Shown: piece after piece, positions 1 through 62,407 of the stretch
How positions within the stretch are numbered: the stretch's first letter is position 1
Layout of the letters: the number at the start of each line of letters is the position of its first letter
Assembly: GCA_020723855.1 (NCBI GenBank)
Contig: DYIB01000001.1
Location: 1 to 62,407, forward strand
Reading direction: 5' to 3'
DNA from: Uliginosibacterium gangwonense
GTDB taxonomy: Bacteria > Pseudomonadota > Gammaproteobacteria > Burkholderiales > Rhodocyclaceae
Length of the DNA stretch: 62,407 nt
Position numbers and translations under genes: made by a program
The notes under the pieces: model-generated
Told to the model about the DNA's origin: nothing
Databases searched by the model: none
Seen by the model: the letters and a program-made list of their open reading frames with translations, nothing else

Positions 1-65
1 GGGAGATTTTCGATCTGGCTCGCTTTCGTCACATGGTTACGTAAGGATCAATAGGAAGGGCGGAT

Positions 66-164
66 AACCGCCTTCAACGCAGAGGACGCAAAGACGCAGA
101 GGACGCAAAGAAATGAAAGATGTTCCGGCTGTATCACTCTGTGCTCTCTGCGTCGACCGCGGTT
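66..164. repeat. Intergenic hairpin element, copy 1 (right arm decayed); family built from tandem xxCGCAAAG nonamers bounded by AACCGC...GCGGTT
   Basis: Left arm tcaacgcagaggacgcaaagacgcagaggacgcaaagaa faces ctctgcgtcgaccgcggtt. Same architecture as 8499-8603, 11871-11985 and 22968-23040. Lies directly 3' of the stop (166-168) of the last operon gene. Confidence 0.65.
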
Positions 165-165
165 G

Positions 166-1308
166 TCACTTGAGCAGGCGCCACTCGCCGTTCTCCACGC
201 GCACCAGCACGCGCGCGCGCTCGTCCAGGCCGTTGTGGTTGGACGGGCTCATGTTGTATACGCCGTGGGTGCCGATGACGTTCCTGGTGTTCTCCAGGGC
301 GTCGCGCAGTGCCGCGCGGAACTCGGGCGTGCCCGGCCTGGCCTTCTTCAGAGCGGCGGGCACGGCCGCGCCCAGCAGCGCGACGGCGTCGTGGCTGTAG
401 CCGGCGAAGGCGTTGCGGCTGCCGGCGCCGAAGGCGGCCTCGTAGCGCTTGGTGAACTCCAGGGAGACGGCCTTGGTGGGGAACTCCGCCGGCAGCTCCT
501 CGGGAACGATCAGGGCGCCGGTGGGGGCGATGGCGCCCTCGACGTTCTTCTTGCCGGTCTGGATGAAGGCCAGGTTGACCGTGCCGTGGTTGTGGTAGAT
601 GGGGCCCTTGTAGCCGCGCTCCGCCAGGGCGATGTGGGGTGTCGCGCCGGGGGAGCCGGAACCGCCCACCACCACGGCGTCCGGGTTGGCCGCCATCACC
701 TTCAGCACCTGGCCGGTGACGCTGGTGTCGGCGCGCCCATAGCGCTCGTTGGTGACCACCTTGATGCCGGCGGCCGGGGTGAGCGACATGAGTGCGTTAT
801 AGACGAGATCGCCCCAGGTGTCGGAGAAGCCGATGTAGCCCACGGTTTTGATGCCCTTGGCCTTCATGTGGTCCACCACGGCGCTCATCATCAGCTCGGT
901 GGTCTGGGGTACGATGAAAGTCCAGTGGGCGCGCTCGGGCGCCAGGGGCGGCACCGGCGTCAGGGCGATCATGGGCGTCCTGCTTTCCGCCGCCACCTGG
1001 GTCATGGCCGCCGCCGAGGGCACGCCGTTGGAGCCCATGATGACGTCGGCCTTGTCCTCGGTGACGAACTTGCGCGCGTTCTTGGCGGCGTTGTCGGGCT
1101 TGGACTCGTCATCGAGAATGATGTACTTGACCGGCTCGCCGCCCAGGGTCTTGGGCAGGAGCTGGAAGGCATTCTTGTAGGGGATGCCCAGCGACGAGCC
1201 CGGCCCGGTGGTGCCCAGGGACACGCCGACGGTGATCTCGGCGCGGGCGGCGGGAACGGCGACAAACGCCGCGACGGCCAGGGCGGCGAACAGTGGTGTG
1301 CGCTTCAT
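166..1308 (-). CDS. ABC transporter periplasmic substrate-binding protein (Leu/Ile/Val-binding-protein family); probable uptake component for the catabolic operon
   Basis: 380 aa. Signal peptide ending AVPAARA/EI, then type I binding-protein stretches (VGVSLGTTGPGSSLG, ILDDESKPDNA). Last gene of the co-directional operon. Confidence 0.85.
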   Translation of the reverse strand: MKRTPLFAALAVAAFVAVPAARAEITVGVSLGTTGPGSSLGIPYKNAFQLLPKTLGGEPVKYIILDDESKPDNAAKNARKFVTEDKADVIMGSNGVPSAAAMTQVAAESRTPMIALTPVPPLAPERAHWTFIVPQTTELMMSAVVDHMKAKGIKTVGYIGFSDTWGDLVYNALMSLTPAAGIKVVTNERYGRADTSVTGQVLKVMAANPDAVVVGGSGSPGATPHIALAERGYKGPIYHNHGTVNLAFIQTGKKNVEGAIAPTGALIVPEELPAEFPTKAVSLEFTKRYEAAFGAGSRNAFAGYSHDAVALLGAAVPAALKKARPGTPEFRAALRDALENTRNVIGTHGVYNMSPSNHNGLDERARVLVRVENGEWRLLK

Positions 1309-1335
1309 TGCTCCTCCTCCGATCGATGGACTGCG

Positions 1336-2331
1336 TTAATCAAGCGCTGCCGGGTGCAGCAACCCCAGATGCCTGAGCATGCCCAGCATCCGACCCAGCG
1401 TCTCCTTCTTGTAGGCGGCCACGTCCACGCCGCTGAAATCATGGAATCCCCTGCCGTCGCGCAGGCCGTTGCGGCCCTCGCGCATGTGGCGGTCCACGAT
1501 GGGCGGCGAGGCATAGCGCTCGTCGCCCAGGGCTTGGGCCAGGTAGCGGCTGGCGTAATAGAGGATGTCGTTGCCGCCGAAGTCGATGAACTCCACCACG
1601 CCCATGTTGGCGTAGCGGAAGCCCAGCCCGTAGCGGGTGGCGCGGTCGATGTCCGCGGCGCTGGCCACACCCTGCTCGATCATGCGCGCCGCCTCGTTCA
1701 TGATCAGGGATTGCAGCCGCGGCACGATGTAGCCGGGGGCGGCGGCGCACAGCACGGGCACCTTGCCGATGCGCTCCAGCAGGCCCTTGAGGGCGTCCAC
1801 GGCGGCCGGCGCCGTGCCCCCGTGGGGCGACAGCTCCACCAGCGGGATGACGTGGGCGGGGTTGAGCCAGTGGGCGTTGAGGAAGCGCCCGGGGTGGGGC
1901 ACCAGCTCGGCCAACCGGGTGACCAGGAAGGTGGATGTGGTCGAGGCGAGCAGGGCCTCGGGCCGCATGTGGGCGGCGGCGAAGGCGAAGGCGCCGCGCT
2001 TGGCCTCCATCACTTCCGGCACGCCCTCGAACACCGCGTCGGCGCGCGCCAGGGCGGCCGGCGCCGCCTCGCGCGCGGCGAAGCGGATGCGCTGCACGAT
2101 GCGCGGCCGCAGGGCGTCGTCGAAGGCGCCCCATTCGGCCATGGCGGCGAGCGAAGCGTCGATCTCGGCCAGCGCCTGGCGCTCCAGCGCCCGGGCCTCG
2201 GCGGCGGCGCGCGGCTTGATGTCCACCAGCCACACTTCATGGCCGGCATGGGCGAAGGCCGTGGCGATGCCCCGGCCCATGCGGCCGGCGCCGAGGGCGG
2301 CGATGGTCTCTTTGGCGCGCGACGCTGTCAT
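1336..2331 (-). CDS. 3-hydroxyacyl-CoA dehydrogenase (NAD-dependent)
   Basis: N-terminal Rossmann motif GAGRMGRG; family core NAHWLNPAHVIPLVEL and PGYIVPRL. The ATG at 2329-2331 overlaps the upstream stop as ATGA. The 662-aa ORF in the track is an upstream over-extension. Confidence 0.85.
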   Translation of the reverse strand: MTASRAKETIAALGAGRMGRGIATAFAHAGHEVWLVDIKPRAAAEARALERQALAEIDASLAAMAEWGAFDDALRPRIVQRIRFAAREAAPAALARADAVFEGVPEVMEAKRGAFAFAAAHMRPEALLASTTSTFLVTRLAELVPHPGRFLNAHWLNPAHVIPLVELSPHGGTAPAAVDALKGLLERIGKVPVLCAAAPGYIVPRLQSLIMNEAARMIEQGVASAADIDRATRYGLGFRYANMGVVEFIDFGGNDILYYASRYLAQALGDERYASPPIVDRHMREGRNGLRDGRGFHDFSGVDVAAYKKETLGRMLGMLRHLGLLHPAALD

Positions 2332-3407
2332 GGTGCCAGCCCCTCCCGCAACAGCCGCCTCATACCACCGCGATCCAGCCCTGCCAGCCCCAGCGCTCCC
2401 AGGGTGCGCGGGCCGCGCGTCAGGTCCTCGCCCACCATGGCGCCGGCGATGGCCAGCAGGCCGCGCGCCACCGGACAGGGCACGCCGGCCCAATCCGCCA
2501 CCGACACCAGGAAGGCCAGGCCGTAGGCCACGTCCTCGCGCATGTAGCGGTGGGTCTTCAGGTCGATGTGCTCGCGCCAGTCGCCGCTGTCCACCAGCTT
2601 GTCGTGGGCATTGCCGTACATCCAGCGGTCGCCGGTGTAGTGGTCGGCCAGGGGGAAGTGGGGCGGCCCGTAGCCCAGGGCCTCCCGCAGCGCCATGCGC
2701 TCGCCGTCGAGGGCGTCGGTGACGCGCCGGATGGCCGGCTGGGTGCCCTCGTTGTGGATGTCCCAGCGCTCGAAGTGCTCCAGGGGTCCCGCGTTCATGA
2801 GGATGAGGGGCGGATGGATCACCGGTCCGGCATTCATCAGCGCGCCGGACAAGGCGTCCTCCACCGGCTCCACGGCGGGATAGGCGCGGGCGATGACTTG
2901 CAGCGCATGCCCGCTGGCGGCGGCGGGGAACACGCCCGTGGGCAGGCGCGTGGCGCGGGTGGTGATGGCCACCTCCGCCGGCCCGTGCTTGCGCGCGAGA
3001 TAGGGCAGGGTGCCGGTCTCGGCGAAGGCCACCGCCGCCCGGCTGCCGGCGGCGCGTACCGTCCGGGCCATGACATAGGCGCCGAAGGTGCCGGGCGGCA
3101 GGAACACCACCTGGCCGTCCTCGAGATGAGGCGCCAGGGCGTGGGCGATGTCCACCTGGGCGCAGGCCGGCGTCGGGATCAGGATCAGCTCGGCGCCGCG
3201 CACCGCCGCCTCCAGGTTGCCGGTGGCGAGCGCAATGGGCACCTGGTGCCGGCCTCGGTAGTCCTTGAGGGTGATGTATCCCGTGGTCATCACCGGCGCC
3301 AGGGCCGCCGCGTCCCGGCGCCACAGCCGGACTTCGTGCCCGAGCTGGGACAGATCCGCGGCGGCGGCGTAACAGCCGTGTCCGCCGCCTAGCACGGCGA
3401 TGCGCAT
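2328..3407 (-). CDS. NAD(P)-dependent octopine/nopaline (opine) dehydrogenase-family protein; step in the pathway unknown
   Basis: 359 aa. MRIAVLGGGHGCYAAA Rossmann start, with length and C-terminal region typical of the opine dehydrogenase fold. Confidence 0.7.
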   Translation of the reverse strand: MRIAVLGGGHGCYAAAADLSQLGHEVRLWRRDAAALAPVMTTGYITLKDYRGRHQVPIALATGNLEAAVRGAELILIPTPACAQVDIAHALAPHLEDGQVVFLPPGTFGAYVMARTVRAAGSRAAVAFAETGTLPYLARKHGPAEVAITTRATRLPTGVFPAAASGHALQVIARAYPAVEPVEDALSGALMNAGPVIHPPLILMNAGPLEHFERWDIHNEGTQPAIRRVTDALDGERMALREALGYGPPHFPLADHYTGDRWMYGNAHDKLVDSGDWREHIDLKTHRYMREDVAYGLAFLVSVADWAGVPCPVARGLLAIAGAMVGEDLTRGPRTLGALGLAGLDRGGMRRLLREGLAP

Positions 3408-3461
3408 GGGTCTCCTCCCTCGCTCATGGTTGATTGTCGATTCTTCCCGCGCGGCCGGCCC

Positions 3462-4649
3462 TCATGCGATGACGCCGGCGCCCGCCAGGGCATCCACTTC
3501 TTCCGCCCCATAGCCCGCCTCGGCGAGCACGCGCCGGGTGTCGGCCCCGTACTTGGGCGGGAAGGGCAGTTCGGTGCGCGCGCCGGCCACATCCACGGCC
3601 ATGGGCTGCATGTGCACCGGCTTGCCGTCGGGCATGACCGTGCGCGTGAGCTTGTCGATCAACTGCGGCAGCTCGCGCACCTGGCGGATGTCGAGGATGC
3701 GGGTGGCGGGAATGGTGGCGGCGCGCAGGTCCGCCAGGATCTCCTCGGACGAGTACTGGCTGGTCACCGCCGCCATGTCCCGGTGGATCGCCGCCCGCTC
3801 CCGGTGGCGCCCTTCGTTGGTTGCCCGCACCTGGTTGGCGACGCAGGCGAACTTGGGGATGGCCGTGAGGCGCTGCCATTGCACGTCGCTGCCGATGGCC
3901 AGGTACACATGGCCGTCCTTGGTGGGGTAGACGTTGGTGGGGATGAACTTGCGGTGCTCGTTGCCGGCGCGGGTGATCTCGCCCGGCTGGCAGCCGAAAT
4001 CGATCAGGGGCAGCACGGTGATCAGCCAGGAGGCGGCGGCCTGGAGCATGGACACGTGGATCTCCCGGCCGCGCCCGGTCTCCTGGCGCTCGAGCAGGGC
4101 GAGCATCACGTTGGCATAGACCTCGTCGCCCGCCTTCAGATCTATGACGGGAATGCCGGTGAGCATGGGCGGCCCGTCCGGGTCGCCTGTGACCTCCATG
4201 TAGCCGGCCATGGCCTGGATCACGGGATCGTAGCCCGGCGCCTCCGGCACCTGGGGCCCCATGGCCGAGATCCCGGCCCAGATCAGGTCGGGCTTGACTG
4301 CCATGAGGGTGGCGGGGGCTATGCCCAGCTGCCGGTAGCGCGAGGGCACGGTGTTGCAGCAGAACACGTCCACGTCCAGCGCCCGGATCAGGCGCTTCAG
4401 CACCTCCTGGCCGCGGGGATCCTTGAGGTTCAGGGCGATCGCCTCCTTGCCCACGTTGGGGGCGACGAAGTAGCTGCGCCGGTCGTCGTCGGCAACACGC
4501 GAGCCGATGTAGCGGTTGGGGTCGCCGGGCAGGCCGCCGCCGGGAGTGGACTCGATGCGGATCACGCGCCAGCCGAGCTGGGCGAAGCGCAGGGTGGCGT
4601 AGGGCAGGGACAGGGCCTGCTCCAGGGAAAGGACGGTACGGCGTTTCAT
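3462..4649 (-). CDS. Family III (CaiB/BaiF) CoA-transferase; candidate arylsuccinate CoA-transferase (IaaL-like)
   Basis: 395 aa. N-terminal [21 protein letters not shown]...GDPNRY pattern typical of class III CoA-transferases. Function inferred from context. Confidence 0.85.
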
Positions 4650-4655
4650 GAGGCT

Positions 4656-4753
4656 TCCCCCTTTGCAAAAGGGGGACGGGAGGGGGATTTTTTCGGCCGT
4701 GATACGGCGACGACCGTTGAAATCCCCCCTGGCCCCCCTTTTTCAAAGGGGGG
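4656..4753. repeat. Composite triple-hairpin element (C5-6TTT...AAAG5-6 palindromes)
   Basis: TCCCCCTTT-GCA-AAAGGGGGA (4656-4676). GGGGGATTT...AAATCCCCC (4682-4728). CCCCCCTTT-TTC-AAAGGGGGG (4733-4753). Fills the 124-bp gap between the Mo-subunit stop and the CoA-transferase start. Confidence 0.7.
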
Positions 4754-4773
4754 AACCGGTGTGCGCGTCGGCA

Positions 4774-7149
4774 TCACGCTGCTTCCTTTCGCGCCGCATG
4801 CAACGCCCGATACACCTTCTCCGGCGTGAACGGCAGCTCGAAGATGCGCACGCCGGTGGCGTTGCAGATGGCGTTGGCGGTGGCGGCGGCGATGCAGATG
4901 GCGGGCGCTTCGCCCACGCCCTTGGCGCCCTGGGGGCCTTCGCCGTCCATGGTCTCGATGAAGTGCACCTCCATCTCCGGGATTTCCGGCGCGGTCACCA
5001 GCTTGTAGTCGCGGAAGGCGGGGTTTTTCACCACGCCGTTTTCCACCATCAGCTCCTCGGTCAGTGCATAGCCCTGGCCCATGACGATACCGCCCTCGAT
5101 CTGGCCCTCTATCCCCAGGCGGTTGAGCACGCGGCCCACGTCGTGGGCGCCGGTGACCTTGAGCAGACGCACGATGCCCGTGTCCGTATCCACCTCCACT
5201 TCCACCACCTGGGTGGCCCAGGCATAGGCGGCGGAGACGTCGCCCTTGAACTGCTTGTCCTGGTGCTTGCTGGGCGGCTCGTAGTAGAAGCTGGTCATCA
5301 CCAGCTCGGCCTTGTCGTTGAAGTGGAGCTGGCGCAGCAGCTTGGGCAGGCTCATGACCATCTTGCCGGTCCTGGCCTCGACGATGTGGCCGGCGCGCAG
5401 GTCCAGCTCCTCGGGCGCCATCTGCGCCACGCCGGCGGCCGCCGCCAGGATCTTGGCGCGCGCCTTGCGCGCCGCGCCGATGGCCGAGTTGCCGGCGATG
5501 AAGGTGGTGCGGCTGGCGTGCACGCCCACGTCCCAGGGGGTGATCTCCGTGTCGTTGTTGATGACGCGCACCGCCGACAGGGGCACGCCCAGTTCCTCGC
5601 ACACGAGTTGGGCCAGCACCGTCTCCGAGCCCTGGCCGATTTCCGAGGCGCCGGTGAGCAGGGTCACGGCGCCGAAGTCGTCCATCTTGAGGATGGTGCC
5701 GCAGCCGTCGGAGGGATAAATCTTGGCGCCGCCCCCCACGTGCAGCATGGAGGCCATGCCGATGCCGCGCTTGAAGCGGCCCGGCCTGGCCTGCTCGGCC
5801 TGGTAGCGTCGGCGCTTGGCGCTGTAGTCGCTGGCGCGGGCCGCGGTGGTGAGGCAGTCCTTGAAGCCGCAGCTCTTGAAGTGCATGCCCTGGGGCGTGA
5901 CCTCGCCCGGATCCTGGGCGTTCTTCAGGCGGAACTCCAGCGGGTCCATGCCGATGGCTTCCGCCAGCATGTCCATGTGGCTCTCCACGGCGAAGGTCGC
6001 CTGCAGGTTGCCGTAGCCGCGGAACGAGCCGGCATAGGGGTTGTTGGTATAGACCGCCTTGGTGTGGTACTTGCAGTGGGACACGCGATAGAGCGACGAG
6101 ATGGTCTGCATCATGACGAAGGGCGTGGTGGCGCCCCAGGAGGTGTAGGCGCCGTTGTCGTGCAGGGTCTCGACGGTGCGGAAGGTCAGCGTGCCGTCCT
6201 TCCTGCAGCCGGAGCGCAGGGTGAGGATCACCGGCTGGCGCGTGGGCGAGGCGAGGAACTCCTCTTCCCGGGTGAATACCAGCTTCACCGGCCGGCGCGT
6301 GGCCTTGGCCAGGAACACGGTGATGGGCTCGAAGGGATAGATGTCCAGCTTGGAGCCGAAGCCGCCGCCGATGGGCGGCTGGATGATGCGGATGCGCGCC
6401 GGGTCCATGTCGAGGATCTCGGCGAACTCGCGCTTGTGCAGGAAGGGCACCTGGGTGTTGGAATACATCAGCAGGTTGCCCGAGGGATCGAACTCGGCGA
6501 TGATGCCCGACACCCCCATGCAGCAGTGGGTGACGTAGTGCAGCCGGAAGGTATGCTCCAGCACCACGTCCGACTCGCGCTCGCCTTGCGCCACGTCGCC
6601 CTGCCCATAGTCGAACGTCATTGCGATGTTGTCGGGCTTGCCGGCGTAGGCCACCGGCATGCCGGGCTTGAGGTGCTCGGGCTTGCCGTCGGCGCCGTGG
6701 GGCTCCGGGTGGATCAGGGGCGCGCCCGGCTTGAGCGCCTCGCGCGGGTCGGTCAGCACCGGCAGGTCCTCGTACTCCACCTCGATCAGCTTCAGCGCCG
6801 CCTCCGCGATCTCCGGCGTCTCGGCCGCCACCGCGGCGATCTCGTCGCGCAGGCTGCGCACCCGGTCGGTCTTCAGGGGCAGGTGGTCCTTGGCCACGCC
6901 GATGGGACGCTGGTAGGGCACGTCCGCGGCGGTGATGACCGCATGCACGCCGGGCAGCGCCCTGGCCTTGCTGGTGTCGATCTTCTTGATCAGGGCATGC
7001 ACCCTTGAGGAGCGCAGGATCTTGCCGTAGAGCTGGCCGGGAACGTTGAGGTCGTGGATGTAGCGCGTCTTGCCGCCGGCTTTCTCGGGCGCGTCCAGCT
7101 TGGTGATGCGCTTGCCGATCAGGGTGTCTTTCTCGATCACTTCCGGCAT
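4774..7149 (-). CDS. Xanthine dehydrogenase/aldehyde oxidoreductase-family molybdopterin-binding large subunit
   Basis: 791 aa. N-terminal GKRITKLDAPEKAGGKTRYIHDL and overall layout typical of XDH/CoxL/HcrA large subunits. Follows the cognate FAD and 2Fe-2S subunit genes. Confidence 0.9.
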   Translation of the reverse strand: MPEVIEKDTLIGKRITKLDAPEKAGGKTRYIHDLNVPGQLYGKILRSSRVHALIKKIDTSKARALPGVHAVITAADVPYQRPIGVAKDHLPLKTDRVRSLRDEIAAVAAETPEIAEAALKLIEVEYEDLPVLTDPREALKPGAPLIHPEPHGADGKPEHLKPGMPVAYAGKPDNIAMTFDYGQGDVAQGERESDVVLEHTFRLHYVTHCCMGVSGIIAEFDPSGNLLMYSNTQVPFLHKREFAEILDMDPARIRIIQPPIGGGFGSKLDIYPFEPITVFLAKATRRPVKLVFTREEEFLASPTRQPVILTLRSGCRKDGTLTFRTVETLHDNGAYTSWGATTPFVMMQTISSLYRVSHCKYHTKAVYTNNPYAGSFRGYGNLQATFAVESHMDMLAEAIGMDPLEFRLKNAQDPGEVTPQGMHFKSCGFKDCLTTAARASDYSAKRRRYQAEQARPGRFKRGIGMASMLHVGGGAKIYPSDGCGTILKMDDFGAVTLLTGASEIGQGSETVLAQLVCEELGVPLSAVRVINNDTEITPWDVGVHASRTTFIAGNSAIGAARKARAKILAAAAGVAQMAPEELDLRAGHIVEARTGKMVMSLPKLLRQLHFNDKAELVMTSFYYEPPSKHQDKQFKGDVSAAYAWATQVVEVEVDTDTGIVRLLKVTGAHDVGRVLNRLGIEGQIEGGIVMGQGYALTEELMVENGVVKNPAFRDYKLVTAPEIPEMEVHFIETMDGEGPQGAKGVGEAPAICIAAATANAICNATGVRIFELPFTPEKVYRALHAARKEAA

Positions 7150-7153
7150 GGCG

Positions 7154-7604
<451 letters not shown>

Positions 7605-7627
<23 letters not shown>

Positions 7628-8477
7628 TTTCGAGCATCCTCTTGGTCATGTTGTGGACCAGCTCCTTGCGGTACCAGGCCGAGGCCCGCACGTCGGAGAT
7701 GGGGTTGATTTCGTCCCGGGCCGCGAGCGCGGCGGCGGCAATCGTCTCGGGAGTGAGGCGCTTGCCCTCCAATGCCTTCTCGGTGGCGGTGCCGCGCAGC
7801 GGCGTGGGCGCAACGGCGCCGAAGGCCACCCGCACCTGGGACAGGCGGCCGTCGCGCAGCACGCCCGCCAGGCCGATGGAGATGGCCGAGATGTCCAGGG
7901 CCGGGCGGGTGCCGAACTTGTAGAAGCGGGCGATAGAGCCCGGCGGCGGCACGGGAATGCGCACCGCCGCCAGCAGCTCGTTGGGCTCGCGCCGGGTGCG
8001 GCCCGGGCCGGTGAAGAACTGGGCCAGGGGCAGGGTGCGGGTGCGCAGGCTGCCGTTGGGCTTGGATACCAGCTCCGCCTGGGCATCGAGCACCAGCAGG
8101 GGCACCAGGGTGTCGCCGGCGGGGGAGGCGTTGCAGATGTTGCCGCCCAGGGTGCCGGCGTTGCGGATCTGGCCGCTGGCGAAATGGTCGCCGGCTTCCG
8201 CCAGCACCGGGCAGTGGCGCCGCACCAGCTCGGCTGCCATGAGCTCGCTGATGGTGGCGAGCGCCCCGATGCGCAGCCAGCCGCCGTCCAGGGCGATGCC
8301 CTTGAGCTCCGGGATGCGCCGGATGTTCATCAGGGTGGGCTTGAACTTCACCCGCCCGGCGTGGCTCTGGGGCATGAGGTCGGTGCCCCCGGCGAGGATG
8401 GTCGCCTCGCCCGCGGCCAGCAACTCCACGGCCTGCTCCAGGCTGGTGGGGGCTATGTAATTTTCGATCGCTGTCAT
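7605..8477 (-). CDS. FAD-binding medium subunit of the molybdenum hydroxylase (CoxM/XdhB type)
   Basis: 290 aa. AGGTDLMP and GTLGGNICNASPAGD motifs. Only two Cys in the whole protein. Its 3' end overlaps the next gene by 23 nt. Confidence 0.85.
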
Positions 8478-8498
8478 GTAGCTTTATCCTATAAGAAC

Positions 8499-8603
8499 AA
8501 CCGCACTCAACGCAGAGATCGCAAAGACGCAAAGGACGCAAAGAAATGCGTTTTTTGCCTGGGCCTTCTTTGCGATCTTTGCGCCTTTGCGTCGAAAGCG
8601 GTT
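8499..8603. repeat. Intergenic hairpin element, copy 2 (xxCGCAAAG nonamer family)
   Basis: aaccgcactcaacgcagagatcgcaaagacgcaaaggacgcaaagaa / loop / ttctttgcgatctttgcgcctttgcgtcgaaagcggtt. Lies between the FAD-subunit start and the mutase stop. Confidence 0.8.
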
Positions 8604-8610
8604 TTCATAA

Positions 8611-10224
<1,614 letters not shown>

Positions 10225-10225
10225 G

Positions 10226-10258
10226 CCACCCTCCGCAGAGCCGCCTCAAGGAGGGTGG
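10226..10258 (-). promoter_or_regulatory. Stem-loop whose 3' arm is the Shine-Dalgarno sequence of the mutase large subunit
   Basis: The mRNA reads CCACCCTCC-15 nt-GGAGGGTGG-C-ATG: a perfect 9-bp inverted repeat (10250-10258 with 10226-10234). Confidence 0.35.
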
Positions 10259-10300
10259 ACGCCCCCTCAGGGGGCAGCGAACGCATGTGAGCGTGGGGGA

Positions 10301-10699
10301 TCATTTTACGTGCTCCCGGATGAAATTGACGATGTCGTCGAGCCTGGAGCCGGTCGGGAAGATGCCCTTGAAGCCCAGTCGGCGCAGGGCCTCGTGGTCC
10401 TGGGCGGGCAGGTTGCCGCCGATCATCCACAGTTTGTCGGTGAGCCCCGCCTCCTCCAGCAGGGGCTTGAGCTTGGTGCAGAAGGGCAGGTGGGAGCCCG
10501 CCAGGCTGGACAGGGCGATGACGTCCACGTCCTCCTCCAGGGCCATGCGCGCCACCTTCTCCGGCGTCTGGCGCAGCCCGGTGTAGATCACTTCCATGCC
10601 CGCCTCCATCAGGGCGCGCACCACCACCTTGGCGCCCTGGTCGTGGCCGTCCAGGCCGGGCTTGGCGAGGAGGACTTTGATGGGGTGTTGGCGACTCAT
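10301..10699 (-). CDS. B12-binding small subunit of the acyl-CoA mutase
   Basis: DxHxxG motif (LDGHDQGAK) and SxL (LSSLAG). The ATG at 10699 is preceded by GGAGAG. An alternative ATG at 10726 overlaps the upstream stop (TGATG). Confidence 0.85.
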   Translation of the reverse strand: MSRQHPIKVLLAKPGLDGHDQGAKVVVRALMEAGMEVIYTGLRQTPEKVARMALEEDVDVIALSSLAGSHLPFCTKLKPLLEEAGLTDKLWMIGGNLPAQDHEALRRLGFKGIFPTGSRLDDIVNFIREHVK

Positions 10700-10725
10700 T
10701 TCAGACTCTCCATTGTGGGAGGACA

Positions 10726-11868
10726 TCAGGCCTTCTCACTGGTTACTTCCTTGGCAATGATCAGCTTCAATATCTCGCTGGTGCCGCCGCCGATGAGGGT
10801 GAAGCGCACGTCGCGCAGGTAACGCTGTACCGGATACTCCATGGCGTAGCCGTAGGAGGCCAGCACGCGCGCCGCCTGGTCGCAGATGCGTGCCGCCGCC
10901 TCGGTGGCGAACAGCTTGGCCATGGCCGCCTCCTTGTGGTGGGGCTGGCCGGCGTCGCGGCGCCAGGCGGCGTAGTACACCAACCGGGTGGCGGCCTCCA
11001 GGTCCGTGGCCATCTCGGCCAGCTTCAACTGGATGGCCTGGAAGCGGTCGATGGGCTTGCCGAACTGGCTGCGGCTCCCCGCGTAGCACACCGCTTCGTC
11101 CAGGGCGGCGCGCGCCACACCCAGGGCCATGGCGCCGGTGATGATGCGGATCTCCGCCAGGGTCTTGCGCAGATGGCCCTCGCCGTCGCCTTCCTCCCGG
11201 GACAAGCGGTGGCTGTCGGGCACGAAGCAGTCGTCGAAGGCCACTTCCGAGGTGGGCAGGGCCCATACCCCCATCTTGTGGATCTCCCGGCCCACGGTGA
11301 GGCCGGGGAAGGCCTTCTCCACCAGGAAGATGGTCAGCTTCTTCTCCTCGCCGGCCTTGGCGAACACGGTGAAGAAGTCGGCCACGGGGGCGGAAGTGAT
11401 CCAGGTCTTCTGGCCGTTGATGACATAGCCCCCGTCCACCTTGCGCGCCGTGGTGGCGATGGCGCCCAGATCCGAGCCGGCGTTGGGCTCGGTCATGCAG
11501 ATGGCGCCGATCTTCTCGCCGCGCAGGGCCGGCTTGAACAGGCGCTCGACGATGTCCCGGCTTCCCAGCATGTGCAGGAACTTGGTGCCCATGAGGGACT
11601 GCATCGCCACGGCGCCGGCGAGCGACATGGAGCCGCGGGCGATCTCGCTCAAGGCCAGGCAGAATTCGGTGAGCTGCATGCCGCTGCCGCCCACGTCCTC
11701 GGGATAGCGCATGGCGAACAGGCCCAGATCGGCCAGCTCCTGGAACAGGGCACGCGGAAAGGCGCGCGCCTCGTCCAGCGCCGCCGCCTGGGGAGCGATG
11801 CGCTGGTCGCAGAAGCGGGCGAAGGTGTCGCGGATCTGCTTCTGTTCGTCGGTCAGGTCGAAGTTCAT
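10726..11868 (-). CDS. Acyl-CoA dehydrogenase
   Basis: 380 aa starting at MNFDLTDEQ. ACAD family layout with C-terminal IGGGTSEI. The 15 extra N-terminal codons in the track ORF read through the repeat element. Confidence 0.9.
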   Translation of the reverse strand: MNFDLTDEQKQIRDTFARFCDQRIAPQAAALDEARAFPRALFQELADLGLFAMRYPEDVGGSGMQLTEFCLALSEIARGSMSLAGAVAMQSLMGTKFLHMLGSRDIVERLFKPALRGEKIGAICMTEPNAGSDLGAIATTARKVDGGYVINGQKTWITSAPVADFFTVFAKAGEEKKLTIFLVEKAFPGLTVGREIHKMGVWALPTSEVAFDDCFVPDSHRLSREEGDGEGHLRKTLAEIRIITGAMALGVARAALDEAVCYAGSRSQFGKPIDRFQAIQLKLAEMATDLEAATRLVYYAAWRRDAGQPHHKEAAMAKLFATEAAARICDQAARVLASYGYAMEYPVQRYLRDVRFTLIGGGTSEILKLIIAKEVTSEKA

Positions 11869-11870
11869 GA

Positions 11871-11985
11871 AACCTCTTTCAACGCAAAGGACGCAAAGGC
11901 GCAAAGATCGCAAAGAAGGACCAGCAAGAAAGACGCATTTCTTTGCGTCCTTCGCGTCTTTGCGATCTTTGCGTTGAGAGCGGTT
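11871..11985. repeat. Intergenic hairpin element, copy 3 (most complete copy)
   Basis: tcaacgcaaaggacgcaaaggcgcaaagatcgcaaagaa / loop / ttctttgcgtccttcgcgtctttgcgatctttgcgttgagagcggtt. Lies between the hydantoinase B stop and the ACAD start. Confidence 0.8.
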
Positions 11986-11991
11986 GGTCTT

Positions 11992-13683
11992 TCACAGTTC
12001 CAGCTCCGCTTCCGTCATGCCGTAGTCACGCATCGCCGCCTCCTTCGAGATGACGCCGTTCCTCACTTCCTCGCGCAGCAGCTTGCGGTCGCGCTTCTTC
12101 GGGTCGCCGTAGCCGCCGCCGCCGCTCGCCACCTGGTGGTAGATCGTGCCCTTGGGCACGCCGGTGATGAGGTCCTTGTTCTTCGGCACCACGGTGCGGC
12201 CGTCCGGGTAGTGCAGGCGGATGAAGTTGAGCCCGCCGTCGCCGCCTCCGAACAGGCCGAAGGCCGGCTCGAAGTCGCCGTCGCCGAAGGTCACCAGTTG
12301 CGTGTCGTCGGAGCCGATGCGGAAAATGGTCTCCACCCCCAGGCCGCCGCGCCACTGGCCGGGGCCCGCCGAGTCGGTCAGGTACTCGTGCTTGATCAGC
12401 AGATGCGGCGTCTGCTGCTCGAACATCTCGTAGTCCTGGTCCAGCACGCCGCCCGAGGCGTCGATCATGCCGATGTGGTCGTAGCCGTCCGTGCCCAGCA
12501 TGGCGCCCGACCCGCCCTTGAGGCCCATGAAGCCGATGTCCACGTACTTCTCGTTCTTCTCGGGATCGAGGCCCGTGGTGAGGGAGCACAGCAGGTTGTT
12601 CCAGCCGGCGGTGACCCGCTCCGGCATGACCGGCGCCAGCGCCCGCTGGATGGCGTCGGCATTGGGCGGGCACAGGTGGTTGCCGAAGGTGGTGGCCTTC
12701 GGGTACGCGGCATTGAGGATGGTGCCCTCGGGAATGACGATCTCGATGGGCTGCACCATGCCCTCGTTGTGGGGGATGTCCGGGTTCACCATCTGCAGCA
12801 GGGTGAGGATGGTGGCCGAGGCGCTGGAGGTGAAGGTGCCGTTCACGAAGCCGTTGGTCTGGGCGTCGGTGCGCGAGTAGTCGAACTTGATGGACTTGTC
12901 GCGCACCTCGATGTCCACCCGGATGGTGAACTTGGAGCCCTCGTGGCGCCCGTCGTAGTAGACATAGCCCTCGCCGCTGTATCTCCCGTTGGGGATCTTG
13001 GCGATCTCCGCTTCCATCATCTTGCGCGTGGCCTCGAACAGGGCCTGCTTGTGCGCCTCGTAGCTGTCCAGGCCGTACTTGGCGAGCAGCTCCAGCACCC
13101 GCCGCTCGCCCACGGTGCAGGCGCCGATCTCCGCCTTCATGTCGTGCTGCACGATGTCCAGGCGGATGTTGGCGAAGATCAAGTCCCACACGTCCTTGCG
13201 CAGCTTGCCCTTCTCATACACCTTGACGGGCGGAATGCGCAGGGCCTCCTGCCACACTTCCACCGCATTCGGGTTGTAGCCGCCCTGGACCGCGCCGCCG
13301 ATGTCCGCCTGGTGACCTTTCACCGCCGTCCAGGCCACCAGCCTGCCCTCGAAGAACACGGGCTTGAACACAGCCACATCGTTGTTCTGGTTGCCCAGGC
13401 TGAACACGTCGTTGTGGAAGATGACGTCGCCCGGGTGGATCTCGTCGCCGAAGTACTGCTTGATGTACTTGCACACGGGCGCCAGGGAAAAGGCCAGGAT
13501 GGGCAGGTTCTCCGTTTGCTCCAGCATGTTGCCGTCGCCGTCGTACAGGCCCGTGACGTAATCCTTGGCTTCGCACAGGATGGGCGAACGGGTGGTCTGC
13601 TCCATGGAGATGCTCATCTCGTCCGTGATGGACTTGAAGGTCCGGGCATAGACGGAGAGCAGGATGGGATCGATAGCTTTCAT
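11992..13683 (-). CDS. Hydantoinase B/oxoprolinase-family subunit (HyuB-like); candidate lactam-ring-opening enzyme
   Basis: Recognisable HyuB/AcxB-type sequence. The ATG at 13681-13683 overlaps the hydantoinase A stop as ATGA, with AAGGAGG upstream. The track ORF starts at an upstream GTG. Confidence 0.85.
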   Translation of the reverse strand: MKAIDPILLSVYARTFKSITDEMSISMEQTTRSPILCEAKDYVTGLYDGDGNMLEQTENLPILAFSLAPVCKYIKQYFGDEIHPGDVIFHNDVFSLGNQNNDVAVFKPVFFEGRLVAWTAVKGHQADIGGAVQGGYNPNAVEVWQEALRIPPVKVYEKGKLRKDVWDLIFANIRLDIVQHDMKAEIGACTVGERRVLELLAKYGLDSYEAHKQALFEATRKMMEAEIAKIPNGRYSGEGYVYYDGRHEGSKFTIRVDIEVRDKSIKFDYSRTDAQTNGFVNGTFTSSASATILTLLQMVNPDIPHNEGMVQPIEIVIPEGTILNAAYPKATTFGNHLCPPNADAIQRALAPVMPERVTAGWNNLLCSLTTGLDPEKNEKYVDIGFMGLKGGSGAMLGTDGYDHIGMIDASGGVLDQDYEMFEQQTPHLLIKHEYLTDSAGPGQWRGGLGVETIFRIGSDDTQLVTFGDGDFEPAFGLFGGGDGGLNFIRLHYPDGRTVVPKNKDLITGVPKGTIYHQVASGGGGYGDPKKRDRKLLREEVRNGVISKEAAMRDYGMTEAELEL

Positions 13684-15797
13684 GCCGGCACGGCCTCCTT
13701 GTTCATGCACGATTGCACCAGGTCCTCTCGCCCCTTGGCGAACAGGGCGAAGGAGCCGTAGGCGTCCACCACGCAGTCGTAGGAGGCGCTGACGAAGATG
13801 GCGGTGGTCTCCTGCTCGATCATCGCCGGCCCGTCTACCCGGTTGCCGTAGCCCATCTTGTGGCCGTCATACACCGGCACTTCCTGGAAGGCCTGGCTCT
13901 CCGGGATGTACACGCTGCGCCGGCCCTTGAGCGCCGCGTCGGCGTCCTCGCCGGCCCAGGCCTCCTGGCGATAGGCGGGTTTGTCGGTGGTGCCGATGGC
14001 CTGCACCCGCACATTGATGATCTCCACTGGCGTGTTCTCCTGCTCCAGGGAATAGCCGTAGAGCCGGTTGTGCTCGGCGTGGAAGGCGCGGGCGATGGCA
14101 GCGGTGTCGCGGTCCTCGATCAGCTCCCGCGCCACGGCGAAGGACACCTCGTGGTACTGCTTGATGTAGCGGCAGTCGAGCTTCACCTCAAAGCGCCGGC
14201 GCTCCGGCGGGATGCGCTCCTCGGCGAGCTGCCGCGCCCCCTCCCGGCTCATCTCGTCCACCACGGCGGCCAGGCGGGCCCAGTCCACGCCCTCCAGCCG
14301 CGCCACGAAGGTGCGCACGAAATCGTGCTTCAGCTCGCTCATGAGCATGCCGAAGGCGCACAGCACCGAGGATTCGCGCGGCACGATCTGCAGGGGGATT
14401 TCCAGCTCGCTGCAGATGAGGCAGGCATGGATGGGTCCGGCGCCGCCGGCGGGAATGATGGGAAATTCGCGCGGATCGAAGCCGCGCTTGATGGTCACTT
14501 CGCGCACGCCCTGGGCCATGTTGTTGCAGGCCACCCGGTACATGCCGGCCGCCGCCTCCTCGACGGACAGGCCCATGGGCCGGGCGATGTGTTCCTCGAT
14601 GGCGCGGCGCGCCGCCTGCGCGTCCAGTTTCATCCTGCCGCCGGCGAAGAAGGCCGGATCCAGGTAGCCCAGCACCACGTTGGCGTCGGTGGTGGTGGGC
14701 AGCCGGCCGCCCTTGCCGTAGCAGGCCGGGCCGGGATCGGCGCCGGCGCTCTGGGGGCCCATGCGCAGCAGCCCGCCCTCGTCGATCCAGCCGATGGAAC
14801 CGCCGCCGGCGCCGATGGTGTGGATGTCCAGCATGGGCAGCGCAATCTTGTGGCGCGCGATCTCGCCGTCGTTCTTGATCATGGGCGCCTCCACCGCCAC
14901 CGAGGCCTCGAAGCTGGTGCCGCCCATGTCGGTGGTGATGCACTTGTTCTGGCCGTGGGCGCGCACGTAGAATAGGCCCGCGCCCGGCCCGCCGGCGGGG
15001 CCGGAGAGCAGGGTCAGCGCCGCCTTCTCCCGCGCCAGCTGGGGCGAGATGACGCCGCCGTTGCTCTGCATGATCAGCAGCAGGCCGCCGAAGCCGATGC
15101 CCTTCAAGCGCCCGACGAGCTGGTCCAGGTAGTGGTTGAGCTTGGGGCCCACGTAGGAGTTCAGCGCCGTGGTGCTCACCCGCTCGTAGAAGCGGATGGA
15201 GGGCAGCAGGTCGGTGGATACCGTGAGATACGCACCCGGCATCTCCTTGCGCACCAGCTCGGCCGCGGCCCGCTCGTGGGCCGGGTTGGCGAAGGAGTTC
15301 ATGAAGCATATGGACACCGCCGCTACCGCCTCGCGCTTGAACAGCTCGATGGCTTCCTCCACCTGTCCCAGATCGAGGGGTGCCACTTCGCGCCCGCGCC
15401 GGTCCAGGCGGCCGTCCACGCCGACGCGCAGGTAGCGGGGCACCAGGGGCTTCACGTTGGTGTAGCGGTTGTTGTACTGCTCCTCGCGGATGCCTCGGCG
15501 CATCTCCAGGGCGTCGCGCACCCCGGCGGTGGTGATGAGGCCGCACCTGGCGCCGGTGTGGGTGAGGGTGGCGTTGGTCGTCACCGTGGTGCCGTGGACG
15601 ATGGTGTCGATGGTGGCGGCGAAGCGCTCCAGGGACAGGCCGGCACCGGCGGCGATGTCGCCGAGGCCGCTGACCACCGCGATGGACGGATCGGCGGGCG
15701 TGGACAGGGTCTTGAAGATCGCCGGAGGGGCGCCATCGCAGGCGACGACAAAGTCGGTGAAGGTGCCGCCGACGTCGATTCCTATTTTCAATGCCAT
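13680..15797 (-). CDS. Hydantoinase A/oxoprolinase-family ATPase subunit (HyuA-like)
   Basis: 705 aa. N-terminal IGIDVGGTFTDFV actin-fold ATPase motif typical of HyuA/AcxA/Apc. Confidence 0.9.
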   Translation of the reverse strand: MALKIGIDVGGTFTDFVVACDGAPPAIFKTLSTPADPSIAVVSGLGDIAAGAGLSLERFAATIDTIVHGTTVTTNATLTHTGARCGLITTAGVRDALEMRRGIREEQYNNRYTNVKPLVPRYLRVGVDGRLDRRGREVAPLDLGQVEEAIELFKREAVAAVSICFMNSFANPAHERAAAELVRKEMPGAYLTVSTDLLPSIRFYERVSTTALNSYVGPKLNHYLDQLVGRLKGIGFGGLLLIMQSNGGVISPQLAREKAALTLLSGPAGGPGAGLFYVRAHGQNKCITTDMGGTSFEASVAVEAPMIKNDGEIARHKIALPMLDIHTIGAGGGSIGWIDEGGLLRMGPQSAGADPGPACYGKGGRLPTTTDANVVLGYLDPAFFAGGRMKLDAQAARRAIEEHIARPMGLSVEEAAAGMYRVACNNMAQGVREVTIKRGFDPREFPIIPAGGAGPIHACLICSELEIPLQIVPRESSVLCAFGMLMSELKHDFVRTFVARLEGVDWARLAAVVDEMSREGARQLAEERIPPERRRFEVKLDCRYIKQYHEVSFAVARELIEDRDTAAIARAFHAEHNRLYGYSLEQENTPVEIINVRVQAIGTTDKPAYRQEAWAGEDADAALKGRRSVYIPESQAFQEVPVYDGHKMGYGNRVDGPAMIEQETTAIFVSASYDCVVDAYGSFALFAKGREDLVQSCMNKEAVPA

Positions 15798-15825
15798 GTG
15801 GGATCCTAGGGTTGGGGTTTTCCGT

Positions 15826-17364
15826 TCAGGCGGGCAACGAGAAACCGGAAACTTGTTTTTCCACCATCTGCCGCACGTCTTCCTTGCGGATCTTGCCCAG
15901 CGCCGTGCGCGGCAGCTGCTCGACGAACACCACGTCCTTGGGGTGCTTGTAGCGGGCCAGCCGCCCCTCGAACAGCTTCATCACGTCCTCGGCGGTAAGC
16001 CGCTGGCCGGGCTTGGGCACGACCACTGCCACCACCACTTCGCCCCAGCGGGCGTCGCTGCGGCCCACCACCGCCGCCTCCTCGACGCCGGGGCACTCGT
16101 ACAGGACGTTCTCGATCTCGGCCGGGTAGATGTTCTCGCCGCCGGAAATGATCATGTCCTTCTTGCGGCCGTCCACGAACAGGCACTGGTCCTCGTCCCA
16201 GTGGCCCATGTCGCCGGTATGGAACCAGCCGTCCTTGAGCACGGCGGCGGTCGCCTCCGGCCGGTTCCAGTAGCCGTTCATGACATTCGGGCCGCGCACC
16301 ACGATCTCGCCGGTGGCGCCGGGCGCCACCTCCCGGCCCTGCTCGTCCACCACGCGCACGGCGCAGTGGGGCGCCGTCCGGCCGGCGGAACCGGGCCTGG
16401 CGCGGGCATCGGCGGCCGTCTGGCAGGTGGCGATGGGACAGGTCTCGGTGGAGCCGTACACCTGGGCCAGAGGCACGCCTTTGTCATGGACGGCGCGCAG
16501 GATGCGCGACGGCACGACGGTGGAGCCGGTGGTGATCATGCGCAGGCGGGAGAAATCGGCCCCCGCCCAGCGCGGGTTGGCCATCATCATGTCGAGCTGG
16601 GCCGGCACCAGCACCGTCAGGGTGATGCCGTCGCGCTCGATGGCGTCGAACACCGCGTCCGCCTCGAAGCGCGGGTGCAGCACCACGGTGCAGCCGGCAT
16701 ACAGGGCGGGCGTGGTCTGGATGTTGAGCCCGCCCACGTGGAACAGGGGCAGGGTGGTCAGGATGCGGTCGCCGGCCGTCATCCGGTGCATGGCCAGGCT
16801 GTTCAGGGCGTTCCAGTAAAGGGCCCGGTGGGACAGCAGCACGCCCTTGGGGGTGCCGGTCGAGCCGGAGGTGTAGCAGACGAGCAGGGGCGCGTCGGCG
16901 TCCGGGACGGAGGATGGCGCCGCGGCCTCGCCCTGGGCGAGGAAGTCCTCATGGCGCCGCCAGCCGCCGGGCACCGTGTCGCCCAGGGCAACCAGCGTCA
17001 TGGGCGCCAGCGCGGCGCGTATGCCTTCGGTCTGGGCGACGAACTGGGGGCCCACCACCATCACCGCCGGCGGGCAGTCGGCGAGCATCTGCCGGTGCTC
17101 GGGGGCGGCCAGGCGCCAGTTGAGGGGCATGTACAAGGCGCCCAGGCGCGCGCAGGCGAACAGCAGGGCGACCATTTCCGGGCTGTTGTAGCCGAGATAC
17201 GCCACGCAGCGCCCCTGGCCCACGCCGCAGGCCGCCAGGGCGCCCGCCAGCCGGCCCACCAGGGCCGCCAGTTCCCCGTAGGTATAGTCCCGCCCGCAGC
17301 CGATCAGCGCCGCCTTGCCGGGCGCAGCCGCGGCATGACGGTCTATCCATCCGGATACGTCCAT
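15826..17364 (-). CDS. AMP-forming acyl/aryl-CoA ligase (IaaB-like candidate)
   Basis: 512 aa starting at MDVSGWIDRH. AMP-binding motif YTSGSTGTPKGV. AGGAGGAGAAGG directly precedes the ATG at 17364. The longer track ORF overlaps the thiolase gene. Confidence 0.85.
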   Translation of the reverse strand: MDVSGWIDRHAAAAPGKAALIGCGRDYTYGELAALVGRLAGALAACGVGQGRCVAYLGYNSPEMVALLFACARLGALYMPLNWRLAAPEHRQMLADCPPAVMVVGPQFVAQTEGIRAALAPMTLVALGDTVPGGWRRHEDFLAQGEAAAPSSVPDADAPLLVCYTSGSTGTPKGVLLSHRALYWNALNSLAMHRMTAGDRILTTLPLFHVGGLNIQTTPALYAGCTVVLHPRFEADAVFDAIERDGITLTVLVPAQLDMMMANPRWAGADFSRLRMITTGSTVVPSRILRAVHDKGVPLAQVYGSTETCPIATCQTAADARARPGSAGRTAPHCAVRVVDEQGREVAPGATGEIVVRGPNVMNGYWNRPEATAAVLKDGWFHTGDMGHWDEDQCLFVDGRKKDMIISGGENIYPAEIENVLYECPGVEEAAVVGRSDARWGEVVVAVVVPKPGQRLTAEDVMKLFEGRLARYKHPKDVVFVEQLPRTALGKIRKEDVRQMVEKQVSGFSLPA

Positions 17365-17438
17365 CCTTCTCCTCCTGTTGGCGGCGGGCGTCTCGAGGCA
17401 CCCTACCGGCCCCACTCTGTCGGGGGAGATGCCTGCGG

Positions 17439-18650
17439 TTATCCTTGTCTTCCGGTCACTTGCAGCACTACCGCCATGGCGCTGTCGCCGGCGGCGCAGC
17501 CGGTGAACAGGCCGTAGCCGCCGCCACGCAGCGCCAGCTCCTCGATCAGTTCGATGATCGCCCGCGTGCCCATGGGCGCCTGGGGATGCCCCCACACCAG
17601 GGAGCAGCCGAAGTTGTTCATGCTCGCCACATCGACATCCGTCTGCCGCGCGAAGTAGATGTCATTCACCGCGAAGGGATTGTGGGTCTTGATGGCGTTC
17701 ATCTGGCCGATGGCCAGCCCCGCCTGGTCCAGGGCGCGGCGCGCCGCCGGCACCGTGGCTTCGGGCATGTGGGCCAGGGGCGCGCGCGCCAGGCCGAAGC
17801 CGTGCAGGCGCACGGCGATGCTTGGGTCGGCGGACAGCTCGCGCGCCCGCTCGGGCGCCGCGACGATGATGGCGGCATTGCCGTCGGCGGGATGGGTCTG
17901 GCCGCCGAAGGTGACGGTGCCTCCTTCCAGGACCGGCTTCAGCTTCGCCAGCCCCTCGGCGGTGGACTGGTTCACGCCTTCGTCCGCCGCCAGGCTGCCG
18001 GCGGTCTTCTTGAAGTTGGGCGCCGGCACTTCGAAGGGCAGGGTCATGAAGCGCTTGAGAAAGGCGGCGTCGTCGGCCAGGGCTTGGCGGTACTGGGCTT
18101 CGCGCCGCAGCACCAGCTCGTGCTGCTCGGCGGTGCCGATGCCGTGCTTGCGCGCCACGTTCTCCGCCGTCTGCAGCATGGAGTGGGGACCCAGCGGGTC
18201 GCAGCCGAAGTTGTCCATCACCCAGTCTTCGGCCGTGCCCGTGCCGCCCGGGCCCCTGGGATTGGGGTAGTACAGGTGTGGGCCGTTGGAGGTGCGGTCG
18301 CAGGTGACGGTCAGGGCGGCGCTGGCCATGCCCACTTCGATCTCCTGTACGCCCGCCAGCAGGCAGCGCACGCCGGTGGCACAGGCCTGCATCAGGGTGG
18401 GACCGCCCGCCTGACCGGCGCCGATCAGGCCGGTGAGCCAGGGCAGGCCGTAGAACGAGTGCTTCTGGGGCACGGAAAAGCCCAGCACGCCGTAGTCGAA
18501 GGCGGCGGGGTCGATGCTGCGCCGGGCCAGTTCGCGGCGCGCCACCCAGGCGGCGAACTCGATGCTGTGCAGGTTGGCGAAACTGCCCTGCCAGCGCGCG
18601 AAGGGCGTGCTCCAGTAGGCGCCGTAGGGGATTTCCGCCTTGTATGCCAT
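17439..18650 (-). CDS. Thiolase-family acyl-CoA acyltransferase
   Basis: 403 aa. Nucleophile Cys context MQACATG and C-terminal GCAAGD, as in thiolases. Confidence 0.85.
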   Translation of the reverse strand: MAYKAEIPYGAYWSTPFARWQGSFANLHSIEFAAWVARRELARRSIDPAAFDYGVLGFSVPQKHSFYGLPWLTGLIGAGQAGGPTLMQACATGVRCLLAGVQEIEVGMASAALTVTCDRTSNGPHLYYPNPRGPGGTGTAEDWVMDNFGCDPLGPHSMLQTAENVARKHGIGTAEQHELVLRREAQYRQALADDAAFLKRFMTLPFEVPAPNFKKTAGSLAADEGVNQSTAEGLAKLKPVLEGGTVTFGGQTHPADGNAAIIVAAPERARELSADPSIAVRLHGFGLARAPLAHMPEATVPAARRALDQAGLAIGQMNAIKTHNPFAVNDIYFARQTDVDVASMNNFGCSLVWGHPQAPMGTRAIIELIEELALRGGGYGLFTGCAAGDSAMAVVLQVTGRQG

Positions 18651-18663
18651 GGTTATCCTCCCG

Positions 18664-19362
18664 CTAGCCGACGTTGTCGGCTTCTTCCTCGTTCAGGCCG
18701 AGCGCTTCGATGAAGCAGCGCTTGGCTTCCGTCAGGTGGTCCAGCATGGCCGCCGCGGCGGCGTCGCCGTCGCCCGCCGCCAGCGCCGCGGCGATGCGCT
18801 TGATACCCCGCAGCACTACGGTGCGCACCTTGGGATCGCCCAGGGTGAGCACGCGCAGGTGCTGCACATGGTCCGCGTACAGTTCCACGGCATGGACCAG
18901 GCGCTGGTTGTCCACCAGGGACAGCCAGGTGCTGCGGAAGCGGGCGTTGAATTCCATGAAGGCCTCGTTGTCGTTGGCCTTGTGGGCGGCCACGCCGGCT
19001 TCCACCACCTTGGCGAGCAGCGCCCGGACGGCGGGATCGGTGCCGAACTTCGCCACGTGGCGCAGGGCTGCCGGCTCCAGCAGGCAGCGCACTTCGTAGA
19101 TGTCGTCCACGTCCTTGAGGCTCAGGGCCGGCACCACGAAACTGCGGCCGTCGGACACCACCAGTCCTTCGCTCGCCAGGCGCGTCAGGGCCTCGCGCAC
19201 CGGGGTGCGGGACACGCCCAGGGAGGCGGCCAGGGCCACCTCCTGCAGGGGCTGGCCGGGCAGGATCTTGCCGTTGCGCAATTGGCTGCGCAGGGTGCGA
19301 TAGACCTGGTCGCCCAGGGCAAGGGGCCGCTCGAGGGGCTTCAGGGACGAGACCACGGGCAT
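18664..19362 (-). CDS. GntR-family (FadR/FCD-type) transcriptional regulator; first gene of the operon
   Basis: 232 aa. Winged-helix segment LPGQPLQEVALAASLGVSRTPVREAL plus a helical C-terminal domain. Only 13 bp separate it from the thiolase start. Confidence 0.85.
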   Translation of the reverse strand: MPVVSSLKPLERPLALGDQVYRTLRSQLRNGKILPGQPLQEVALAASLGVSRTPVREALTRLASEGLVVSDGRSFVVPALSLKDVDDIYEVRCLLEPAALRHVAKFGTDPAVRALLAKVVEAGVAAHKANDNEAFMEFNARFRSTWLSLVDNQRLVHAVELYADHVQHLRVLTLGDPKVRTVVLRGIKRIAAALAAGDGDAAAAAMLDHLTEAKRCFIEALGLNEEEADNVG

Positions 19363-19415
19363 GCCTCCAGTCGTCGGGGACGCGCGGGTCCCCGGTGAGG
19401 AATTGGCGATGTGTG

Positions 19416-19445
19416 TACTGTATACATTAATTATGGCCGCGTAAA
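19416..19445 (-). promoter_or_regulatory. Predicted sigma70 promoter (TTTACG-17 bp-TACAGT) with embedded palindromic operator TACTGTATACATT
   Basis: Minus strand: -35 at 19440-19445 and -10 at 19417-19422. 13-nt motif at 19416-19428, containing the palindrome TGTATACA, is identical to 21738-21750. Confidence 0.5.
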
Positions 19446-19519
19446 GGGTATAGCAGCGTTTTCTCGCCTAGCTTTTTCGCGTAAGCTCGGTTTCGGCTCG
19501 CCGACGGAAACTGGTTGTC

Positions 19520-19675
19520 ATGAATGCCGCAAAGTGTCCCCTGTGCGGAGGGCCGGTCCAGCGCATCCGGCGCCGCTTCGTCGACCGCATCCTCAGCCTG
19601 CTGCGTCCTATCGCGCGCTACCGCTGCCAGTCGGCGCGCTGCCAGTGGGAGGGCAATCTGCCCAGGCCGCGCTGA
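19520..19675 (+). CDS. Possible 51-aa zinc-ribbon protein (below the ORF-track size cut-off)
   Basis: Translates to MNAAKCPLCGGPVQRIRRRFVDRILSLLRPIARYRCQSARCQWEGNLPRPR. It has CPxC...CxxxxC spacing and GC-rich third positions. The SD is weak. Confidence 0.35.
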   Translation: MNAAKCPLCGGPVQRIRRRFVDRILSLLRPIARYRCQSARCQWEGNLPRPR

Positions 19676-19690
19676 CAGGCTCCGTTCAAC

Positions 19691-21682
19691 CTATATCCGG
19701 CACCCCAGCCGATACCCCTCGTGGATCGCCTGGTCCAGGCCGCGGGCGATGACCGTGTCGCCGGCGCCGTGCAGCTCGTCCACCATCCACTGGAACTCGT
19801 GGAACAGATCGTGGTTGGGCTTGCGCGGGCCGGACACGATCACCATCTGCGCCGGGACGAAGCTCTCTTCGCCCTTGGCGTTCCTGACATAGGCGCCCTC
19901 GGCGGTGATGCGCGCCAGGCGCGTGGAGGTCAGGGTGCGGATCTCCAGTTCCTCGACCCAGGCGGTGTGCCGCCACTTGAACGAGGGCATGACGTCACCG
20001 GCGATGCGCTTGTCCTCCTCGACCAGGACCACCTCGTGGCCGGATTTCTTGAGGTTTTCGGCCAGGGTCAGGCCGATCTTGCCGGCGCCGACGATGATGA
20101 CACTCTGCGCCGCCTGGACGCGCCCGTGGGCCACGTCGAGGGCGTCCACCAGCCGCTCGTGGCCTTCTAGGTGCCGGTAGGCATCCATGTCGGTGCGGGC
20201 GCCCGCCGCCACGATGCACACGTCGTACTGGTGCAAGACGCTCCTCATGAACTTGGCGTTGGCCTCGGTGTTGAACTTGATCTCGATGCCGAGTTTCCTG
20301 GCCATGGTTTCGTAATAGCGTACGACGCTGAACAAATCGTCGGGCCGGGCCAGATCGTTGCCGGCGTAGCCGTTGAGGTTGCCGCCGATGCGCTCGCCCT
20401 TCTCGAACACGGTGACCTCGTGACCGCGCTTGCGCGCGGTGATCGCCGCTTCCATACCCGCGGGACCGGCGCCGATGACCATGATCTTCTTTTTCACCGC
20501 CGCCGGTGTGATGTGGTACTCGGGCTCCACCTCGTGGCCCAGAGCGGGGTTCATGGTGCAGGTGTACGGCAGGTCGCGGAACAGGCGCGAGAGGCAATTG
20601 AGCGAGCCGATGCAGCGGCGCACTTCGTCCAGGCGGTCCTCGGCGGCCTTGTGGATCAGCTCCGGGTCCGCCAGCAGTGGGCGGCACACTTCCCAATAGT
20701 CGAACACGCCGTCGCGGATGCACTCGTCGGCCATGCGCGGATCGGGCAGGCGGTTGCCGAAGGTGATGAGGGTGTCAGGGAACATTTTCTTGGCCTTGGC
20801 CGCGAGATAGTTCCAGTGGCCCGGCGGCACGTCGCGGCCGATGGAGGACTCGGGCGCCTCCTGCCAGCCCACGGTGACCGAGATCATGTCCACGCCGCAG
20901 TCCACCGCCTGCTGCATCAGCTCGAAGCACTCCTCCTCGGTGTTGCCGCCCCAGCGGTCCATGAGCTCCGCGCCGTTCAGGCGCACCACCAGCGGATGCT
21001 CGGGCGTGGCCTGCTTGATGGCGTCGATCAGCTCGCGCATGAAGCGGCCGCGGTTCTCCAGGGAACCGCCGTATTCGTCGGTGCGCTGGTTGGTGAAGCG
21101 CGAATTGAAGTTGGCCAGCAGATAGCCCATGAAACTGGTGATCTCGGTGCCGTCGAAGCCGGCGCGGATGGCGCGCTGCGCCGCCTCGGCGTGCTGCCGG
21201 ATGGTGACCTTGATCTGCTCCTTGGTGATCTCCCGCGGCGGGCGGAAGTGGGGCAGGGTCTGGGGCACGACGGAGGGCTGGATGCAATAGCCCAGGTCGA
21301 TGCCGCCGTAACGTCCGGCATGGAGGATCTGCTGGATGGCCACGGCGCCGCCGTCGTGGATGTACTGGGCGATCTTCTCGAACTGCGGCAGGAACTTGTC
21401 GTCCCACAGGGCCACCTGGCGGAAGTAGGCCTTGCCCTCGCCCAGGGGGTCGGGGTAGGCGCCCTGGTTGGTGATGATGCCGCAGCCGGTGGACGCGATG
21501 ACGCGCATGCGTGCCAGCTCGCGCGGCGTGATGTAGCCGTCGCGCGTGTTGTAGTTGGACACGCAACAGGCGCCGTACTTGATCAGGTTCTTGGTAGGGT
21601 ACTTGCCGATGCGGCCGGGTTGGAACAGATGTTTCAGTTTCAGCTCGCCCGGACGGTGTTGTTCCTGGGTGGCACCTGCCAC
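19691..21682 (-). CDS. Old-yellow-enzyme / 2,4-dienoyl-CoA reductase-family FMN + FAD/NAD(P) flavoprotein (dienoyl-CoA oxidoreductase-like)
   Basis: 663 aa. N-terminal OYE TIM barrel (QILHAGRYG), Cys-motif linker and C-terminal GAGPAGMEAA Rossmann domain. GTG start with AGGAGG 6 nt upstream. Confidence 0.85.
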   Translation of the reverse strand: MAGATQEQHRPGELKLKHLFQPGRIGKYPTKNLIKYGACCVSNYNTRDGYITPRELARMRVIASTGCGIITNQGAYPDPLGEGKAYFRQVALWDDKFLPQFEKIAQYIHDGGAVAIQQILHAGRYGGIDLGYCIQPSVVPQTLPHFRPPREITKEQIKVTIRQHAEAAQRAIRAGFDGTEITSFMGYLLANFNSRFTNQRTDEYGGSLENRGRFMRELIDAIKQATPEHPLVVRLNGAELMDRWGGNTEEECFELMQQAVDCGVDMISVTVGWQEAPESSIGRDVPPGHWNYLAAKAKKMFPDTLITFGNRLPDPRMADECIRDGVFDYWEVCRPLLADPELIHKAAEDRLDEVRRCIGSLNCLSRLFRDLPYTCTMNPALGHEVEPEYHITPAAVKKKIMVIGAGPAGMEAAITARKRGHEVTVFEKGERIGGNLNGYAGNDLARPDDLFSVVRYYETMARKLGIEIKFNTEANAKFMRSVLHQYDVCIVAAGARTDMDAYRHLEGHERLVDALDVAHGRVQAAQSVIIVGAGKIGLTLAENLKKSGHEVVLVEEDKRIAGDVMPSFKWRHTAWVEELEIRTLTSTRLARITAEGAYVRNAKGEESFVPAQMVIVSGPRKPNHDLFHEFQWMVDELHGAGDTVIARGLDQAIHEGYRLGCRI

Positions 21683-21737
21683 GTCCTTCCTCCTTTGGTG
21701 TGGACACTGCTTCTCAGGGCAATGTCAGGACACTGGA

Positions 21738-21767
21738 TACTGTATACATTGATGCGGGGCGCGTCAA
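21738..21767 (-). promoter_or_regulatory. Predicted sigma70 promoter (TTGACG-17 bp-TACAGT) with the same operator TACTGTATACATT
   Basis: Minus strand: -35 at 21762-21767 and -10 at 21739-21744. Geometry is identical to the GntR promoter. Lies 56 bp upstream of the OYE start codon. Confidence 0.5.
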
Positions 21768-21823
21768 TAGCTACGGGTGACGAGTGACAGGACCCGAGCC
21801 ACCAGCCGTCACCCGTCACCGAA

Positions 21824-22951
21824 TCACTTCGGCTTGGCCAGCACCTGCTCGGCCCATTTCTCGTCGAACAGGGCGCCTTCGGCCACCAGCTGGCGGAAGC
21901 GCACGAAGTCGATCACGTCCTTGCCGGTCGTCTTCTTGGCGTCGAAGGCGTTGAAGCCGAGCCAGGCCTCGTGGTTCATGTTGGCGGCCAGCCAGTGGCG
22001 GTTGGCGATCTTCATCTGGTCCCAGAAGAATTTCTTCTTGCCGCGGATGCCGTCGATGGAGGTGATCAGGCAGTTGGGGAACAGGTTGGCGAACTTCCAC
22101 ACCAGCTTGTTCACTTCCGCGTCGAGCAGCTCGAAATCGGTCTGGCACTGGGCCATGAGCGCCTTGGCGGCGGTGACCTGGTCGGCGGCCACCGGCTCGC
22201 CGTAGACGATCTCGCCGTCATCGACATAGGTGTCGGTGCGCACCAGGGGGTTGCGCACCCACTGGCCGTCCTTCTTCAGCACCGGCACGGCCTTGGTGAT
22301 GAGACCCTTGGCCTTCATCTTGTAGGCGCTCCAGGTCTCGCAGGAGATGCAGTTGTACATGGCATCTTCCATGGACAGGAACCAGGGCAGGAAGTCGGTG
22401 GACCCGCCCACCGGCGCCGAACCGTGCTTGGGGCCGGCCTGGCCGAACACCGCCAGGTCGGAGGAAATGGTGATGTCGGTGGCCATACCGATTTCCTGGC
22501 CGCCGGCGACACGCATGCCGTTCACCCGGCAGATCACCGGCTTCTTGCAGTTGAGGATGCCGTCCACCATGGCGTTGAACAGATCCATGTACTCGCCGTA
22601 CTCGTTGGGCCGGCGCGAATAGTAGGCGGCGTATTCGGCGGTGTTGCCGCCGGTGCAGAAGGCCTTGTCGCCCACCCCCGTGAACACCGCGGCGACGATC
22701 TTGCGGTCGCTGGAGGCCCGCTGGAAGCCGGCGATGACGCCTTTCACCATCTCGGTGGTGTAGGAGTTGTACTGGGCCGGGTTGTTGAGCCAGATCCAGG
22801 CGGAATAGAGCCCGGAAACCGCCTGGCCCTTGTCGTCCAGCACCGGCCTTTCCTCATAGATGACCGACGGCGCTTCAGTGCCGAAGTGCTCGTTGCCCAG
22901 GAGCTGGTGATCCTTCAGCTCGTTGTCTCTGCGTAGCCATTCCAATGACAT
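21824..22951 (-). CDS. bzdY: 6-oxocyclohex-1-ene-1-carbonyl-CoA hydrolase (ring-cleaving; Oah/BamA/BzdY)
   Basis: 375 aa. Crotonase fold with the long insertions typical of Oah/BamA (WIWLNNPAQYNSYT, VNGMRVAGGQEIGMATD). Located next to had and dch. Confidence 0.9.
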   Translation of the reverse strand: MSLEWLRRDNELKDHQLLGNEHFGTEAPSVIYEERPVLDDKGQAVSGLYSAWIWLNNPAQYNSYTTEMVKGVIAGFQRASSDRKIVAAVFTGVGDKAFCTGGNTAEYAAYYSRRPNEYGEYMDLFNAMVDGILNCKKPVICRVNGMRVAGGQEIGMATDITISSDLAVFGQAGPKHGSAPVGGSTDFLPWFLSMEDAMYNCISCETWSAYKMKAKGLITKAVPVLKKDGQWVRNPLVRTDTYVDDGEIVYGEPVAADQVTAAKALMAQCQTDFELLDAEVNKLVWKFANLFPNCLITSIDGIRGKKKFFWDQMKIANRHWLAANMNHEAWLGFNAFDAKKTTGKDVIDFVRFRQLVAEGALFDEKWAEQVLAKPK

Positions 22952-22967
22952 TGAAGTCTCCTAGGAA

Positions 22968-23040
22968 AACCGCCAGACGCAAAGGCGCAAAGATCGCAAA
23001 GCAAAACTCTTGGTCTTCGCGTCCTTTGCGTCTTTGCGTT
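22968..23040. repeat. Intergenic hairpin element, copy 4 (truncated at the right flank)
   Basis: aaccgccagacgcaaaggcgcaaagatcgcaaag / loop / cttcgcgtcctttgcgtctttgcgtt. Abuts the stop codon of the upstream dehydrogenase gene. Confidence 0.7.
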
Positions 23041-24107
23041 TAGAAATCGGGAATCAACACAACACGCTTCCTAAGCTGGCCGTGGTGCGCTTCTTCGAAA
23101 ACCTGTTCGATCCGGCTCATGGGTCGCGTCTCGACGAAGGGCTCGAGCACGATCCTGCCGTCCACGCACATGTCCAGCACGCGCGGATAGGCTGAGGGCG
23201 GGCAGCCCCAGGTGCCGATGATCTCCGCGTCGAAGGCCATGAGCTTGGACAGCATGTAGGAGGTCTCGTCGGTGCCGTAGCCGACGATCACCAGGGTGCC
23301 GACGAAGCTGAGCAGGGAGAGCGCCAGCTCCTGTCCTGCCTTGGAGCCGGTGACCTCGAAGATCTTCCAGCCGTAGTTGGCGGGCAGCCCCTGCTCCTTG
23401 CAGAAGCCCTTGAACAGCTCCTTCACGTCCTTGGCGCTCTTGCCCTTGGGATCGATGGTGAAGTCGGCGCCGTAGCCCTTCATGAACTCCAGCTTCTCTT
23501 CGTTGATGTCGATGCCGATCACCGCCTTTGCGCCCATGCCCTTGGCGGTCTGAGTCATGAAACTGCCCACGCCGCCGGCGGCGCCGATCACGATCACCAG
23601 GTCGCCCGGCTGCAGGTTGGCGCGCTTGGCCGCCTGGTAGGGCGTGGTGACGGCGTCCGCCACCACGGACAGGTGCTCCAGCGGCACGCCGCGGCGTTCA
23701 TGCACCACGCACAGGTCGCGCGCCGGCACCGGGATGTGGCTGGCAAAGCCGCCGTAGATGCCCATGGAATTGCCGGGCATCTTCTGGTTGAGGCAGCGGT
23801 TGCCGCGGCCCATGCGGCAGATCTCGCAGGTGCCGCAGGGCAGCACTGCGGGCACGATCACCTCGCGCCCCAGCAGGCGGGAGCCGCCGGCCACGACGAC
23901 GCCGGCGATCTCGTGGCCCAGGGTCAGGGGCGGCTTCTGGATCGTCGGCACGCCCATGTAGAAGTAGGACAGATCGGTATGGCAGACGCCGCAGCCGCGC
24001 ACTTCCACCAGCGCCTCGCCGGGTTTCAGCTCCGGCACGGGAATCTCCGTGCGCCGGAGCTTGCCCGGTTCGGTCATCTGCCAGGTATGAATGGTGTTCG
24101 GGATCAT
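23040..24107 (-). CDS. bzdX: 6-hydroxycyclohex-1-ene-1-carbonyl-CoA dehydrogenase (Zn-dependent ADH family; Had/BzdX)
   Basis: Starts at MIPNTIHTWQM (ATG 24105-24107, GGAGAA upstream). Zn-ADH motifs GCGVCHTD and GHEIAG. Confidence 0.85.
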   Translation of the reverse strand: MIPNTIHTWQMTEPGKLRRTEIPVPELKPGEALVEVRGCGVCHTDLSYFYMGVPTIQKPPLTLGHEIAGVVVAGGSRLLGREVIVPAVLPCGTCEICRMGRGNRCLNQKMPGNSMGIYGGFASHIPVPARDLCVVHERRGVPLEHLSVVADAVTTPYQAAKRANLQPGDLVIVIGAAGGVGSFMTQTAKGMGAKAVIGIDINEEKLEFMKGYGADFTIDPKGKSAKDVKELFKGFCKEQGLPANYGWKIFEVTGSKAGQELALSLLSFVGTLVIVGYGTDETSYMLSKLMAFDAEIIGTWGCPPSAYPRVLDMCVDGRIVLEPFVETRPMSRIEQVFEEAHHGQLRKRVVLIPDF

Positions 24108-24132
24108 ATGTCTTCTCCACGCGTGGTTGCAT

Positions 24133-24158
24133 GTAGGTCGGGCTGAAGCCCGACCTAC
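24133..24158. other. Perfect 11-bp stem-loop GTAGGTCGGGC-TGAA-GCCCGACCTAC overlapping the dch stop codon
   Basis: Read directly from the sequence. Sits in the 47-bp dch-had spacer. No T-tract follows on the coding (minus) strand. Confidence 0.6.
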
Positions 24159-24928
24159 CTGTTCTTCCAAACGGGCTTGCGCTTTTCCATGAAGGAGTGC
24201 AGCCCCTCTACGGCGTCCTCGGTGGCCATCAGTTCCTTCAGGTAGATCTGCTCCACGGTGAACAGCGCCTCGAAGAAGGGCTTGCCGGCGGCCTCGCGCA
24301 CCGCCTTCTTGGTATACATGAGCGCCACCTGCGACAGGGACAGGAACTGGTTCACGAAGGTCTGGGTGTCCTCGTGGAAGGTCTCGCGCGCGAACACCCG
24401 GTTGATCAGACCCAGCTGCTGGGCTTCCGCAGCGCCGATGAGGCCGCCGCCCAGCAGCAGCTCCATCACCTTGGGCAGGGGCAGCATCTTGGGCATGAGG
24501 ATGGCGGCGATGGGCGGGAACACGCCCAGCTTGATCTCCGGCTGGCCGATCTTGGCGTCCGCCGTGGCCACCACCATGTCGCAGGCGATGGCCAGCTCGC
24601 AGCCACCGCCCATGGCCGAGCCGTTGAGGGCCGCCACGGTGGGCAGGGGGAACACCATCAGGCGCTTGAGGATGCCGTGGAACACCTCGATCATCTGCAC
24701 CACCTTGTCGGGGGTGTGGTCCATGACGTCCACACCGGCGGAGAACACCTTGTCGCCGCTGGCGGTGATCATCAGCACCTTGGCCGTCTGCTCCTTCGCC
24801 GCTTGGTCCAGGGCCAGGTTGAGCTCCTCCATCAGGGCGATGTCGAGCACGTTGTAGGGCGGGCGGTTGATGGTCACGGTGACGAGGCCGTCCGCAACGC
24901 CGTAGCTGAGAAACTTGAAGTCAGGCAT
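24155..24928 (-). CDS. bzdW: Cyclohexa-1,5-diene-1-carbonyl-CoA hydratase (crotonase family; Dch/BzdW)
   Basis: 257 aa enoyl-CoA hydratase fold (ITASGDKVFSAGVD, GGGCELA). Position between bzdV-like and had. Confidence 0.85.
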   Translation of the reverse strand: MPDFKFLSYGVADGLVTVTINRPPYNVLDIALMEELNLALDQAAKEQTAKVLMITASGDKVFSAGVDVMDHTPDKVVQMIEVFHGILKRLMVFPLPTVAALNGSAMGGGCELAIACDMVVATADAKIGQPEIKLGVFPPIAAILMPKMLPLPKVMELLLGGGLIGAAEAQQLGLINRVFARETFHEDTQTFVNQFLSLSQVALMYTKKAVREAAGKPFFEALFTVEQIYLKELMATEDAVEGLHSFMEKRKPVWKNR

Positions 24929-24964
24929 GGCTCCCCTTTCGTATGGCCGCCGCCGGCGGCCGCA

Positions 24965-27499
24965 TCAGAACAAGTCGTCCAGTTCGTCCACGCCCACTCC
25001 CGGCGGCATCGAACCGTATTGCTGCATGTAGGCCTGCACGAGTTGGTTCTCGCGCTGGCTGAAGAAGGGTGCTTCCTCCACGACGAAGTAGGGCGCGATG
25101 TCGGCCTTGTCGAGCATGGCCTGCAGGCCCTCGCGCAGGTTCTCCACGCCCTTGATCGCCAGCACCTTCTTGTCCGCGTCCAGCAGTTGATAGACGCCCG
25201 CTTCGGTGGTGACGCCGGCGACGTTGGCGGCGTTCAGTTCCAGGCAGGCCTCGGGCGGCAGCACCATGTCCTCGATCTTCGCCGCCAGGTTGCACTTGAG
25301 GCAGCGCAGCGCCTCCGCCCGTGCCGTAGCCTCGTCGAAGCCCAGCTCCACCTCGTTCCAGTTGTTGCGCCGGGCCGGATCGATGAAGATGGGATGGAAG
25401 CGGCGCTTCCGGTTGAAGCCGTCCTCGCGGCCGATGGAAGGGTCGGTATCCCAGTCGGGCAGCAGCTTCTCCTCGATGTTGCCGTCCCCGCCCAGTTGCC
25501 TGTCCATGGCGGCGGCGGCGATGCGGCCCTGGGCCACCGACTCGATCAGGGTGGAGGGCCCCAGCACGCAGTCGCCGCCGGCATAGACACCGGGCCGGCT
25601 GGTGAGCAGGGTGTCGGCGCGCACCTGGATGCGCCCCTTCTCGTCCGTCTGCACGCCGAAGCCGGAGAAGATCTCCGAGTGCTGGCCCACGGCGGCGATC
25701 ACCAGGTCCACGTCCTCGGCGAACTCGCTGCCCGGCACTTCCACCGGACGGCGGCGGCCCGAGGCATCGGGCTCGGCCAGCTCCATGCGCGCGTAGGTGA
25801 TCTTGAGGCGCGAGGTACCGTTGCCGTTGAGCTCGATCTTCTTGGGCGCCAGCAGGAAGCGCAGGTTCACGCCCTCGTCGATACAGCCCTGGATCTCGTC
25901 CTCGCGCGCCGGCATCTCGGCCCGCGTGCGGCGATAGACCATATCCACCACTTCGGCGCCCAGGCGCCGGGAGCTGCGGCAGTTGTCGGTGGCGACATTG
26001 CCGCCGCCGATCACCGCCACGCGCTTGCCGATGACGATGCCGGTTTCCGGGCTGCCCACCATGCCCATGGTGGCGGCGCGCAGGAAGGTGGGGCTGTCGA
26101 CGACGTTGGGCAGGTCGTCGCCGGGAATGCCCAGCTTGTCGCCGCCCTGAGCGCCGATGCCGATGAAGACTGCTTCATAACCCTGGACGAACAACGGGTC
26201 GAGGGAATCCACGCGGGTGTTGAAGCGGAACTCCACGCCCAGCTTCTCCACTTCCGCCACCTCCCGGTCGATCACGTCCAGCGGCACCCGGTAGGACGGG
26301 ATGCCGTAGCGGGCCATGCCGCCGGCGGCAGGCAGGGCATCGAACACGGTGACGCTGTGGCCCTTCTTGGCCAGGTAGTAGGCCACCGTCAGCCCGGCGG
26401 GGCCGGCGCCGATCACCGCCGCCTTCCTGCCCGTGGGCGGCAGCTGATACGAGTACTGGCGCCACAAGCCCGTGTCGTTGTCGGCGGCGATGCGCTTGAG
26501 GCTGCGGATGGAGATCGGCTCGTCCAGGTACTTGCGCCGGCAGGCCGACTCGCAAGGGCTGAAACAGGCGCGGCCGAGGATGCCGGGGAAGGGCAGCTTC
26601 TCCCGCACCACGGCAGTCGCTTCGGAATACTTGCCCAGCCCCACCAGCTGCACGTAGCGCGGCACGTCGATGCCCGCCGGACAGGTGTGCTTGCAGGGTA
26701 CCTGGGTTTCCTCCAGGCGCGCCACATCCAGAGTGCGGTCCAGCAGGGCGCCGGTGGGACAGACCGTGACACAGGCGCTGCAGAACTTGCAGCCGGACTC
26801 GATGAGGGTCGGGGCGATGGGGCCCACCCAGGTACGGCCGTCGGTGTTCTTGACTTCCAGACAGCCCACGCCGCGCACCTCGTTGCACGCCACCAGGCAG
26901 CGGCGGCAGTCGATGCACAGGTTGTAGTCGCGGTCGTAGAACGGCTCGTCCTTGATGACGGGAAGCTGCACGTGCTTGTAGGCCGGCGTGGTATTGGGAA
27001 TGCCCACGTAGTCGGATACCTTGCGCAGCTCGCAGGAATTGAAGATGGAACAGCAGCGCTGCTCCACCGGGTTGCCGTAGGAGCAGGTGGTGCGGCTGCA
27101 GCCTTCGCGCTGGGGACAGGTGAGGCACACGTGCGGATGGTTGCCGAGAATGCGCGCCAGATGCTTCTGCCGCTCCTTCCGGAGCGCCGGTGTATCGGTG
27201 GCGACCGACATGCCGTTGGCGACCGGAATCGAACAGGCGGTGAGCAGCCCGTCGGCGCCTGCGATCTCCACCAGGCACAGCTTGCAGCCGGCGTCCAGGC
27301 CGCCGCGGGCGCAGGCCGGCGGCAGATCGGGATGGGCGCACAGGGCGGGAATATAGATGCCGGCGGCGGCCGCCGCCGACAGCACCGAGGCGCCGGCCGG
27401 AGCTGCCACGGTCTTGCCGTCGATCACGAATTTGACCATCGGCCCCGCCGTTTCTCCGGCGGCGGGCTTCTTGTACCAGCGTACGAGTTGTGTCTCCAT
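24965..27499 (-). CDS. bzdV: Fe-S flavoprotein fusion: NuoG-type 2Fe-2S/4Fe-4S N-domain plus GltD-type NAD(P)H oxidoreductase; putative ferredoxin-regenerating enzyme (BzdV-like)
   Basis: 844 aa. VKFVIDGKTV...CKLCLVEI (2Fe-2S), CIDCRRCLVAC and CKFCSACVTVCP (4Fe-4S), GAGPAGLTVAYYLAKKGH (FAD/NAD). About 130 unassigned residues end in the acidic tail DELDDLF. An alternative ATG lies at 27439. Confidence 0.75.
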   Translation of the reverse strand: METQLVRWYKKPAAGETAGPMVKFVIDGKTVAAPAGASVLSAAAAAGIYIPALCAHPDLPPACARGGLDAGCKLCLVEIAGADGLLTACSIPVANGMSVATDTPALRKERQKHLARILGNHPHVCLTCPQREGCSRTTCSYGNPVEQRCCSIFNSCELRKVSDYVGIPNTTPAYKHVQLPVIKDEPFYDRDYNLCIDCRRCLVACNEVRGVGCLEVKNTDGRTWVGPIAPTLIESGCKFCSACVTVCPTGALLDRTLDVARLEETQVPCKHTCPAGIDVPRYVQLVGLGKYSEATAVVREKLPFPGILGRACFSPCESACRRKYLDEPISIRSLKRIAADNDTGLWRQYSYQLPPTGRKAAVIGAGPAGLTVAYYLAKKGHSVTVFDALPAAGGMARYGIPSYRVPLDVIDREVAEVEKLGVEFRFNTRVDSLDPLFVQGYEAVFIGIGAQGGDKLGIPGDDLPNVVDSPTFLRAATMGMVGSPETGIVIGKRVAVIGGGNVATDNCRSSRRLGAEVVDMVYRRTRAEMPAREDEIQGCIDEGVNLRFLLAPKKIELNGNGTSRLKITYARMELAEPDASGRRRPVEVPGSEFAEDVDLVIAAVGQHSEIFSGFGVQTDEKGRIQVRADTLLTSRPGVYAGGDCVLGPSTLIESVAQGRIAAAAMDRQLGGDGNIEEKLLPDWDTDPSIGREDGFNRKRRFHPIFIDPARRNNWNEVELGFDEATARAEALRCLKCNLAAKIEDMVLPPEACLELNAANVAGVTTEAGVYQLLDADKKVLAIKGVENLREGLQAMLDKADIAPYFVVEEAPFFSQRENQLVQAYMQQYGSMPPGVGVDELDDLF

Positions 27500-27575
27500 G
27501 GCTTACCGTCGCTGCCGTTCATATGGAAGGATAATGCAATATAGTGAACTAGCAGGTAATAGAATGCATGTGGCG

Positions 27576-27617
27576 ATTCTAGGTAGCAATACTCGTGATC
27601 CACTTGACCTAGATCAA
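27576..27617 (-). promoter_or_regulatory. Predicted class II FNR-type promoter for the bzdV-W-X-Y operon
   Basis: FNR-like box TTGACCTAGATCAA (27604-27617, centre 27610.5). Minus-strand -10 TAGAAT at 27576-27581, which falls at -12..-7 if the box is centred at -41.5. Confidence 0.55.
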
Positions 27618-27718
27618 GTCACGCCCAAAAAACCTTGTCACGTGCAGGGAGGTTGCCGGAGGCCGAGCACCGCTGGCGGGGGCGCTTAGGCAGGAAATTC
27701 GGAAAAGTCCGTTCTTTC

Positions 27719-27760
27719 TTGATCTAAATCAAACCACGAACCGAGTGTGGTTTTTAAAAT
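27719..27760 (+). promoter_or_regulatory. Predicted class II FNR-type promoter for bzdNOPQM
   Basis: Perfect FNR consensus TTGATCTAAATCAA (27719-27732, centre 27725.5). The -10 TAAAAT at 27755-27760 places the box at -41.5 from a start site near 27767. Confidence 0.55.
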
Positions 27761-27764
27761 CGGC

Positions 27765-27783
27765 TGCACTGATCTATAGTGCA
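27765..27783. promoter_or_regulatory. Palindromic operator candidate TGCACT-N7-AGTGCA spanning the predicted bzdN start site
   Basis: 6-bp perfect inverted arms, read directly. TGCA-containing palindromes are the known BzdR operator type in Azoarcus. No cognate regulator gene lies in the window. Confidence 0.4.
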
Positions 27784-27860
27784 TTAGTATTGATAATAGT
27801 GAATTATAATACAGTATCGAATCCGGAGCGAGTTAACCCAGCCGATAGGGGATTAAGAGA

Positions 27861-28997
27861 ATGAGCGGATTGTTCGACCAGTTCAAAACGTGGTACGAAA
27901 AGCGCCACGATTATGCGCGGGCCTGGAAGGCGCGCACCGGCGGCCAGGTGGTGGCCACCATGTGCACCTATACGCCCGAGGAAATCCTGATCGCCGCCGG
28001 CATGCTGCCGGTGCGCGTGCTGGGAGCCCATGAGCCCCAGAACGTGACCGAGCCCCATATCTTCGGCATGTTCTGCCCCTTCTGCCGCGACTCGCTCGCC
28101 CAGGGGCTGCTCGGCCGCTTCGACTACGCCGAGGGGATCACCCTGACGCAATCCTGTATCCAGTATCGCCAGGCCTTCAATTCCTGGCGCGCCCACGTGC
28201 CGACGGTCAAGTGGGATTACTACCTGCCCATGCCCAACGAAGTGCAGTCGCGCTTCGCACGCGCCCAGCACTATGCGGAAGTCAAGAAATTCCGCCAGTT
28301 CATCGAGGGCGTGATCGGCCGGCCCCTGCCGGATGCGGAGCTGAAGCGCGGCATCGAGATCGTCAACGAGAACCGGCGCCTGCTGCGCGAGCTGTTCGAG
28401 TACCGCAAGGAGACCAACCCGCGCGTGACCGGCGTGGAGGCGCTGTATGCCTCCATCACCGCCCAGTTCGTGGACAAGGAAGAGCACAACAAGGAACTGA
28501 AGCGCGTGCTGGCCGAGCTGCCCAAGCGGTCGAACGACCGGCCGGAGGGCATCCGCTTCATGACCATCGGCTCGGAGAACGACGACGTGGCCTTCATGGC
28601 CATGGTGGAGTCGGTCGGCGCGACCATCGTCATCGACGACCAGTGCTCGGGCACCCGCTACTTCTGGAACGAGGCGCGCGTCCAGGACGACGCAATCGCC
28701 ACCATCGCCGACCGCTACTGCGAGCGCCCGGCCTGCCCGACCAAGGACTACCCGGCCCATACCCGTTTCGACCACGTGCTGAAACTGGCCAAGGACTACA
28801 ACGCCCGCGCCGCCATTTTCCTGCAGCAGAAGTTCTGTGATCCGCACGAGGGCGACTACCCGGATCTGAAGCGGCACCTGGAGGCGAACGGCGTGCCCAC
28901 GCTATTCTTGGAGTTCGATATCACGAATCCGCTGGGACCGTTCCGTATCCGCGTCGAGGCCTTCCTCGAAACCCTGCGCGAAGAAGAGCTGTTCTGA
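27861..28997 (+). CDS. bzdN: Benzoyl-CoA reductase (class I, ATP-dependent, Azoarcus type) gamma subunit
   Basis: 378 aa. BcrC/HgdB-family sequence ([30 protein letters not shown]). First gene of an N-O-P-Q-ferredoxin order. Confidence 0.9.
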
Positions 28998-29017
28998 CGA
29001 GATTACAAGGAGCAAAG

Positions 29018-30334
29018 ATGGCACCGAACAAGTACCCCACCGAGCCGCTCAAGTGCTGGAAGAAGGCCAAGGAGCTGCGCGAGCAGTATTACATCAACTA
29101 CGCACGCGCCAAGGACAACGGCGGCCTGCGCTGGTCCGGCTCGGCCTGGGCCCTGGACGCGATCCCCGCCGGCCTGGGCCGGGACGTGTACTCCCTGACC
29201 GGCGAGCCCTACGGCGCCACCATCGCCGTGGACAAGAAGTTCAACAAGGAGTGCCAGGACGCGGCCGAATCCTACGGCTTCGCGCGCGACCTGTGCGCCT
29301 ACATGCGCACCTACTGGGGCTCGATCATTCTCAACAAGTATCCCTTCGGCGGCGAGTTTCCCAAGCCGGATTTCAACTTCCAGACCCAGATCTGCTGTTC
29401 CCACGCCAAATGGTACCAGGCCGCGGCCAGGCTGGAGCACGGCACGCCGACGTTCTTCATCGACGTGTCGGTCGGGCCCTACAAGGAACTCACCGAGGAG
29501 CGTCTGGACTACGTCACCAACCAGGGCCTGGAAGCCTGCGAATGGCTGGAGAAGACCACCGGCCGCAAGTTCGACGACGGGCTGTTCATCGAGGCGGTGA
29601 AGAACGAGATGCGCTCCACCTCCCTGTGGGCCGCCATCTGCGCCGAGAACAAGGCCGTGCCGGCGCCCCTGGACGAGAAGACCATGTACTCGCTGTACGT
29701 GCTGGCGACGCTGTCCAAGTCGTCCAAGTGGTGCGCCGACTTCTACCAGGAGTGCCTGGACGAGGTGCGCGACCGGGTCAAGCGCGGCATCGCCGCCGTG
29801 CCCAACGAGCGCTGCCGTGTCATGTCCGACACCCAGCCGCCCTGGGGCTTCCTCAAGATCTTCCGCTACCTGGAGGAGTTCGGCGCCGTCTCCATCGGCT
29901 CCCTCTACACCTTCGGCCTGGAAGGCATCTGGGAAACCAAGCCCGACGGCACCTGGGGCCCGCGCACCGTGCCCTGGGAGTCCGGGATCGAGATGCGCAC
30001 CCGCGAGCAGGCGATGCGCCTCTATTGTGACTGGAACCTGTCCAAGCCCCAGTGGCAGCACTTCTACGATCCGCGCCTGAAGACCGAGATGATGAAGACC
30101 ATCGTCAAGGAGTGGAAGGTGGACGGCGTGATGCTGCATCTCAACCGCGGCTGCGAGGGTCTCAGCCTGGGCATCATGGAAAACCGCCTGGGGCTGGCCG
30201 CCGCCGGCATCCCGGTGATGACCTTCGAGGGCAACATGGGCGACGAGCGCGAGTTCGACCTGGTGCGCACGCAGAATCGGGTCGATTCCTTCATGGAGAC
30301 CCTGGGCCTGAAGCGCGACTTCGCCCATGCCTAG
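29018..30334 (+). CDS. bzdO: Benzoyl-CoA reductase beta subunit
   Basis: 438 aa. BcrB/HgdA family ([22 protein letters not shown]). AAGGAG SD. Confidence 0.9.
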
Positions 30335-30352
30335 TTTTACAGGAGGAAAGAA

Positions 30353-31162
30353 ATGATTACCGCTGGCATCGACATGGGCTCCCGCACCGTCAAGGTGGTG
30401 TTCCTGGAAGAGCTCAAGGTGGACGGCGCCCCGCAACTGAAATGGGGCGTCAAAGGAAAACACATCATGTTCCCGGAGGATCTTGATGCCGATCAGGCCG
30501 CCGAGAAAGCTTTCAACGAGGCCCTGCAGGCGTCGGGTATCGCGCGCGAGCAGGTCAGGCGTGTCGTCGCCACCGGCGCCGGCCGCAAGCAGGTGAAGTT
30601 TGCCCATGAGGACGTCACCGAGGTGTCCGCCGGAGCCAAAGGCACGGTGTTCATGTGCCCGAGCGCCCGCACCGTGATCGACGTGGGTGCGGAGGAAGGG
30701 CGCGGCATCAAGACGGACGCTGACGGCAAGGTGGTGGATTTCGCCGGCAACGAGAAGTGCGCCGCAGGCGCCGGTGCCTTCGCCGAGTCCATGTCGCGCG
30801 CGCTGCAGTTGTCCCTGAAGGAATTCGGCGAAGCCAGCCTGCGCTCCGACAAGACCATCCCGATGAACGCGCAATGCACGGTGTTTGCCGAATCGGAGGT
30901 GGTGTCGCTGATCCACTCCTCGACGCCGAAGGAGGATATCGCAAAAGCGGTGCTCGACGCCGTGGCCAGCCGCGTGACGGCGATGGCGCGGCGCGTGGGT
31001 ATCGAGGGTGAGGTCGCCCTGATCGGCGGCATGGTGCACAACGTCGGCTTCGTGCAGTCGCTGAAAACGGCGCTCGGCGTGGATAACATGCTGTTGCCCG
31101 ATATGCCCGAGTATGTTTCCGCCCTAGGCGCCGCGCTGATCGCGACCGAAGGCAAAGCCTAA
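30353..31162 (+). CDS. bzdP: Benzoyl-CoA reductase delta subunit (BcrD/HgdC-type ATPase)
   Basis: 269 aa. MITAGIDMGSRTVK acetate/sugar-kinase fold. Cluster-bridging Cys contexts EKCAAGAGAF and AQCTVFAESE. Confidence 0.9.
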   Translation: MITAGIDMGSRTVKVVFLEELKVDGAPQLKWGVKGKHIMFPEDLDADQAAEKAFNEALQASGIAREQVRRVVATGAGRKQVKFAHEDVTEVSAGAKGTVFMCPSARTVIDVGAEEGRGIKTDADGKVVDFAGNEKCAAGAGAFAESMSRALQLSLKEFGEASLRSDKTIPMNAQCTVFAESEVVSLIHSSTPKEDIAKAVLDAVASRVTAMARRVGIEGEVALIGGMVHNVGFVQSLKTALGVDNMLLPDMPEYVSALGAALIATEGKA

Positions 31163-31178
31163 CCCGTAGGAGACCGCA

Positions 31179-32081
31179 ATGGCTGAGACCGCAGGTGAAA
31201 AGAAGGAATACTGGCGCTGGCAGGAGAACTGCTGGATCGATGAGTCCAAGAATTGGCGCGACGCCAAGATCATTACCGCGGGTATCGACGTCGGTTCGGT
31301 GAGCTCCCAGGCGGTGATCGTGTGCGACGGCGGGCTGTACGGCTTCAACAGCATGCGCACCGGCAACAACAGCCCCGACTCGGCGAAGAACGCCATCAAT
31401 GGCGTACTGGAAAAGTCGGGCATGAAGCTGGAGGACATTCATTACGTCGTCGGCACCGGCTACGGCCGGGTGAACGTGCCCTTCGCCCACAAGGCCATCA
31501 CCGAGATCGCCTGTCATGCGCGCGGCGCCAACTATATGGGCGGAAGCCAGATCCGCACGATACTCGACATGGGCGGCCAGGACTGCAAGGCCATCCACTG
31601 CGACGAGAAGGGCAAGGTCACCAACTTCCTGATGAACGACAAGTGCGCCGCCGGCACCGGGCGCGGCATGGAGGTGATCGCCGACCTGATGCAGATCCCC
31701 ATCGCCGAGCTGGGGCCGCGCTCATTTGATGTCGATGAGGAGCCGCCGGCGGTCTCCTCGACGTGCGTGGTGTTCGCCAAGTCGGAAGCGCTCGCCCTGC
31801 TCAAGGCCGGCTACTCCAAGAACAAGGTGATCGCCGCCTACTGCCAGGCCATGGCCGAGCGCGTGGTCTCCCTGCTGGAGCGCATCGGCGTGGAGAAGGA
31901 GTTCTTCATCACCGGCGGCATCGCCAAGAACCCGGGCGTGGTGAAGCGCATCGAGCGGCTGCTGGGCCTGCAGGCGGTGCAGACCAAGTACGACAGCCAG
32001 ATCGCCGGCGCGCTGGGCGCCGCGCTGTTCGGCTACACCCTGGTGCAGAAGCAGGGCGTGCCCAACAAGGCGGCCGCCTAG
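31179..32081 (+). CDS. bzdQ: Benzoyl-CoA reductase alpha subunit (ATPase)
   Basis: 300 aa. IITAGIDVGSVSSQ, DKCAAGTGRG and STCVVFAKSE. Has an N-terminal extension of about 30 aa. Confidence 0.9.
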   Translation: MAETAGEKKEYWRWQENCWIDESKNWRDAKIITAGIDVGSVSSQAVIVCDGGLYGFNSMRTGNNSPDSAKNAINGVLEKSGMKLEDIHYVVGTGYGRVNVPFAHKAITEIACHARGANYMGGSQIRTILDMGGQDCKAIHCDEKGKVTNFLMNDKCAAGTGRGMEVIADLMQIPIAELGPRSFDVDEEPPAVSSTCVVFAKSEALALLKAGYSKNKVIAAYCQAMAERVVSLLERIGVEKEFFITGGIAKNPGVVKRIERLLGLQAVQTKYDSQIAGALGAALFGYTLVQKQGVPNKAAA

Positions 32082-32197
32082 GACGCCCGAAAGATCCCGA
32101 AGCTCCGGCCCGTGCCGGTCATCCTCTCCCGCCGAGGCGGGCCGGAGTCGAGGGGTCCCCGAATTCCACGCCCGTTGCGGGTGAAAGGAAACGAGCC

Positions 32198-32482
32198 ATG
32201 ATCGCAAACTACGGCTACAAGGACGGCTCCGGCGAGTATTACATTAGCATAGACACCGACAAGTGCATCGTCTGCGAAGCCGGCCGCGCCTGTCTCGGTG
32301 CCTGTCCCAAGGGCATGTTCGAGATCATCAGCGACGACTACGACGACGAGGTGGCGGCGGTGAAGCAGCAGTTCCGCCGCTCGCTCGCCTTCGATTGCGC
32401 CCAGTGCAAGCCGGCCGGCGGCTATACCACCCTGCCGTGCGTCTCCGCCTGCACCCCTGGCGCCATCAAGCATTCCTGGTAG
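32198..32482 (+). CDS. bzdM: 2x[4Fe-4S] ferredoxin, electron donor to benzoyl-CoA reductase
   Basis: 94 aa starting at MIANYGYKDG (ATG 32198, GAAAGGAAA upstream). Cys motifs CIVCEAGRACLGACP and CAQC...CVSACTP. Confidence 0.8.
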   Translation: MIANYGYKDGSGEYYISIDTDKCIVCEAGRACLGACPKGMFEIISDDYDDEVAAVKQQFRRSLAFDCAQCKPAGGYTTLPCVSACTPGAIKHSW

Positions 32483-32484
32483 CC

Positions 32485-32766
32485 ATGGTCAGGATCCCGC
32501 TGAAAGTCGTCAAGGGCGGCCGCGAAGCGGAGCTGCTGGCCGCGGGTTGGATCAAGCAAACCACGATAGGCGAGCCGCGCCTGTCGGAGATCGTGGAGAA
32601 CTACCGCAGCCTGGGCTACGAGGTGCATGTCGTCGAGCACGTCGAGCAGACGGACGGCGGCTGCAACACCTGCTTCGACGCCGGCAAGGAAATGGGGCAG
32701 GTATACGGCGACGTGTACGTGCGCAAGGGCCAGGGCGTCAAGCCCGCGGAAGATGATTTGTTTTGA
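32485..32766 (+). CDS. Conserved-looking 93-aa protein of unknown function, coupled to bzdM
   Basis: ATG lies 2 nt after the bzdM stop. Non-repetitive globular-looking sequence with a single GGCNTCF motif. I recognise no family. Confidence 0.55.
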   Translation: MVRIPLKVVKGGREAELLAAGWIKQTTIGEPRLSEIVENYRSLGYEVHVVEHVEQTDGGCNTCFDAGKEMGQVYGDVYVRKGQGVKPAEDDLF

Positions 32767-32787
32767 AGCTCACCTAGGAGAAGCGTG

Positions 32788-33240
32788 ATGCCGAGCGGAA
32801 CACCGAAAATGCGCGTAATGAAGCGCCAGGACCTGGACGCGGTGGTGGCCATCGATCGCCTGGTGTCCGGGCAGGAGCGGCGCGAGTATTACCAGCGCAA
32901 GATAGAATCGATGCTGAACAACCAGCACAACATCAACTCGTCCCTGGTGGCCGAGGAGGGCGGCCGCATCGTCGGCTTCATCATGGGCGACGTGTACTTC
33001 GGCGAATACGGCATTCCCGAAACCACCGCCACCATCGATACCCTTGGCGTGCATCCGGAGTATCAGAAGCACGGCGTGGCGAGCGATTTGCTGGACCAGT
33101 TCGTCACCAACATGAAGGGCTTCGGGGTGAGGAAGATCTATACCCTGGTCAACTGGGACGACTTTTCGCTGGAACGCTTCTTCTCCCGCCACAAGTTCGT
33201 TCCGTCCAAGCGCATCAATCTGGAGCTGGCGCTTCCGTGA
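32788..33240 (+). CDS. GNAT-family N-acetyltransferase
   Basis: 150 aa. Motif A region LGVHPEYQKHGVASDLL. AGGAGA lies 7 nt before the ATG at 32788; the track ORF starts at the GTG at 32785. Confidence 0.8.
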   Translation: MPSGTPKMRVMKRQDLDAVVAIDRLVSGQERREYYQRKIESMLNNQHNINSSLVAEEGGRIVGFIMGDVYFGEYGIPETTATIDTLGVHPEYQKHGVASDLLDQFVTNMKGFGVRKIYTLVNWDDFSLERFFSRHKFVPSKRINLELALP

Positions 33241-33244
33241 GTGC

Positions 33245-33892
33245 ATGTGGATCGACACCCACTGCCACACCAAGTATTCCTACGACAACTGGCTGGAGCC
33301 GCTCGATCTGATTCGGCGCGCGCGTGCCATCGGCCTGGACGGCATCGTGGTCACCGAGCACCATTCCTACGAGGCTTCCGCACCGGTGGAGGCGATCGGC
33401 CGGGAGGAGGGCCTGCTGGTGCTGCGCGGCGTGGAGATCTCCACCGACAAGGGCCATTTGCTGGCCTACGGCGTCCGCGACGACGGCTGGAACATCTGGG
33501 GGCGGGACAACTACCTGCCCATGGAGGCGGTGATCGAGCGGCTGACAGACCTTGGCGCGATCTGCGTGCCGGCCCATCCGTTCCGCGAGATGGGCGCCTG
33601 CAGCCTGCTGGAAGGGCTGTTTGACCTGAAGGGAATCGCCGCGGTGGAGACCCACAACGGCGGCAATCGGGAGGCGGACAATGATCTGGCGATCGTCGCG
33701 GCCGGCCATCTGGGCCTTCCCGCCCTGGGCGGCAGCGACTGTCACAAGGCGGCGGCAGCGGGCCGTTGCGCCACTTACTTTTCCGTGCCGGTGAACGACA
33801 TGGCCGGGTTCATCGCGGCCGTCAGGCAGGGCGCCTGCCGCGCCCATTATTACCCGGGATTCGGCACAGGAGACGCAGGGCGCGCCCCATGA
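33245..33892 (+). CDS. PHP-domain metal-dependent phosphoesterase
   Basis: 215 aa. IDTHCHT, VVTEHH, GVEIS, PAHP and GGSDCH metal-ligand motifs of the PHP superfamily. Confidence 0.8.
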   Translation: MWIDTHCHTKYSYDNWLEPLDLIRRARAIGLDGIVVTEHHSYEASAPVEAIGREEGLLVLRGVEISTDKGHLLAYGVRDDGWNIWGRDNYLPMEAVIERLTDLGAICVPAHPFREMGACSLLEGLFDLKGIAAVETHNGGNREADNDLAIVAAGHLGLPALGGSDCHKAAAAGRCATYFSVPVNDMAGFIAAVRQGACRAHYYPGFGTGDAGRAP

Positions 33893-33907
33893 CGGCCCCG
33901 CGCCGGA

Positions 33908-34357
33908 TCAGGCTACGGCCCGCTCCACGGGCTCGTTCAGCACCAGCCAGTACAGCCCGAGCTGGCCGACGGCATAGATGAACTTCTCGAAGTCCACCGG
34001 CTTGCGGATGTAGCTGTTGGCGCCCAGGCTGTAGCCTTCGAAGATGTCCTGCTGTTCCTTGGAGGTGGTGAGGATGACGACCGGCAGCAGGCCGGTGCGC
34101 TCGTCGGCTCGCACCCGGCGCAGCACTTCCAGGCCGTCGATGCGCGGCAGTTTGAGATCCAGCAGAATCACCGCGGGCATCAGGGTCAGGTCGCGGCCCG
34201 TGTGGCTGCCCATCCCGAAAAGATAATCCAAGGCCTCGACGCCGTCGCGGGCCACCACCACGGGATTGGAGATGCGGTTCTTGTTGAACGCACGCAGAGT
34301 GAGCGCTTCGTCGTCGGGGTTGTCCTCGACAAGCAGAATTGGCCTTCCTGTTGTCAT
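33908..34357 (-). CDS. Single-domain (CheY-like) response regulator
   Basis: 149 aa starting at MTTGRPILLVEDNPDD. Phospho-acceptor region ILLDLKLP, TTS and conserved K (YIRKP). The track ORF fuses it to the upstream kinase remnant. Confidence 0.8.
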   Translation of the reverse strand: MTTGRPILLVEDNPDDEALTLRAFNKNRISNPVVVARDGVEALDYLFGMGSHTGRDLTLMPAVILLDLKLPRIDGLEVLRRVRADERTGLLPVVILTTSKEQQDIFEGYSLGANSYIRKPVDFEKFIYAVGQLGLYWLVLNEPVERAVA

Positions 34358-34638
34358 GATTCCCTTTACGCGAGAGTAAAGCGGAAAGTTGTACCTTGCT
34401 CGATCGCCGATCGTCTCGTACAAAATACACTGGCCTGCCCTCCTGATGCAAGATGCGAGCTCCATGCCGGCGGTTTGGTGTTTCGCCGTGAACGTCCACG
34501 CGTTGCGCAGCAGGTTGCCGAGCGCGATGCTCAATAGATTCGGATCGCCCATGGCCTCCATCCCGGGCGCGATGGTGATGACCACTTGGCGCTCGGGACG
34601 GTCACGGACAATCCGCGTCGCGCGTGCCGCATTGCCGC
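34358..34638 (-). pseudogene. Remnant of a sensor histidine kinase (HATPase_c N-box region only); truncated at both ends and frameshifted
   Basis: Reads ...RDRPERQVVITIAPGMEAMGDPNLLSIALGNLLRNAWTFTAKH (N-box). The expected G1 box (VYFVRD...) appears only in another frame. H-box/DHp and G2 box are absent. The 5' end abuts the prmB stop. Confidence 0.55.
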
Positions 34639-35517
34639 CTAGGGCAGTTGCTCGCGCCGCAGCAGGAATACCTTGTCCGCGCCTCCCGCCGTCTCCAGCC
34701 AGGTGAATTCGAGGCCGGGGAAGGCAGCCTCGGCGAAGGGCCGGTTGTCCCCCACCTCGACCACCAGGATGCCGCCGGGCTTGAGGTGCCGGGCGGCCGC
34801 GGCCAGTATGCGTCTGACGATGTCCATGCCGTCGTCACCGGCCGCCAGCGCCATATCGGGCTCGTGCCGGTATTCTTGAGGCAGTTGCGCCATGGCCGCG
34901 CCGGTGACGTAAGGCGGATTGGAGACGATGACGTCGTAGCGACGGCCTTCCAGGGCGGCGAACAGATCCGACTGGAGCAGCTCGATGCGCTGTTCCAGGC
35001 CGTAGTCAGCCACGTTGCGCCGGGCCACTTCCAGGGCGCCGGCCGACAGGTCCACCGCATCCACCCGGGCCTGGGGAAAGGCATGGACGAGCAGGATGGC
35101 CAGGCAGCCGGAGCCGGTGCACAAGTCCAGGGCGTCCGTCACCGCGCCGGGGTCGGCGATCCAGGGCGCCAGGCCCTCCTGGATCAGCTCGGCGATGTGG
35201 GAGCGGGGGACGATCACACGCTGGTCCACGTAGAAGCGGAAATCGCCCAGCCATGCTTCGCGGGTGAGGTAGGCCGCCGGCATCCGCTCCGTGATGCGAC
35301 GGGCGATGACATCCAGCACTTTCCTCCGCTCCTGCGTCGTCAGGCGCGCGTCCAGGAAGGGCTCTAGGCGCGCCAATGGCAGGTGCAGGGTGTGCAGGTT
35401 CAGGTAGACGGCCTCGTCGTAGGCGTTGTCGGTGCCGTGGCCGAAGGCGAGGCCGGCCTCGTTGAAACGGCTCACGGCGTAGCGCAGAAAGTCGCGCAGG
35501 GTGACCAGGCTCTCCAT
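34639..35517 (-). CDS. prmB: 50S ribosomal protein L3 N5-glutamine methyltransferase
   Basis: 292 aa. SAM motif LDLCTGSGCL and NPPY catalytic motif. N-terminal region typical of PrmB. Confidence 0.85.
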   Translation of the reverse strand: MESLVTLRDFLRYAVSRFNEAGLAFGHGTDNAYDEAVYLNLHTLHLPLARLEPFLDARLTTQERRKVLDVIARRITERMPAAYLTREAWLGDFRFYVDQRVIVPRSHIAELIQEGLAPWIADPGAVTDALDLCTGSGCLAILLVHAFPQARVDAVDLSAGALEVARRNVADYGLEQRIELLQSDLFAALEGRRYDVIVSNPPYVTGAAMAQLPQEYRHEPDMALAAGDDGMDIVRRILAAAARHLKPGGILVVEVGDNRPFAEAAFPGLEFTWLETAGGADKVFLLRREQLP

Positions 35518-35526
35518 CCGTGCCTT

Positions 35527-36672
<1,146 letters not shown>

Positions 36673-37845
36673 TCAGCCGGCGTCGTCCAGGTTCAGGGTG
36701 AATTCCCGGAACGAGGCGCCGTTGGAGTTTTCGAATTCCAGGGAGGGTGCGCTGGGTTTGGACGCGGGTTCGCCGCCCGGCGCACTGAACTGGGAATTGT
36801 TGATGAGCCAGGACAGGTTGGTGGGCGAGTCGGCGTTGGCCAGGGCCTCTTCCAGGGTGATGACGTTCTCGCGGTAGAGGCGGAACAAGTCCTGCTCGAA
36901 AGTCTGGGAGCCCGGCGCCAGGCTTTGCTCCATGGCTTCCTTGATGGCGTTGACCTCGCCCTTCTCGATCAGCTCCTGGATGTGGCGCGTGTTGAGCAGG
37001 ATCTCCACCGCCGGCATGCGCTTGCCGTCGGGCTTCTTCACCAGCCGCTGGGAAATGATGCCGCGCAGGCTGGCCGCCAGGTCGAGATACAGGGCGGGGC
37101 GGTTCTCCAGCGGGAAGAAGTTGATGATGCGGTTGAGGGCGTGATAGCTGTTGTTGGCGTGCAGCGTGGCCAGGCACAGGTGCCCGGTCTGGGCGTAGGC
37201 CAGGGCGGCGCTCATGGTCTCCTTGTCGCGGATCTCGCCGATCAGGATGCAGTCGGGCGCCTGGCGCATGGCGTTCTTGAGGGCGTTCTCCCAGCTCTTG
37301 GTGTCCAGGCCGATCTCGCGCTGGTTGACCACCGACTTCTTGTGCTTGAACAAGTACTCGATGGGGTCCTCGACGGTCAGGATGTGGCCGGTACGGTTGG
37401 CATTGCGGTGGTCCAGCATGGCGGCGATGGTGGTGGACTTGCCGGAGCCCGTCGATCCCACCACCAGCACCAGGCCGCGCCTCTCCATGATGATCTCCGC
37501 CAGGATGGCGGGCAGGGACAGTTCCTCCAGCTTGGGGATCTCGCCCTGGATGAAGCGCACTACGATGCCGATGCTGTTGCGCTGCCAGAACATGTTGACG
37601 CGGAAATTGCCCACGTCGCGCACGCCGATGGAGATGTTGATCTCCTTCTCCTGCTCGAAGTGGCGGATCTGCTCCGGCGTCAGCATCTCGTAGGCCATGT
37701 GCCGGATCACCTCCGGCGCCATGATCTGCTGGTTGATGGGCAGGGTGTTGCCCTGGATCTTGATGTGAATGGGGGCGCCGGCGGAGACGAAGATGTCCGA
37801 CGCCTTCTTTTCCGCCATCAACTGGAACAGCTTGTCGAAGATCAC
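36673..37845 (-). CDS. pilU: PilT/PilU-family type IV pilus retraction ATPase (PilU-like)
   Basis: 390 aa. Collinear with PilU (MIFDKLFQLMAEKKASDIFV; Walker A GSTGSGKST; GHLCLATLHANN). GTG start. C-terminal tail of about 40 aa rich in Ser/Pro/acidic residues. Confidence 0.8.
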   Translation of the reverse strand: MIFDKLFQLMAEKKASDIFVSAGAPIHIKIQGNTLPINQQIMAPEVIRHMAYEMLTPEQIRHFEQEKEINISIGVRDVGNFRVNMFWQRNSIGIVVRFIQGEIPKLEELSLPAILAEIIMERRGLVLVVGSTGSGKSTTIAAMLDHRNANRTGHILTVEDPIEYLFKHKKSVVNQREIGLDTKSWENALKNAMRQAPDCILIGEIRDKETMSAALAYAQTGHLCLATLHANNSYHALNRIINFFPLENRPALYLDLAASLRGIISQRLVKKPDGKRMPAVEILLNTRHIQELIEKGEVNAIKEAMEQSLAPGSQTFEQDLFRLYRENVITLEEALANADSPTNLSWLINNSQFSAPGGEPASKPSAPSLEFENSNGASFREFTLNLDDAG

Positions 37846-37860
37846 GCCACCCCCACTCGA

Positions 37861-37895
37861 ACGTTAAACGTTAAACCTTAAACGTCAAACGTCTC
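37861..37895. repeat. Five tandem heptamers (ACGTTAA ACGTTAA ACCTTAA ACGTCAA ACGTCTC)
   Basis: Read directly. Occupies most of the 48-bp spacer between the dapD stop (37894-37896) and the pilU GTG (37845). AT-rich relative to its surroundings. Confidence 0.7.
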
Positions 37896-38715
37896 AAGCC
37901 CCGCGCAGCAGCTCGTTGATGCCCACCTTGGCGCGGGTCTTGGCATCGACCCGCTTGACGATGACGGCGCAGTAGAGGCTGTACTTGCCGTCGGCCGAGG
38001 GCAGGTTGCCGGACACCACCACCGAACCGGCGGGGATGCGGCCGTAGCTGACTTCGCCCGTCTCGCGGTCGTAGATCTTGGTGCTCTGGCCGATGTACAC
38101 ACCCATGGAGATGACCGAATTCTCCTCGACGATCACGCCCTCGACTATCTCGGAGCGGGCGCCGATGAAGCAGTTGTCCTCGATGATGGTCGGATTGGCC
38201 TGCAGCGGTTCCAGCACGCCGCCGATGCCCACGCCGCCGGACAGATGCACATTCTTGCCGATCTGGGCGCAGGAACCCACCGTGGCCCAGGTATCGACCA
38301 TGGTGCCCTCGTCCACGTAGGCGCCGATGTTCACGTAGGAGGGCATGAGCACGGCATTGCGGGCGATGAAGGCGCCGCGCCGCGCCGTGGCCGGCGGCAC
38401 CACGCGGAAGCCGCCGCGCTCGAACTGCTCGCGGTCGTACTTGGCGAACTTGAGCGGCACCTTGTCGAAATACTTGGTGTCCCCGGCGCCCATGATGCGG
38501 TTCTCTTCGAGGCGGAAGGACAGCAGCACCGCCTTCTTGATCCACTGGTGGGTCACCCATTCGCCGCCGATCTTCTCGGCTACGCGCAGCTTGCCCCGGT
38601 CGAGCAGGTTGAGCACGTGCTCCACGGCCTCGCCGAGCTTGGCGGGCGCGACTGCGGGCTGGATGTTGGCGCGGTCCTCCCACGCTTGTTCGATGATTTG
38701 CTGAAATTCCTGCAT
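37894..38715 (-). CDS. dapD: 2,3,4,5-tetrahydropyridine-2,6-dicarboxylate N-succinyltransferase
   Basis: 273 aa. Hexapeptide-repeat beta-helix and an N-terminal region typical of DapD. Confidence 0.9.
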
Positions 38716-38732
38716 GGCGTTCTTCTAGAAGG

Positions 38733-39944
38733 TTAAGGAAGATTCCTGCAAAAGGCCTGGATGCGGCTGGCCGCCTCCAGGCATTCGGCCAGGGGGGCGA
38801 CCAGGGCGATGCGCACGAAATTCTCGCCCGGGTTCACGCCCTCGGCGCTGCGCGCGAGATAGCTGCCGGGCAGGACGGTCACATTATAGGCACGATACAA
38901 TTCGCGGGCGAACTCGGTGTCGGCGATAGGGGTGCGCGCCCAGAGATAGAAACCGGCCTGGGGCTTCGCCACCTCCAGATGGGTCGCGAGCAGGGGCGTC
39001 ACGGCGGCGAACTTCTCCCGGTAGAGGTGGCGGTTTTCCGTCACGTGTCCCTCGTCACTCCAGGCGGCGATGCTGGCCTGCTGCACCACCGGGTTCATGG
39101 CGCTGCCGTGATAGGTGCGGTACAGCAGGAACTGCTTGAGCACGCGGGCATCGCCGGCGACGAAGCCGGAGCGCAGGCCGGGCACGTTGGAGCGCTTGGA
39201 CAGGCTGGAGAACACCACCAGCCCGCGATAGTCGTCGCGGCCCAGTTGGCGCGCCGCCTGCAGCGCGCCCAGGGGCGGCTCGTCGAAATAGATCTCCGAG
39301 TAGCACTCGTCGCTGGCGATGACGAAATTGTAGCGGTCCGACAGCTCGAACAACTGGCGCCACTCGTCCAGCGACAGGACCTTGCCGGTCGGGTTGCCGG
39401 GCGAGCAGACATAGACGAGCTGCACCCGGTCCCATACGGCCGGGGGCAGGCGCGTGAAATCGGAGGCGAAGCCGTTTTCCGGCAAATGGTTGAGAAAGAC
39501 GGGCGAGGCGCCGGCGAGCAGCGCGGCGCCCTCGTAGATCTGGTAGAAGGGATTGGGGCACAGCACCAGCGGCTCGCTCCTGGAGGCGTCGATGACGCAC
39601 TGGGCGAAGGCGAACAAGGCCTCGCGCGAGCCATTGACCGGCAGCACCTGGGTGACCGGGTCCGGGGACGGTATGCCGTAGCGCCGCGCCAGCCAGCCGG
39701 CGATGGCGGCGCGCAGGGCGTCGCTTCCTGCGGTCGTGGGATAATGCGCCAGCCCGCCCAGGGCAGCCGTCAGCGCCGCCTTGATGAATTCGGGCGTCTC
39801 ATGCTGGGGTTCGCCGATCGACAGGCGGATCTCGCGCAGTTCCGCCGGCGGCGTTACGCCGTGAAACAGCAAACGCAGTTTTTCGAACGGATAGGGTTGG
39901 AGCTTGACGAGATGCGGATTCACGATGACCCGGGACGGCAGCAC
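38733..39944 (-). CDS. dapC: Succinyldiaminopimelate aminotransferase (class I aminotransferase)
   Basis: PLP-lysine context SLSKRSNVPGLRSG and N-terminal LQPYPFEKL. Start is ambiguous: GTG at 39944 or GTG at 39923. Confidence 0.8.
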   Translation of the reverse strand: MLPSRVIVNPHLVKLQPYPFEKLRLLFHGVTPPAELREIRLSIGEPQHETPEFIKAALTAALGGLAHYPTTAGSDALRAAIAGWLARRYGIPSPDPVTQVLPVNGSREALFAFAQCVIDASRSEPLVLCPNPFYQIYEGAALLAGASPVFLNHLPENGFASDFTRLPPAVWDRVQLVYVCSPGNPTGKVLSLDEWRQLFELSDRYNFVIASDECYSEIYFDEPPLGALQAARQLGRDDYRGLVVFSSLSKRSNVPGLRSGFVAGDARVLKQFLLYRTYHGSAMNPVVQQASIAAWSDEGHVTENRHLYREKFAAVTPLLATHLEVAKPQAGFYLWARTPIADTEFARELYRAYNVTVLPGSYLARSAEGVNPGENFVRIALVAPLAECLEAASRIQAFCRNLP

Positions 39945-39977
39945 CTTGGCTTTGATGTAAAAGGCGCATTATAAGCG

Positions 39978-40856
39978 ATGAAGAGCGCCGACCCCGCCAA
40001 GACCCTGGCCGTTTCCGCCCTGCTCGCCGGTGCCGTGGTGTGGGGCCTGATCTGGTATCCCTATCGACTCCTCGAAAGCGCGGGCGTCTCCGGCGCCCTG
40101 TCGTCCACCCTGACTTATCTGGCGGCGCTGCTGCTGGGCCTGGCGGTGCTGCGCAAGGCCTGGCGGCAGGCGCGCTGGTCCTGGATGCTGGTGCCCATCG
40201 CGCTGGCCGGCGGCGGCTGCAATCTGGGCTATGTTCTCGCCACCCTCCATGGCGAAGTCATGCGGGTGCTGCTGCTGTTCTACCTGGCCCCCCTGTGGAC
40301 CGTGCTGCTGTCGCGCCTGCTGCTGGGGGAGCGCCTCACCGGCGCCGGGGCCGCCGTCATCGGCTTTTCCGTCGCCGGCACCTTCGTCATGCTGTGGCAC
40401 CCCGCCCTGGGCGCCCCGTTTCCGCGCAACGGGGCGGAGTGGATCGGCATGGCGTCAGGTTTCCTGTTCGCCCTGACCAATGTGCTGGTGAGACGTGCCG
40501 CCCATCTGACCATCGAGATCAAGTCCCTGGCGGTGTTCGCGGGCGTGGTGCTGCTGGGCCTGGCGGCGCTGCCCCTGGAAGGCACCGAGACAGGCATGCA
40601 CCATGCGCCGAGCGTCTGGCTGATGATTGTGGTGATCGGCCTGGTGCTACTGGTCATCAACCTGGTGGTGCAGTACGGGCTGATGCGCGCACCGGCCAAC
40701 CAGGCGATCGTGATCCTGCTGTTCGAGCTGGTGGTGGCGGCCGTGTCCTCCTGGCTGCTGGCGGGCGAGGCCATGTCCGTCCAGGAATGGCTGGGCGGCG
40801 CCATGATCGTGACGGCGAGCCTGTTTTCCGGGCGGATGGAGGAGCAGAAGGCCTGA
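39978..40856 (+). CDS. EamA/DMT-family transporter
   Basis: 292 aa, about ten hydrophobic segments arranged as two EamA-like halves. Confidence 0.75.
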   Translation: MKSADPAKTLAVSALLAGAVVWGLIWYPYRLLESAGVSGALSSTLTYLAALLLGLAVLRKAWRQARWSWMLVPIALAGGGCNLGYVLATLHGEVMRVLLLFYLAPLWTVLLSRLLLGERLTGAGAAVIGFSVAGTFVMLWHPALGAPFPRNGAEWIGMASGFLFALTNVLVRRAAHLTIEIKSLAVFAGVVLLGLAALPLEGTETGMHHAPSVWLMIVVIGLVLLVINLVVQYGLMRAPANQAIVILLFELVVAAVSSWLLAGEAMSVQEWLGGAMIVTASLFSGRMEEQKA

Positions 40857-40858
40857 GC

Positions 40859-41278
40859 CTATCCCCGCGTATTGGACTGGGCGGGGAACTCCATCAGCGG
40901 CACCGGCTCTGCCGGCTTCCAGCCCTTCTTGCGGTGTTCCGCCATCACATTGGTGAAGATGCCGCCGCGCACGTAGAACTTGGCGGTGAGGCGCATGTAG
41001 CGCGGCCTGGTCGCCCGCACCAGATCGTCCAGGATGCGGTTGGTGACCGCCTCGTGGAAAGCCCCCTCGTTGCGATACGACCAGATGTAGAGCTTCAGGC
41101 TCTTCAGTTCGACGCAGGTCTTGTCGGGAATATAGTCGAGGACCAGGGTGGCGAAATCCGGCTGCCCGGTCTTCGGGCACAGGCAGGTGAATTCCGGAAT
41201 CTCCATATGAATCTGATAGTCCCGGGCCGGCTGCGGATTGGGGAAAGTCTCTAGGGTCTTCGATGGTTCGCTTGGCAT
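40859..41278 (-). CDS. queF: NADPH-dependent 7-cyano-7-deazaguanine (preQ0) reductase, type I
   Basis: 139 aa. QueF motif [14 protein letters not shown]. Confidence 0.9.
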
Positions 41279-41385
41279 GGTGACTGTTCGGGGCCCGAAT
41301 GGGAGATGCTATTATATCGGCCCAATTTCCCAAGGCGCCCGGCACGGACCCGGGCGCTGCGCCAACAATTCACTTCTAGAGCACA

Positions 41386-44300
41386 GTGCGCCTAACCAAG
41401 CTAAAACTTGCCGGGTTCAAGACTTTCGTGGACCCGACGTCGGTTTTGTTGCCCGGCCAGCTCGTGGGCGTGGTCGGCCCCAACGGCTGCGGCAAATCCA
41501 ACATCATCGACGCCGTGCGTTGGGTATTGGGCGAATCCAAGGCCGCCGCCCTGCGCGGCGAGTCGATGCAGGACGTGATCTTCAACGGCTCCACCCAGCG
41601 CAAGCCCGTGAGCCGCGCCAGCGTCGAGCTGCATTTCGACAACTCCCAGGGCCGCGCCGCCGGCCAGTGGTCCCAGTACGCGGAGATCTCGGTCAAGCGC
41701 GTGCTCGAGCGCAACGGCGAGTCGTCCTATTTCATCAACAACATGCAGGTGCGTCGGCGCGACGTCATCGATCTGTTCCTGGGCACCGGCCTGGGGCCAC
41801 GCGCCTACGCCATCATCGAGCAGGGCATGATCTCGCGCATCATCGAGGCCAAGCCCGAGGAACTGCGCTTCTTCCTGGAAGAGGCGGCCGGCGTCACCAA
41901 GTACAAGGAAAGACGCAAGGAAACCGAGAACCGCCTGGCCGATGCCCGGGAAAACCTGGCGCGGGTGGACGACATCCGCAACGAGCTGGGCAATCAGATC
42001 GTCAAGCTGGAGGTACAGGCCGAAGTCGCCCGGAAATACCACGAGCTGCAGGGGCAGCTCACGCGCCGCCAGAGCCTGCTGTGGCTGTACAAGCGCAACG
42101 AGGCGCGCGCCGACCGGGAGCGCCTGGCGCGCGAGGTGGAGAAGGCCGCCACGCGCCTGGAGCAGGAGACCGCCAATCTGCGCGAGCTGGAAGCCAAGCT
42201 GGAACAGTCGCGCAGTGCCCACTACGAGGCGTCCGACGCCCTGCACGCGGCCCAGAGCGAGATGTTCGCCGCCAACGCCGATGTGGCGCGCCTGGAGGCG
42301 GAGCTACAGCACCTGCGCGACGCGCGCGCGCGCCTGGAAGCACGTCTGGCGCAACTGCACAACGACGAGGGCCACTGGCGCGGCCAGGCCCAGCAGCTGG
42401 AGCAGGACGAGCGCCGCTGGCAGGAGCTGCTGGAGAATGCACGCCTGCGCGTGGCGGCTTGCGCCGCGCGCCACGAGGAGGCCGCGGCGTGCCTGCCCGA
42501 GGCGGAAGCCACCCTGCAGGAGGCCGAGGCGGCGGCGAGCGGCGCCCGGCGCGAGCTGGCCCAGGCCGAGCAGAACCTGCGGGTGGAAGAAGCCCATCGC
42601 AGCCACGCCGACAAGGCCCTGGACAATCTCTCCCTGCGCCGCACGCGCCTGGAGGACGAGCGCGCCGCCCTGGCCGAGCCGGACATGGCGGCCCTGGAGC
42701 AGCTGCGCAGCCAGCAGGCGCAGCTGGACGCGGAGCTCGCGGCCAGGCGCGACCGGGTCGAGGAGCTGGAAGCGCGCCTGCCCGAGTGGGACGCCCAGCG
42801 CCGCGGCGCCCTGGAGCGCCAGCAGAGCGCCCTCAAGGCCCTCACGGAAGCCCGCGCCCGGCGCGACGCCCTGCAGCAGTTGCAGGAGCGGGTGCAGCAG
42901 AACGGGGAACTGGGCGACTGGCTGAAGCGCCACGGCCTGGAGGCGGTGGAACCCCTGTGGCGCCACCTGCAGGTGGAGCCGGGCTGGGAGACCGCCCTGG
43001 AGGCGGTGCTGCGCGAGCGCCTCGCCGCCCTGGCCGACGTGGACCAGGCTGCCGCCGAGCGCGCCCTGGCGGACCCGCCGCCGGTGACCCTGGCCCTGGC
43101 CTTCCCCGGCCACGACGGCGCCGGCGACGGCGATGCCCTGGAGTCCGATGTCCCCCTGCGCGACAAGGTCCGCTGCCAGGATGCGCGCTGGCAGGCGGCC
43201 CTGGCCGAATGGCTGCGCGACGTCTACGTCACCGAGGACCCGGCGTGGCTGGCCGCGCGCCGCGCGGGCCTGCCGGCCGGGCGCATCTGGGTGAGCCAGG
43301 CGGGCCACGTGGTGTCCCGTCACGGCTTCATCCTCTACGTGCCCGAGGCTCGTACCCACGGCGTGCTGGAACGCCAGAGGGAAATCGATCAGCTGAGCGA
43401 AGAGACGGTGCGCCTGGAGGAGGAGGCGGACATCGCCGCCGCTACCCTGGAGGCGGCCGAGTCCGGGCTGCGCGAGCACCAGGCTATGCTGAGCGACGCC
43501 CGCGGCGAGGTCGAGGAGCTGCGCCAGAGCGCCCATCGGGTGCAGATGGACGCGGTCAAGCTGAATCAGGCGGTGCAGCGCTACCAGGAGCGGGTGGCGC
43601 AGCTGGAGCGCGACCTGGAGGAGGTGGCCTTGGCGGAGGAAAGCGAACGGGGCCACAAGCTGCGGGCGGAGGCGGAGGCGGCGCGCCTAGCCTCGGTGGT
43701 GGCCGAGTGCCGCGCCCGGGTGGAGGCGGCGACCGACACCCACCGCAGCCGCGACACGGCGCTGCGCGAGCTGCGCGCCGCGGAACAGGCCCTGGCGCGC
43801 GAGCTGCAGGAGGCGCGTTTCTCCGAACGGGAATGCGCCACCAAGCTGGAGGAAATCGGCCGTTCGCGGGAAGTGGCGGCGCGCCAGCTGGAGCGCATCG
43901 CCTCGGAGCTGGAGGTGGCCGGCCAGGAGCGTGCCACCTTCGACGAGGAGGCCCTGCAGGAGCAATTGCAGCAGGCCCTGGAGCTGCGCCGCGCGCGCGA
44001 GGAGGCCCTGCATCGGTGCCGCGATCACCTGGAAGGCATTTCGGCCCAGCTGCGCGCCCTGGAGGAGGCGCGCCTGAAGAGCGAGCAGAGCCTCGATCCC
44101 CTGCGCGACAAGATCGGCGACCTGCGCCTGAAGGAGCAGGCCGCCCAGTTGAACGAGGAGCAGTATTGCGCGCGCTTCGCCGAGCTTGCTGCCTCCGAGG
44201 AAGAGCTGCAGCCCGAGCTCACGCGCGAGGTGAAGGAGGCGTCGCTCCAGGCCGACATCGCCCGCCTCAGCGAGGAGATCACCGCCCTGGGAGCGGTGAA

Positions 44301-44907
44301 CCTGGCGGCCCTGGACGAACTGGCCGCCGCGCGCGAGCGCAAGGGTTTCCTCGACAGCCAGTCGGAGGACCTCAACCAGGCCATCTCGACCCTGGAGGAT
44401 GCCATCCGCCGCATCGACCGGGAAACGCGGGAGCAACTGCAGAACACCTACAACCAGGTGAACAGCCATTTCGGTGCCCTGTTCCCCCAGTTGTTCGGCG
44501 GCGGCGAGGCCAAGCTGGTACTTACCGGGGAGGAGATCCTGGATGCGGGCATCCAGGTCATCGCCCAGCCGCCCGGCAAGAAGAACAGCACCATCCATCT
44601 GCTCTCCGGCGGCGAGAAGGCGCTCACCGCCATCGCCCTGGTGTTCTCCCTGTTCCAGCTCAACCCGGCGCCCTTCTGCATGCTGGACGAGGTGGACGCG
44701 CCCCTGGACGACACCAACACCGAGCGCTTCTGTGACATGGTCAAGCGCATGTCCCAGCACACCCAGTTCCTCTATATCAGCCACAACAAAATCACCATGG
44801 AGATGGCCCAGCAGCTCATAGGCGTCACCATGCAGGAGCGTGGCGTGTCGCGCGTGGTGGAAGTGGACATCGAGGAGGCGCTGCGCATGCGCGAGGAGGT
44901 GGCATGA
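41386..44907 (+). CDS. smc: Chromosome partition protein Smc
   Basis: 1173 aa. Walker A GPNGCGKSN, long coiled coils, signature LSGGEKALTAIAL and Walker B CMLDEVDAPLD. GTG start. Confidence 0.95.
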   Translation: MRLTKLKLAGFKTFVDPTSVLLPGQLVGVVGPNGCGKSNIIDAVRWVLGESKAAALRGESMQDVIFNGSTQRKPVSRASVELHFDNSQGRAAGQWSQYAEISVKRVLERNGESSYFINNMQVRRRDVIDLFLGTGLGPRAYAIIEQGMISRIIEAKPEELRFFLEEAAGVTKYKERRKETENRLADARENLARVDDIRNELGNQIVKLEVQAEVARKYHELQGQLTRRQSLLWLYKRNEARADRERLAREVEKAATRLEQETANLRELEAKLEQSRSAHYEASDALHAAQSEMFAANADVARLEAELQHLRDARARLEARLAQLHNDEGHWRGQAQQLEQDERRWQELLENARLRVAACAARHEEAAACLPEAEATLQEAEAAASGARRELAQAEQNLRVEEAHRSHADKALDNLSLRRTRLEDERAALAEPDMAALEQLRSQQAQLDAELAARRDRVEELEARLPEWDAQRRGALERQQSALKALTEARARRDALQQLQERVQQNGELGDWLKRHGLEAVEPLWRHLQVEPGWETALEAVLRERLAALADVDQAAAERALADPPPVTLALAFPGHDGAGDGDALESDVPLRDKVRCQDARWQAALAEWLRDVYVTEDPAWLAARRAGLPAGRIWVSQAGHVVSRHGFILYVPEARTHGVLERQREIDQLSEETVRLEEEADIAAATLEAAESGLREHQAMLSDARGEVEELRQSAHRVQMDAVKLNQAVQRYQERVAQLERDLEEVALAEESERGHKLRAEAEAARLASVVAECRARVEAATDTHRSRDTALRELRAAEQALARELQEARFSERECATKLEEIGRSREVAARQLERIASELEVAGQERATFDEEALQEQLQQALELRRAREEALHRCRDHLEGISAQLRALEEARLKSEQSLDPLRDKIGDLRLKEQAAQLNEEQYCARFAELAASEEELQPELTREVKEASLQADIARLSEEITALGAVNLAALDELAAARERKGFLDSQSEDLNQAISTLEDAIRRIDRETREQLQNTYNQVNSHFGALFPQLFGGGEAKLVLTGEEILDAGIQVIAQPPGKKNSTIHLLSGGEKALTAIALVFSLFQLNPAPFCMLDEVDAPLDDTNTERFCDMVKRMSQHTQFLYISHNKITMEMAQQLIGVTMQERGVSRVVEVDIEEALRMREEVA

Positions 44908-44965
44908 GCAAATGCAAGCGCTTTGCCCTCTTGCGCGCCTGCGGCGCGAGAATCGGGCGGGCGCC

Positions 44966-48080
<3,115 letters not shown>

Positions 48081-48106
48081 CGGGGCCATAAAGGAGAGTG
48101 AGAGCA

Positions 48107-48982
48107 ATGAAACGCGAGGTCAAGAAAGCGGTGTTTCCCGTGGCGGGGCTGGGATCGCGCTTCCTGCCGGCCACCAAGGCCAGCCCCAAGGAAATGATGC
48201 CCATCGTGGACAAGCCCCTCATCCAGTACGCCGTGGAGGAGGCCTGCGCGGCGGGCATCACCGACATGGTGTTCATCACCGGACGCACCAAGCGCGCCAT
48301 CGAAGACCACTTCGACAAGGCCTACGAGATCGAATCGGAGCTGATGGCCCGGGGCAAGAACGATCTGCTGCAACTGCTGCAGGACACCGTGCCCAAGGGC
48401 ATCAACTGCATCTATATCCGCCAGTCGGAACCCCTCGGCCTGGGACACGCCGTGCTGTGCGCCGCGCCGGTGGTGGGCGACGAGCCTTTCGCCGTGCTGC
48501 TGGCGGACGACCTGATCGACGGCGAGCCGCCCATCATGCGCCAGATGGTGTCGGTGTTCGAGCAGCATCAGTGCTCGCTGCTGGGCGTGCAGCAGGTGCC
48601 GCGCGAGCACACGCGCCAGTACGGCATCGTCAGCACCGCGCACGATGGGCCCGGCCCCTGGGCGATCACCGGCATCGTCGAGAAGCCGGCGCCGGAACAA
48701 GCCCCTTCGACCCTGGCGGTGGTAGGCCGCTACATCCTCACGCCGCGCATCTTCGAGCTGCTGCGCCGGGTGCAGCCGGGGTCCGGCGGCGAGATCCAGC
48801 TCACCGACGCCATCGCCGCCTTGCTGGAGCATGAGAAGGTATTGGCCTATCCTTTTACTGGAACCCGCTACGACTGCGGCTCCAAGTTCGGCTACCTGCA
48901 GGCGACCGTCGCTTTCGGCTGCAAGCACCCGGAGGTGGGGGAGGAGTTCTCTGCCTACCTGGCGAAGCTGAACCGCTGTTAG
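48107..48982 (+). CDS. galU: UTP--glucose-1-phosphate uridylyltransferase
   Basis: 291 aa. [30 protein letters not shown] lies 8 nt before the ATG at 48107. Confidence 0.9.
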
Positions 48983-49100
48983 CGGGTGGGTCCGGACTTA
49001 TCGCCGGCTACAAAAGTCTTATGACTCGTGTTGTTAATAAGAATATACTAATATTTCCTGGCTCCCGGCCGGGACCCAACGACAGAGCGAGGAGAGACGG

Positions 49101-49469
49101 ATGGCAGACAAATTGATGATCGTGATGGTGAATACCGATCCGAAGAACGGCGCCGAACTGGGGGCACCGTTCTTTCAGGCGACCGTTGCCGCGGCGATGG
49201 AATATGAAGTGGAAGTGATCCTCACGGCCGGCGCCGGTGCCCTGGCGGTCAAGGGCGTGGCGGAGAAGCTGCGGGTGAAGGAGGGCTCTCCCAAGACGGT
49301 CTATGACTTCATCAAGGACGCCCACGAGGCCGGGGTGAAGTTCAAGGTGTGCACGCCCACTCTGGACCTTTGGGGCGAGGACCTGATCCCGGAGATCGAG
49401 GAGACCGTGGGCGGTGCCTACGTCATCTCCCGGGCCATGGACGACGACGTCGTCACATTCACTTATTGA
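49101..49469 (+). CDS. DsrE/DsrF-like family protein, function unknown
   Basis: 122 aa, with a pattern resembling the small DsrE-fold proteins. GAGGAGAG SD. Confidence 0.55.
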   Translation: MADKLMIVMVNTDPKNGAELGAPFFQATVAAAMEYEVEVILTAGAGALAVKGVAEKLRVKEGSPKTVYDFIKDAHEAGVKFKVCTPTLDLWGEDLIPEIEETVGGAYVISRAMDDDVVTFTY

Positions 49470-49476
49470 GGGCAAG

Positions 49477-50025
49477 GTGTTATCGGCGGCGGAAGCGAAG
49501 GAAGTTTTGGCCGCGGCGGATCTGATCTGCCCCGAGGAGGAAGTGGCCGCCGCCGTGCGGCGCGTGGCGCAAGAAGTGGAACGGGCGCTGGGGGATGCCT
49601 GTCCCCTGGTGCTCGGCGTCATGGGCGGCGCCGTGGTGTTCACCGGGCAGTTGCTGCCCCTGCTGCGCTTCCCCCTGCACTTCGACTACGTGCATGTCAC
49701 CCGGTACGGCTCCTCCACCGCCGGCGGCGAGGTGCGCTGGATCGCCGCCCCGCGCCAGTCGGTGGCCGGCCGTACCCTGCTGGTGGTGGACGATATCCTG
49801 GACGAAGGCATCACCCTGGCGGCGATCAAGCGCCAGCTCCTGGAACTGGGGGCGGCTTCCGTCTATACCGCCGTGTTCGCCGACAAGCAGATCGGCCGGG
49901 AGAAGCCCATCGCCGCCGACTTCGTCGGCGTCAAGCTGCCCAACCGCTATGTCTTCGGCTTCGGCATGGATGTCTCGGGCGCCTGGCGCAATCTTCCGGC
50001 GATCTACGCCGTCAAGGGCATGTAG
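49477..50025 (+). CDS. hpt: Hypoxanthine(-guanine) phosphoribosyltransferase
   Basis: 182 aa from the GTG at 49477 (GAGGG upstream). PRPP motif LLVVDDILDEGITL. The track ORF start overlaps the preceding gene. Confidence 0.8.
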   Translation: MLSAAEAKEVLAAADLICPEEEVAAAVRRVAQEVERALGDACPLVLGVMGGAVVFTGQLLPLLRFPLHFDYVHVTRYGSSTAGGEVRWIAAPRQSVAGRTLLVVDDILDEGITLAAIKRQLLELGAASVYTAVFADKQIGREKPIAADFVGVKLPNRYVFGFGMDVSGAWRNLPAIYAVKGM

Positions 50026-50026
50026 G

Positions 50027-51850
50027 CTACGCCGAAACTTCGCGGCCCTGGCGGCGCCGCTCGTTTTCTTTCAGATACCGCTTGCGCAGCCGGATCGACT
50101 TGGGCGTGATCTCCACCAGCTCGTCGTCGGCGATGAACTCGACGGCGCTTTCCAGGGTGAGCTGGATGGGCGGCGTGAGTAGGATGGCCTCGTCCTTGCC
50201 CGAGGCGCGGATGTTGGTGAGCTGCTTGGTCCGGATGGGGTTCACCACCAGGTCGTTGTCGCGCGAGTGGATGCCGATGATCATGCCCTCGTAGAGCGGG
50301 TCCCCGGGACTGACGAACATGCGGCCGCGCTCCTGCAGCTTCCACAGGGCATAGGCCACCGCTTCGCCCTGCTCGGCGGAGATGAGCACGCCGTTGCGGC
50401 GCGCGGCGATGTCGCCTTTCATGGGCGCGTATTCGTCGAACACATGGCTCATGATGCCGGTACCCCGGGTCATGGTCAGGAAATCCGACTGGAAGCCGAT
50501 CAGTCCGCGCGCCGGGATGCGGTATTCCAGGCGCACCCGGCCCTTGCCGTCCGGCTGCATGTCCTGCAGGTCGCCGCGGCGCCGCCCCAGTTCCTCCATC
50601 ACGGTCCCCTGGTGGGCTTCCTCGCAATCGACGGTGAGCATCTCGTAGGGCTCGCACTTGACCCCATCGATGTCCTTGATCACCACCTTGGGTCGCGATA
50701 CGGCCAGCTCGTAGCCTTCGCGCCGCATGTTCTCCAGCAGGATGGTCAGATGCAGCTCGCCGCGCCCGGATACCAGGAACACGTCGGCGTCCTCCGTGTC
50801 TTCCACCCGCAGCGCCACGTTACTCATCAGCTCCCGGGCCAGGCGCTCGCGTAGCTGGCGGCTGGTGACGTACTTGCCCTCGCGTCCGGCGAAGGGCGAA
50901 GTGTTCACCTGGAAGTTCATGGTCAGGGTCGGCTCGTCCACGGAGAGCAGGGGCAGGGCCTCGGGCCGGGCCGGATCGGCGAGGGTGACGCCGATACCCA
51001 CTTCCTCGATGCCGTTGACCAGCACAATGTCGCCGGCTTCCGCCTCGGCCGTGAGCACCCGTTCCAGTCCCTTGAATACCTGGACCTGGTTCACCTTGGC
51101 CTTCACCGGGGCGGTGTCGTCCGGCCCGCGCATCACCAGCACTTCCTGGGCGGCGCGCAGCCTGCCGCGCTTGATGCGGCCGATGCCGATGCGGCCGACA
51201 AAGCTGGAATAGTCCAGGGAGCAGATCTGCAGCTGCAGCGGTCCTTCCGCGTCCACCTCGGGGGGCGGTACATGGTTCAGGATGGCGTCGAACAGGGGTT
51301 GCATGTCCGTGCCCGGCCGGCTCGCGTCCAGCATGGCGTAGCCGGCCAGGGCCGAGGCATAGACCACCGGGAAGTCCAGTTGCTCCTCGGTCGCCCCCAG
51401 CTTGTCGAACAGGTCGAAGGTGTGGTTCACCACCCAGTCGGGCCGGGCGCCGGGGCGGTCGATCTTGTTGATCACGACGATGGGCTTCAGCCCCCGGGCC
51501 AGCGCCTTGCGCGTGACGAAGCGGGTCTGGGGCATGGGGCCCTCGACCGCATCCACCAGCAGCAGCACCCCGTCCACCATGGACAGCACCCGTTCCACTT
51601 CGCCGCCGAAATCGGCGTGTCCCGGCGTGTCCACGATATTGATGTGGGTATTGCGGTACTCGATGGCGCAGTTCTTCGCCAGGATGGTGATGCCGCGCTC
51701 CCGCTCCAGGTCGTTGGAATCCATCACCCGCTCGGCTACCTGCTTGTGGGCGGCGAAGGTGCCGGATTGCTTCAGGAGCTGGTCGACCAAGGTCGTCTTG
51801 CCATGGTCCACGTGGGCGATGATGGCGATGTTGCGGATGGAGCGGGACAT
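50027..51850 (-). CDS. typA: Translational GTPase TypA/BipA
   Basis: 607 aa starting at [29 protein letters not shown] and NKID motifs. Confidence 0.95.
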
Positions 51851-51989
51851 GGGAAAGATACCGAGAAGGGGCCGCACAGGGCGTTACAGGCGGCGTGGGC
51901 GTTACTCAAAAGGCGCGGATTGTAGCACGCGGCAGACGACCACTACGACATGCTAGAATCGGCGCCGTTCAACGACAGAAGACGACAGG

Positions 51990-52742
51990 ATGCTTGCAAT
52001 CATCGGCGGCAGCGGCCTGACCCAGCTCGCCAACCTCGACGTGCAGCGCCGCGAGATGGTGCGCACGCCTTACGGCGAGCCGTCCGGACCGCTCACCTTC
52101 GGCCTGATCTGCAACCAGCCGGCGGTGTTCTTGGCGCGCCATGGCTACGGCCATACCATCCCGCCCCATGAAGTGAATGATCGCGCCAACATCTGGGCGC
52201 TGGCCAACGCCAAGGTCACCCAGGTGGTGTCGGTAGCGTCCGTGGGCGGCATCCGGGACGGCCTCAAGCCGGGTACCCTGGTCGTGCCCCACCAGATCAT
52301 CGACTACACCTGGGGGCGCAAATCCACCTATCACGAGGGCCCTGGGCGTCCGGTGGTGCATATCGATTTCACCGAGCCCTATGACGAGAGCCTGCGCCGG
52401 CGCCTGCTGAAGGCGGCCAAGCTGGCGGGCGAGGATGTCCTGGACGGCGGCGTCTATGCCGCCACCCAGGGCCCGCGGCTGGAGACGGCCGCCGAGATCG
52501 CCCGCCTGGAGCGGGACGGCGCCGACATGGTGGGCATGACGGGCATGCCGGAAGCCGCCCTGGCGCGCGAGATGGGCCTGCCCTACGCCGCCATCGCGGT
52601 GGTGGTCAACTACGCCGCGGGCCGGGGCGACAGCATCCATGCCATCCATTTCGACAACCTGCAGGACGCCCTGCAAAAGTCCATGGTGCGCGTGCGCCGC
52701 ATCATCGAGCACGTGTGCCAGCTGCCGCCGGAGCAGCCGTGA
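51990..52742 (+). CDS. mtnP: S-methyl-5'-thioadenosine/thioinosine phosphorylase
   Basis: 250 aa. MTAP/PNP-family sequence ([23 protein letters not shown]). Confidence 0.8.
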
Positions 52743-53269
52743 TCCGTGAAGTCCTGCGCATGGGCGACCCGCGCCTGCTGCGCGTGGCGCAGCCGGTGAC
52801 GGCCTTCGCCACCCCTGAACTCGACGCCCTGCTGCGGGACATGGAGGACACCATGCGCCACCTGAACGGCGCCGGGCTGGCCGCGCCCCAGATCGGCGTG
52901 GACCTGCGGGTGGTGATCTTCGGCTTCGAGGCCAATCCGCGCTATCCCCAGGCGGAACCGGTGCCTTACACGGTGCTCATCAATCCCGAGATCACGCCCC
53001 TGTCCGACGAGCTGGAAGAGGGCTGGGAGGGCTGCCTGTCGCTGCCGGGCCTGCGCGGCGTGGTGCCGCGCTACCGGCATGTGCGCTACGGCGGCTGCAA
53101 CGCCGCGGGCGAACGCTTCGAGCGGGAGGTGACGGGCTTTCATGCGCGGGTGGTGCAGCACGAATGCGACCACCTGGACGGCGTCCTCTACCCCATGCGC
53201 ATGCGCGACTTGAGCCGCTTCGGCTTCACCGACGTCCTGTTCCCGGACATCGCCGTTCCCGAAGACTGA
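52739..53269 (+). CDS. def: Peptide deformylase
   Basis: 176 aa from a GTG that overlaps the mtnP stop (GTGA). Motifs [15 protein letters not shown] and HECDH. Confidence 0.9.
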
Positions 53270-53326
53270 GTTTTTCCCGGTCTATACTGGAATCACCGGA
53301 CCTGCTTTCCGGGAAGGAGGTTGAAC

Positions 53327-53797
53327 ATGTCCTGCGCGCAAACCGTCGAGCGCTATCTCGACTCCCACAACGTCAGCTACGAGATGGTGTCCCACCCGCG
53401 CTGCTACACCAGCCTCGGGGCGGTACACCTGTCCAACATCGATCCCGAGCGCATGGCCAAGGCGGTGCTGCTGGAGGATGACCGGGGTTACATGGTGGCG
53501 GTGGTGCCGGCATCGTGCCAGGTCAGGCTGAGGAAGCTGCGCCGGGAAATGGGACGCCCGCTATGGATGGCATCGGAATCGGAAATGATGCAACTGTTCC
53601 CCGATTGCGACCGGGGCGCCATTCCCGCGATCGCTTTCGCCTATGGTCTGGAAACCGTGGTGGAGGAGTCGCTGATGGCCCAGCCGGACGTATACTTCGA
53701 GGCCGGCGACCACGAGCACCTGATACACCTGCGCACGGAAGACTTCGCGGGCATGATGCAGGGCGCCCGGCGCGCCCATTTCAGCGCCCACATGTAG
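53327..53797 (+). CDS. YbaK/aminoacyl-tRNA-deacylase-like domain protein
   Basis: 156 aa from the ATG at 53327 (GGAAGGAGG 6 nt upstream). Family assignment is by general resemblance only. Confidence 0.5.
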   Translation: MSCAQTVERYLDSHNVSYEMVSHPRCYTSLGAVHLSNIDPERMAKAVLLEDDRGYMVAVVPASCQVRLRKLRREMGRPLWMASESEMMQLFPDCDRGAIPAIAFAYGLETVVEESLMAQPDVYFEAGDHEHLIHLRTEDFAGMMQGARRAHFSAHM

Positions 53798-53806
53798 GAG
53801 GTCGAG

Positions 53807-56395
53807 TCAGATCTGCAGGGCCTCCAGCAGCTCTGCCTCCAGGCGCAACAGGGTCGAGGTCTTGGCCAGTTCCTCGCCGCTGATGAGGAAAGTGTCTTCG
53901 GCGCGCTCGCCCAGGGTGGCGATCTTGGCCGACTGCACATTGATGCGGTGGTCGGCCAGGATGCGGGCGATGGTAAACAGCAGGCCCGGGCGGTCCACGG
54001 CCACCACCGACAACAGGTGGTGATTGCCCTTCTCGTCCGGGCGGATCGTCACCTCGGGCGTGATCGGGAAGTGGCGCACCTGCCGCGACATGCGGCCGGT
54101 GGCCGGCTGTTCCGGCGGCGCCTGCAGGCGCAGGCGTTCCACCAGATCGTGCTCGATCAGGCTGATCATCTCCCGGTAGGGCAGTTGGCTGCCCGGATCC
54201 AGCAGGAAGAAGCTGTCCAGCGCGTAGCCGTGGCGCGTAGTGTGGATCTTGGCTTCGACGATGCTGTAGCCCAGCCGGCTGAAGAAGCCGCACAGGCGCA
54301 CGAACAGATCCCGCTGGTCGCGGGTATAAACCATCACCTGCAGCCCTTCGGCGAACTGGGGCAGGCGTGCCTTCACCACCGGTTCCTGGGCTGCCGCCCG
54401 ATAGTAGAGCACGCGCGTGTGCCAGGCGATCTCCTCGGGCTCGTGGCGCAGGAAATAGGGCGTGTCGAGCTGGCGCCACAGCTCCGTCTCCACGCCCGGG
54501 CGCAGGCCGTGGAAGCGCAGCAGGCGCCGCGCCTCCTCCTGGCGCTCGGCGATGCCCAGCATCTGCTGGGGCTTGCCGCCGCGCAACAGATGCAGGGTGG
54601 CGTTGAACAAGTCCTCCAGCAGCTTGCCTTTCCAGGCGTTCCACACCTTGGGCCCGGTGCCGCGGATATCGGCGTGGGTGAGCAGGTAGAGGGCCGTGAG
54701 CCGGCGCTCGTCCCGCACCAGAGCGGCAAAGCCTTTGATCACGTCCGGATCGGACAGATCCTGCTTCTGGGCCACGGCCGACATGGACAGGTGGTGCTCC
54801 ACCAGCCATACCACCAGCCCGGCGTCCTCCTCCTCCAGCCCGTGATCGCGGCAGAACTGGGCGGCGTCCTGCATGCCCAGCTTCGAGTGATCGCCGCCGC
54901 GGCCCTTGGCGACGTCGTGGAACAGGGCGGCGACGTAGAGCAGCCAGTGTTTCTGGAAGCCGGCGATCAGCCGGCTGCACAGGGGATATTCGTGGGCGAA
55001 CTCCGGCATGGTGAAGCGCCGCAGGTTGCGCATGACCTGCAGGATGTGCTGGTCCACCGTGTAGGCATGGAACAGGTCGTGCTGCATCTGCCCGACGATG
55101 CGCCCGAAGGCCGGCAGGTAGCGGCCCAGGATGCCGTACTGGTTCATGCGGCGGAACTCGTGCACCAGGCCGCGCTTCTGCCGGAACAACTGCAGGAAGA
55201 GCTGACGATTGCGCACATCCTGGCGAAAGCGGGCATTGACCAGCTTGCGCGCCCGCCACAAGGCGCGCAGGGTGCGTGCCGTCATGCCCTTCAGTTCCGA
55301 GCGCTGTTGCAGCAGAAGAAAGCTTTCGAGGATGGCCGAAGGGTCCCGCTCGAACACGTCTTCCGAGCGCACGTCCAGCAGCTCGCGATTGGACTGGAAA
55401 CGATGGTCGATGGCGAAGACCACGTCGCTGCTGGGAAAGATATGGGCCCCCAGGTTCTGCAGCAAGATGGTGTTGAGCTGGGTGACCGCCTTGGCGGTGC
55501 GGTAGTAGCGCTGCATCAGCAGCTCGCTGGCACGCTTGGCCCCCATCGGCACGATCCCCATGTACCGCGCCAGCTCTTCCTGGTGATCGAACAACAGCCG
55601 GTCTTCGCGCCGGCCGGTGAGGTAGTGCAGCCGGATGCGCAGGCCCTGCAGGAAATCCTCCAGGCGCCGCAACTGTTTCGCCTCGTGCCGGGTCACCAGG
55701 CCGCAGCGCGCCAGCTCGTTCCAGTCGTGGGCGAGGCCGGTGGCCTGGCCGATCCACAGGATCACCTGGAGGTCGCGCAGGCCCCCGGGGCTTTCCTTGC
55801 AGTTGGGCTCCAGGGCAAAAGGTGTGTCCTGGTGGCGCACGTAACGCTCGTCCTGCTCCAGGCGCTTGCCCTTGAAGAAGGCCGCCGGGTCCAGTTGCGC
55901 CCGCAGGCGCCGGGTGAATTCGCTATAGATTTCCGGGTTGCCGCACAACAGGCGCGCTTCCAGCAGGGTGGTCTGCACCGTGATGTCGCGCTCGGCTTCC
56001 TCCAGGCAGGCCTCGACGCTGCGCACGCTGTGGCCGATCTCCAGGCCGATATCCCACAGGAAGCCGACCAGGCGTTCGATGGCCGTCTGGGCCTCGCCGT
56101 CCGGGGCGCAGGCGGGCAGCAGGATCAGCAGATCCACGTCCGAGTACGGGTAGAGCTCGCCCCGGCCGTAGCCGCCGACCGCCACCAGTGCCAGGCCGCC
56201 GGCAGCGCCGCACCGTCGCCACAGGTCGCGCAGGATGGCGTCCACCAGTTCGGCGCGCCCGTGCAGCATGGCGCGCCCGTCGGCGTCAGCCTGGAAGGCG
56301 TCCCGCAGTGCCCTTTGCCCCTGTTGCAGGCGCGCCCGGTATTTGCCCACCAGGGCGCGCAGGGAGTCACCGTCGCAGGGGGCGGGCAGGGCCAC
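53807..56395 (-). CDS. glnD: [Protein-PII] uridylyltransferase/uridylyl-removing enzyme
   Basis: Nucleotidyltransferase GGYGRGEL...DVDLLIL, HD domain and two C-terminal ACT domains. The GTG at 56395 lies 5 nt after the map stop. The track's GTG at 56491 would overlap map by 91 nt. Confidence 0.9.
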
Positions 56396-56400
56396 GGTGG

Positions 56401-57204
56401 TCAGGAGGCGAGGGCGGGGCGGGGCGGCGTCCCGGAGGATACCGTCAGCACCTCGTAGCCCGTTTCGGTCACCAGCACCGTGTGCTCCCACTGGGCCGAC
56501 AGGCTGCGGTCCCTGGTGACGATGGTCCAGCCGTCGGGCAGTTCCGAGATGGCCGCCCTGCCGGCGTTGATCATGGGCTCGATGGTGAAGATCATGCCCG
56601 GGCGCAGTTCGAGGCCGCTGCCCGGCTTGCCGTAATGCAGCACCTGGGGCTCCTCATGGAACTTTCGTCCGATACCGTGGCCGCAGAACTCGCGCACCAC
56701 CGAGAAGCCGTGGGACTCGGCGTGGCGCTGGATGGCATGGCCGATATCGCCCAGGCGCGCGCCCGGGCGCACCTGCTCGATGCCTAGCCACAGGCATTCA
56801 TAGGTGACGGCGCACAGGCGCTTGGCCAGGATGGATGTCTCGCCGCCGACGATGAACATGCGGCTGGTGTCGCCGTGGAAGCCGTCCTTGATCACCGTGA
56901 TGTCGATATTGACGATGTCGCCGCGCTTGAGTTTCTTGTCGCTCGGCACCCCATGGCACACCTGGTGATTGACCGAGGTGCAGATGGACTTGGGATAGGG
57001 CGAATACCCGGGCGGGGCGTAGTTGAGGGGCGCCGGGATCGTGCCCTGGACGTTGACCATGTAGTCGTGGCACAGCCTGTCCAGCTCGGCAGTGGTGACG
57101 CCCGGCTGCACGTGGGGGCCGATGAAATCCAGTACCTCGGCCGCCAGGCGGCCAGCCAGCCGCATCTTCTCGATTTCTTCGGCGTTCTTGATTACGACGC
57201 TCAT
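56401..57204 (-). CDS. map: Methionine aminopeptidase, type I
   Basis: 267 aa. Metal-ligand contexts typical of MetAP-I ([22 protein letters not shown]). Confidence 0.95.
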
Positions 57205-57229
57205 AACTGTTGGGGAAAACGAAGTTTCA

Positions 57230-57280
57230 GCGCAGGCTAACGTTGGCGCAGCGAACGTTAAGCGCAGCGGCCGAAGCTAA
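57230..57280. repeat. Three tandem ~16-bp units, each beginning GCGCAG
   Basis: GCGCAGGCTAACGTTG / GCGCAGCGAACGTTAA / GCGCAGCGGCCGAAGCTAA, directly adjacent. Starts 26 bp upstream of the map start codon. Confidence 0.65.
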
Positions 57281-57357
57281 AATTGCTGAAGACTAACGGA
57301 TTAGACCGGCCGAGGCAATTTGGTGCCCGCCGCCCGGTCTTTGCTCCGCGTTTTCTG

Positions 57358-57387
57358 TTGAGTCTAACGCAAAGAATTTGCTATAAT
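57358..57387 (+). promoter_or_regulatory. Predicted sigma70 promoter of rpsB-tsf (TTGAGT-18 bp-TATAAT)
   Basis: Consensus -10 at 57382-57387 and -35 at 57358-57363. Implies a leader of about 170 nt before rpsB. Confidence 0.55.
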
Positions 57388-57564
57388 TTTCGGATCGCTT
57401 TATTCCGCCGGTGTGGTGTTCGCGCTGCCGCGTCGGGAAGAGCGAAATTCACACGCCCGGCGACGAACAGGGTGCATCCGCAGGATGCGTGCGGTTTCAG
57501 AGGTGTTCCTCCCAAGGAGGAAGGCCATGGCCGGGCGGAGGTCCAACCCTTTTCGGAGATTGTC

Positions 57565-58320
57565 ATGACGACCATGCGTCAAATGCTGGAGGCCGGCGTC
57601 CACTTCGGCCATCAAACCCGCTTCTGGAACCCGAAGATGGCCCCCTTCATCTTCGGCCAGCGCAACAAGATCCACATCATCAACCTGGAGAAGACCCTCG
57701 TCAAATACAACGAGGCCATGGCTTTCCTGCGCAAGATGGCGGCCAACAAGGGCACCATCCTGTTCGTCGGCACCAAGCGCCAGGCACGCGAGATCGTGCG
57801 CGAGGAGGCGAGCCGCGCCGGCATGCCCTATGTGGATGAGCGCTGGCTCGGCGGCATGCTGACCAACTTCAAGACGGTCAAGCAGTCCATCAAGCGTCTC
57901 AAGGAACTGGAGGCTATGTCCCAGGACGGCTCGTTCGAGCGTATGGCCAAGAAGGAAGCCCTGGTGCTGCAGCGCGAGCTGGCCAAGCTGGAGAAGAGCC
58001 TGGGGGGCATCAAGGACATGAACAGCCTGCCCGACGCGCTGTTCGTGATCGACGTGGGTTATCACAAGATCGCCGTCACCGAGGCCAGCAAGCTGGGCAT
58101 CCCGGTGGTGGCGGTGGTCGATACCAACCATTCGCCCGAGGGCGTGAGCTACGTCATTCCGGGCAACGACGATTCGAGCCGGGCTATCCGTCTCTACGCC
58201 CGCGGCGCCGCCGATGCGATTCTCGAAGGCCGGGCCCAGGTGATGCAGGACGTGGTGGCGGCTGTGTCGGATGAATTCGTCGAAGTGAGCGAAGAAGCCG
58301 GCGAAGACGAAGCGGCCTGA
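57565..58320 (+). CDS. rpsB: 30S ribosomal protein S2
   Basis: 251 aa starting at [32 protein letters not shown]. Confidence 0.95.
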
Positions 58321-58333
58321 TGGCGGATTGCCG

Positions 58334-58369
58334 GGCGCGCCGCGCGCAAGGGCGGCGCGCCTTCGTTTT
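58334..58369 (+). terminator. Intrinsic terminator/attenuator between rpsB and tsf
   Basis: 10-bp GC stem ggcgcgccgc / gcggcgcgcc with an 8-nt loop, followed by ttcgtttta. Confidence 0.55.
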
Positions 58370-58405
58370 AAGATACGGGATACACGGAACAAGTTAGGAG
58401 CAGCA

Positions 58406-59299
58406 ATGGCGGAAATTACCGCAGCAATGGTCAAGGAACTGCGCGAGAAGACCGACGCGCCGATGATGGAATGCAAGAAGGCTCTCACGGAGGCCGCCGG
58501 CGACATGGCCAAGGCCGAGGAGATCCTGCGCGTCAAGCTGGGCAACAAGGCTTCCAAGGCGGCCAGCCGGGTGGCGGCCGAAGGCGTGGTCGGCCTCTAC
58601 GTGGACGCGGCTGCCAAACTGGGGGCGATAGTCGAAGTCAACTGCGAAACCGACTTCGTCGCCAAGAACGACGACTTCCTGGCTTTCGCCCGAGCCCTGG
58701 CCGAGCTGGTGGCCAAGAACGGCCCGGCCGACGTGGCGGCGCTGTCGGCGATGACCCTCAACGGCGCCACCGTGGAAGAGACGCGCACGGCGCTGGTCGG
58801 CAGGATCGGCGAGAACGTGTCGATTCGCCGGTTCGTGCGCGTCGAGGCCCAGGGCAAGCTGAGTCAGTATGTGCACGGCGGATCCAGGATCGGCGTCCTG
58901 GTGGACGTGGTGGGCGGCGACGAGCAACTGGCCAAGGATCTGGCCATGCACATCGCGGCTTCCAAGCCGAAGGCACTCGACGCCACCGGGGTGCCGGCGG
59001 AACTGATCGAGACCGAGCGCCGCATCGCTGCCGAGAAGGCGGCCGAGTCGGGCAAGCCCGCCAACATCGTCGAGAAGATGGTGGAGGGCAGCGTGCAGAA
59101 GTTCCTCAAGGAAGTGACGCTGCTGGGACAGTCCTTCGTCAAGGACGACAAGCAGACCGTCGAGCAGTTGCTCAAGTCCAGGGGCGCCTCGGTGGCAAGC
59201 TTCACGCTGTATGTGGTGGGCGAGGGCATCGAGAAGAAATCCTCCGACTTTGCGGCGGAAGTCGCCGCCCAGGCCGCCGCGGCCGCGGCCGCGCGCTGA
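58406..59299 (+). CDS. tsf: Elongation factor Ts
   Basis: 297 aa starting at [27 protein letters not shown]. Confidence 0.95.
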
Positions 59300-59308
59300 G
59301 GGGAAACC

Positions 59309-60019
59309 ATGCCGGCCTACAAGCGTATCCTGCTGAAGCTCTCGGGCGAAGCCCTCATGGGCGATGACCCATATGGCATCAACCGGGATACGCTGGCCGG
59401 GATCGTCGCCGAGGTCAAGGGAATCTGCGATCTGGGCGTCGAGATCGGCGTGGTCATCGGCGGCGGCAACATCTTTCGCGGCGTCGCGCCGGCGGCGACG
59501 GGCATGGATCGCGCCACCGCCGATTACATGGGCATGCTGGCCACGGTGATGAACGCCCTGGCGCTGCAGGACGCCATGCGCCATGCCGGGGTGAACAGCC
59601 GCGTGCAGTCGGCCCTGAACATCGAGCAGGTGGTGGAACCCTACATCCGCGGCAAGGCGATCCGCTACCTGGAAGAGGGCAAGGTGGTGATCTTCGCCGC
59701 CGGCACCGGCAATCCGTTCTTCACCACCGATACGGCGGCGGCCCTGCGCGGCTCGGAAATCGGCGCCGAGATCGTCATCAAGGCGACCAAGGTGGATGGC
59801 GTCTACACCGCCGATCCCATGCGCGATCCGAGCGCCACGCGCTTTCGGCGCATCAGTTTCGACGAGGCGATCGCACGCAACCTGAAGGTGATGGATGCCA
59901 CCGCGTTCGCCCTGTGCCGCGATCAGAAACTGCCCGTCAACGTATTCAGCATTTTCAAGCCCGGCGCGTTGAAGCGGGTGGTTCTCGGCGAAGACGAAGG
60001 AACCTTGGTTCATTGCTAG
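59309..60019 (+). CDS. pyrH: UMP kinase
   Basis: 236 aa. [13 protein letters not shown] and GGGNIFRG. Confidence 0.95.
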
Positions 60020-60028
60020 GAGCGTCGC

Positions 60029-60586
60029 ATGATTGCGGAACTCAAGAAAACCACTGAACAGAAGATGCAGAAGTCCCTCGAGGCGCTCAAGGCCGATCTC
60101 GGCAAGGTGCGCACGGGGCGTGCCCATACGGGCATACTCGATCACGTCCAGGTGGATTATTACGGCACGATGATGCCGATCAACCAGGTGGCCAACGTCA
60201 CCCTGCTGGATGCCCGCACCATCACGGTCGCTCCCTGGGAGAAGAAGATGCTGCCGGCGATCGAGAAGGCCATCCGGGAATCGGATCTCGGTCTCAACCC
60301 GGCCCCCATGGGCGATGTTCTGCGCGTGCCCATGCCGCCGCTGACCGAAGAACGGCGCCGGGATCTCATCAAGGTCGTGCGCCACGAGGCGGAGAATGCG
60401 CGGGTGGCCATCCGCAACCTGCGGCGCGACGCCAACCACTCGCTGAAAGAGGCGGTCAAGGCCAAGACCATCTCCGAGGACGAGGAACGGCGGGCCCAGG
60501 ACGATATCCAAAAGCTTACCGACCGCTACATAGCGGAAATCGACAAGGCATTGGCGGCCAAAGAAGTCGACCTGATGGCGATCTGA
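60029..60586 (+). CDS. frr: Ribosome recycling factor
   Basis: 185 aa. Typical RRF sequence ([14 protein letters not shown]). Confidence 0.95.
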
Positions 60587-60638
60587 ACGCCGAGACCCGC
60601 GGCGCCGGCACCGGCCTCAGCACAGGAGAGGAAACGCG

Positions 60639-61448
60639 GTGAGCCTGTTTCCCAGTTCCACCAGAGAGATCCCTCGAGCGGGCGACGTGCCGAACCATGT
60701 CGCCATCATCATGGACGGCAACGGGCGCTGGGCGCGCAAGCGCTTTCTGCCCCGCGTCGCCGGCCACCGACGCGGCGTCGAGACGGTGCGCGAGATCGTC
60801 AAGGCCTGCGTCGAACGCGGCGTTTCCTACCTGACCCTGTTCGCCTTCAGCTCGGAAAACTGGCGGCGGCCGGTCGAGGAGGTGTCGTTCCTCATGCAAC
60901 TGTTCGTGCGCGCCCTCGAGGAGGAAGTGGCAAAACTCCACGCCAACGGCATCCGTTTCCGGGTCGTCGGCGATCTGTCGCGCTTCGAGCCCCGGCTGGT
61001 GCGGTTGATCCGGCGCGCCGAGGCGCTGACCGCCGACAACACCAGGCTGACCCTCACGGTGGCCGCCAACTACGGCGGGCGGTGGGACATCCTGCAGGCC
61101 GTAAACCGCCTGGCGCTGGCCCGTCCGGACAAGGCCGGCAGCTATACCGAGGACGATCTTGCGCCCTTCCTGTCCATGGCCTACGCGCCGGAACCAGACC
61201 TGTTCATCCGCACCGGGGGCGAGGAGCGGGTGAGCAACTTCCTGCTGTGGCAGCTCGCCTATACCGAGTTCTACTTCACACCCACCCTGTGGCCGGAGTT
61301 CGATACGGCGGCCTTCGATGCCGCCATCGCTTCCTACCGGCAGCGCGAACGACGTTTCGGCCGCACCAGCGAGCAGCTTCAGTCGGGCCGGGAGGCGGCC
61401 CTGGAGGAGACCGCGGACGGCGGGGGCGTCAGGCAAAAAAATGCTTAA
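60639..61448 (+). CDS. uppS: Di-trans,poly-cis-undecaprenyl-diphosphate synthase
   Basis: 269 aa. [13 protein letters not shown] and [12 protein letters not shown] start with GGAGAGG upstream. Confidence 0.9.
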
Positions 61449-62262
61449 GGCGCGGGTCGTCACCGCGCTCATCCTGCTTGCGGTATTCCTGGCCGCGCTT
61501 TTGCTTCTTCCCGATTATGGCTGGGCCGCCTTCGCGGCCGTCGTGGTCGGGGCGGCCGGCTGGGAATGGGGCGGATTCATGAAGAGCGCCGTCACGCCGC
61601 GCGCCCTCTATGCCGCCGCCACCGCGCTTGCCGCCTTCGGGCTCGGCATGGCCATCGAGCCGGGGCGGCCGGGCATGGCGGCGGGGTTGTATGTGGCCGC
61701 CGGACTGCTGTGGGTCCTGGCCGTGCCGCTGTGGCTGGCGCGCAAATGGCCTCTTCCGGCCGATGTGCGGGGCTGGGCCGTGGGCTGGCTGGTGCTGCTT
61801 CCTGCCTGCCTGGGGCTGGTGCAATTGCGCGAGTTCAGCCCCTGGTTCCTCCTGGCCGCCATGGCCCTGGTATGGGCGGCGGACATTGCAGCTTATTTCA
61901 CGGGGCGTACCCTGGGCCGCCGCAAACTGGCGCCGGCCATCAGCCCGGGCAAGACCTGGGAGGGAGCCGTGGGCGCCGGGATCGGCGTCATGATCTATGG
62001 TTTTGCCGTGGCCGCAGCCGCCGGCAAGCTCGCGGAGCGCTCGGTCTTCGCCCTCGTGGCGTTTGCCCTGGCCCTGCTGGCGCTTACGGCCGTGAGCATA
62101 ATCGGCGACTTGTTCGAATCGCTCATGAAGCGGCAGGCGGGTTTGAAGGACAGCGGCGACCTGCTGCCGGGCCACGGGGGAATTCTCGACCGCATCGACA
62201 GTCTCACATCGACTTTGCCCTGGATGGGCCTTGCGGTCGCGCTGCGGGAGTGGTGGTGGTAA
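61441..62262 (+). CDS. cdsA: Phosphatidate cytidylyltransferase
   Basis: 273 aa starting at [14 protein letters not shown]-terminal signature [28 protein letters not shown]. The ATG overlaps the end of uppS. Confidence 0.9.
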
Positions 62263-62407
62263 AACAGGACAACAGGCAGAAACTGGTCGTGCTCGGCGCC
62301 ACTGGCTCCATCGGCGTGAGCACCCTGGATGTGGCGGCGCGCCACCCCGATCGTTTCGAATTACTGGCGTTGTCGGCCAACCGTCAGGCGGACAGGCTGC
62401 TCGAGCA
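62256..62407 (+). CDS. dxr: 1-deoxy-D-xylulose-5-phosphate reductoisomerase (5' fragment, runs off the window)
   Basis: Reads ...[31 protein letters not shown]. Start is one of three consecutive GTGs (62250, 62253, 62256) overlapping the cdsA stop. Confidence 0.75.

Follow-up and report, generated by a model that had tools for sequence, protein, structure and literature searches.

An anaerobic indoleacetate (iaa) operon adjoining bzd genes, with a junction flavoenzyme gene preceded by a second copy of a candidate IaaR operator

Genes of the iaa operon and of the adjoining bzd units

The window (the whole 62,407-nt stretch of DNA that was analysed) comes from an uncultured MAG. Fifteen co-directional genes occupy its minus strand from 19362 down to 166; all are present with the Pfam domains given in the initial annotation, and a separate annotation of the source contig gave the identical 15 products. 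Intergenic gaps run from -23 to 133 bp. ATGA overlaps, earlier described as several, were found but number two (iaaC/iaaE and opine-DH/3HCDH), and the six terminator-like sites within the operon, versus 8.8 expected, are no excess over chance. Percentages below are amino-acid identities to an Aromatoleum iaa locus, congeneric with EbN1; its IaaF and the Azoarcus sp. CIB protein are identical.

The operon starts with iaaR, a GntR/FCD-family regulator (18664-19362; 64%), followed by the thiolase gene iaaA (17439-18650; 78%) and by iaaB, an AMP-forming CoA ligase of the indoleacetate-CoA ligase type (15826-17364; Pfam and gene calls; 62%), taken as 512 aa after a longer ORF reaching 17595 was rejected. 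The hydantoinase A-type and B-type subunits, iaaC (13680-15797; 82%) and iaaE (11992-13683; 91%), were identified with Pfam and NCBIfam. Next are iaaF (10726-11868; 88%), an acyl-CoA dehydrogenase of the decarboxylating benzylmalonyl-CoA dehydrogenase type; iaaG, the B12-binding mutase subunit with a DGHDQG motif (10301-10699; 80%); and iaaH, the mutase large subunit (8611-10224; Pfam and NCBIfam; 87%). A three-subunit Mo hydroxylase of the xanthine-DH family (4774-8477) has its FAD (7605-8477; 73%), 2Fe-2S (7154-7627; 66%) and Mo (4774-7149; 78%) subunits in the positions of iaaI, iaaJ and iaaK. The gene iaaL, for a family III CoA-transferase of the phenylsuccinyl-CoA transferase type (3462-4649; 71%), precedes an inserted cassette (1336-3407) that is not in the Aromatoleum locus and comprises an opine-DH-like gene (2328-3407) and a 3-hydroxyacyl-CoA DH family gene (1336-2331), the latter assigned partly from the source-contig gene calls. 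Some iaa clusters contain this cassette, but most of its occurrences are at other places, beside transporters. A periplasmic binding protein gene (166-1308; 40%) holds the iaaM position. The window edge cuts the operon; on the source contig (JGI Ga0484001_0000191, 187 kb; also NCBI MAG GCA_040752375.1) it adds an ABC permease, a permease-ATPase fusion and a 696-aa FadB-like (iaaP-like) gene, with 71% identity to a T. aromatica FadB-like gene that itself lies behind an iaa operator.

Thirteen of the 15 genes are colinear with the Aromatoleum locus at 62-91% identity (binding protein, 40%), and the acyl-CoA dehydrogenase has GGG in place of YEG, which is diagnostic of the benzylmalonyl-CoA dehydrogenase IaaF (PMC8360864); its orthologues are 85-97% identical and some are annotated as benzylmalonyl-CoA dehydrogenase. 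The colinearity and the GGG motif identify the operon as a clear orthologue of the described anaerobic indoleacetate operon, in agreement with the enzyme set first recognised here. The pathway is already known and widely distributed among Betaproteobacteria: the locus has been published as iaaABCDEFGHIJKLMPQR (PMC9613470), colinear clusters were widespread among the loci compared, and one of these (L010) reads P(-) Q(-) R A B C E F G H I J K L M. Assignment of the Mo enzyme, the mutase and the hydantoinase pair to non-iaa paralogues, an outcome that would have spoken against the pathway, was ruled out by curated NCBIfam cut-offs, none being reached for 4-hydroxybenzoyl-CoA reductase, xanthine DH, methylmalonyl-CoA mutase, caprolactamase or acetophenone carboxylase. 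The least conserved parts are IaaB and the binding protein, and therefore the specificity of uptake and activation could differ.

If the steps follow those of Aromatoleum, as homology predicts, IAA would be taken up through the binding-protein/ABC system and converted by IaaB to indoleacetyl-CoA, which the Mo enzyme would hydroxylate at C2; the free-acid hydroxylation first proposed as the opening step is outdated, as the current scheme opens with CoA activation by IaaB (PMC8360864). The hydantoinase-like pair would then open the lactam ring to give (2-aminophenyl)succinyl-CoA, on which IaaL would shift the CoA, followed by a skeleton rearrangement to (2-aminobenzyl)malonyl-CoA by the B12 mutase IaaGH and oxidative decarboxylation to 2-aminocinnamoyl-CoA by IaaF. 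Beta-oxidation by the FadB-like IaaP, encoded just outside the window, and the thiolase IaaA would yield 2-aminobenzoyl-CoA and acetyl-CoA.

The bzd genes form two divergent units, with genes identified by NCBIfam. Unit 1 (21824..27499, minus strand) contains a bzdV-like oxidoreductase (24965-27499), a crotonase in the bzdW position (24155-24928), bzdX/had (23040-24170) and bzdY/oah (21824-22951), after which lies a hairpin (21773-21816). Unit 2 (27861..33892, plus strand) contains bzdN (27861-28997), bzdO (29018-30334), a bzdP-type activase (30353-31162), bzdQ (31179-32081) and a bzdM-like ferredoxin (32198-32482), then a 93-aa ORF (32485-32766), a GNAT gene (32785-33240) and a PHP gene (33245-33892) that are bzdS, T and U by position only. 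Equivalog cut-offs were passed by bzdN, bzdO, bzdQ, had and oah. The set extends to about 33892, and from about 34.6 kb on there are housekeeping genes. A search of the window found no CoA ligase outside iaa and no XRE/shikimate-kinase-type regulator, in keeping with the initial description of a bzd set beside the iaa operon without bzdA and bzdR nearby.

A candidate IaaR operator and the flavoenzyme gene at the junction

Between the iaa and bzd blocks, a minus-strand gene (19691..21682) encodes a 663-aa OYE-family flavoenzyme (FMN / [4Fe-4S] / FAD), placed by NCBIfam in the 2-naphthoyl-CoA reductase / 2,4-dienoyl-CoA reductase class; among solved structures it is closest to NCR (6qkg; a full-length match of 402 bits), FadH reaching 246. 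Two IaaR-type operator copies were found on the minus strand. The first, ATGTATACAGTACAC (19413..19427), is 51-65 nt upstream of iaaR, where the arrangement is TTTACG-N17-TACAGT; the second, ATGTATACAGTATCC (21735..21749), precedes the flavoenzyme gene by 53-67 nt and shares bases with a putative -10 (TTGACG-N17-TACAGT), both sites sharing a common -35 / N17 / TACAGT design. The operator core is TGTATACAGTA, its Aromatoleum version is TACTGTATACAGTA, and most of the iaa loci examined have a ATACAGTA core ahead of iaaR. The operator occurs exactly twice per locus, before the flavoenzyme gene and before iaaR, in 14 of 14 loci, these being all the genomes with the flavoenzyme gene at the junction position; in 2.1 Mb of loci the 11-mer was found 56 times, in 55 cases ahead of iaaR, iaaP or the flavoenzyme gene. 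The operator upstream of iaaR and of the flavoenzyme gene is new here. Most likely, the GntR/FCD regulator IaaR represses the iaa operon through this palindromic site, the TGTATACAGTA core overlapping the -10. Because the second copy precedes the flavoenzyme gene and would control it, we assign that gene to the predicted iaa regulon and not to the bzd operon.

Orthologues of the flavoenzyme (76-89% identical) include NoxB-2 of EbN1 and a T. aromatica protein; in T. aromatica, iaaP and an iaaM-like gene lie within about 10 kb, and a Rhodocyclaceae MAG has a hydantoinase pair and a mutase gene equally near. In four genomes the orthologues cluster with aryl-CoA ligases and with salicylyl-CoA 5-hydroxylase/oxidoreductase-family genes, the family that includes the A. 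evansii 2-aminobenzoyl-CoA monooxygenase/reductase. The flavoenzyme may process 2-aminobenzoyl-CoA; in the mechanism proposed here it would probably act on this compound or on a derived cyclic dienoyl-CoA, where the route passes into the benzoyl-CoA pathway.

The gene could instead be the last of bzdVWXY, its product protecting benzoyl-CoA reductase from O2 in the manner of a cyclohexa-1,5-dienoyl-CoA oxidase, with no link to IAA. The gene points the same way as bzdY, at a distance of 141 bp on its downstream side, its product falls in the NCR / dienoyl-CoA reductase class, and T. aromatica, reportedly the owner of a dienoyl-CoA oxidase of this family, has the 86% identical orthologue. We nonetheless regard this explanation as unlikely: all 14 genomes have a separate iaaR operator before the gene, the hairpin separates it from bzdY, and in T. 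aromatica it follows iaaP behind an iaa operator. Moreover, in three genomes it stands beside iaaR with no bzd genes detected upstream, where about 7 kb was searched in two and the third (L034) has only about 0.3 kb upstream and is not informative on bzd. Both views can be partly true. The junction flavoenzyme gene with its iaa operator is the sole new lead of this analysis.

Control of the bzd genes and the substrate of the operon

The divergent bzd control region (27500..27860) was compared with the published FNR/TGCA consensus (PMC6449761) and contains two FNR-type boxes (27604-27617, 27719-27732), two TGCA palindromes (27534-27549, 27769-27784) and a conserved TAGAATGCATTCTA block, but no conserved iaa operator. 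Such palindromes and boxes are typical of benzoyl-CoA-responsive BzdR/BoxR control (PMC6449761), and the bzd genes are apparently regulated separately from the iaa operon. The initial annotation suggested, from the lack of bzdA and bzdR, that the bzd set is dedicated to the CoA ester coming from the iaa operon. The adjacency is real, being kept in 11 of 55 species genomes; no benzoate-CoA ligase or BzdR-type gene lies within the window, and a partial operator half-site, ATACAGTATCG (27809-27819), is present just upstream of bzdN in this lineage, through which a lineage-specific IaaR input into bzd is conceivable. However, the half-site is not conserved, relatives having a TGCA box there, and most iaa-bearing genomes keep bzd elsewhere. 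The missing bzdA and bzdR are weak evidence, because in some bacteria one benzoate-CoA ligase and one regulator serve both the bzd and box routes (PMC6449761). Ca. Desulfobacillus denitrificans (L040), the closest complete genome with the identical iaa-bzd layout, is reported with badA (benzoate-CoA ligase), boxABC, and 4-hydroxybenzoate, phenylphosphate and other routes to benzoyl-CoA (PMC8402940). With these data and the FNR and TGCA sites, a ring-reduction module private to the iaa product is highly improbable.

It is just as improbable that the operon serves another N-heterocycle (oxindole, skatole) or another arylacetate in place of IAA: the weakly conserved CoA ligase and binding protein, the additional cassette and the two divergent classes of Mo hydroxylases in iaa clusters would allow it, but the catalytic core is colinear with the Aromatoleum locus at 71-91% identity, the operator is common to Aromatoleum, IaaF has its diagnostic motif, and IaaL, IaaGH and IaaF would, judging from the published pathway (PMC8360864), need a succinyl-type side chain derived from a carboxymethyl group at C3, absent from both skatole and oxindole, making the substrates of that type first suggested unlikely.

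We therefore favour, as the probable account on sequence grounds, a known iaa orthologue whose regulon would include the flavoenzyme gene, beside bzd genes that would be the organism's general ATP-dependent benzoyl-CoA pathway, in two divergent units under their own FNR-type and TGCA-palindrome sites. The adjacency would represent clade-specific supra-operonic clustering of a peripheral with a central route.

Comparison with known systems

The locus shares with the iaa loci of A. aromaticum EbN1 and A. evansii KB740 the genes and their order between iaaR and iaaM, both included, at 62-91% identity (congeneric locus), the IaaF GGG motif, and a GntR-type iaaR with the identical operator core upstream. 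It differs in that the window has no iaaD remnant and no TetR-type iaaQ; iaaP is at the far end of the source operon and not divergently upstream; the opine-DH-like/3HCDH cassette is added between iaaL and iaaM; the operon takes in ABC permease and ATPase genes; the binding protein is just 40% identical; and directly upstream, in a locus that adjoins bzd, lies an OYE-family gene behind an iaa operator of its own.

The Azoarcus sp. CIB bzd cluster is bzdR plus bzdNOPQMSTUVWXYZA. In common with it are N, O, Q, had and oah (equivalog models), the ferredoxin, the BzdV-like oxidoreductase, and a control region with TGCA palindromes and FNR-type boxes; whereas CIB has a single operon, the window has two divergent units (NOPQM and three ORFs versus VWXY) with no bzdR or bzdA nearby, and its bzdW-position crotonase falls below the Dch equivalog cut-off.

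Like NCR (PDB 6qkg), E. coli FadH and the T. aromatica dienoyl-CoA oxidase, the flavoenzyme is a full-length three-domain FMN / [4Fe-4S] / FAD protein. It is distantly related to NCR (the 402-bit match), and its genomic context is one of 2-aminobenzoyl-/salicylyl-CoA and iaa genes, not naphthalene genes. Clusters for ortho-substituted benzoyl-CoA in T. aromatica, the Rhodocyclaceae MAG and a Burkholderiales MAG contain flavoenzyme orthologues together with aryl-CoA ligases; the window, in contrast, lacks the monooxygenase, ligase, 152-aa and 65-aa companion genes and keeps the flavoenzyme only, under an iaa operator.

Extent and identity of the iaa operon

The operon proposed in the initial annotation is real. 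An unbroken run of minus-strand genes extends from 19362 down to 166 (ORF listing with a codon-position GC filter), with intergenic distances of -23 to 133 bp, ATGA overlaps (n=2) and a plausible ribosome-binding site before every gene; terminator-like sites within the run showed no excess over chance. The domains claimed were all seen by Pfam: GntR + FCD regulator, thiolase, AMP-binding ligase, hydantoinase A, hydantoinase B and acyl-CoA dehydrogenase at its start; B12-binding subunit, MM_CoA_mutase large subunit and the FAD, 2Fe-2S and Mo subunits of a xanthine-dehydrogenase-family enzyme in its middle; and family III CoA-transferase, octopine-DH-like protein and Peripla_BP_6 binding protein at its end, where a 331-aa 3-hydroxyacyl-CoA dehydrogenase (3HCDH; 1336-2331, minus strand) is also encoded. 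The full iaa enzyme set was also found by independent gene calls. The count of fifteen genes is correct inside the window only. We traced the continuation on the source metagenome contig (locus L007; JGI Ga0484001_0000191, 187 kb, from an uncultured MAG and also present in NCBI MAG GCA_040752375.1), where the operon runs on past the window's left edge: an ABC permease and a permease-ATPase fusion come next, then a FadB-like gene of iaaP type (696 aa); the unit thus has at least 18 genes, and "15 genes" is an artefact of the window. Farther left, still within the stretch examined (L007 11432-21143), are an alpha/beta hydrolase, a second binding protein and a 1162-aa indolepyruvate:ferredoxin-oxidoreductase-like gene, whose product could form indoleacetyl-CoA straight from indolepyruvate.

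The published locus for anaerobic indoleacetate (IAA) degradation is iaaABCDEFGHIJKLMPQR (PMC9613470), in which IaaB is indoleacetate-CoA ligase, IaaL phenylsuccinyl-CoA transferase, IaaGH the mutase, IaaF a decarboxylating benzylmalonyl-CoA dehydrogenase, IaaM a binding protein, IaaQ and IaaR regulators, and iaaD a truncated, non-functional gene (PMC8360864). Our reference was an Aromatoleum locus (L010), the IaaF of which is identical to that of Azoarcus sp. CIB; its genes read FadB-like(-), TetR(-), GntR, thiolase, ligase, hydantoinase A, hydantoinase B, acyl-CoA dehydrogenase, B12 subunit, mutase, FAD, FeS, Mo, CoA-transferase and binding protein. Thirteen of the 15 window genes are colinear with it at 62-91% identity, the binding protein standing apart at 40%: GntR regulator 64%, thiolase 78%, CoA ligase 62%, hydantoinase A 82%, hydantoinase B 91%, acyl-CoA dehydrogenase 88%, B12 subunit (with its DxHxxG motif) 80%, mutase large subunit 87%, FAD, FeS and Mo subunits of the Mo enzyme 73%, 66% and 78%, and CoA-transferase 71%.

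The acyl-CoA dehydrogenase (10726-11868) has GGG in place of the YEG active-site motif (...RFTLIGGGTSEILK...), the signature of the IaaF subclass, all members of which are encoded in iaa clusters (PMC8360864). Its nearest database relatives are 85-97% identical, some Aromatoleum ones being named benzylmalonyl-CoA dehydrogenase in UniRef. The forward primer for EbN1 iaaF (PMC8360864) matches the start of the window gene at 19 of 22 bases; this primer is the sole direct link to the characterised EbN1 enzymes, the identities having been measured against L010. NCBIfam holds no iaa-specific equivalogs and served only to exclude paralogue families. The Mo enzyme scored 603 against the 4-hydroxybenzoyl-CoA reductase alpha equivalog (cut-off 995) and was below the cut-off of the xanthine dehydrogenase model as well; the mutase scored 524 against the methylmalonyl-CoA mutase equivalog (cut-off 876), and the hydantoinase pair 686 against caprolactamase CapA (cut-off 1000) and 351 against acetophenone carboxylase ApcC (cut-off 1500). 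All are well below the curated cut-offs, so the grouping with non-iaa paralogues that had been named beforehand as refuting the assignment was not seen. Together with the enzyme set, the colinearity and the GGG motif, the iaa identity stands; oxindole or skatole, offered as possible substrates, are chemically unlikely. The operon is another instance of a published, widespread pathway, and the headline claim adds little to it.

How widespread the pathway is was assessed with the thiolase as query against species-representative genomes. Among the matches listed, the best 80 loci (79-98% identity) came from Rhodocyclales, Sulfuritalea, Aromatoleum, Burkholderiales and other betaproteobacterial MAGs; iaa colinearity was seen in nearly all of them, and the gene order is shared by at least ~78 further species genomes. 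Clusters of this kind are far commoner among uncultured Betaproteobacteria than the handful of strains studied would imply. Two divergent classes of Mo hydroxylase occur among them: the FAD subunit is ~48-51% identical to that of the window in loci L041, L042, L064, L065, L071, L077, L087, L093 and L094, and 65-74% identical in other iaa loci, the remaining cluster in the divergent-class loci being 80-90% identical. A divergent enzyme within otherwise similar clusters suggests replacement of the hydroxylase.

The benzoyl-CoA genes and their control

The bzd genes lie beyond the iaa operon in two divergent units. The plus-strand unit (27861-33892) contains bzdN, bzdO, a bzdP-type activase and bzdQ, followed by a two-cluster ferredoxin (32198-32482, plus strand) and by a 93-aa ORF, a GNAT and a PHP protein (plus strand) that equal bzdS, bzdT and bzdU by position only. 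The minus-strand unit (21824-27499) encodes a BzdV-like iron-sulfur flavoprotein, a crotonase, Had and Oah. Equivalogs for subunits N, O and Q of the bzd-type reductase were above cut-off (TIGR03190, 764 vs 454; TIGR03191, 809 vs 449; TIGR03192, 608 vs 380), as were those for Had (TIGR03201, 545 vs 339) and Oah (TIGR03200, 613 vs 464); the crotonase at the bzdW position scored 173 vs the Dch cut-off of 292.5 (TIGR03189). With the crotonase taken as a putative dienoyl-CoA hydratase, the enzyme set from benzoyl-CoA to 3-hydroxypimelyl-CoA is present. From ~34.6 kb rightwards the genes are housekeeping ones (dapC/D/E-type, smc, zipA, ligA, typA, glnD, map, tsf, pyrH, frr, uppS, cdsA). At the edge of the bzd block, a 225-aa minus-strand ORF (33908-34585) has a response-regulator receiver domain at residues 83-205, and its N-terminal 80 residues resemble the tail of a histidine-kinase ATPase domain; this may represent a fused or truncated two-component gene.

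We examined if these genes could be a ring-reduction module private to the iaa operon, as had been suggested from the lack of a benzoate-CoA ligase and of a BzdR-type gene. Both are indeed missing within the window, and no regulator gene for the bzd control region was seen there. The layout bzdN(-)/bzdVWXY/flavoenzyme/iaaR was found in 11/55 species genomes (those covered for 5 kb or more upstream of iaaA) and was lacking in the other 44, which makes the adjacency of iaa and bzd a clade trait. Ca. Desulfobacillus denitrificans, whose complete genome (L040, AP021857, 1630064-1651263) is among the 11, is reported to have one complete benzoyl-CoA module, a benzoate-CoA ligase and boxABC, besides routes that start from benzoate, 4-hydroxybenzoate, phenylphosphate and further compounds (PMC8402940); its benzoyl-CoA module serves several peripheral pathways. 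Aromatic compounds of unknown origin are named as the main electron donors of this organism, and indole compounds are nowhere mentioned in its description (PMC8402940); IAA or tryptophan-derived indoles are a concrete candidate.

The 360-bp control region between the divergent units contains FNR-type boxes, TTGACCTAGATCAA (27604-27617) and TTGATCTAAATCAA (27719-27732), one facing each unit and both conserved in relatives; they imply a predicted anaerobic activation of both units. The BoxR/BzdR consensus ATGCACTATAGTGCAT (from PMC6449761) has two matches, both intergenic (0.10 expected), and these, all at 3 mismatches, are suggestive. A TAGAATGCATTCTA palindrome and the FNR/BzdR-type blocks are conserved across ten syntenic relatives. 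In some bacteria one benzoate-CoA ligase and one regulator serve the bzd and box routes alike (PMC6449761). The absence of ligase and bzdR is weak evidence for a dedicated module because the adjacency is confined to a clade, because the Ca. D. denitrificans module serves several routes, because the control region has FNR boxes and BoxR/BzdR matches, and because ligase and regulator can be shared; the claim of a private module is not supported. We conclude that the bzd genes are the general central pathway, under a predicted oxygen control and probably a benzoyl-CoA-responsive control as well.

A candidate IaaR operator and the flavoenzyme gene

A first by-product of the analysis, and a new one, is a sharply defined candidate operator for IaaR. 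Three copies of the 8-mer ATACAGTA stand in the window vs 0.02 expected, all of them between genes. Two of the sites have the 13-mer AATGTATACAGTA in common: 19413-19427, 51-65 nt before iaaR, with a -35-like TTTACG spaced 17 nt from a TACAGT within the motif; and 21735-21749, 53-67 nt before the gene of a 663-aa OYE-family flavoenzyme (19691-21682, minus strand), with TTGACG and TACAGT at the same spacing. The ATACAGTA core stands ~45-57 nt upstream of iaaR in most loci examined, many with the longer form TGTATACAGTA, and the Aromatoleum version is the perfect palindrome TACTGTATACAGTA. In 14/14 genomes with the flavoenzyme gene upstream of iaaR, (A/G)TGTATACAGTATCC is found exactly twice per ~21-kb locus, once before the flavoenzyme gene and once before iaaR. 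Over 2.1 Mb of fetched loci the operator 11-mer occurs 56 times; 55 of these copies stand upstream of one of three genes, at a distance of no more than 300 nt: iaaR in 37 cases, the flavoenzyme gene in 14 and the FadB-like iaaP in 4. No description of an IaaR operator was found in the literature searched; the candidate would permit regulon prediction and the design of an auxin biosensor.

The third ATACAGTA site (27809, before bzdN) lies in a stretch that reads ATACAGTATCG (27805-27819) and shares only an operator half-site. At this position 10/10 syntenic relatives have a TGCA box, ATATGCATTAT, and not ATACAGTATCG, on which the iaa operator was rejected as a conserved bzd control site. The half-site in the window could reflect a change of bzd control particular to this lineage, or it may be chance.

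The flavoenzyme gene lies between the iaa operon and bzdY, and because the iaa operator precedes it we place it in the iaa regulon and not in the bzd unit. A hairpin directly after bzdY fits this assignment. In loci L016 and L023, where the flavoenzyme gene adjoins iaaR, no bzd genes were found in ~7 kb upstream of it; the gene adjoins iaaR in L034 too, with ~0.3 kb of upstream sequence examined. Thauera aromatica has an 86% identical orthologue after iaaP, behind the same operator, and an iaaM-like binding-protein gene ~9 kb away that should be the start of a convergent iaa cluster. In EbN1 the gene of the closest homologue does not stand among bzd-type genes, as seen over the surrounding 22 kb. 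The designation bzdZ was rejected on the operator and synteny evidence. An iaa-regulon gene for an enzyme resembling 2-naphthoyl-CoA reductase (NCR), placed at the junction with the benzoyl-CoA pathway, is the second by-product of this analysis.

The full-length protein has an OYE TIM-barrel (FMN), a [4Fe-4S] linker and FAD/NAD(P)-binding domains (domains Oxidored_FMN + Pyr_redox_2), and aligns with residues 14-670 of NCR (6qkg; 402 bits), an aryl-CoA reductase and its nearest solved relative. Orthologues 76-89% identical are widespread, among them the A. aromaticum EbN1 protein named "NADH oxidase NoxB-2". In five orthologue loci (L172-L176: EbN1, T. aromatica and three MAGs) the neighbours include a conserved ~152-aa protein (128 aa in EbN1) and, in four of the five but not EbN1, a ~65-aa Cys-rich protein (CDxCGCRWFDR...CYECG), both with no Pfam hit on record; a RidA-like protein is near the orthologue in Thauera and EbN1. 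Further neighbours in other genomes are aryl-CoA ligases, which belong to the benzoate-CoA-ligase or DHB-AMP-ligase families, and enzymes above cut-off for the bifunctional salicylyl-CoA 5-hydroxylase/oxidoreductase family, the family of the A. evansii 2-aminobenzoyl-CoA monooxygenase/reductase; one Burkholderiales MAG has just the monooxygenase half beside the orthologue. None of these companions is in the window. The theme common to these neighbourhoods is, as read from their gene families, ortho-substituted benzoyl-CoA.

In the Aromatoleum and Thauera loci (L172 12920-16530; L173 16209-19815) XdhC/MeaB-like, XdhC_C and nucleotidyltransferase genes follow the flavoenzyme gene; they presumably encode Mo-cofactor maturation factors for the iaa hydroxylase, and there are none in the window.

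An ATP-independent "2-aminobenzoyl-CoA reductase (deaminating)" activity was reportedly described long ago in Azoarcus evansii, and we know of no gene assigned to it. The iaa pathway ends in 2-aminobenzoyl-CoA (PMC9613470), and a review ascribes the anaerobic conversion of anthranilate in A. evansii to two enzymes, a ligase and a "2-aminobenzoyl-CoA reductase" (PMC4539516). For this step the flavoenzyme can reasonably be put forward as a candidate: a 2-aminobenzoyl-CoA role would fit the IaaR operator shared in all 14 genomes, the aryl-CoA reductase as nearest solved relative, and the orthologues' association with aryl-CoA ligases and the salicylyl-CoA 5-hydroxylase/oxidoreductase family. That it is in fact the missing enzyme that takes over 2-aminobenzoyl-CoA, with the deaminating reductase as one candidate role, we hold to be rather improbable; a predicted role as a dienoyl-CoA oxidase is the main alternative. 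If the 2-aminobenzoyl-CoA role were true, the arrangement bzd / flavoenzyme / iaa would be a physical map of metabolic hand-over. Placing the gene in the iaa regulon opens to direct test what becomes of 2-aminobenzoyl-CoA when auxin and anthranilate are degraded under anoxic conditions.

The dehydrogenase cassette and comparison with known loci

The opine-DH-like gene (2328-3407) and the 3HCDH gene form a cassette whose neighbours were examined in 80 loci from a metagenome scan with the opine-DH-like protein as query. It stands inside iaa clusters, at the same position, in loci L093, L094, L101, L109, L124 and L139, and outside any iaa context in most of the metagenome loci, where its neighbours (identified by reading the sequence or by BLAST similarity to window proteins, not from Pfam) are mainly ABC (NitT/TauT-like) or TRAP transporters and MarR-like, CoA ligase and UbiD-like genes. 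The scan shows the pair to be a mobile module. The hydratase and dehydrogenase of beta-oxidation are already provided by the FadB-like gene. In three loci (L106, at ~5084; L140; L166) the cassette shares an operon with genes for a TRAP transporter and a UbiD-like decarboxylase, and in L106 this operon is preceded by an exact iaa operator 11-mer, which hints at a possible second IaaR-like regulon for a related aromatic acid.

The bzd genes of Azoarcus sp. CIB form a single bzdR-bzdNOPQMSTUVWXYZA operon with bzdR upstream and bzdA inside (PMC5658619, PMC6449761), whereas those of the window form two divergent units without bzdR or bzdA. Compared with the Aromatoleum reference locus, the window is without the iaaD remnant and the TetR-type iaaQ, and its binding protein is only distantly related; iaaP is at the distal operon end, the ABC membrane and ATPase genes belong to the window's operon, and the opine-DH-like/3HCDH cassette is inserted between iaaL and iaaM.
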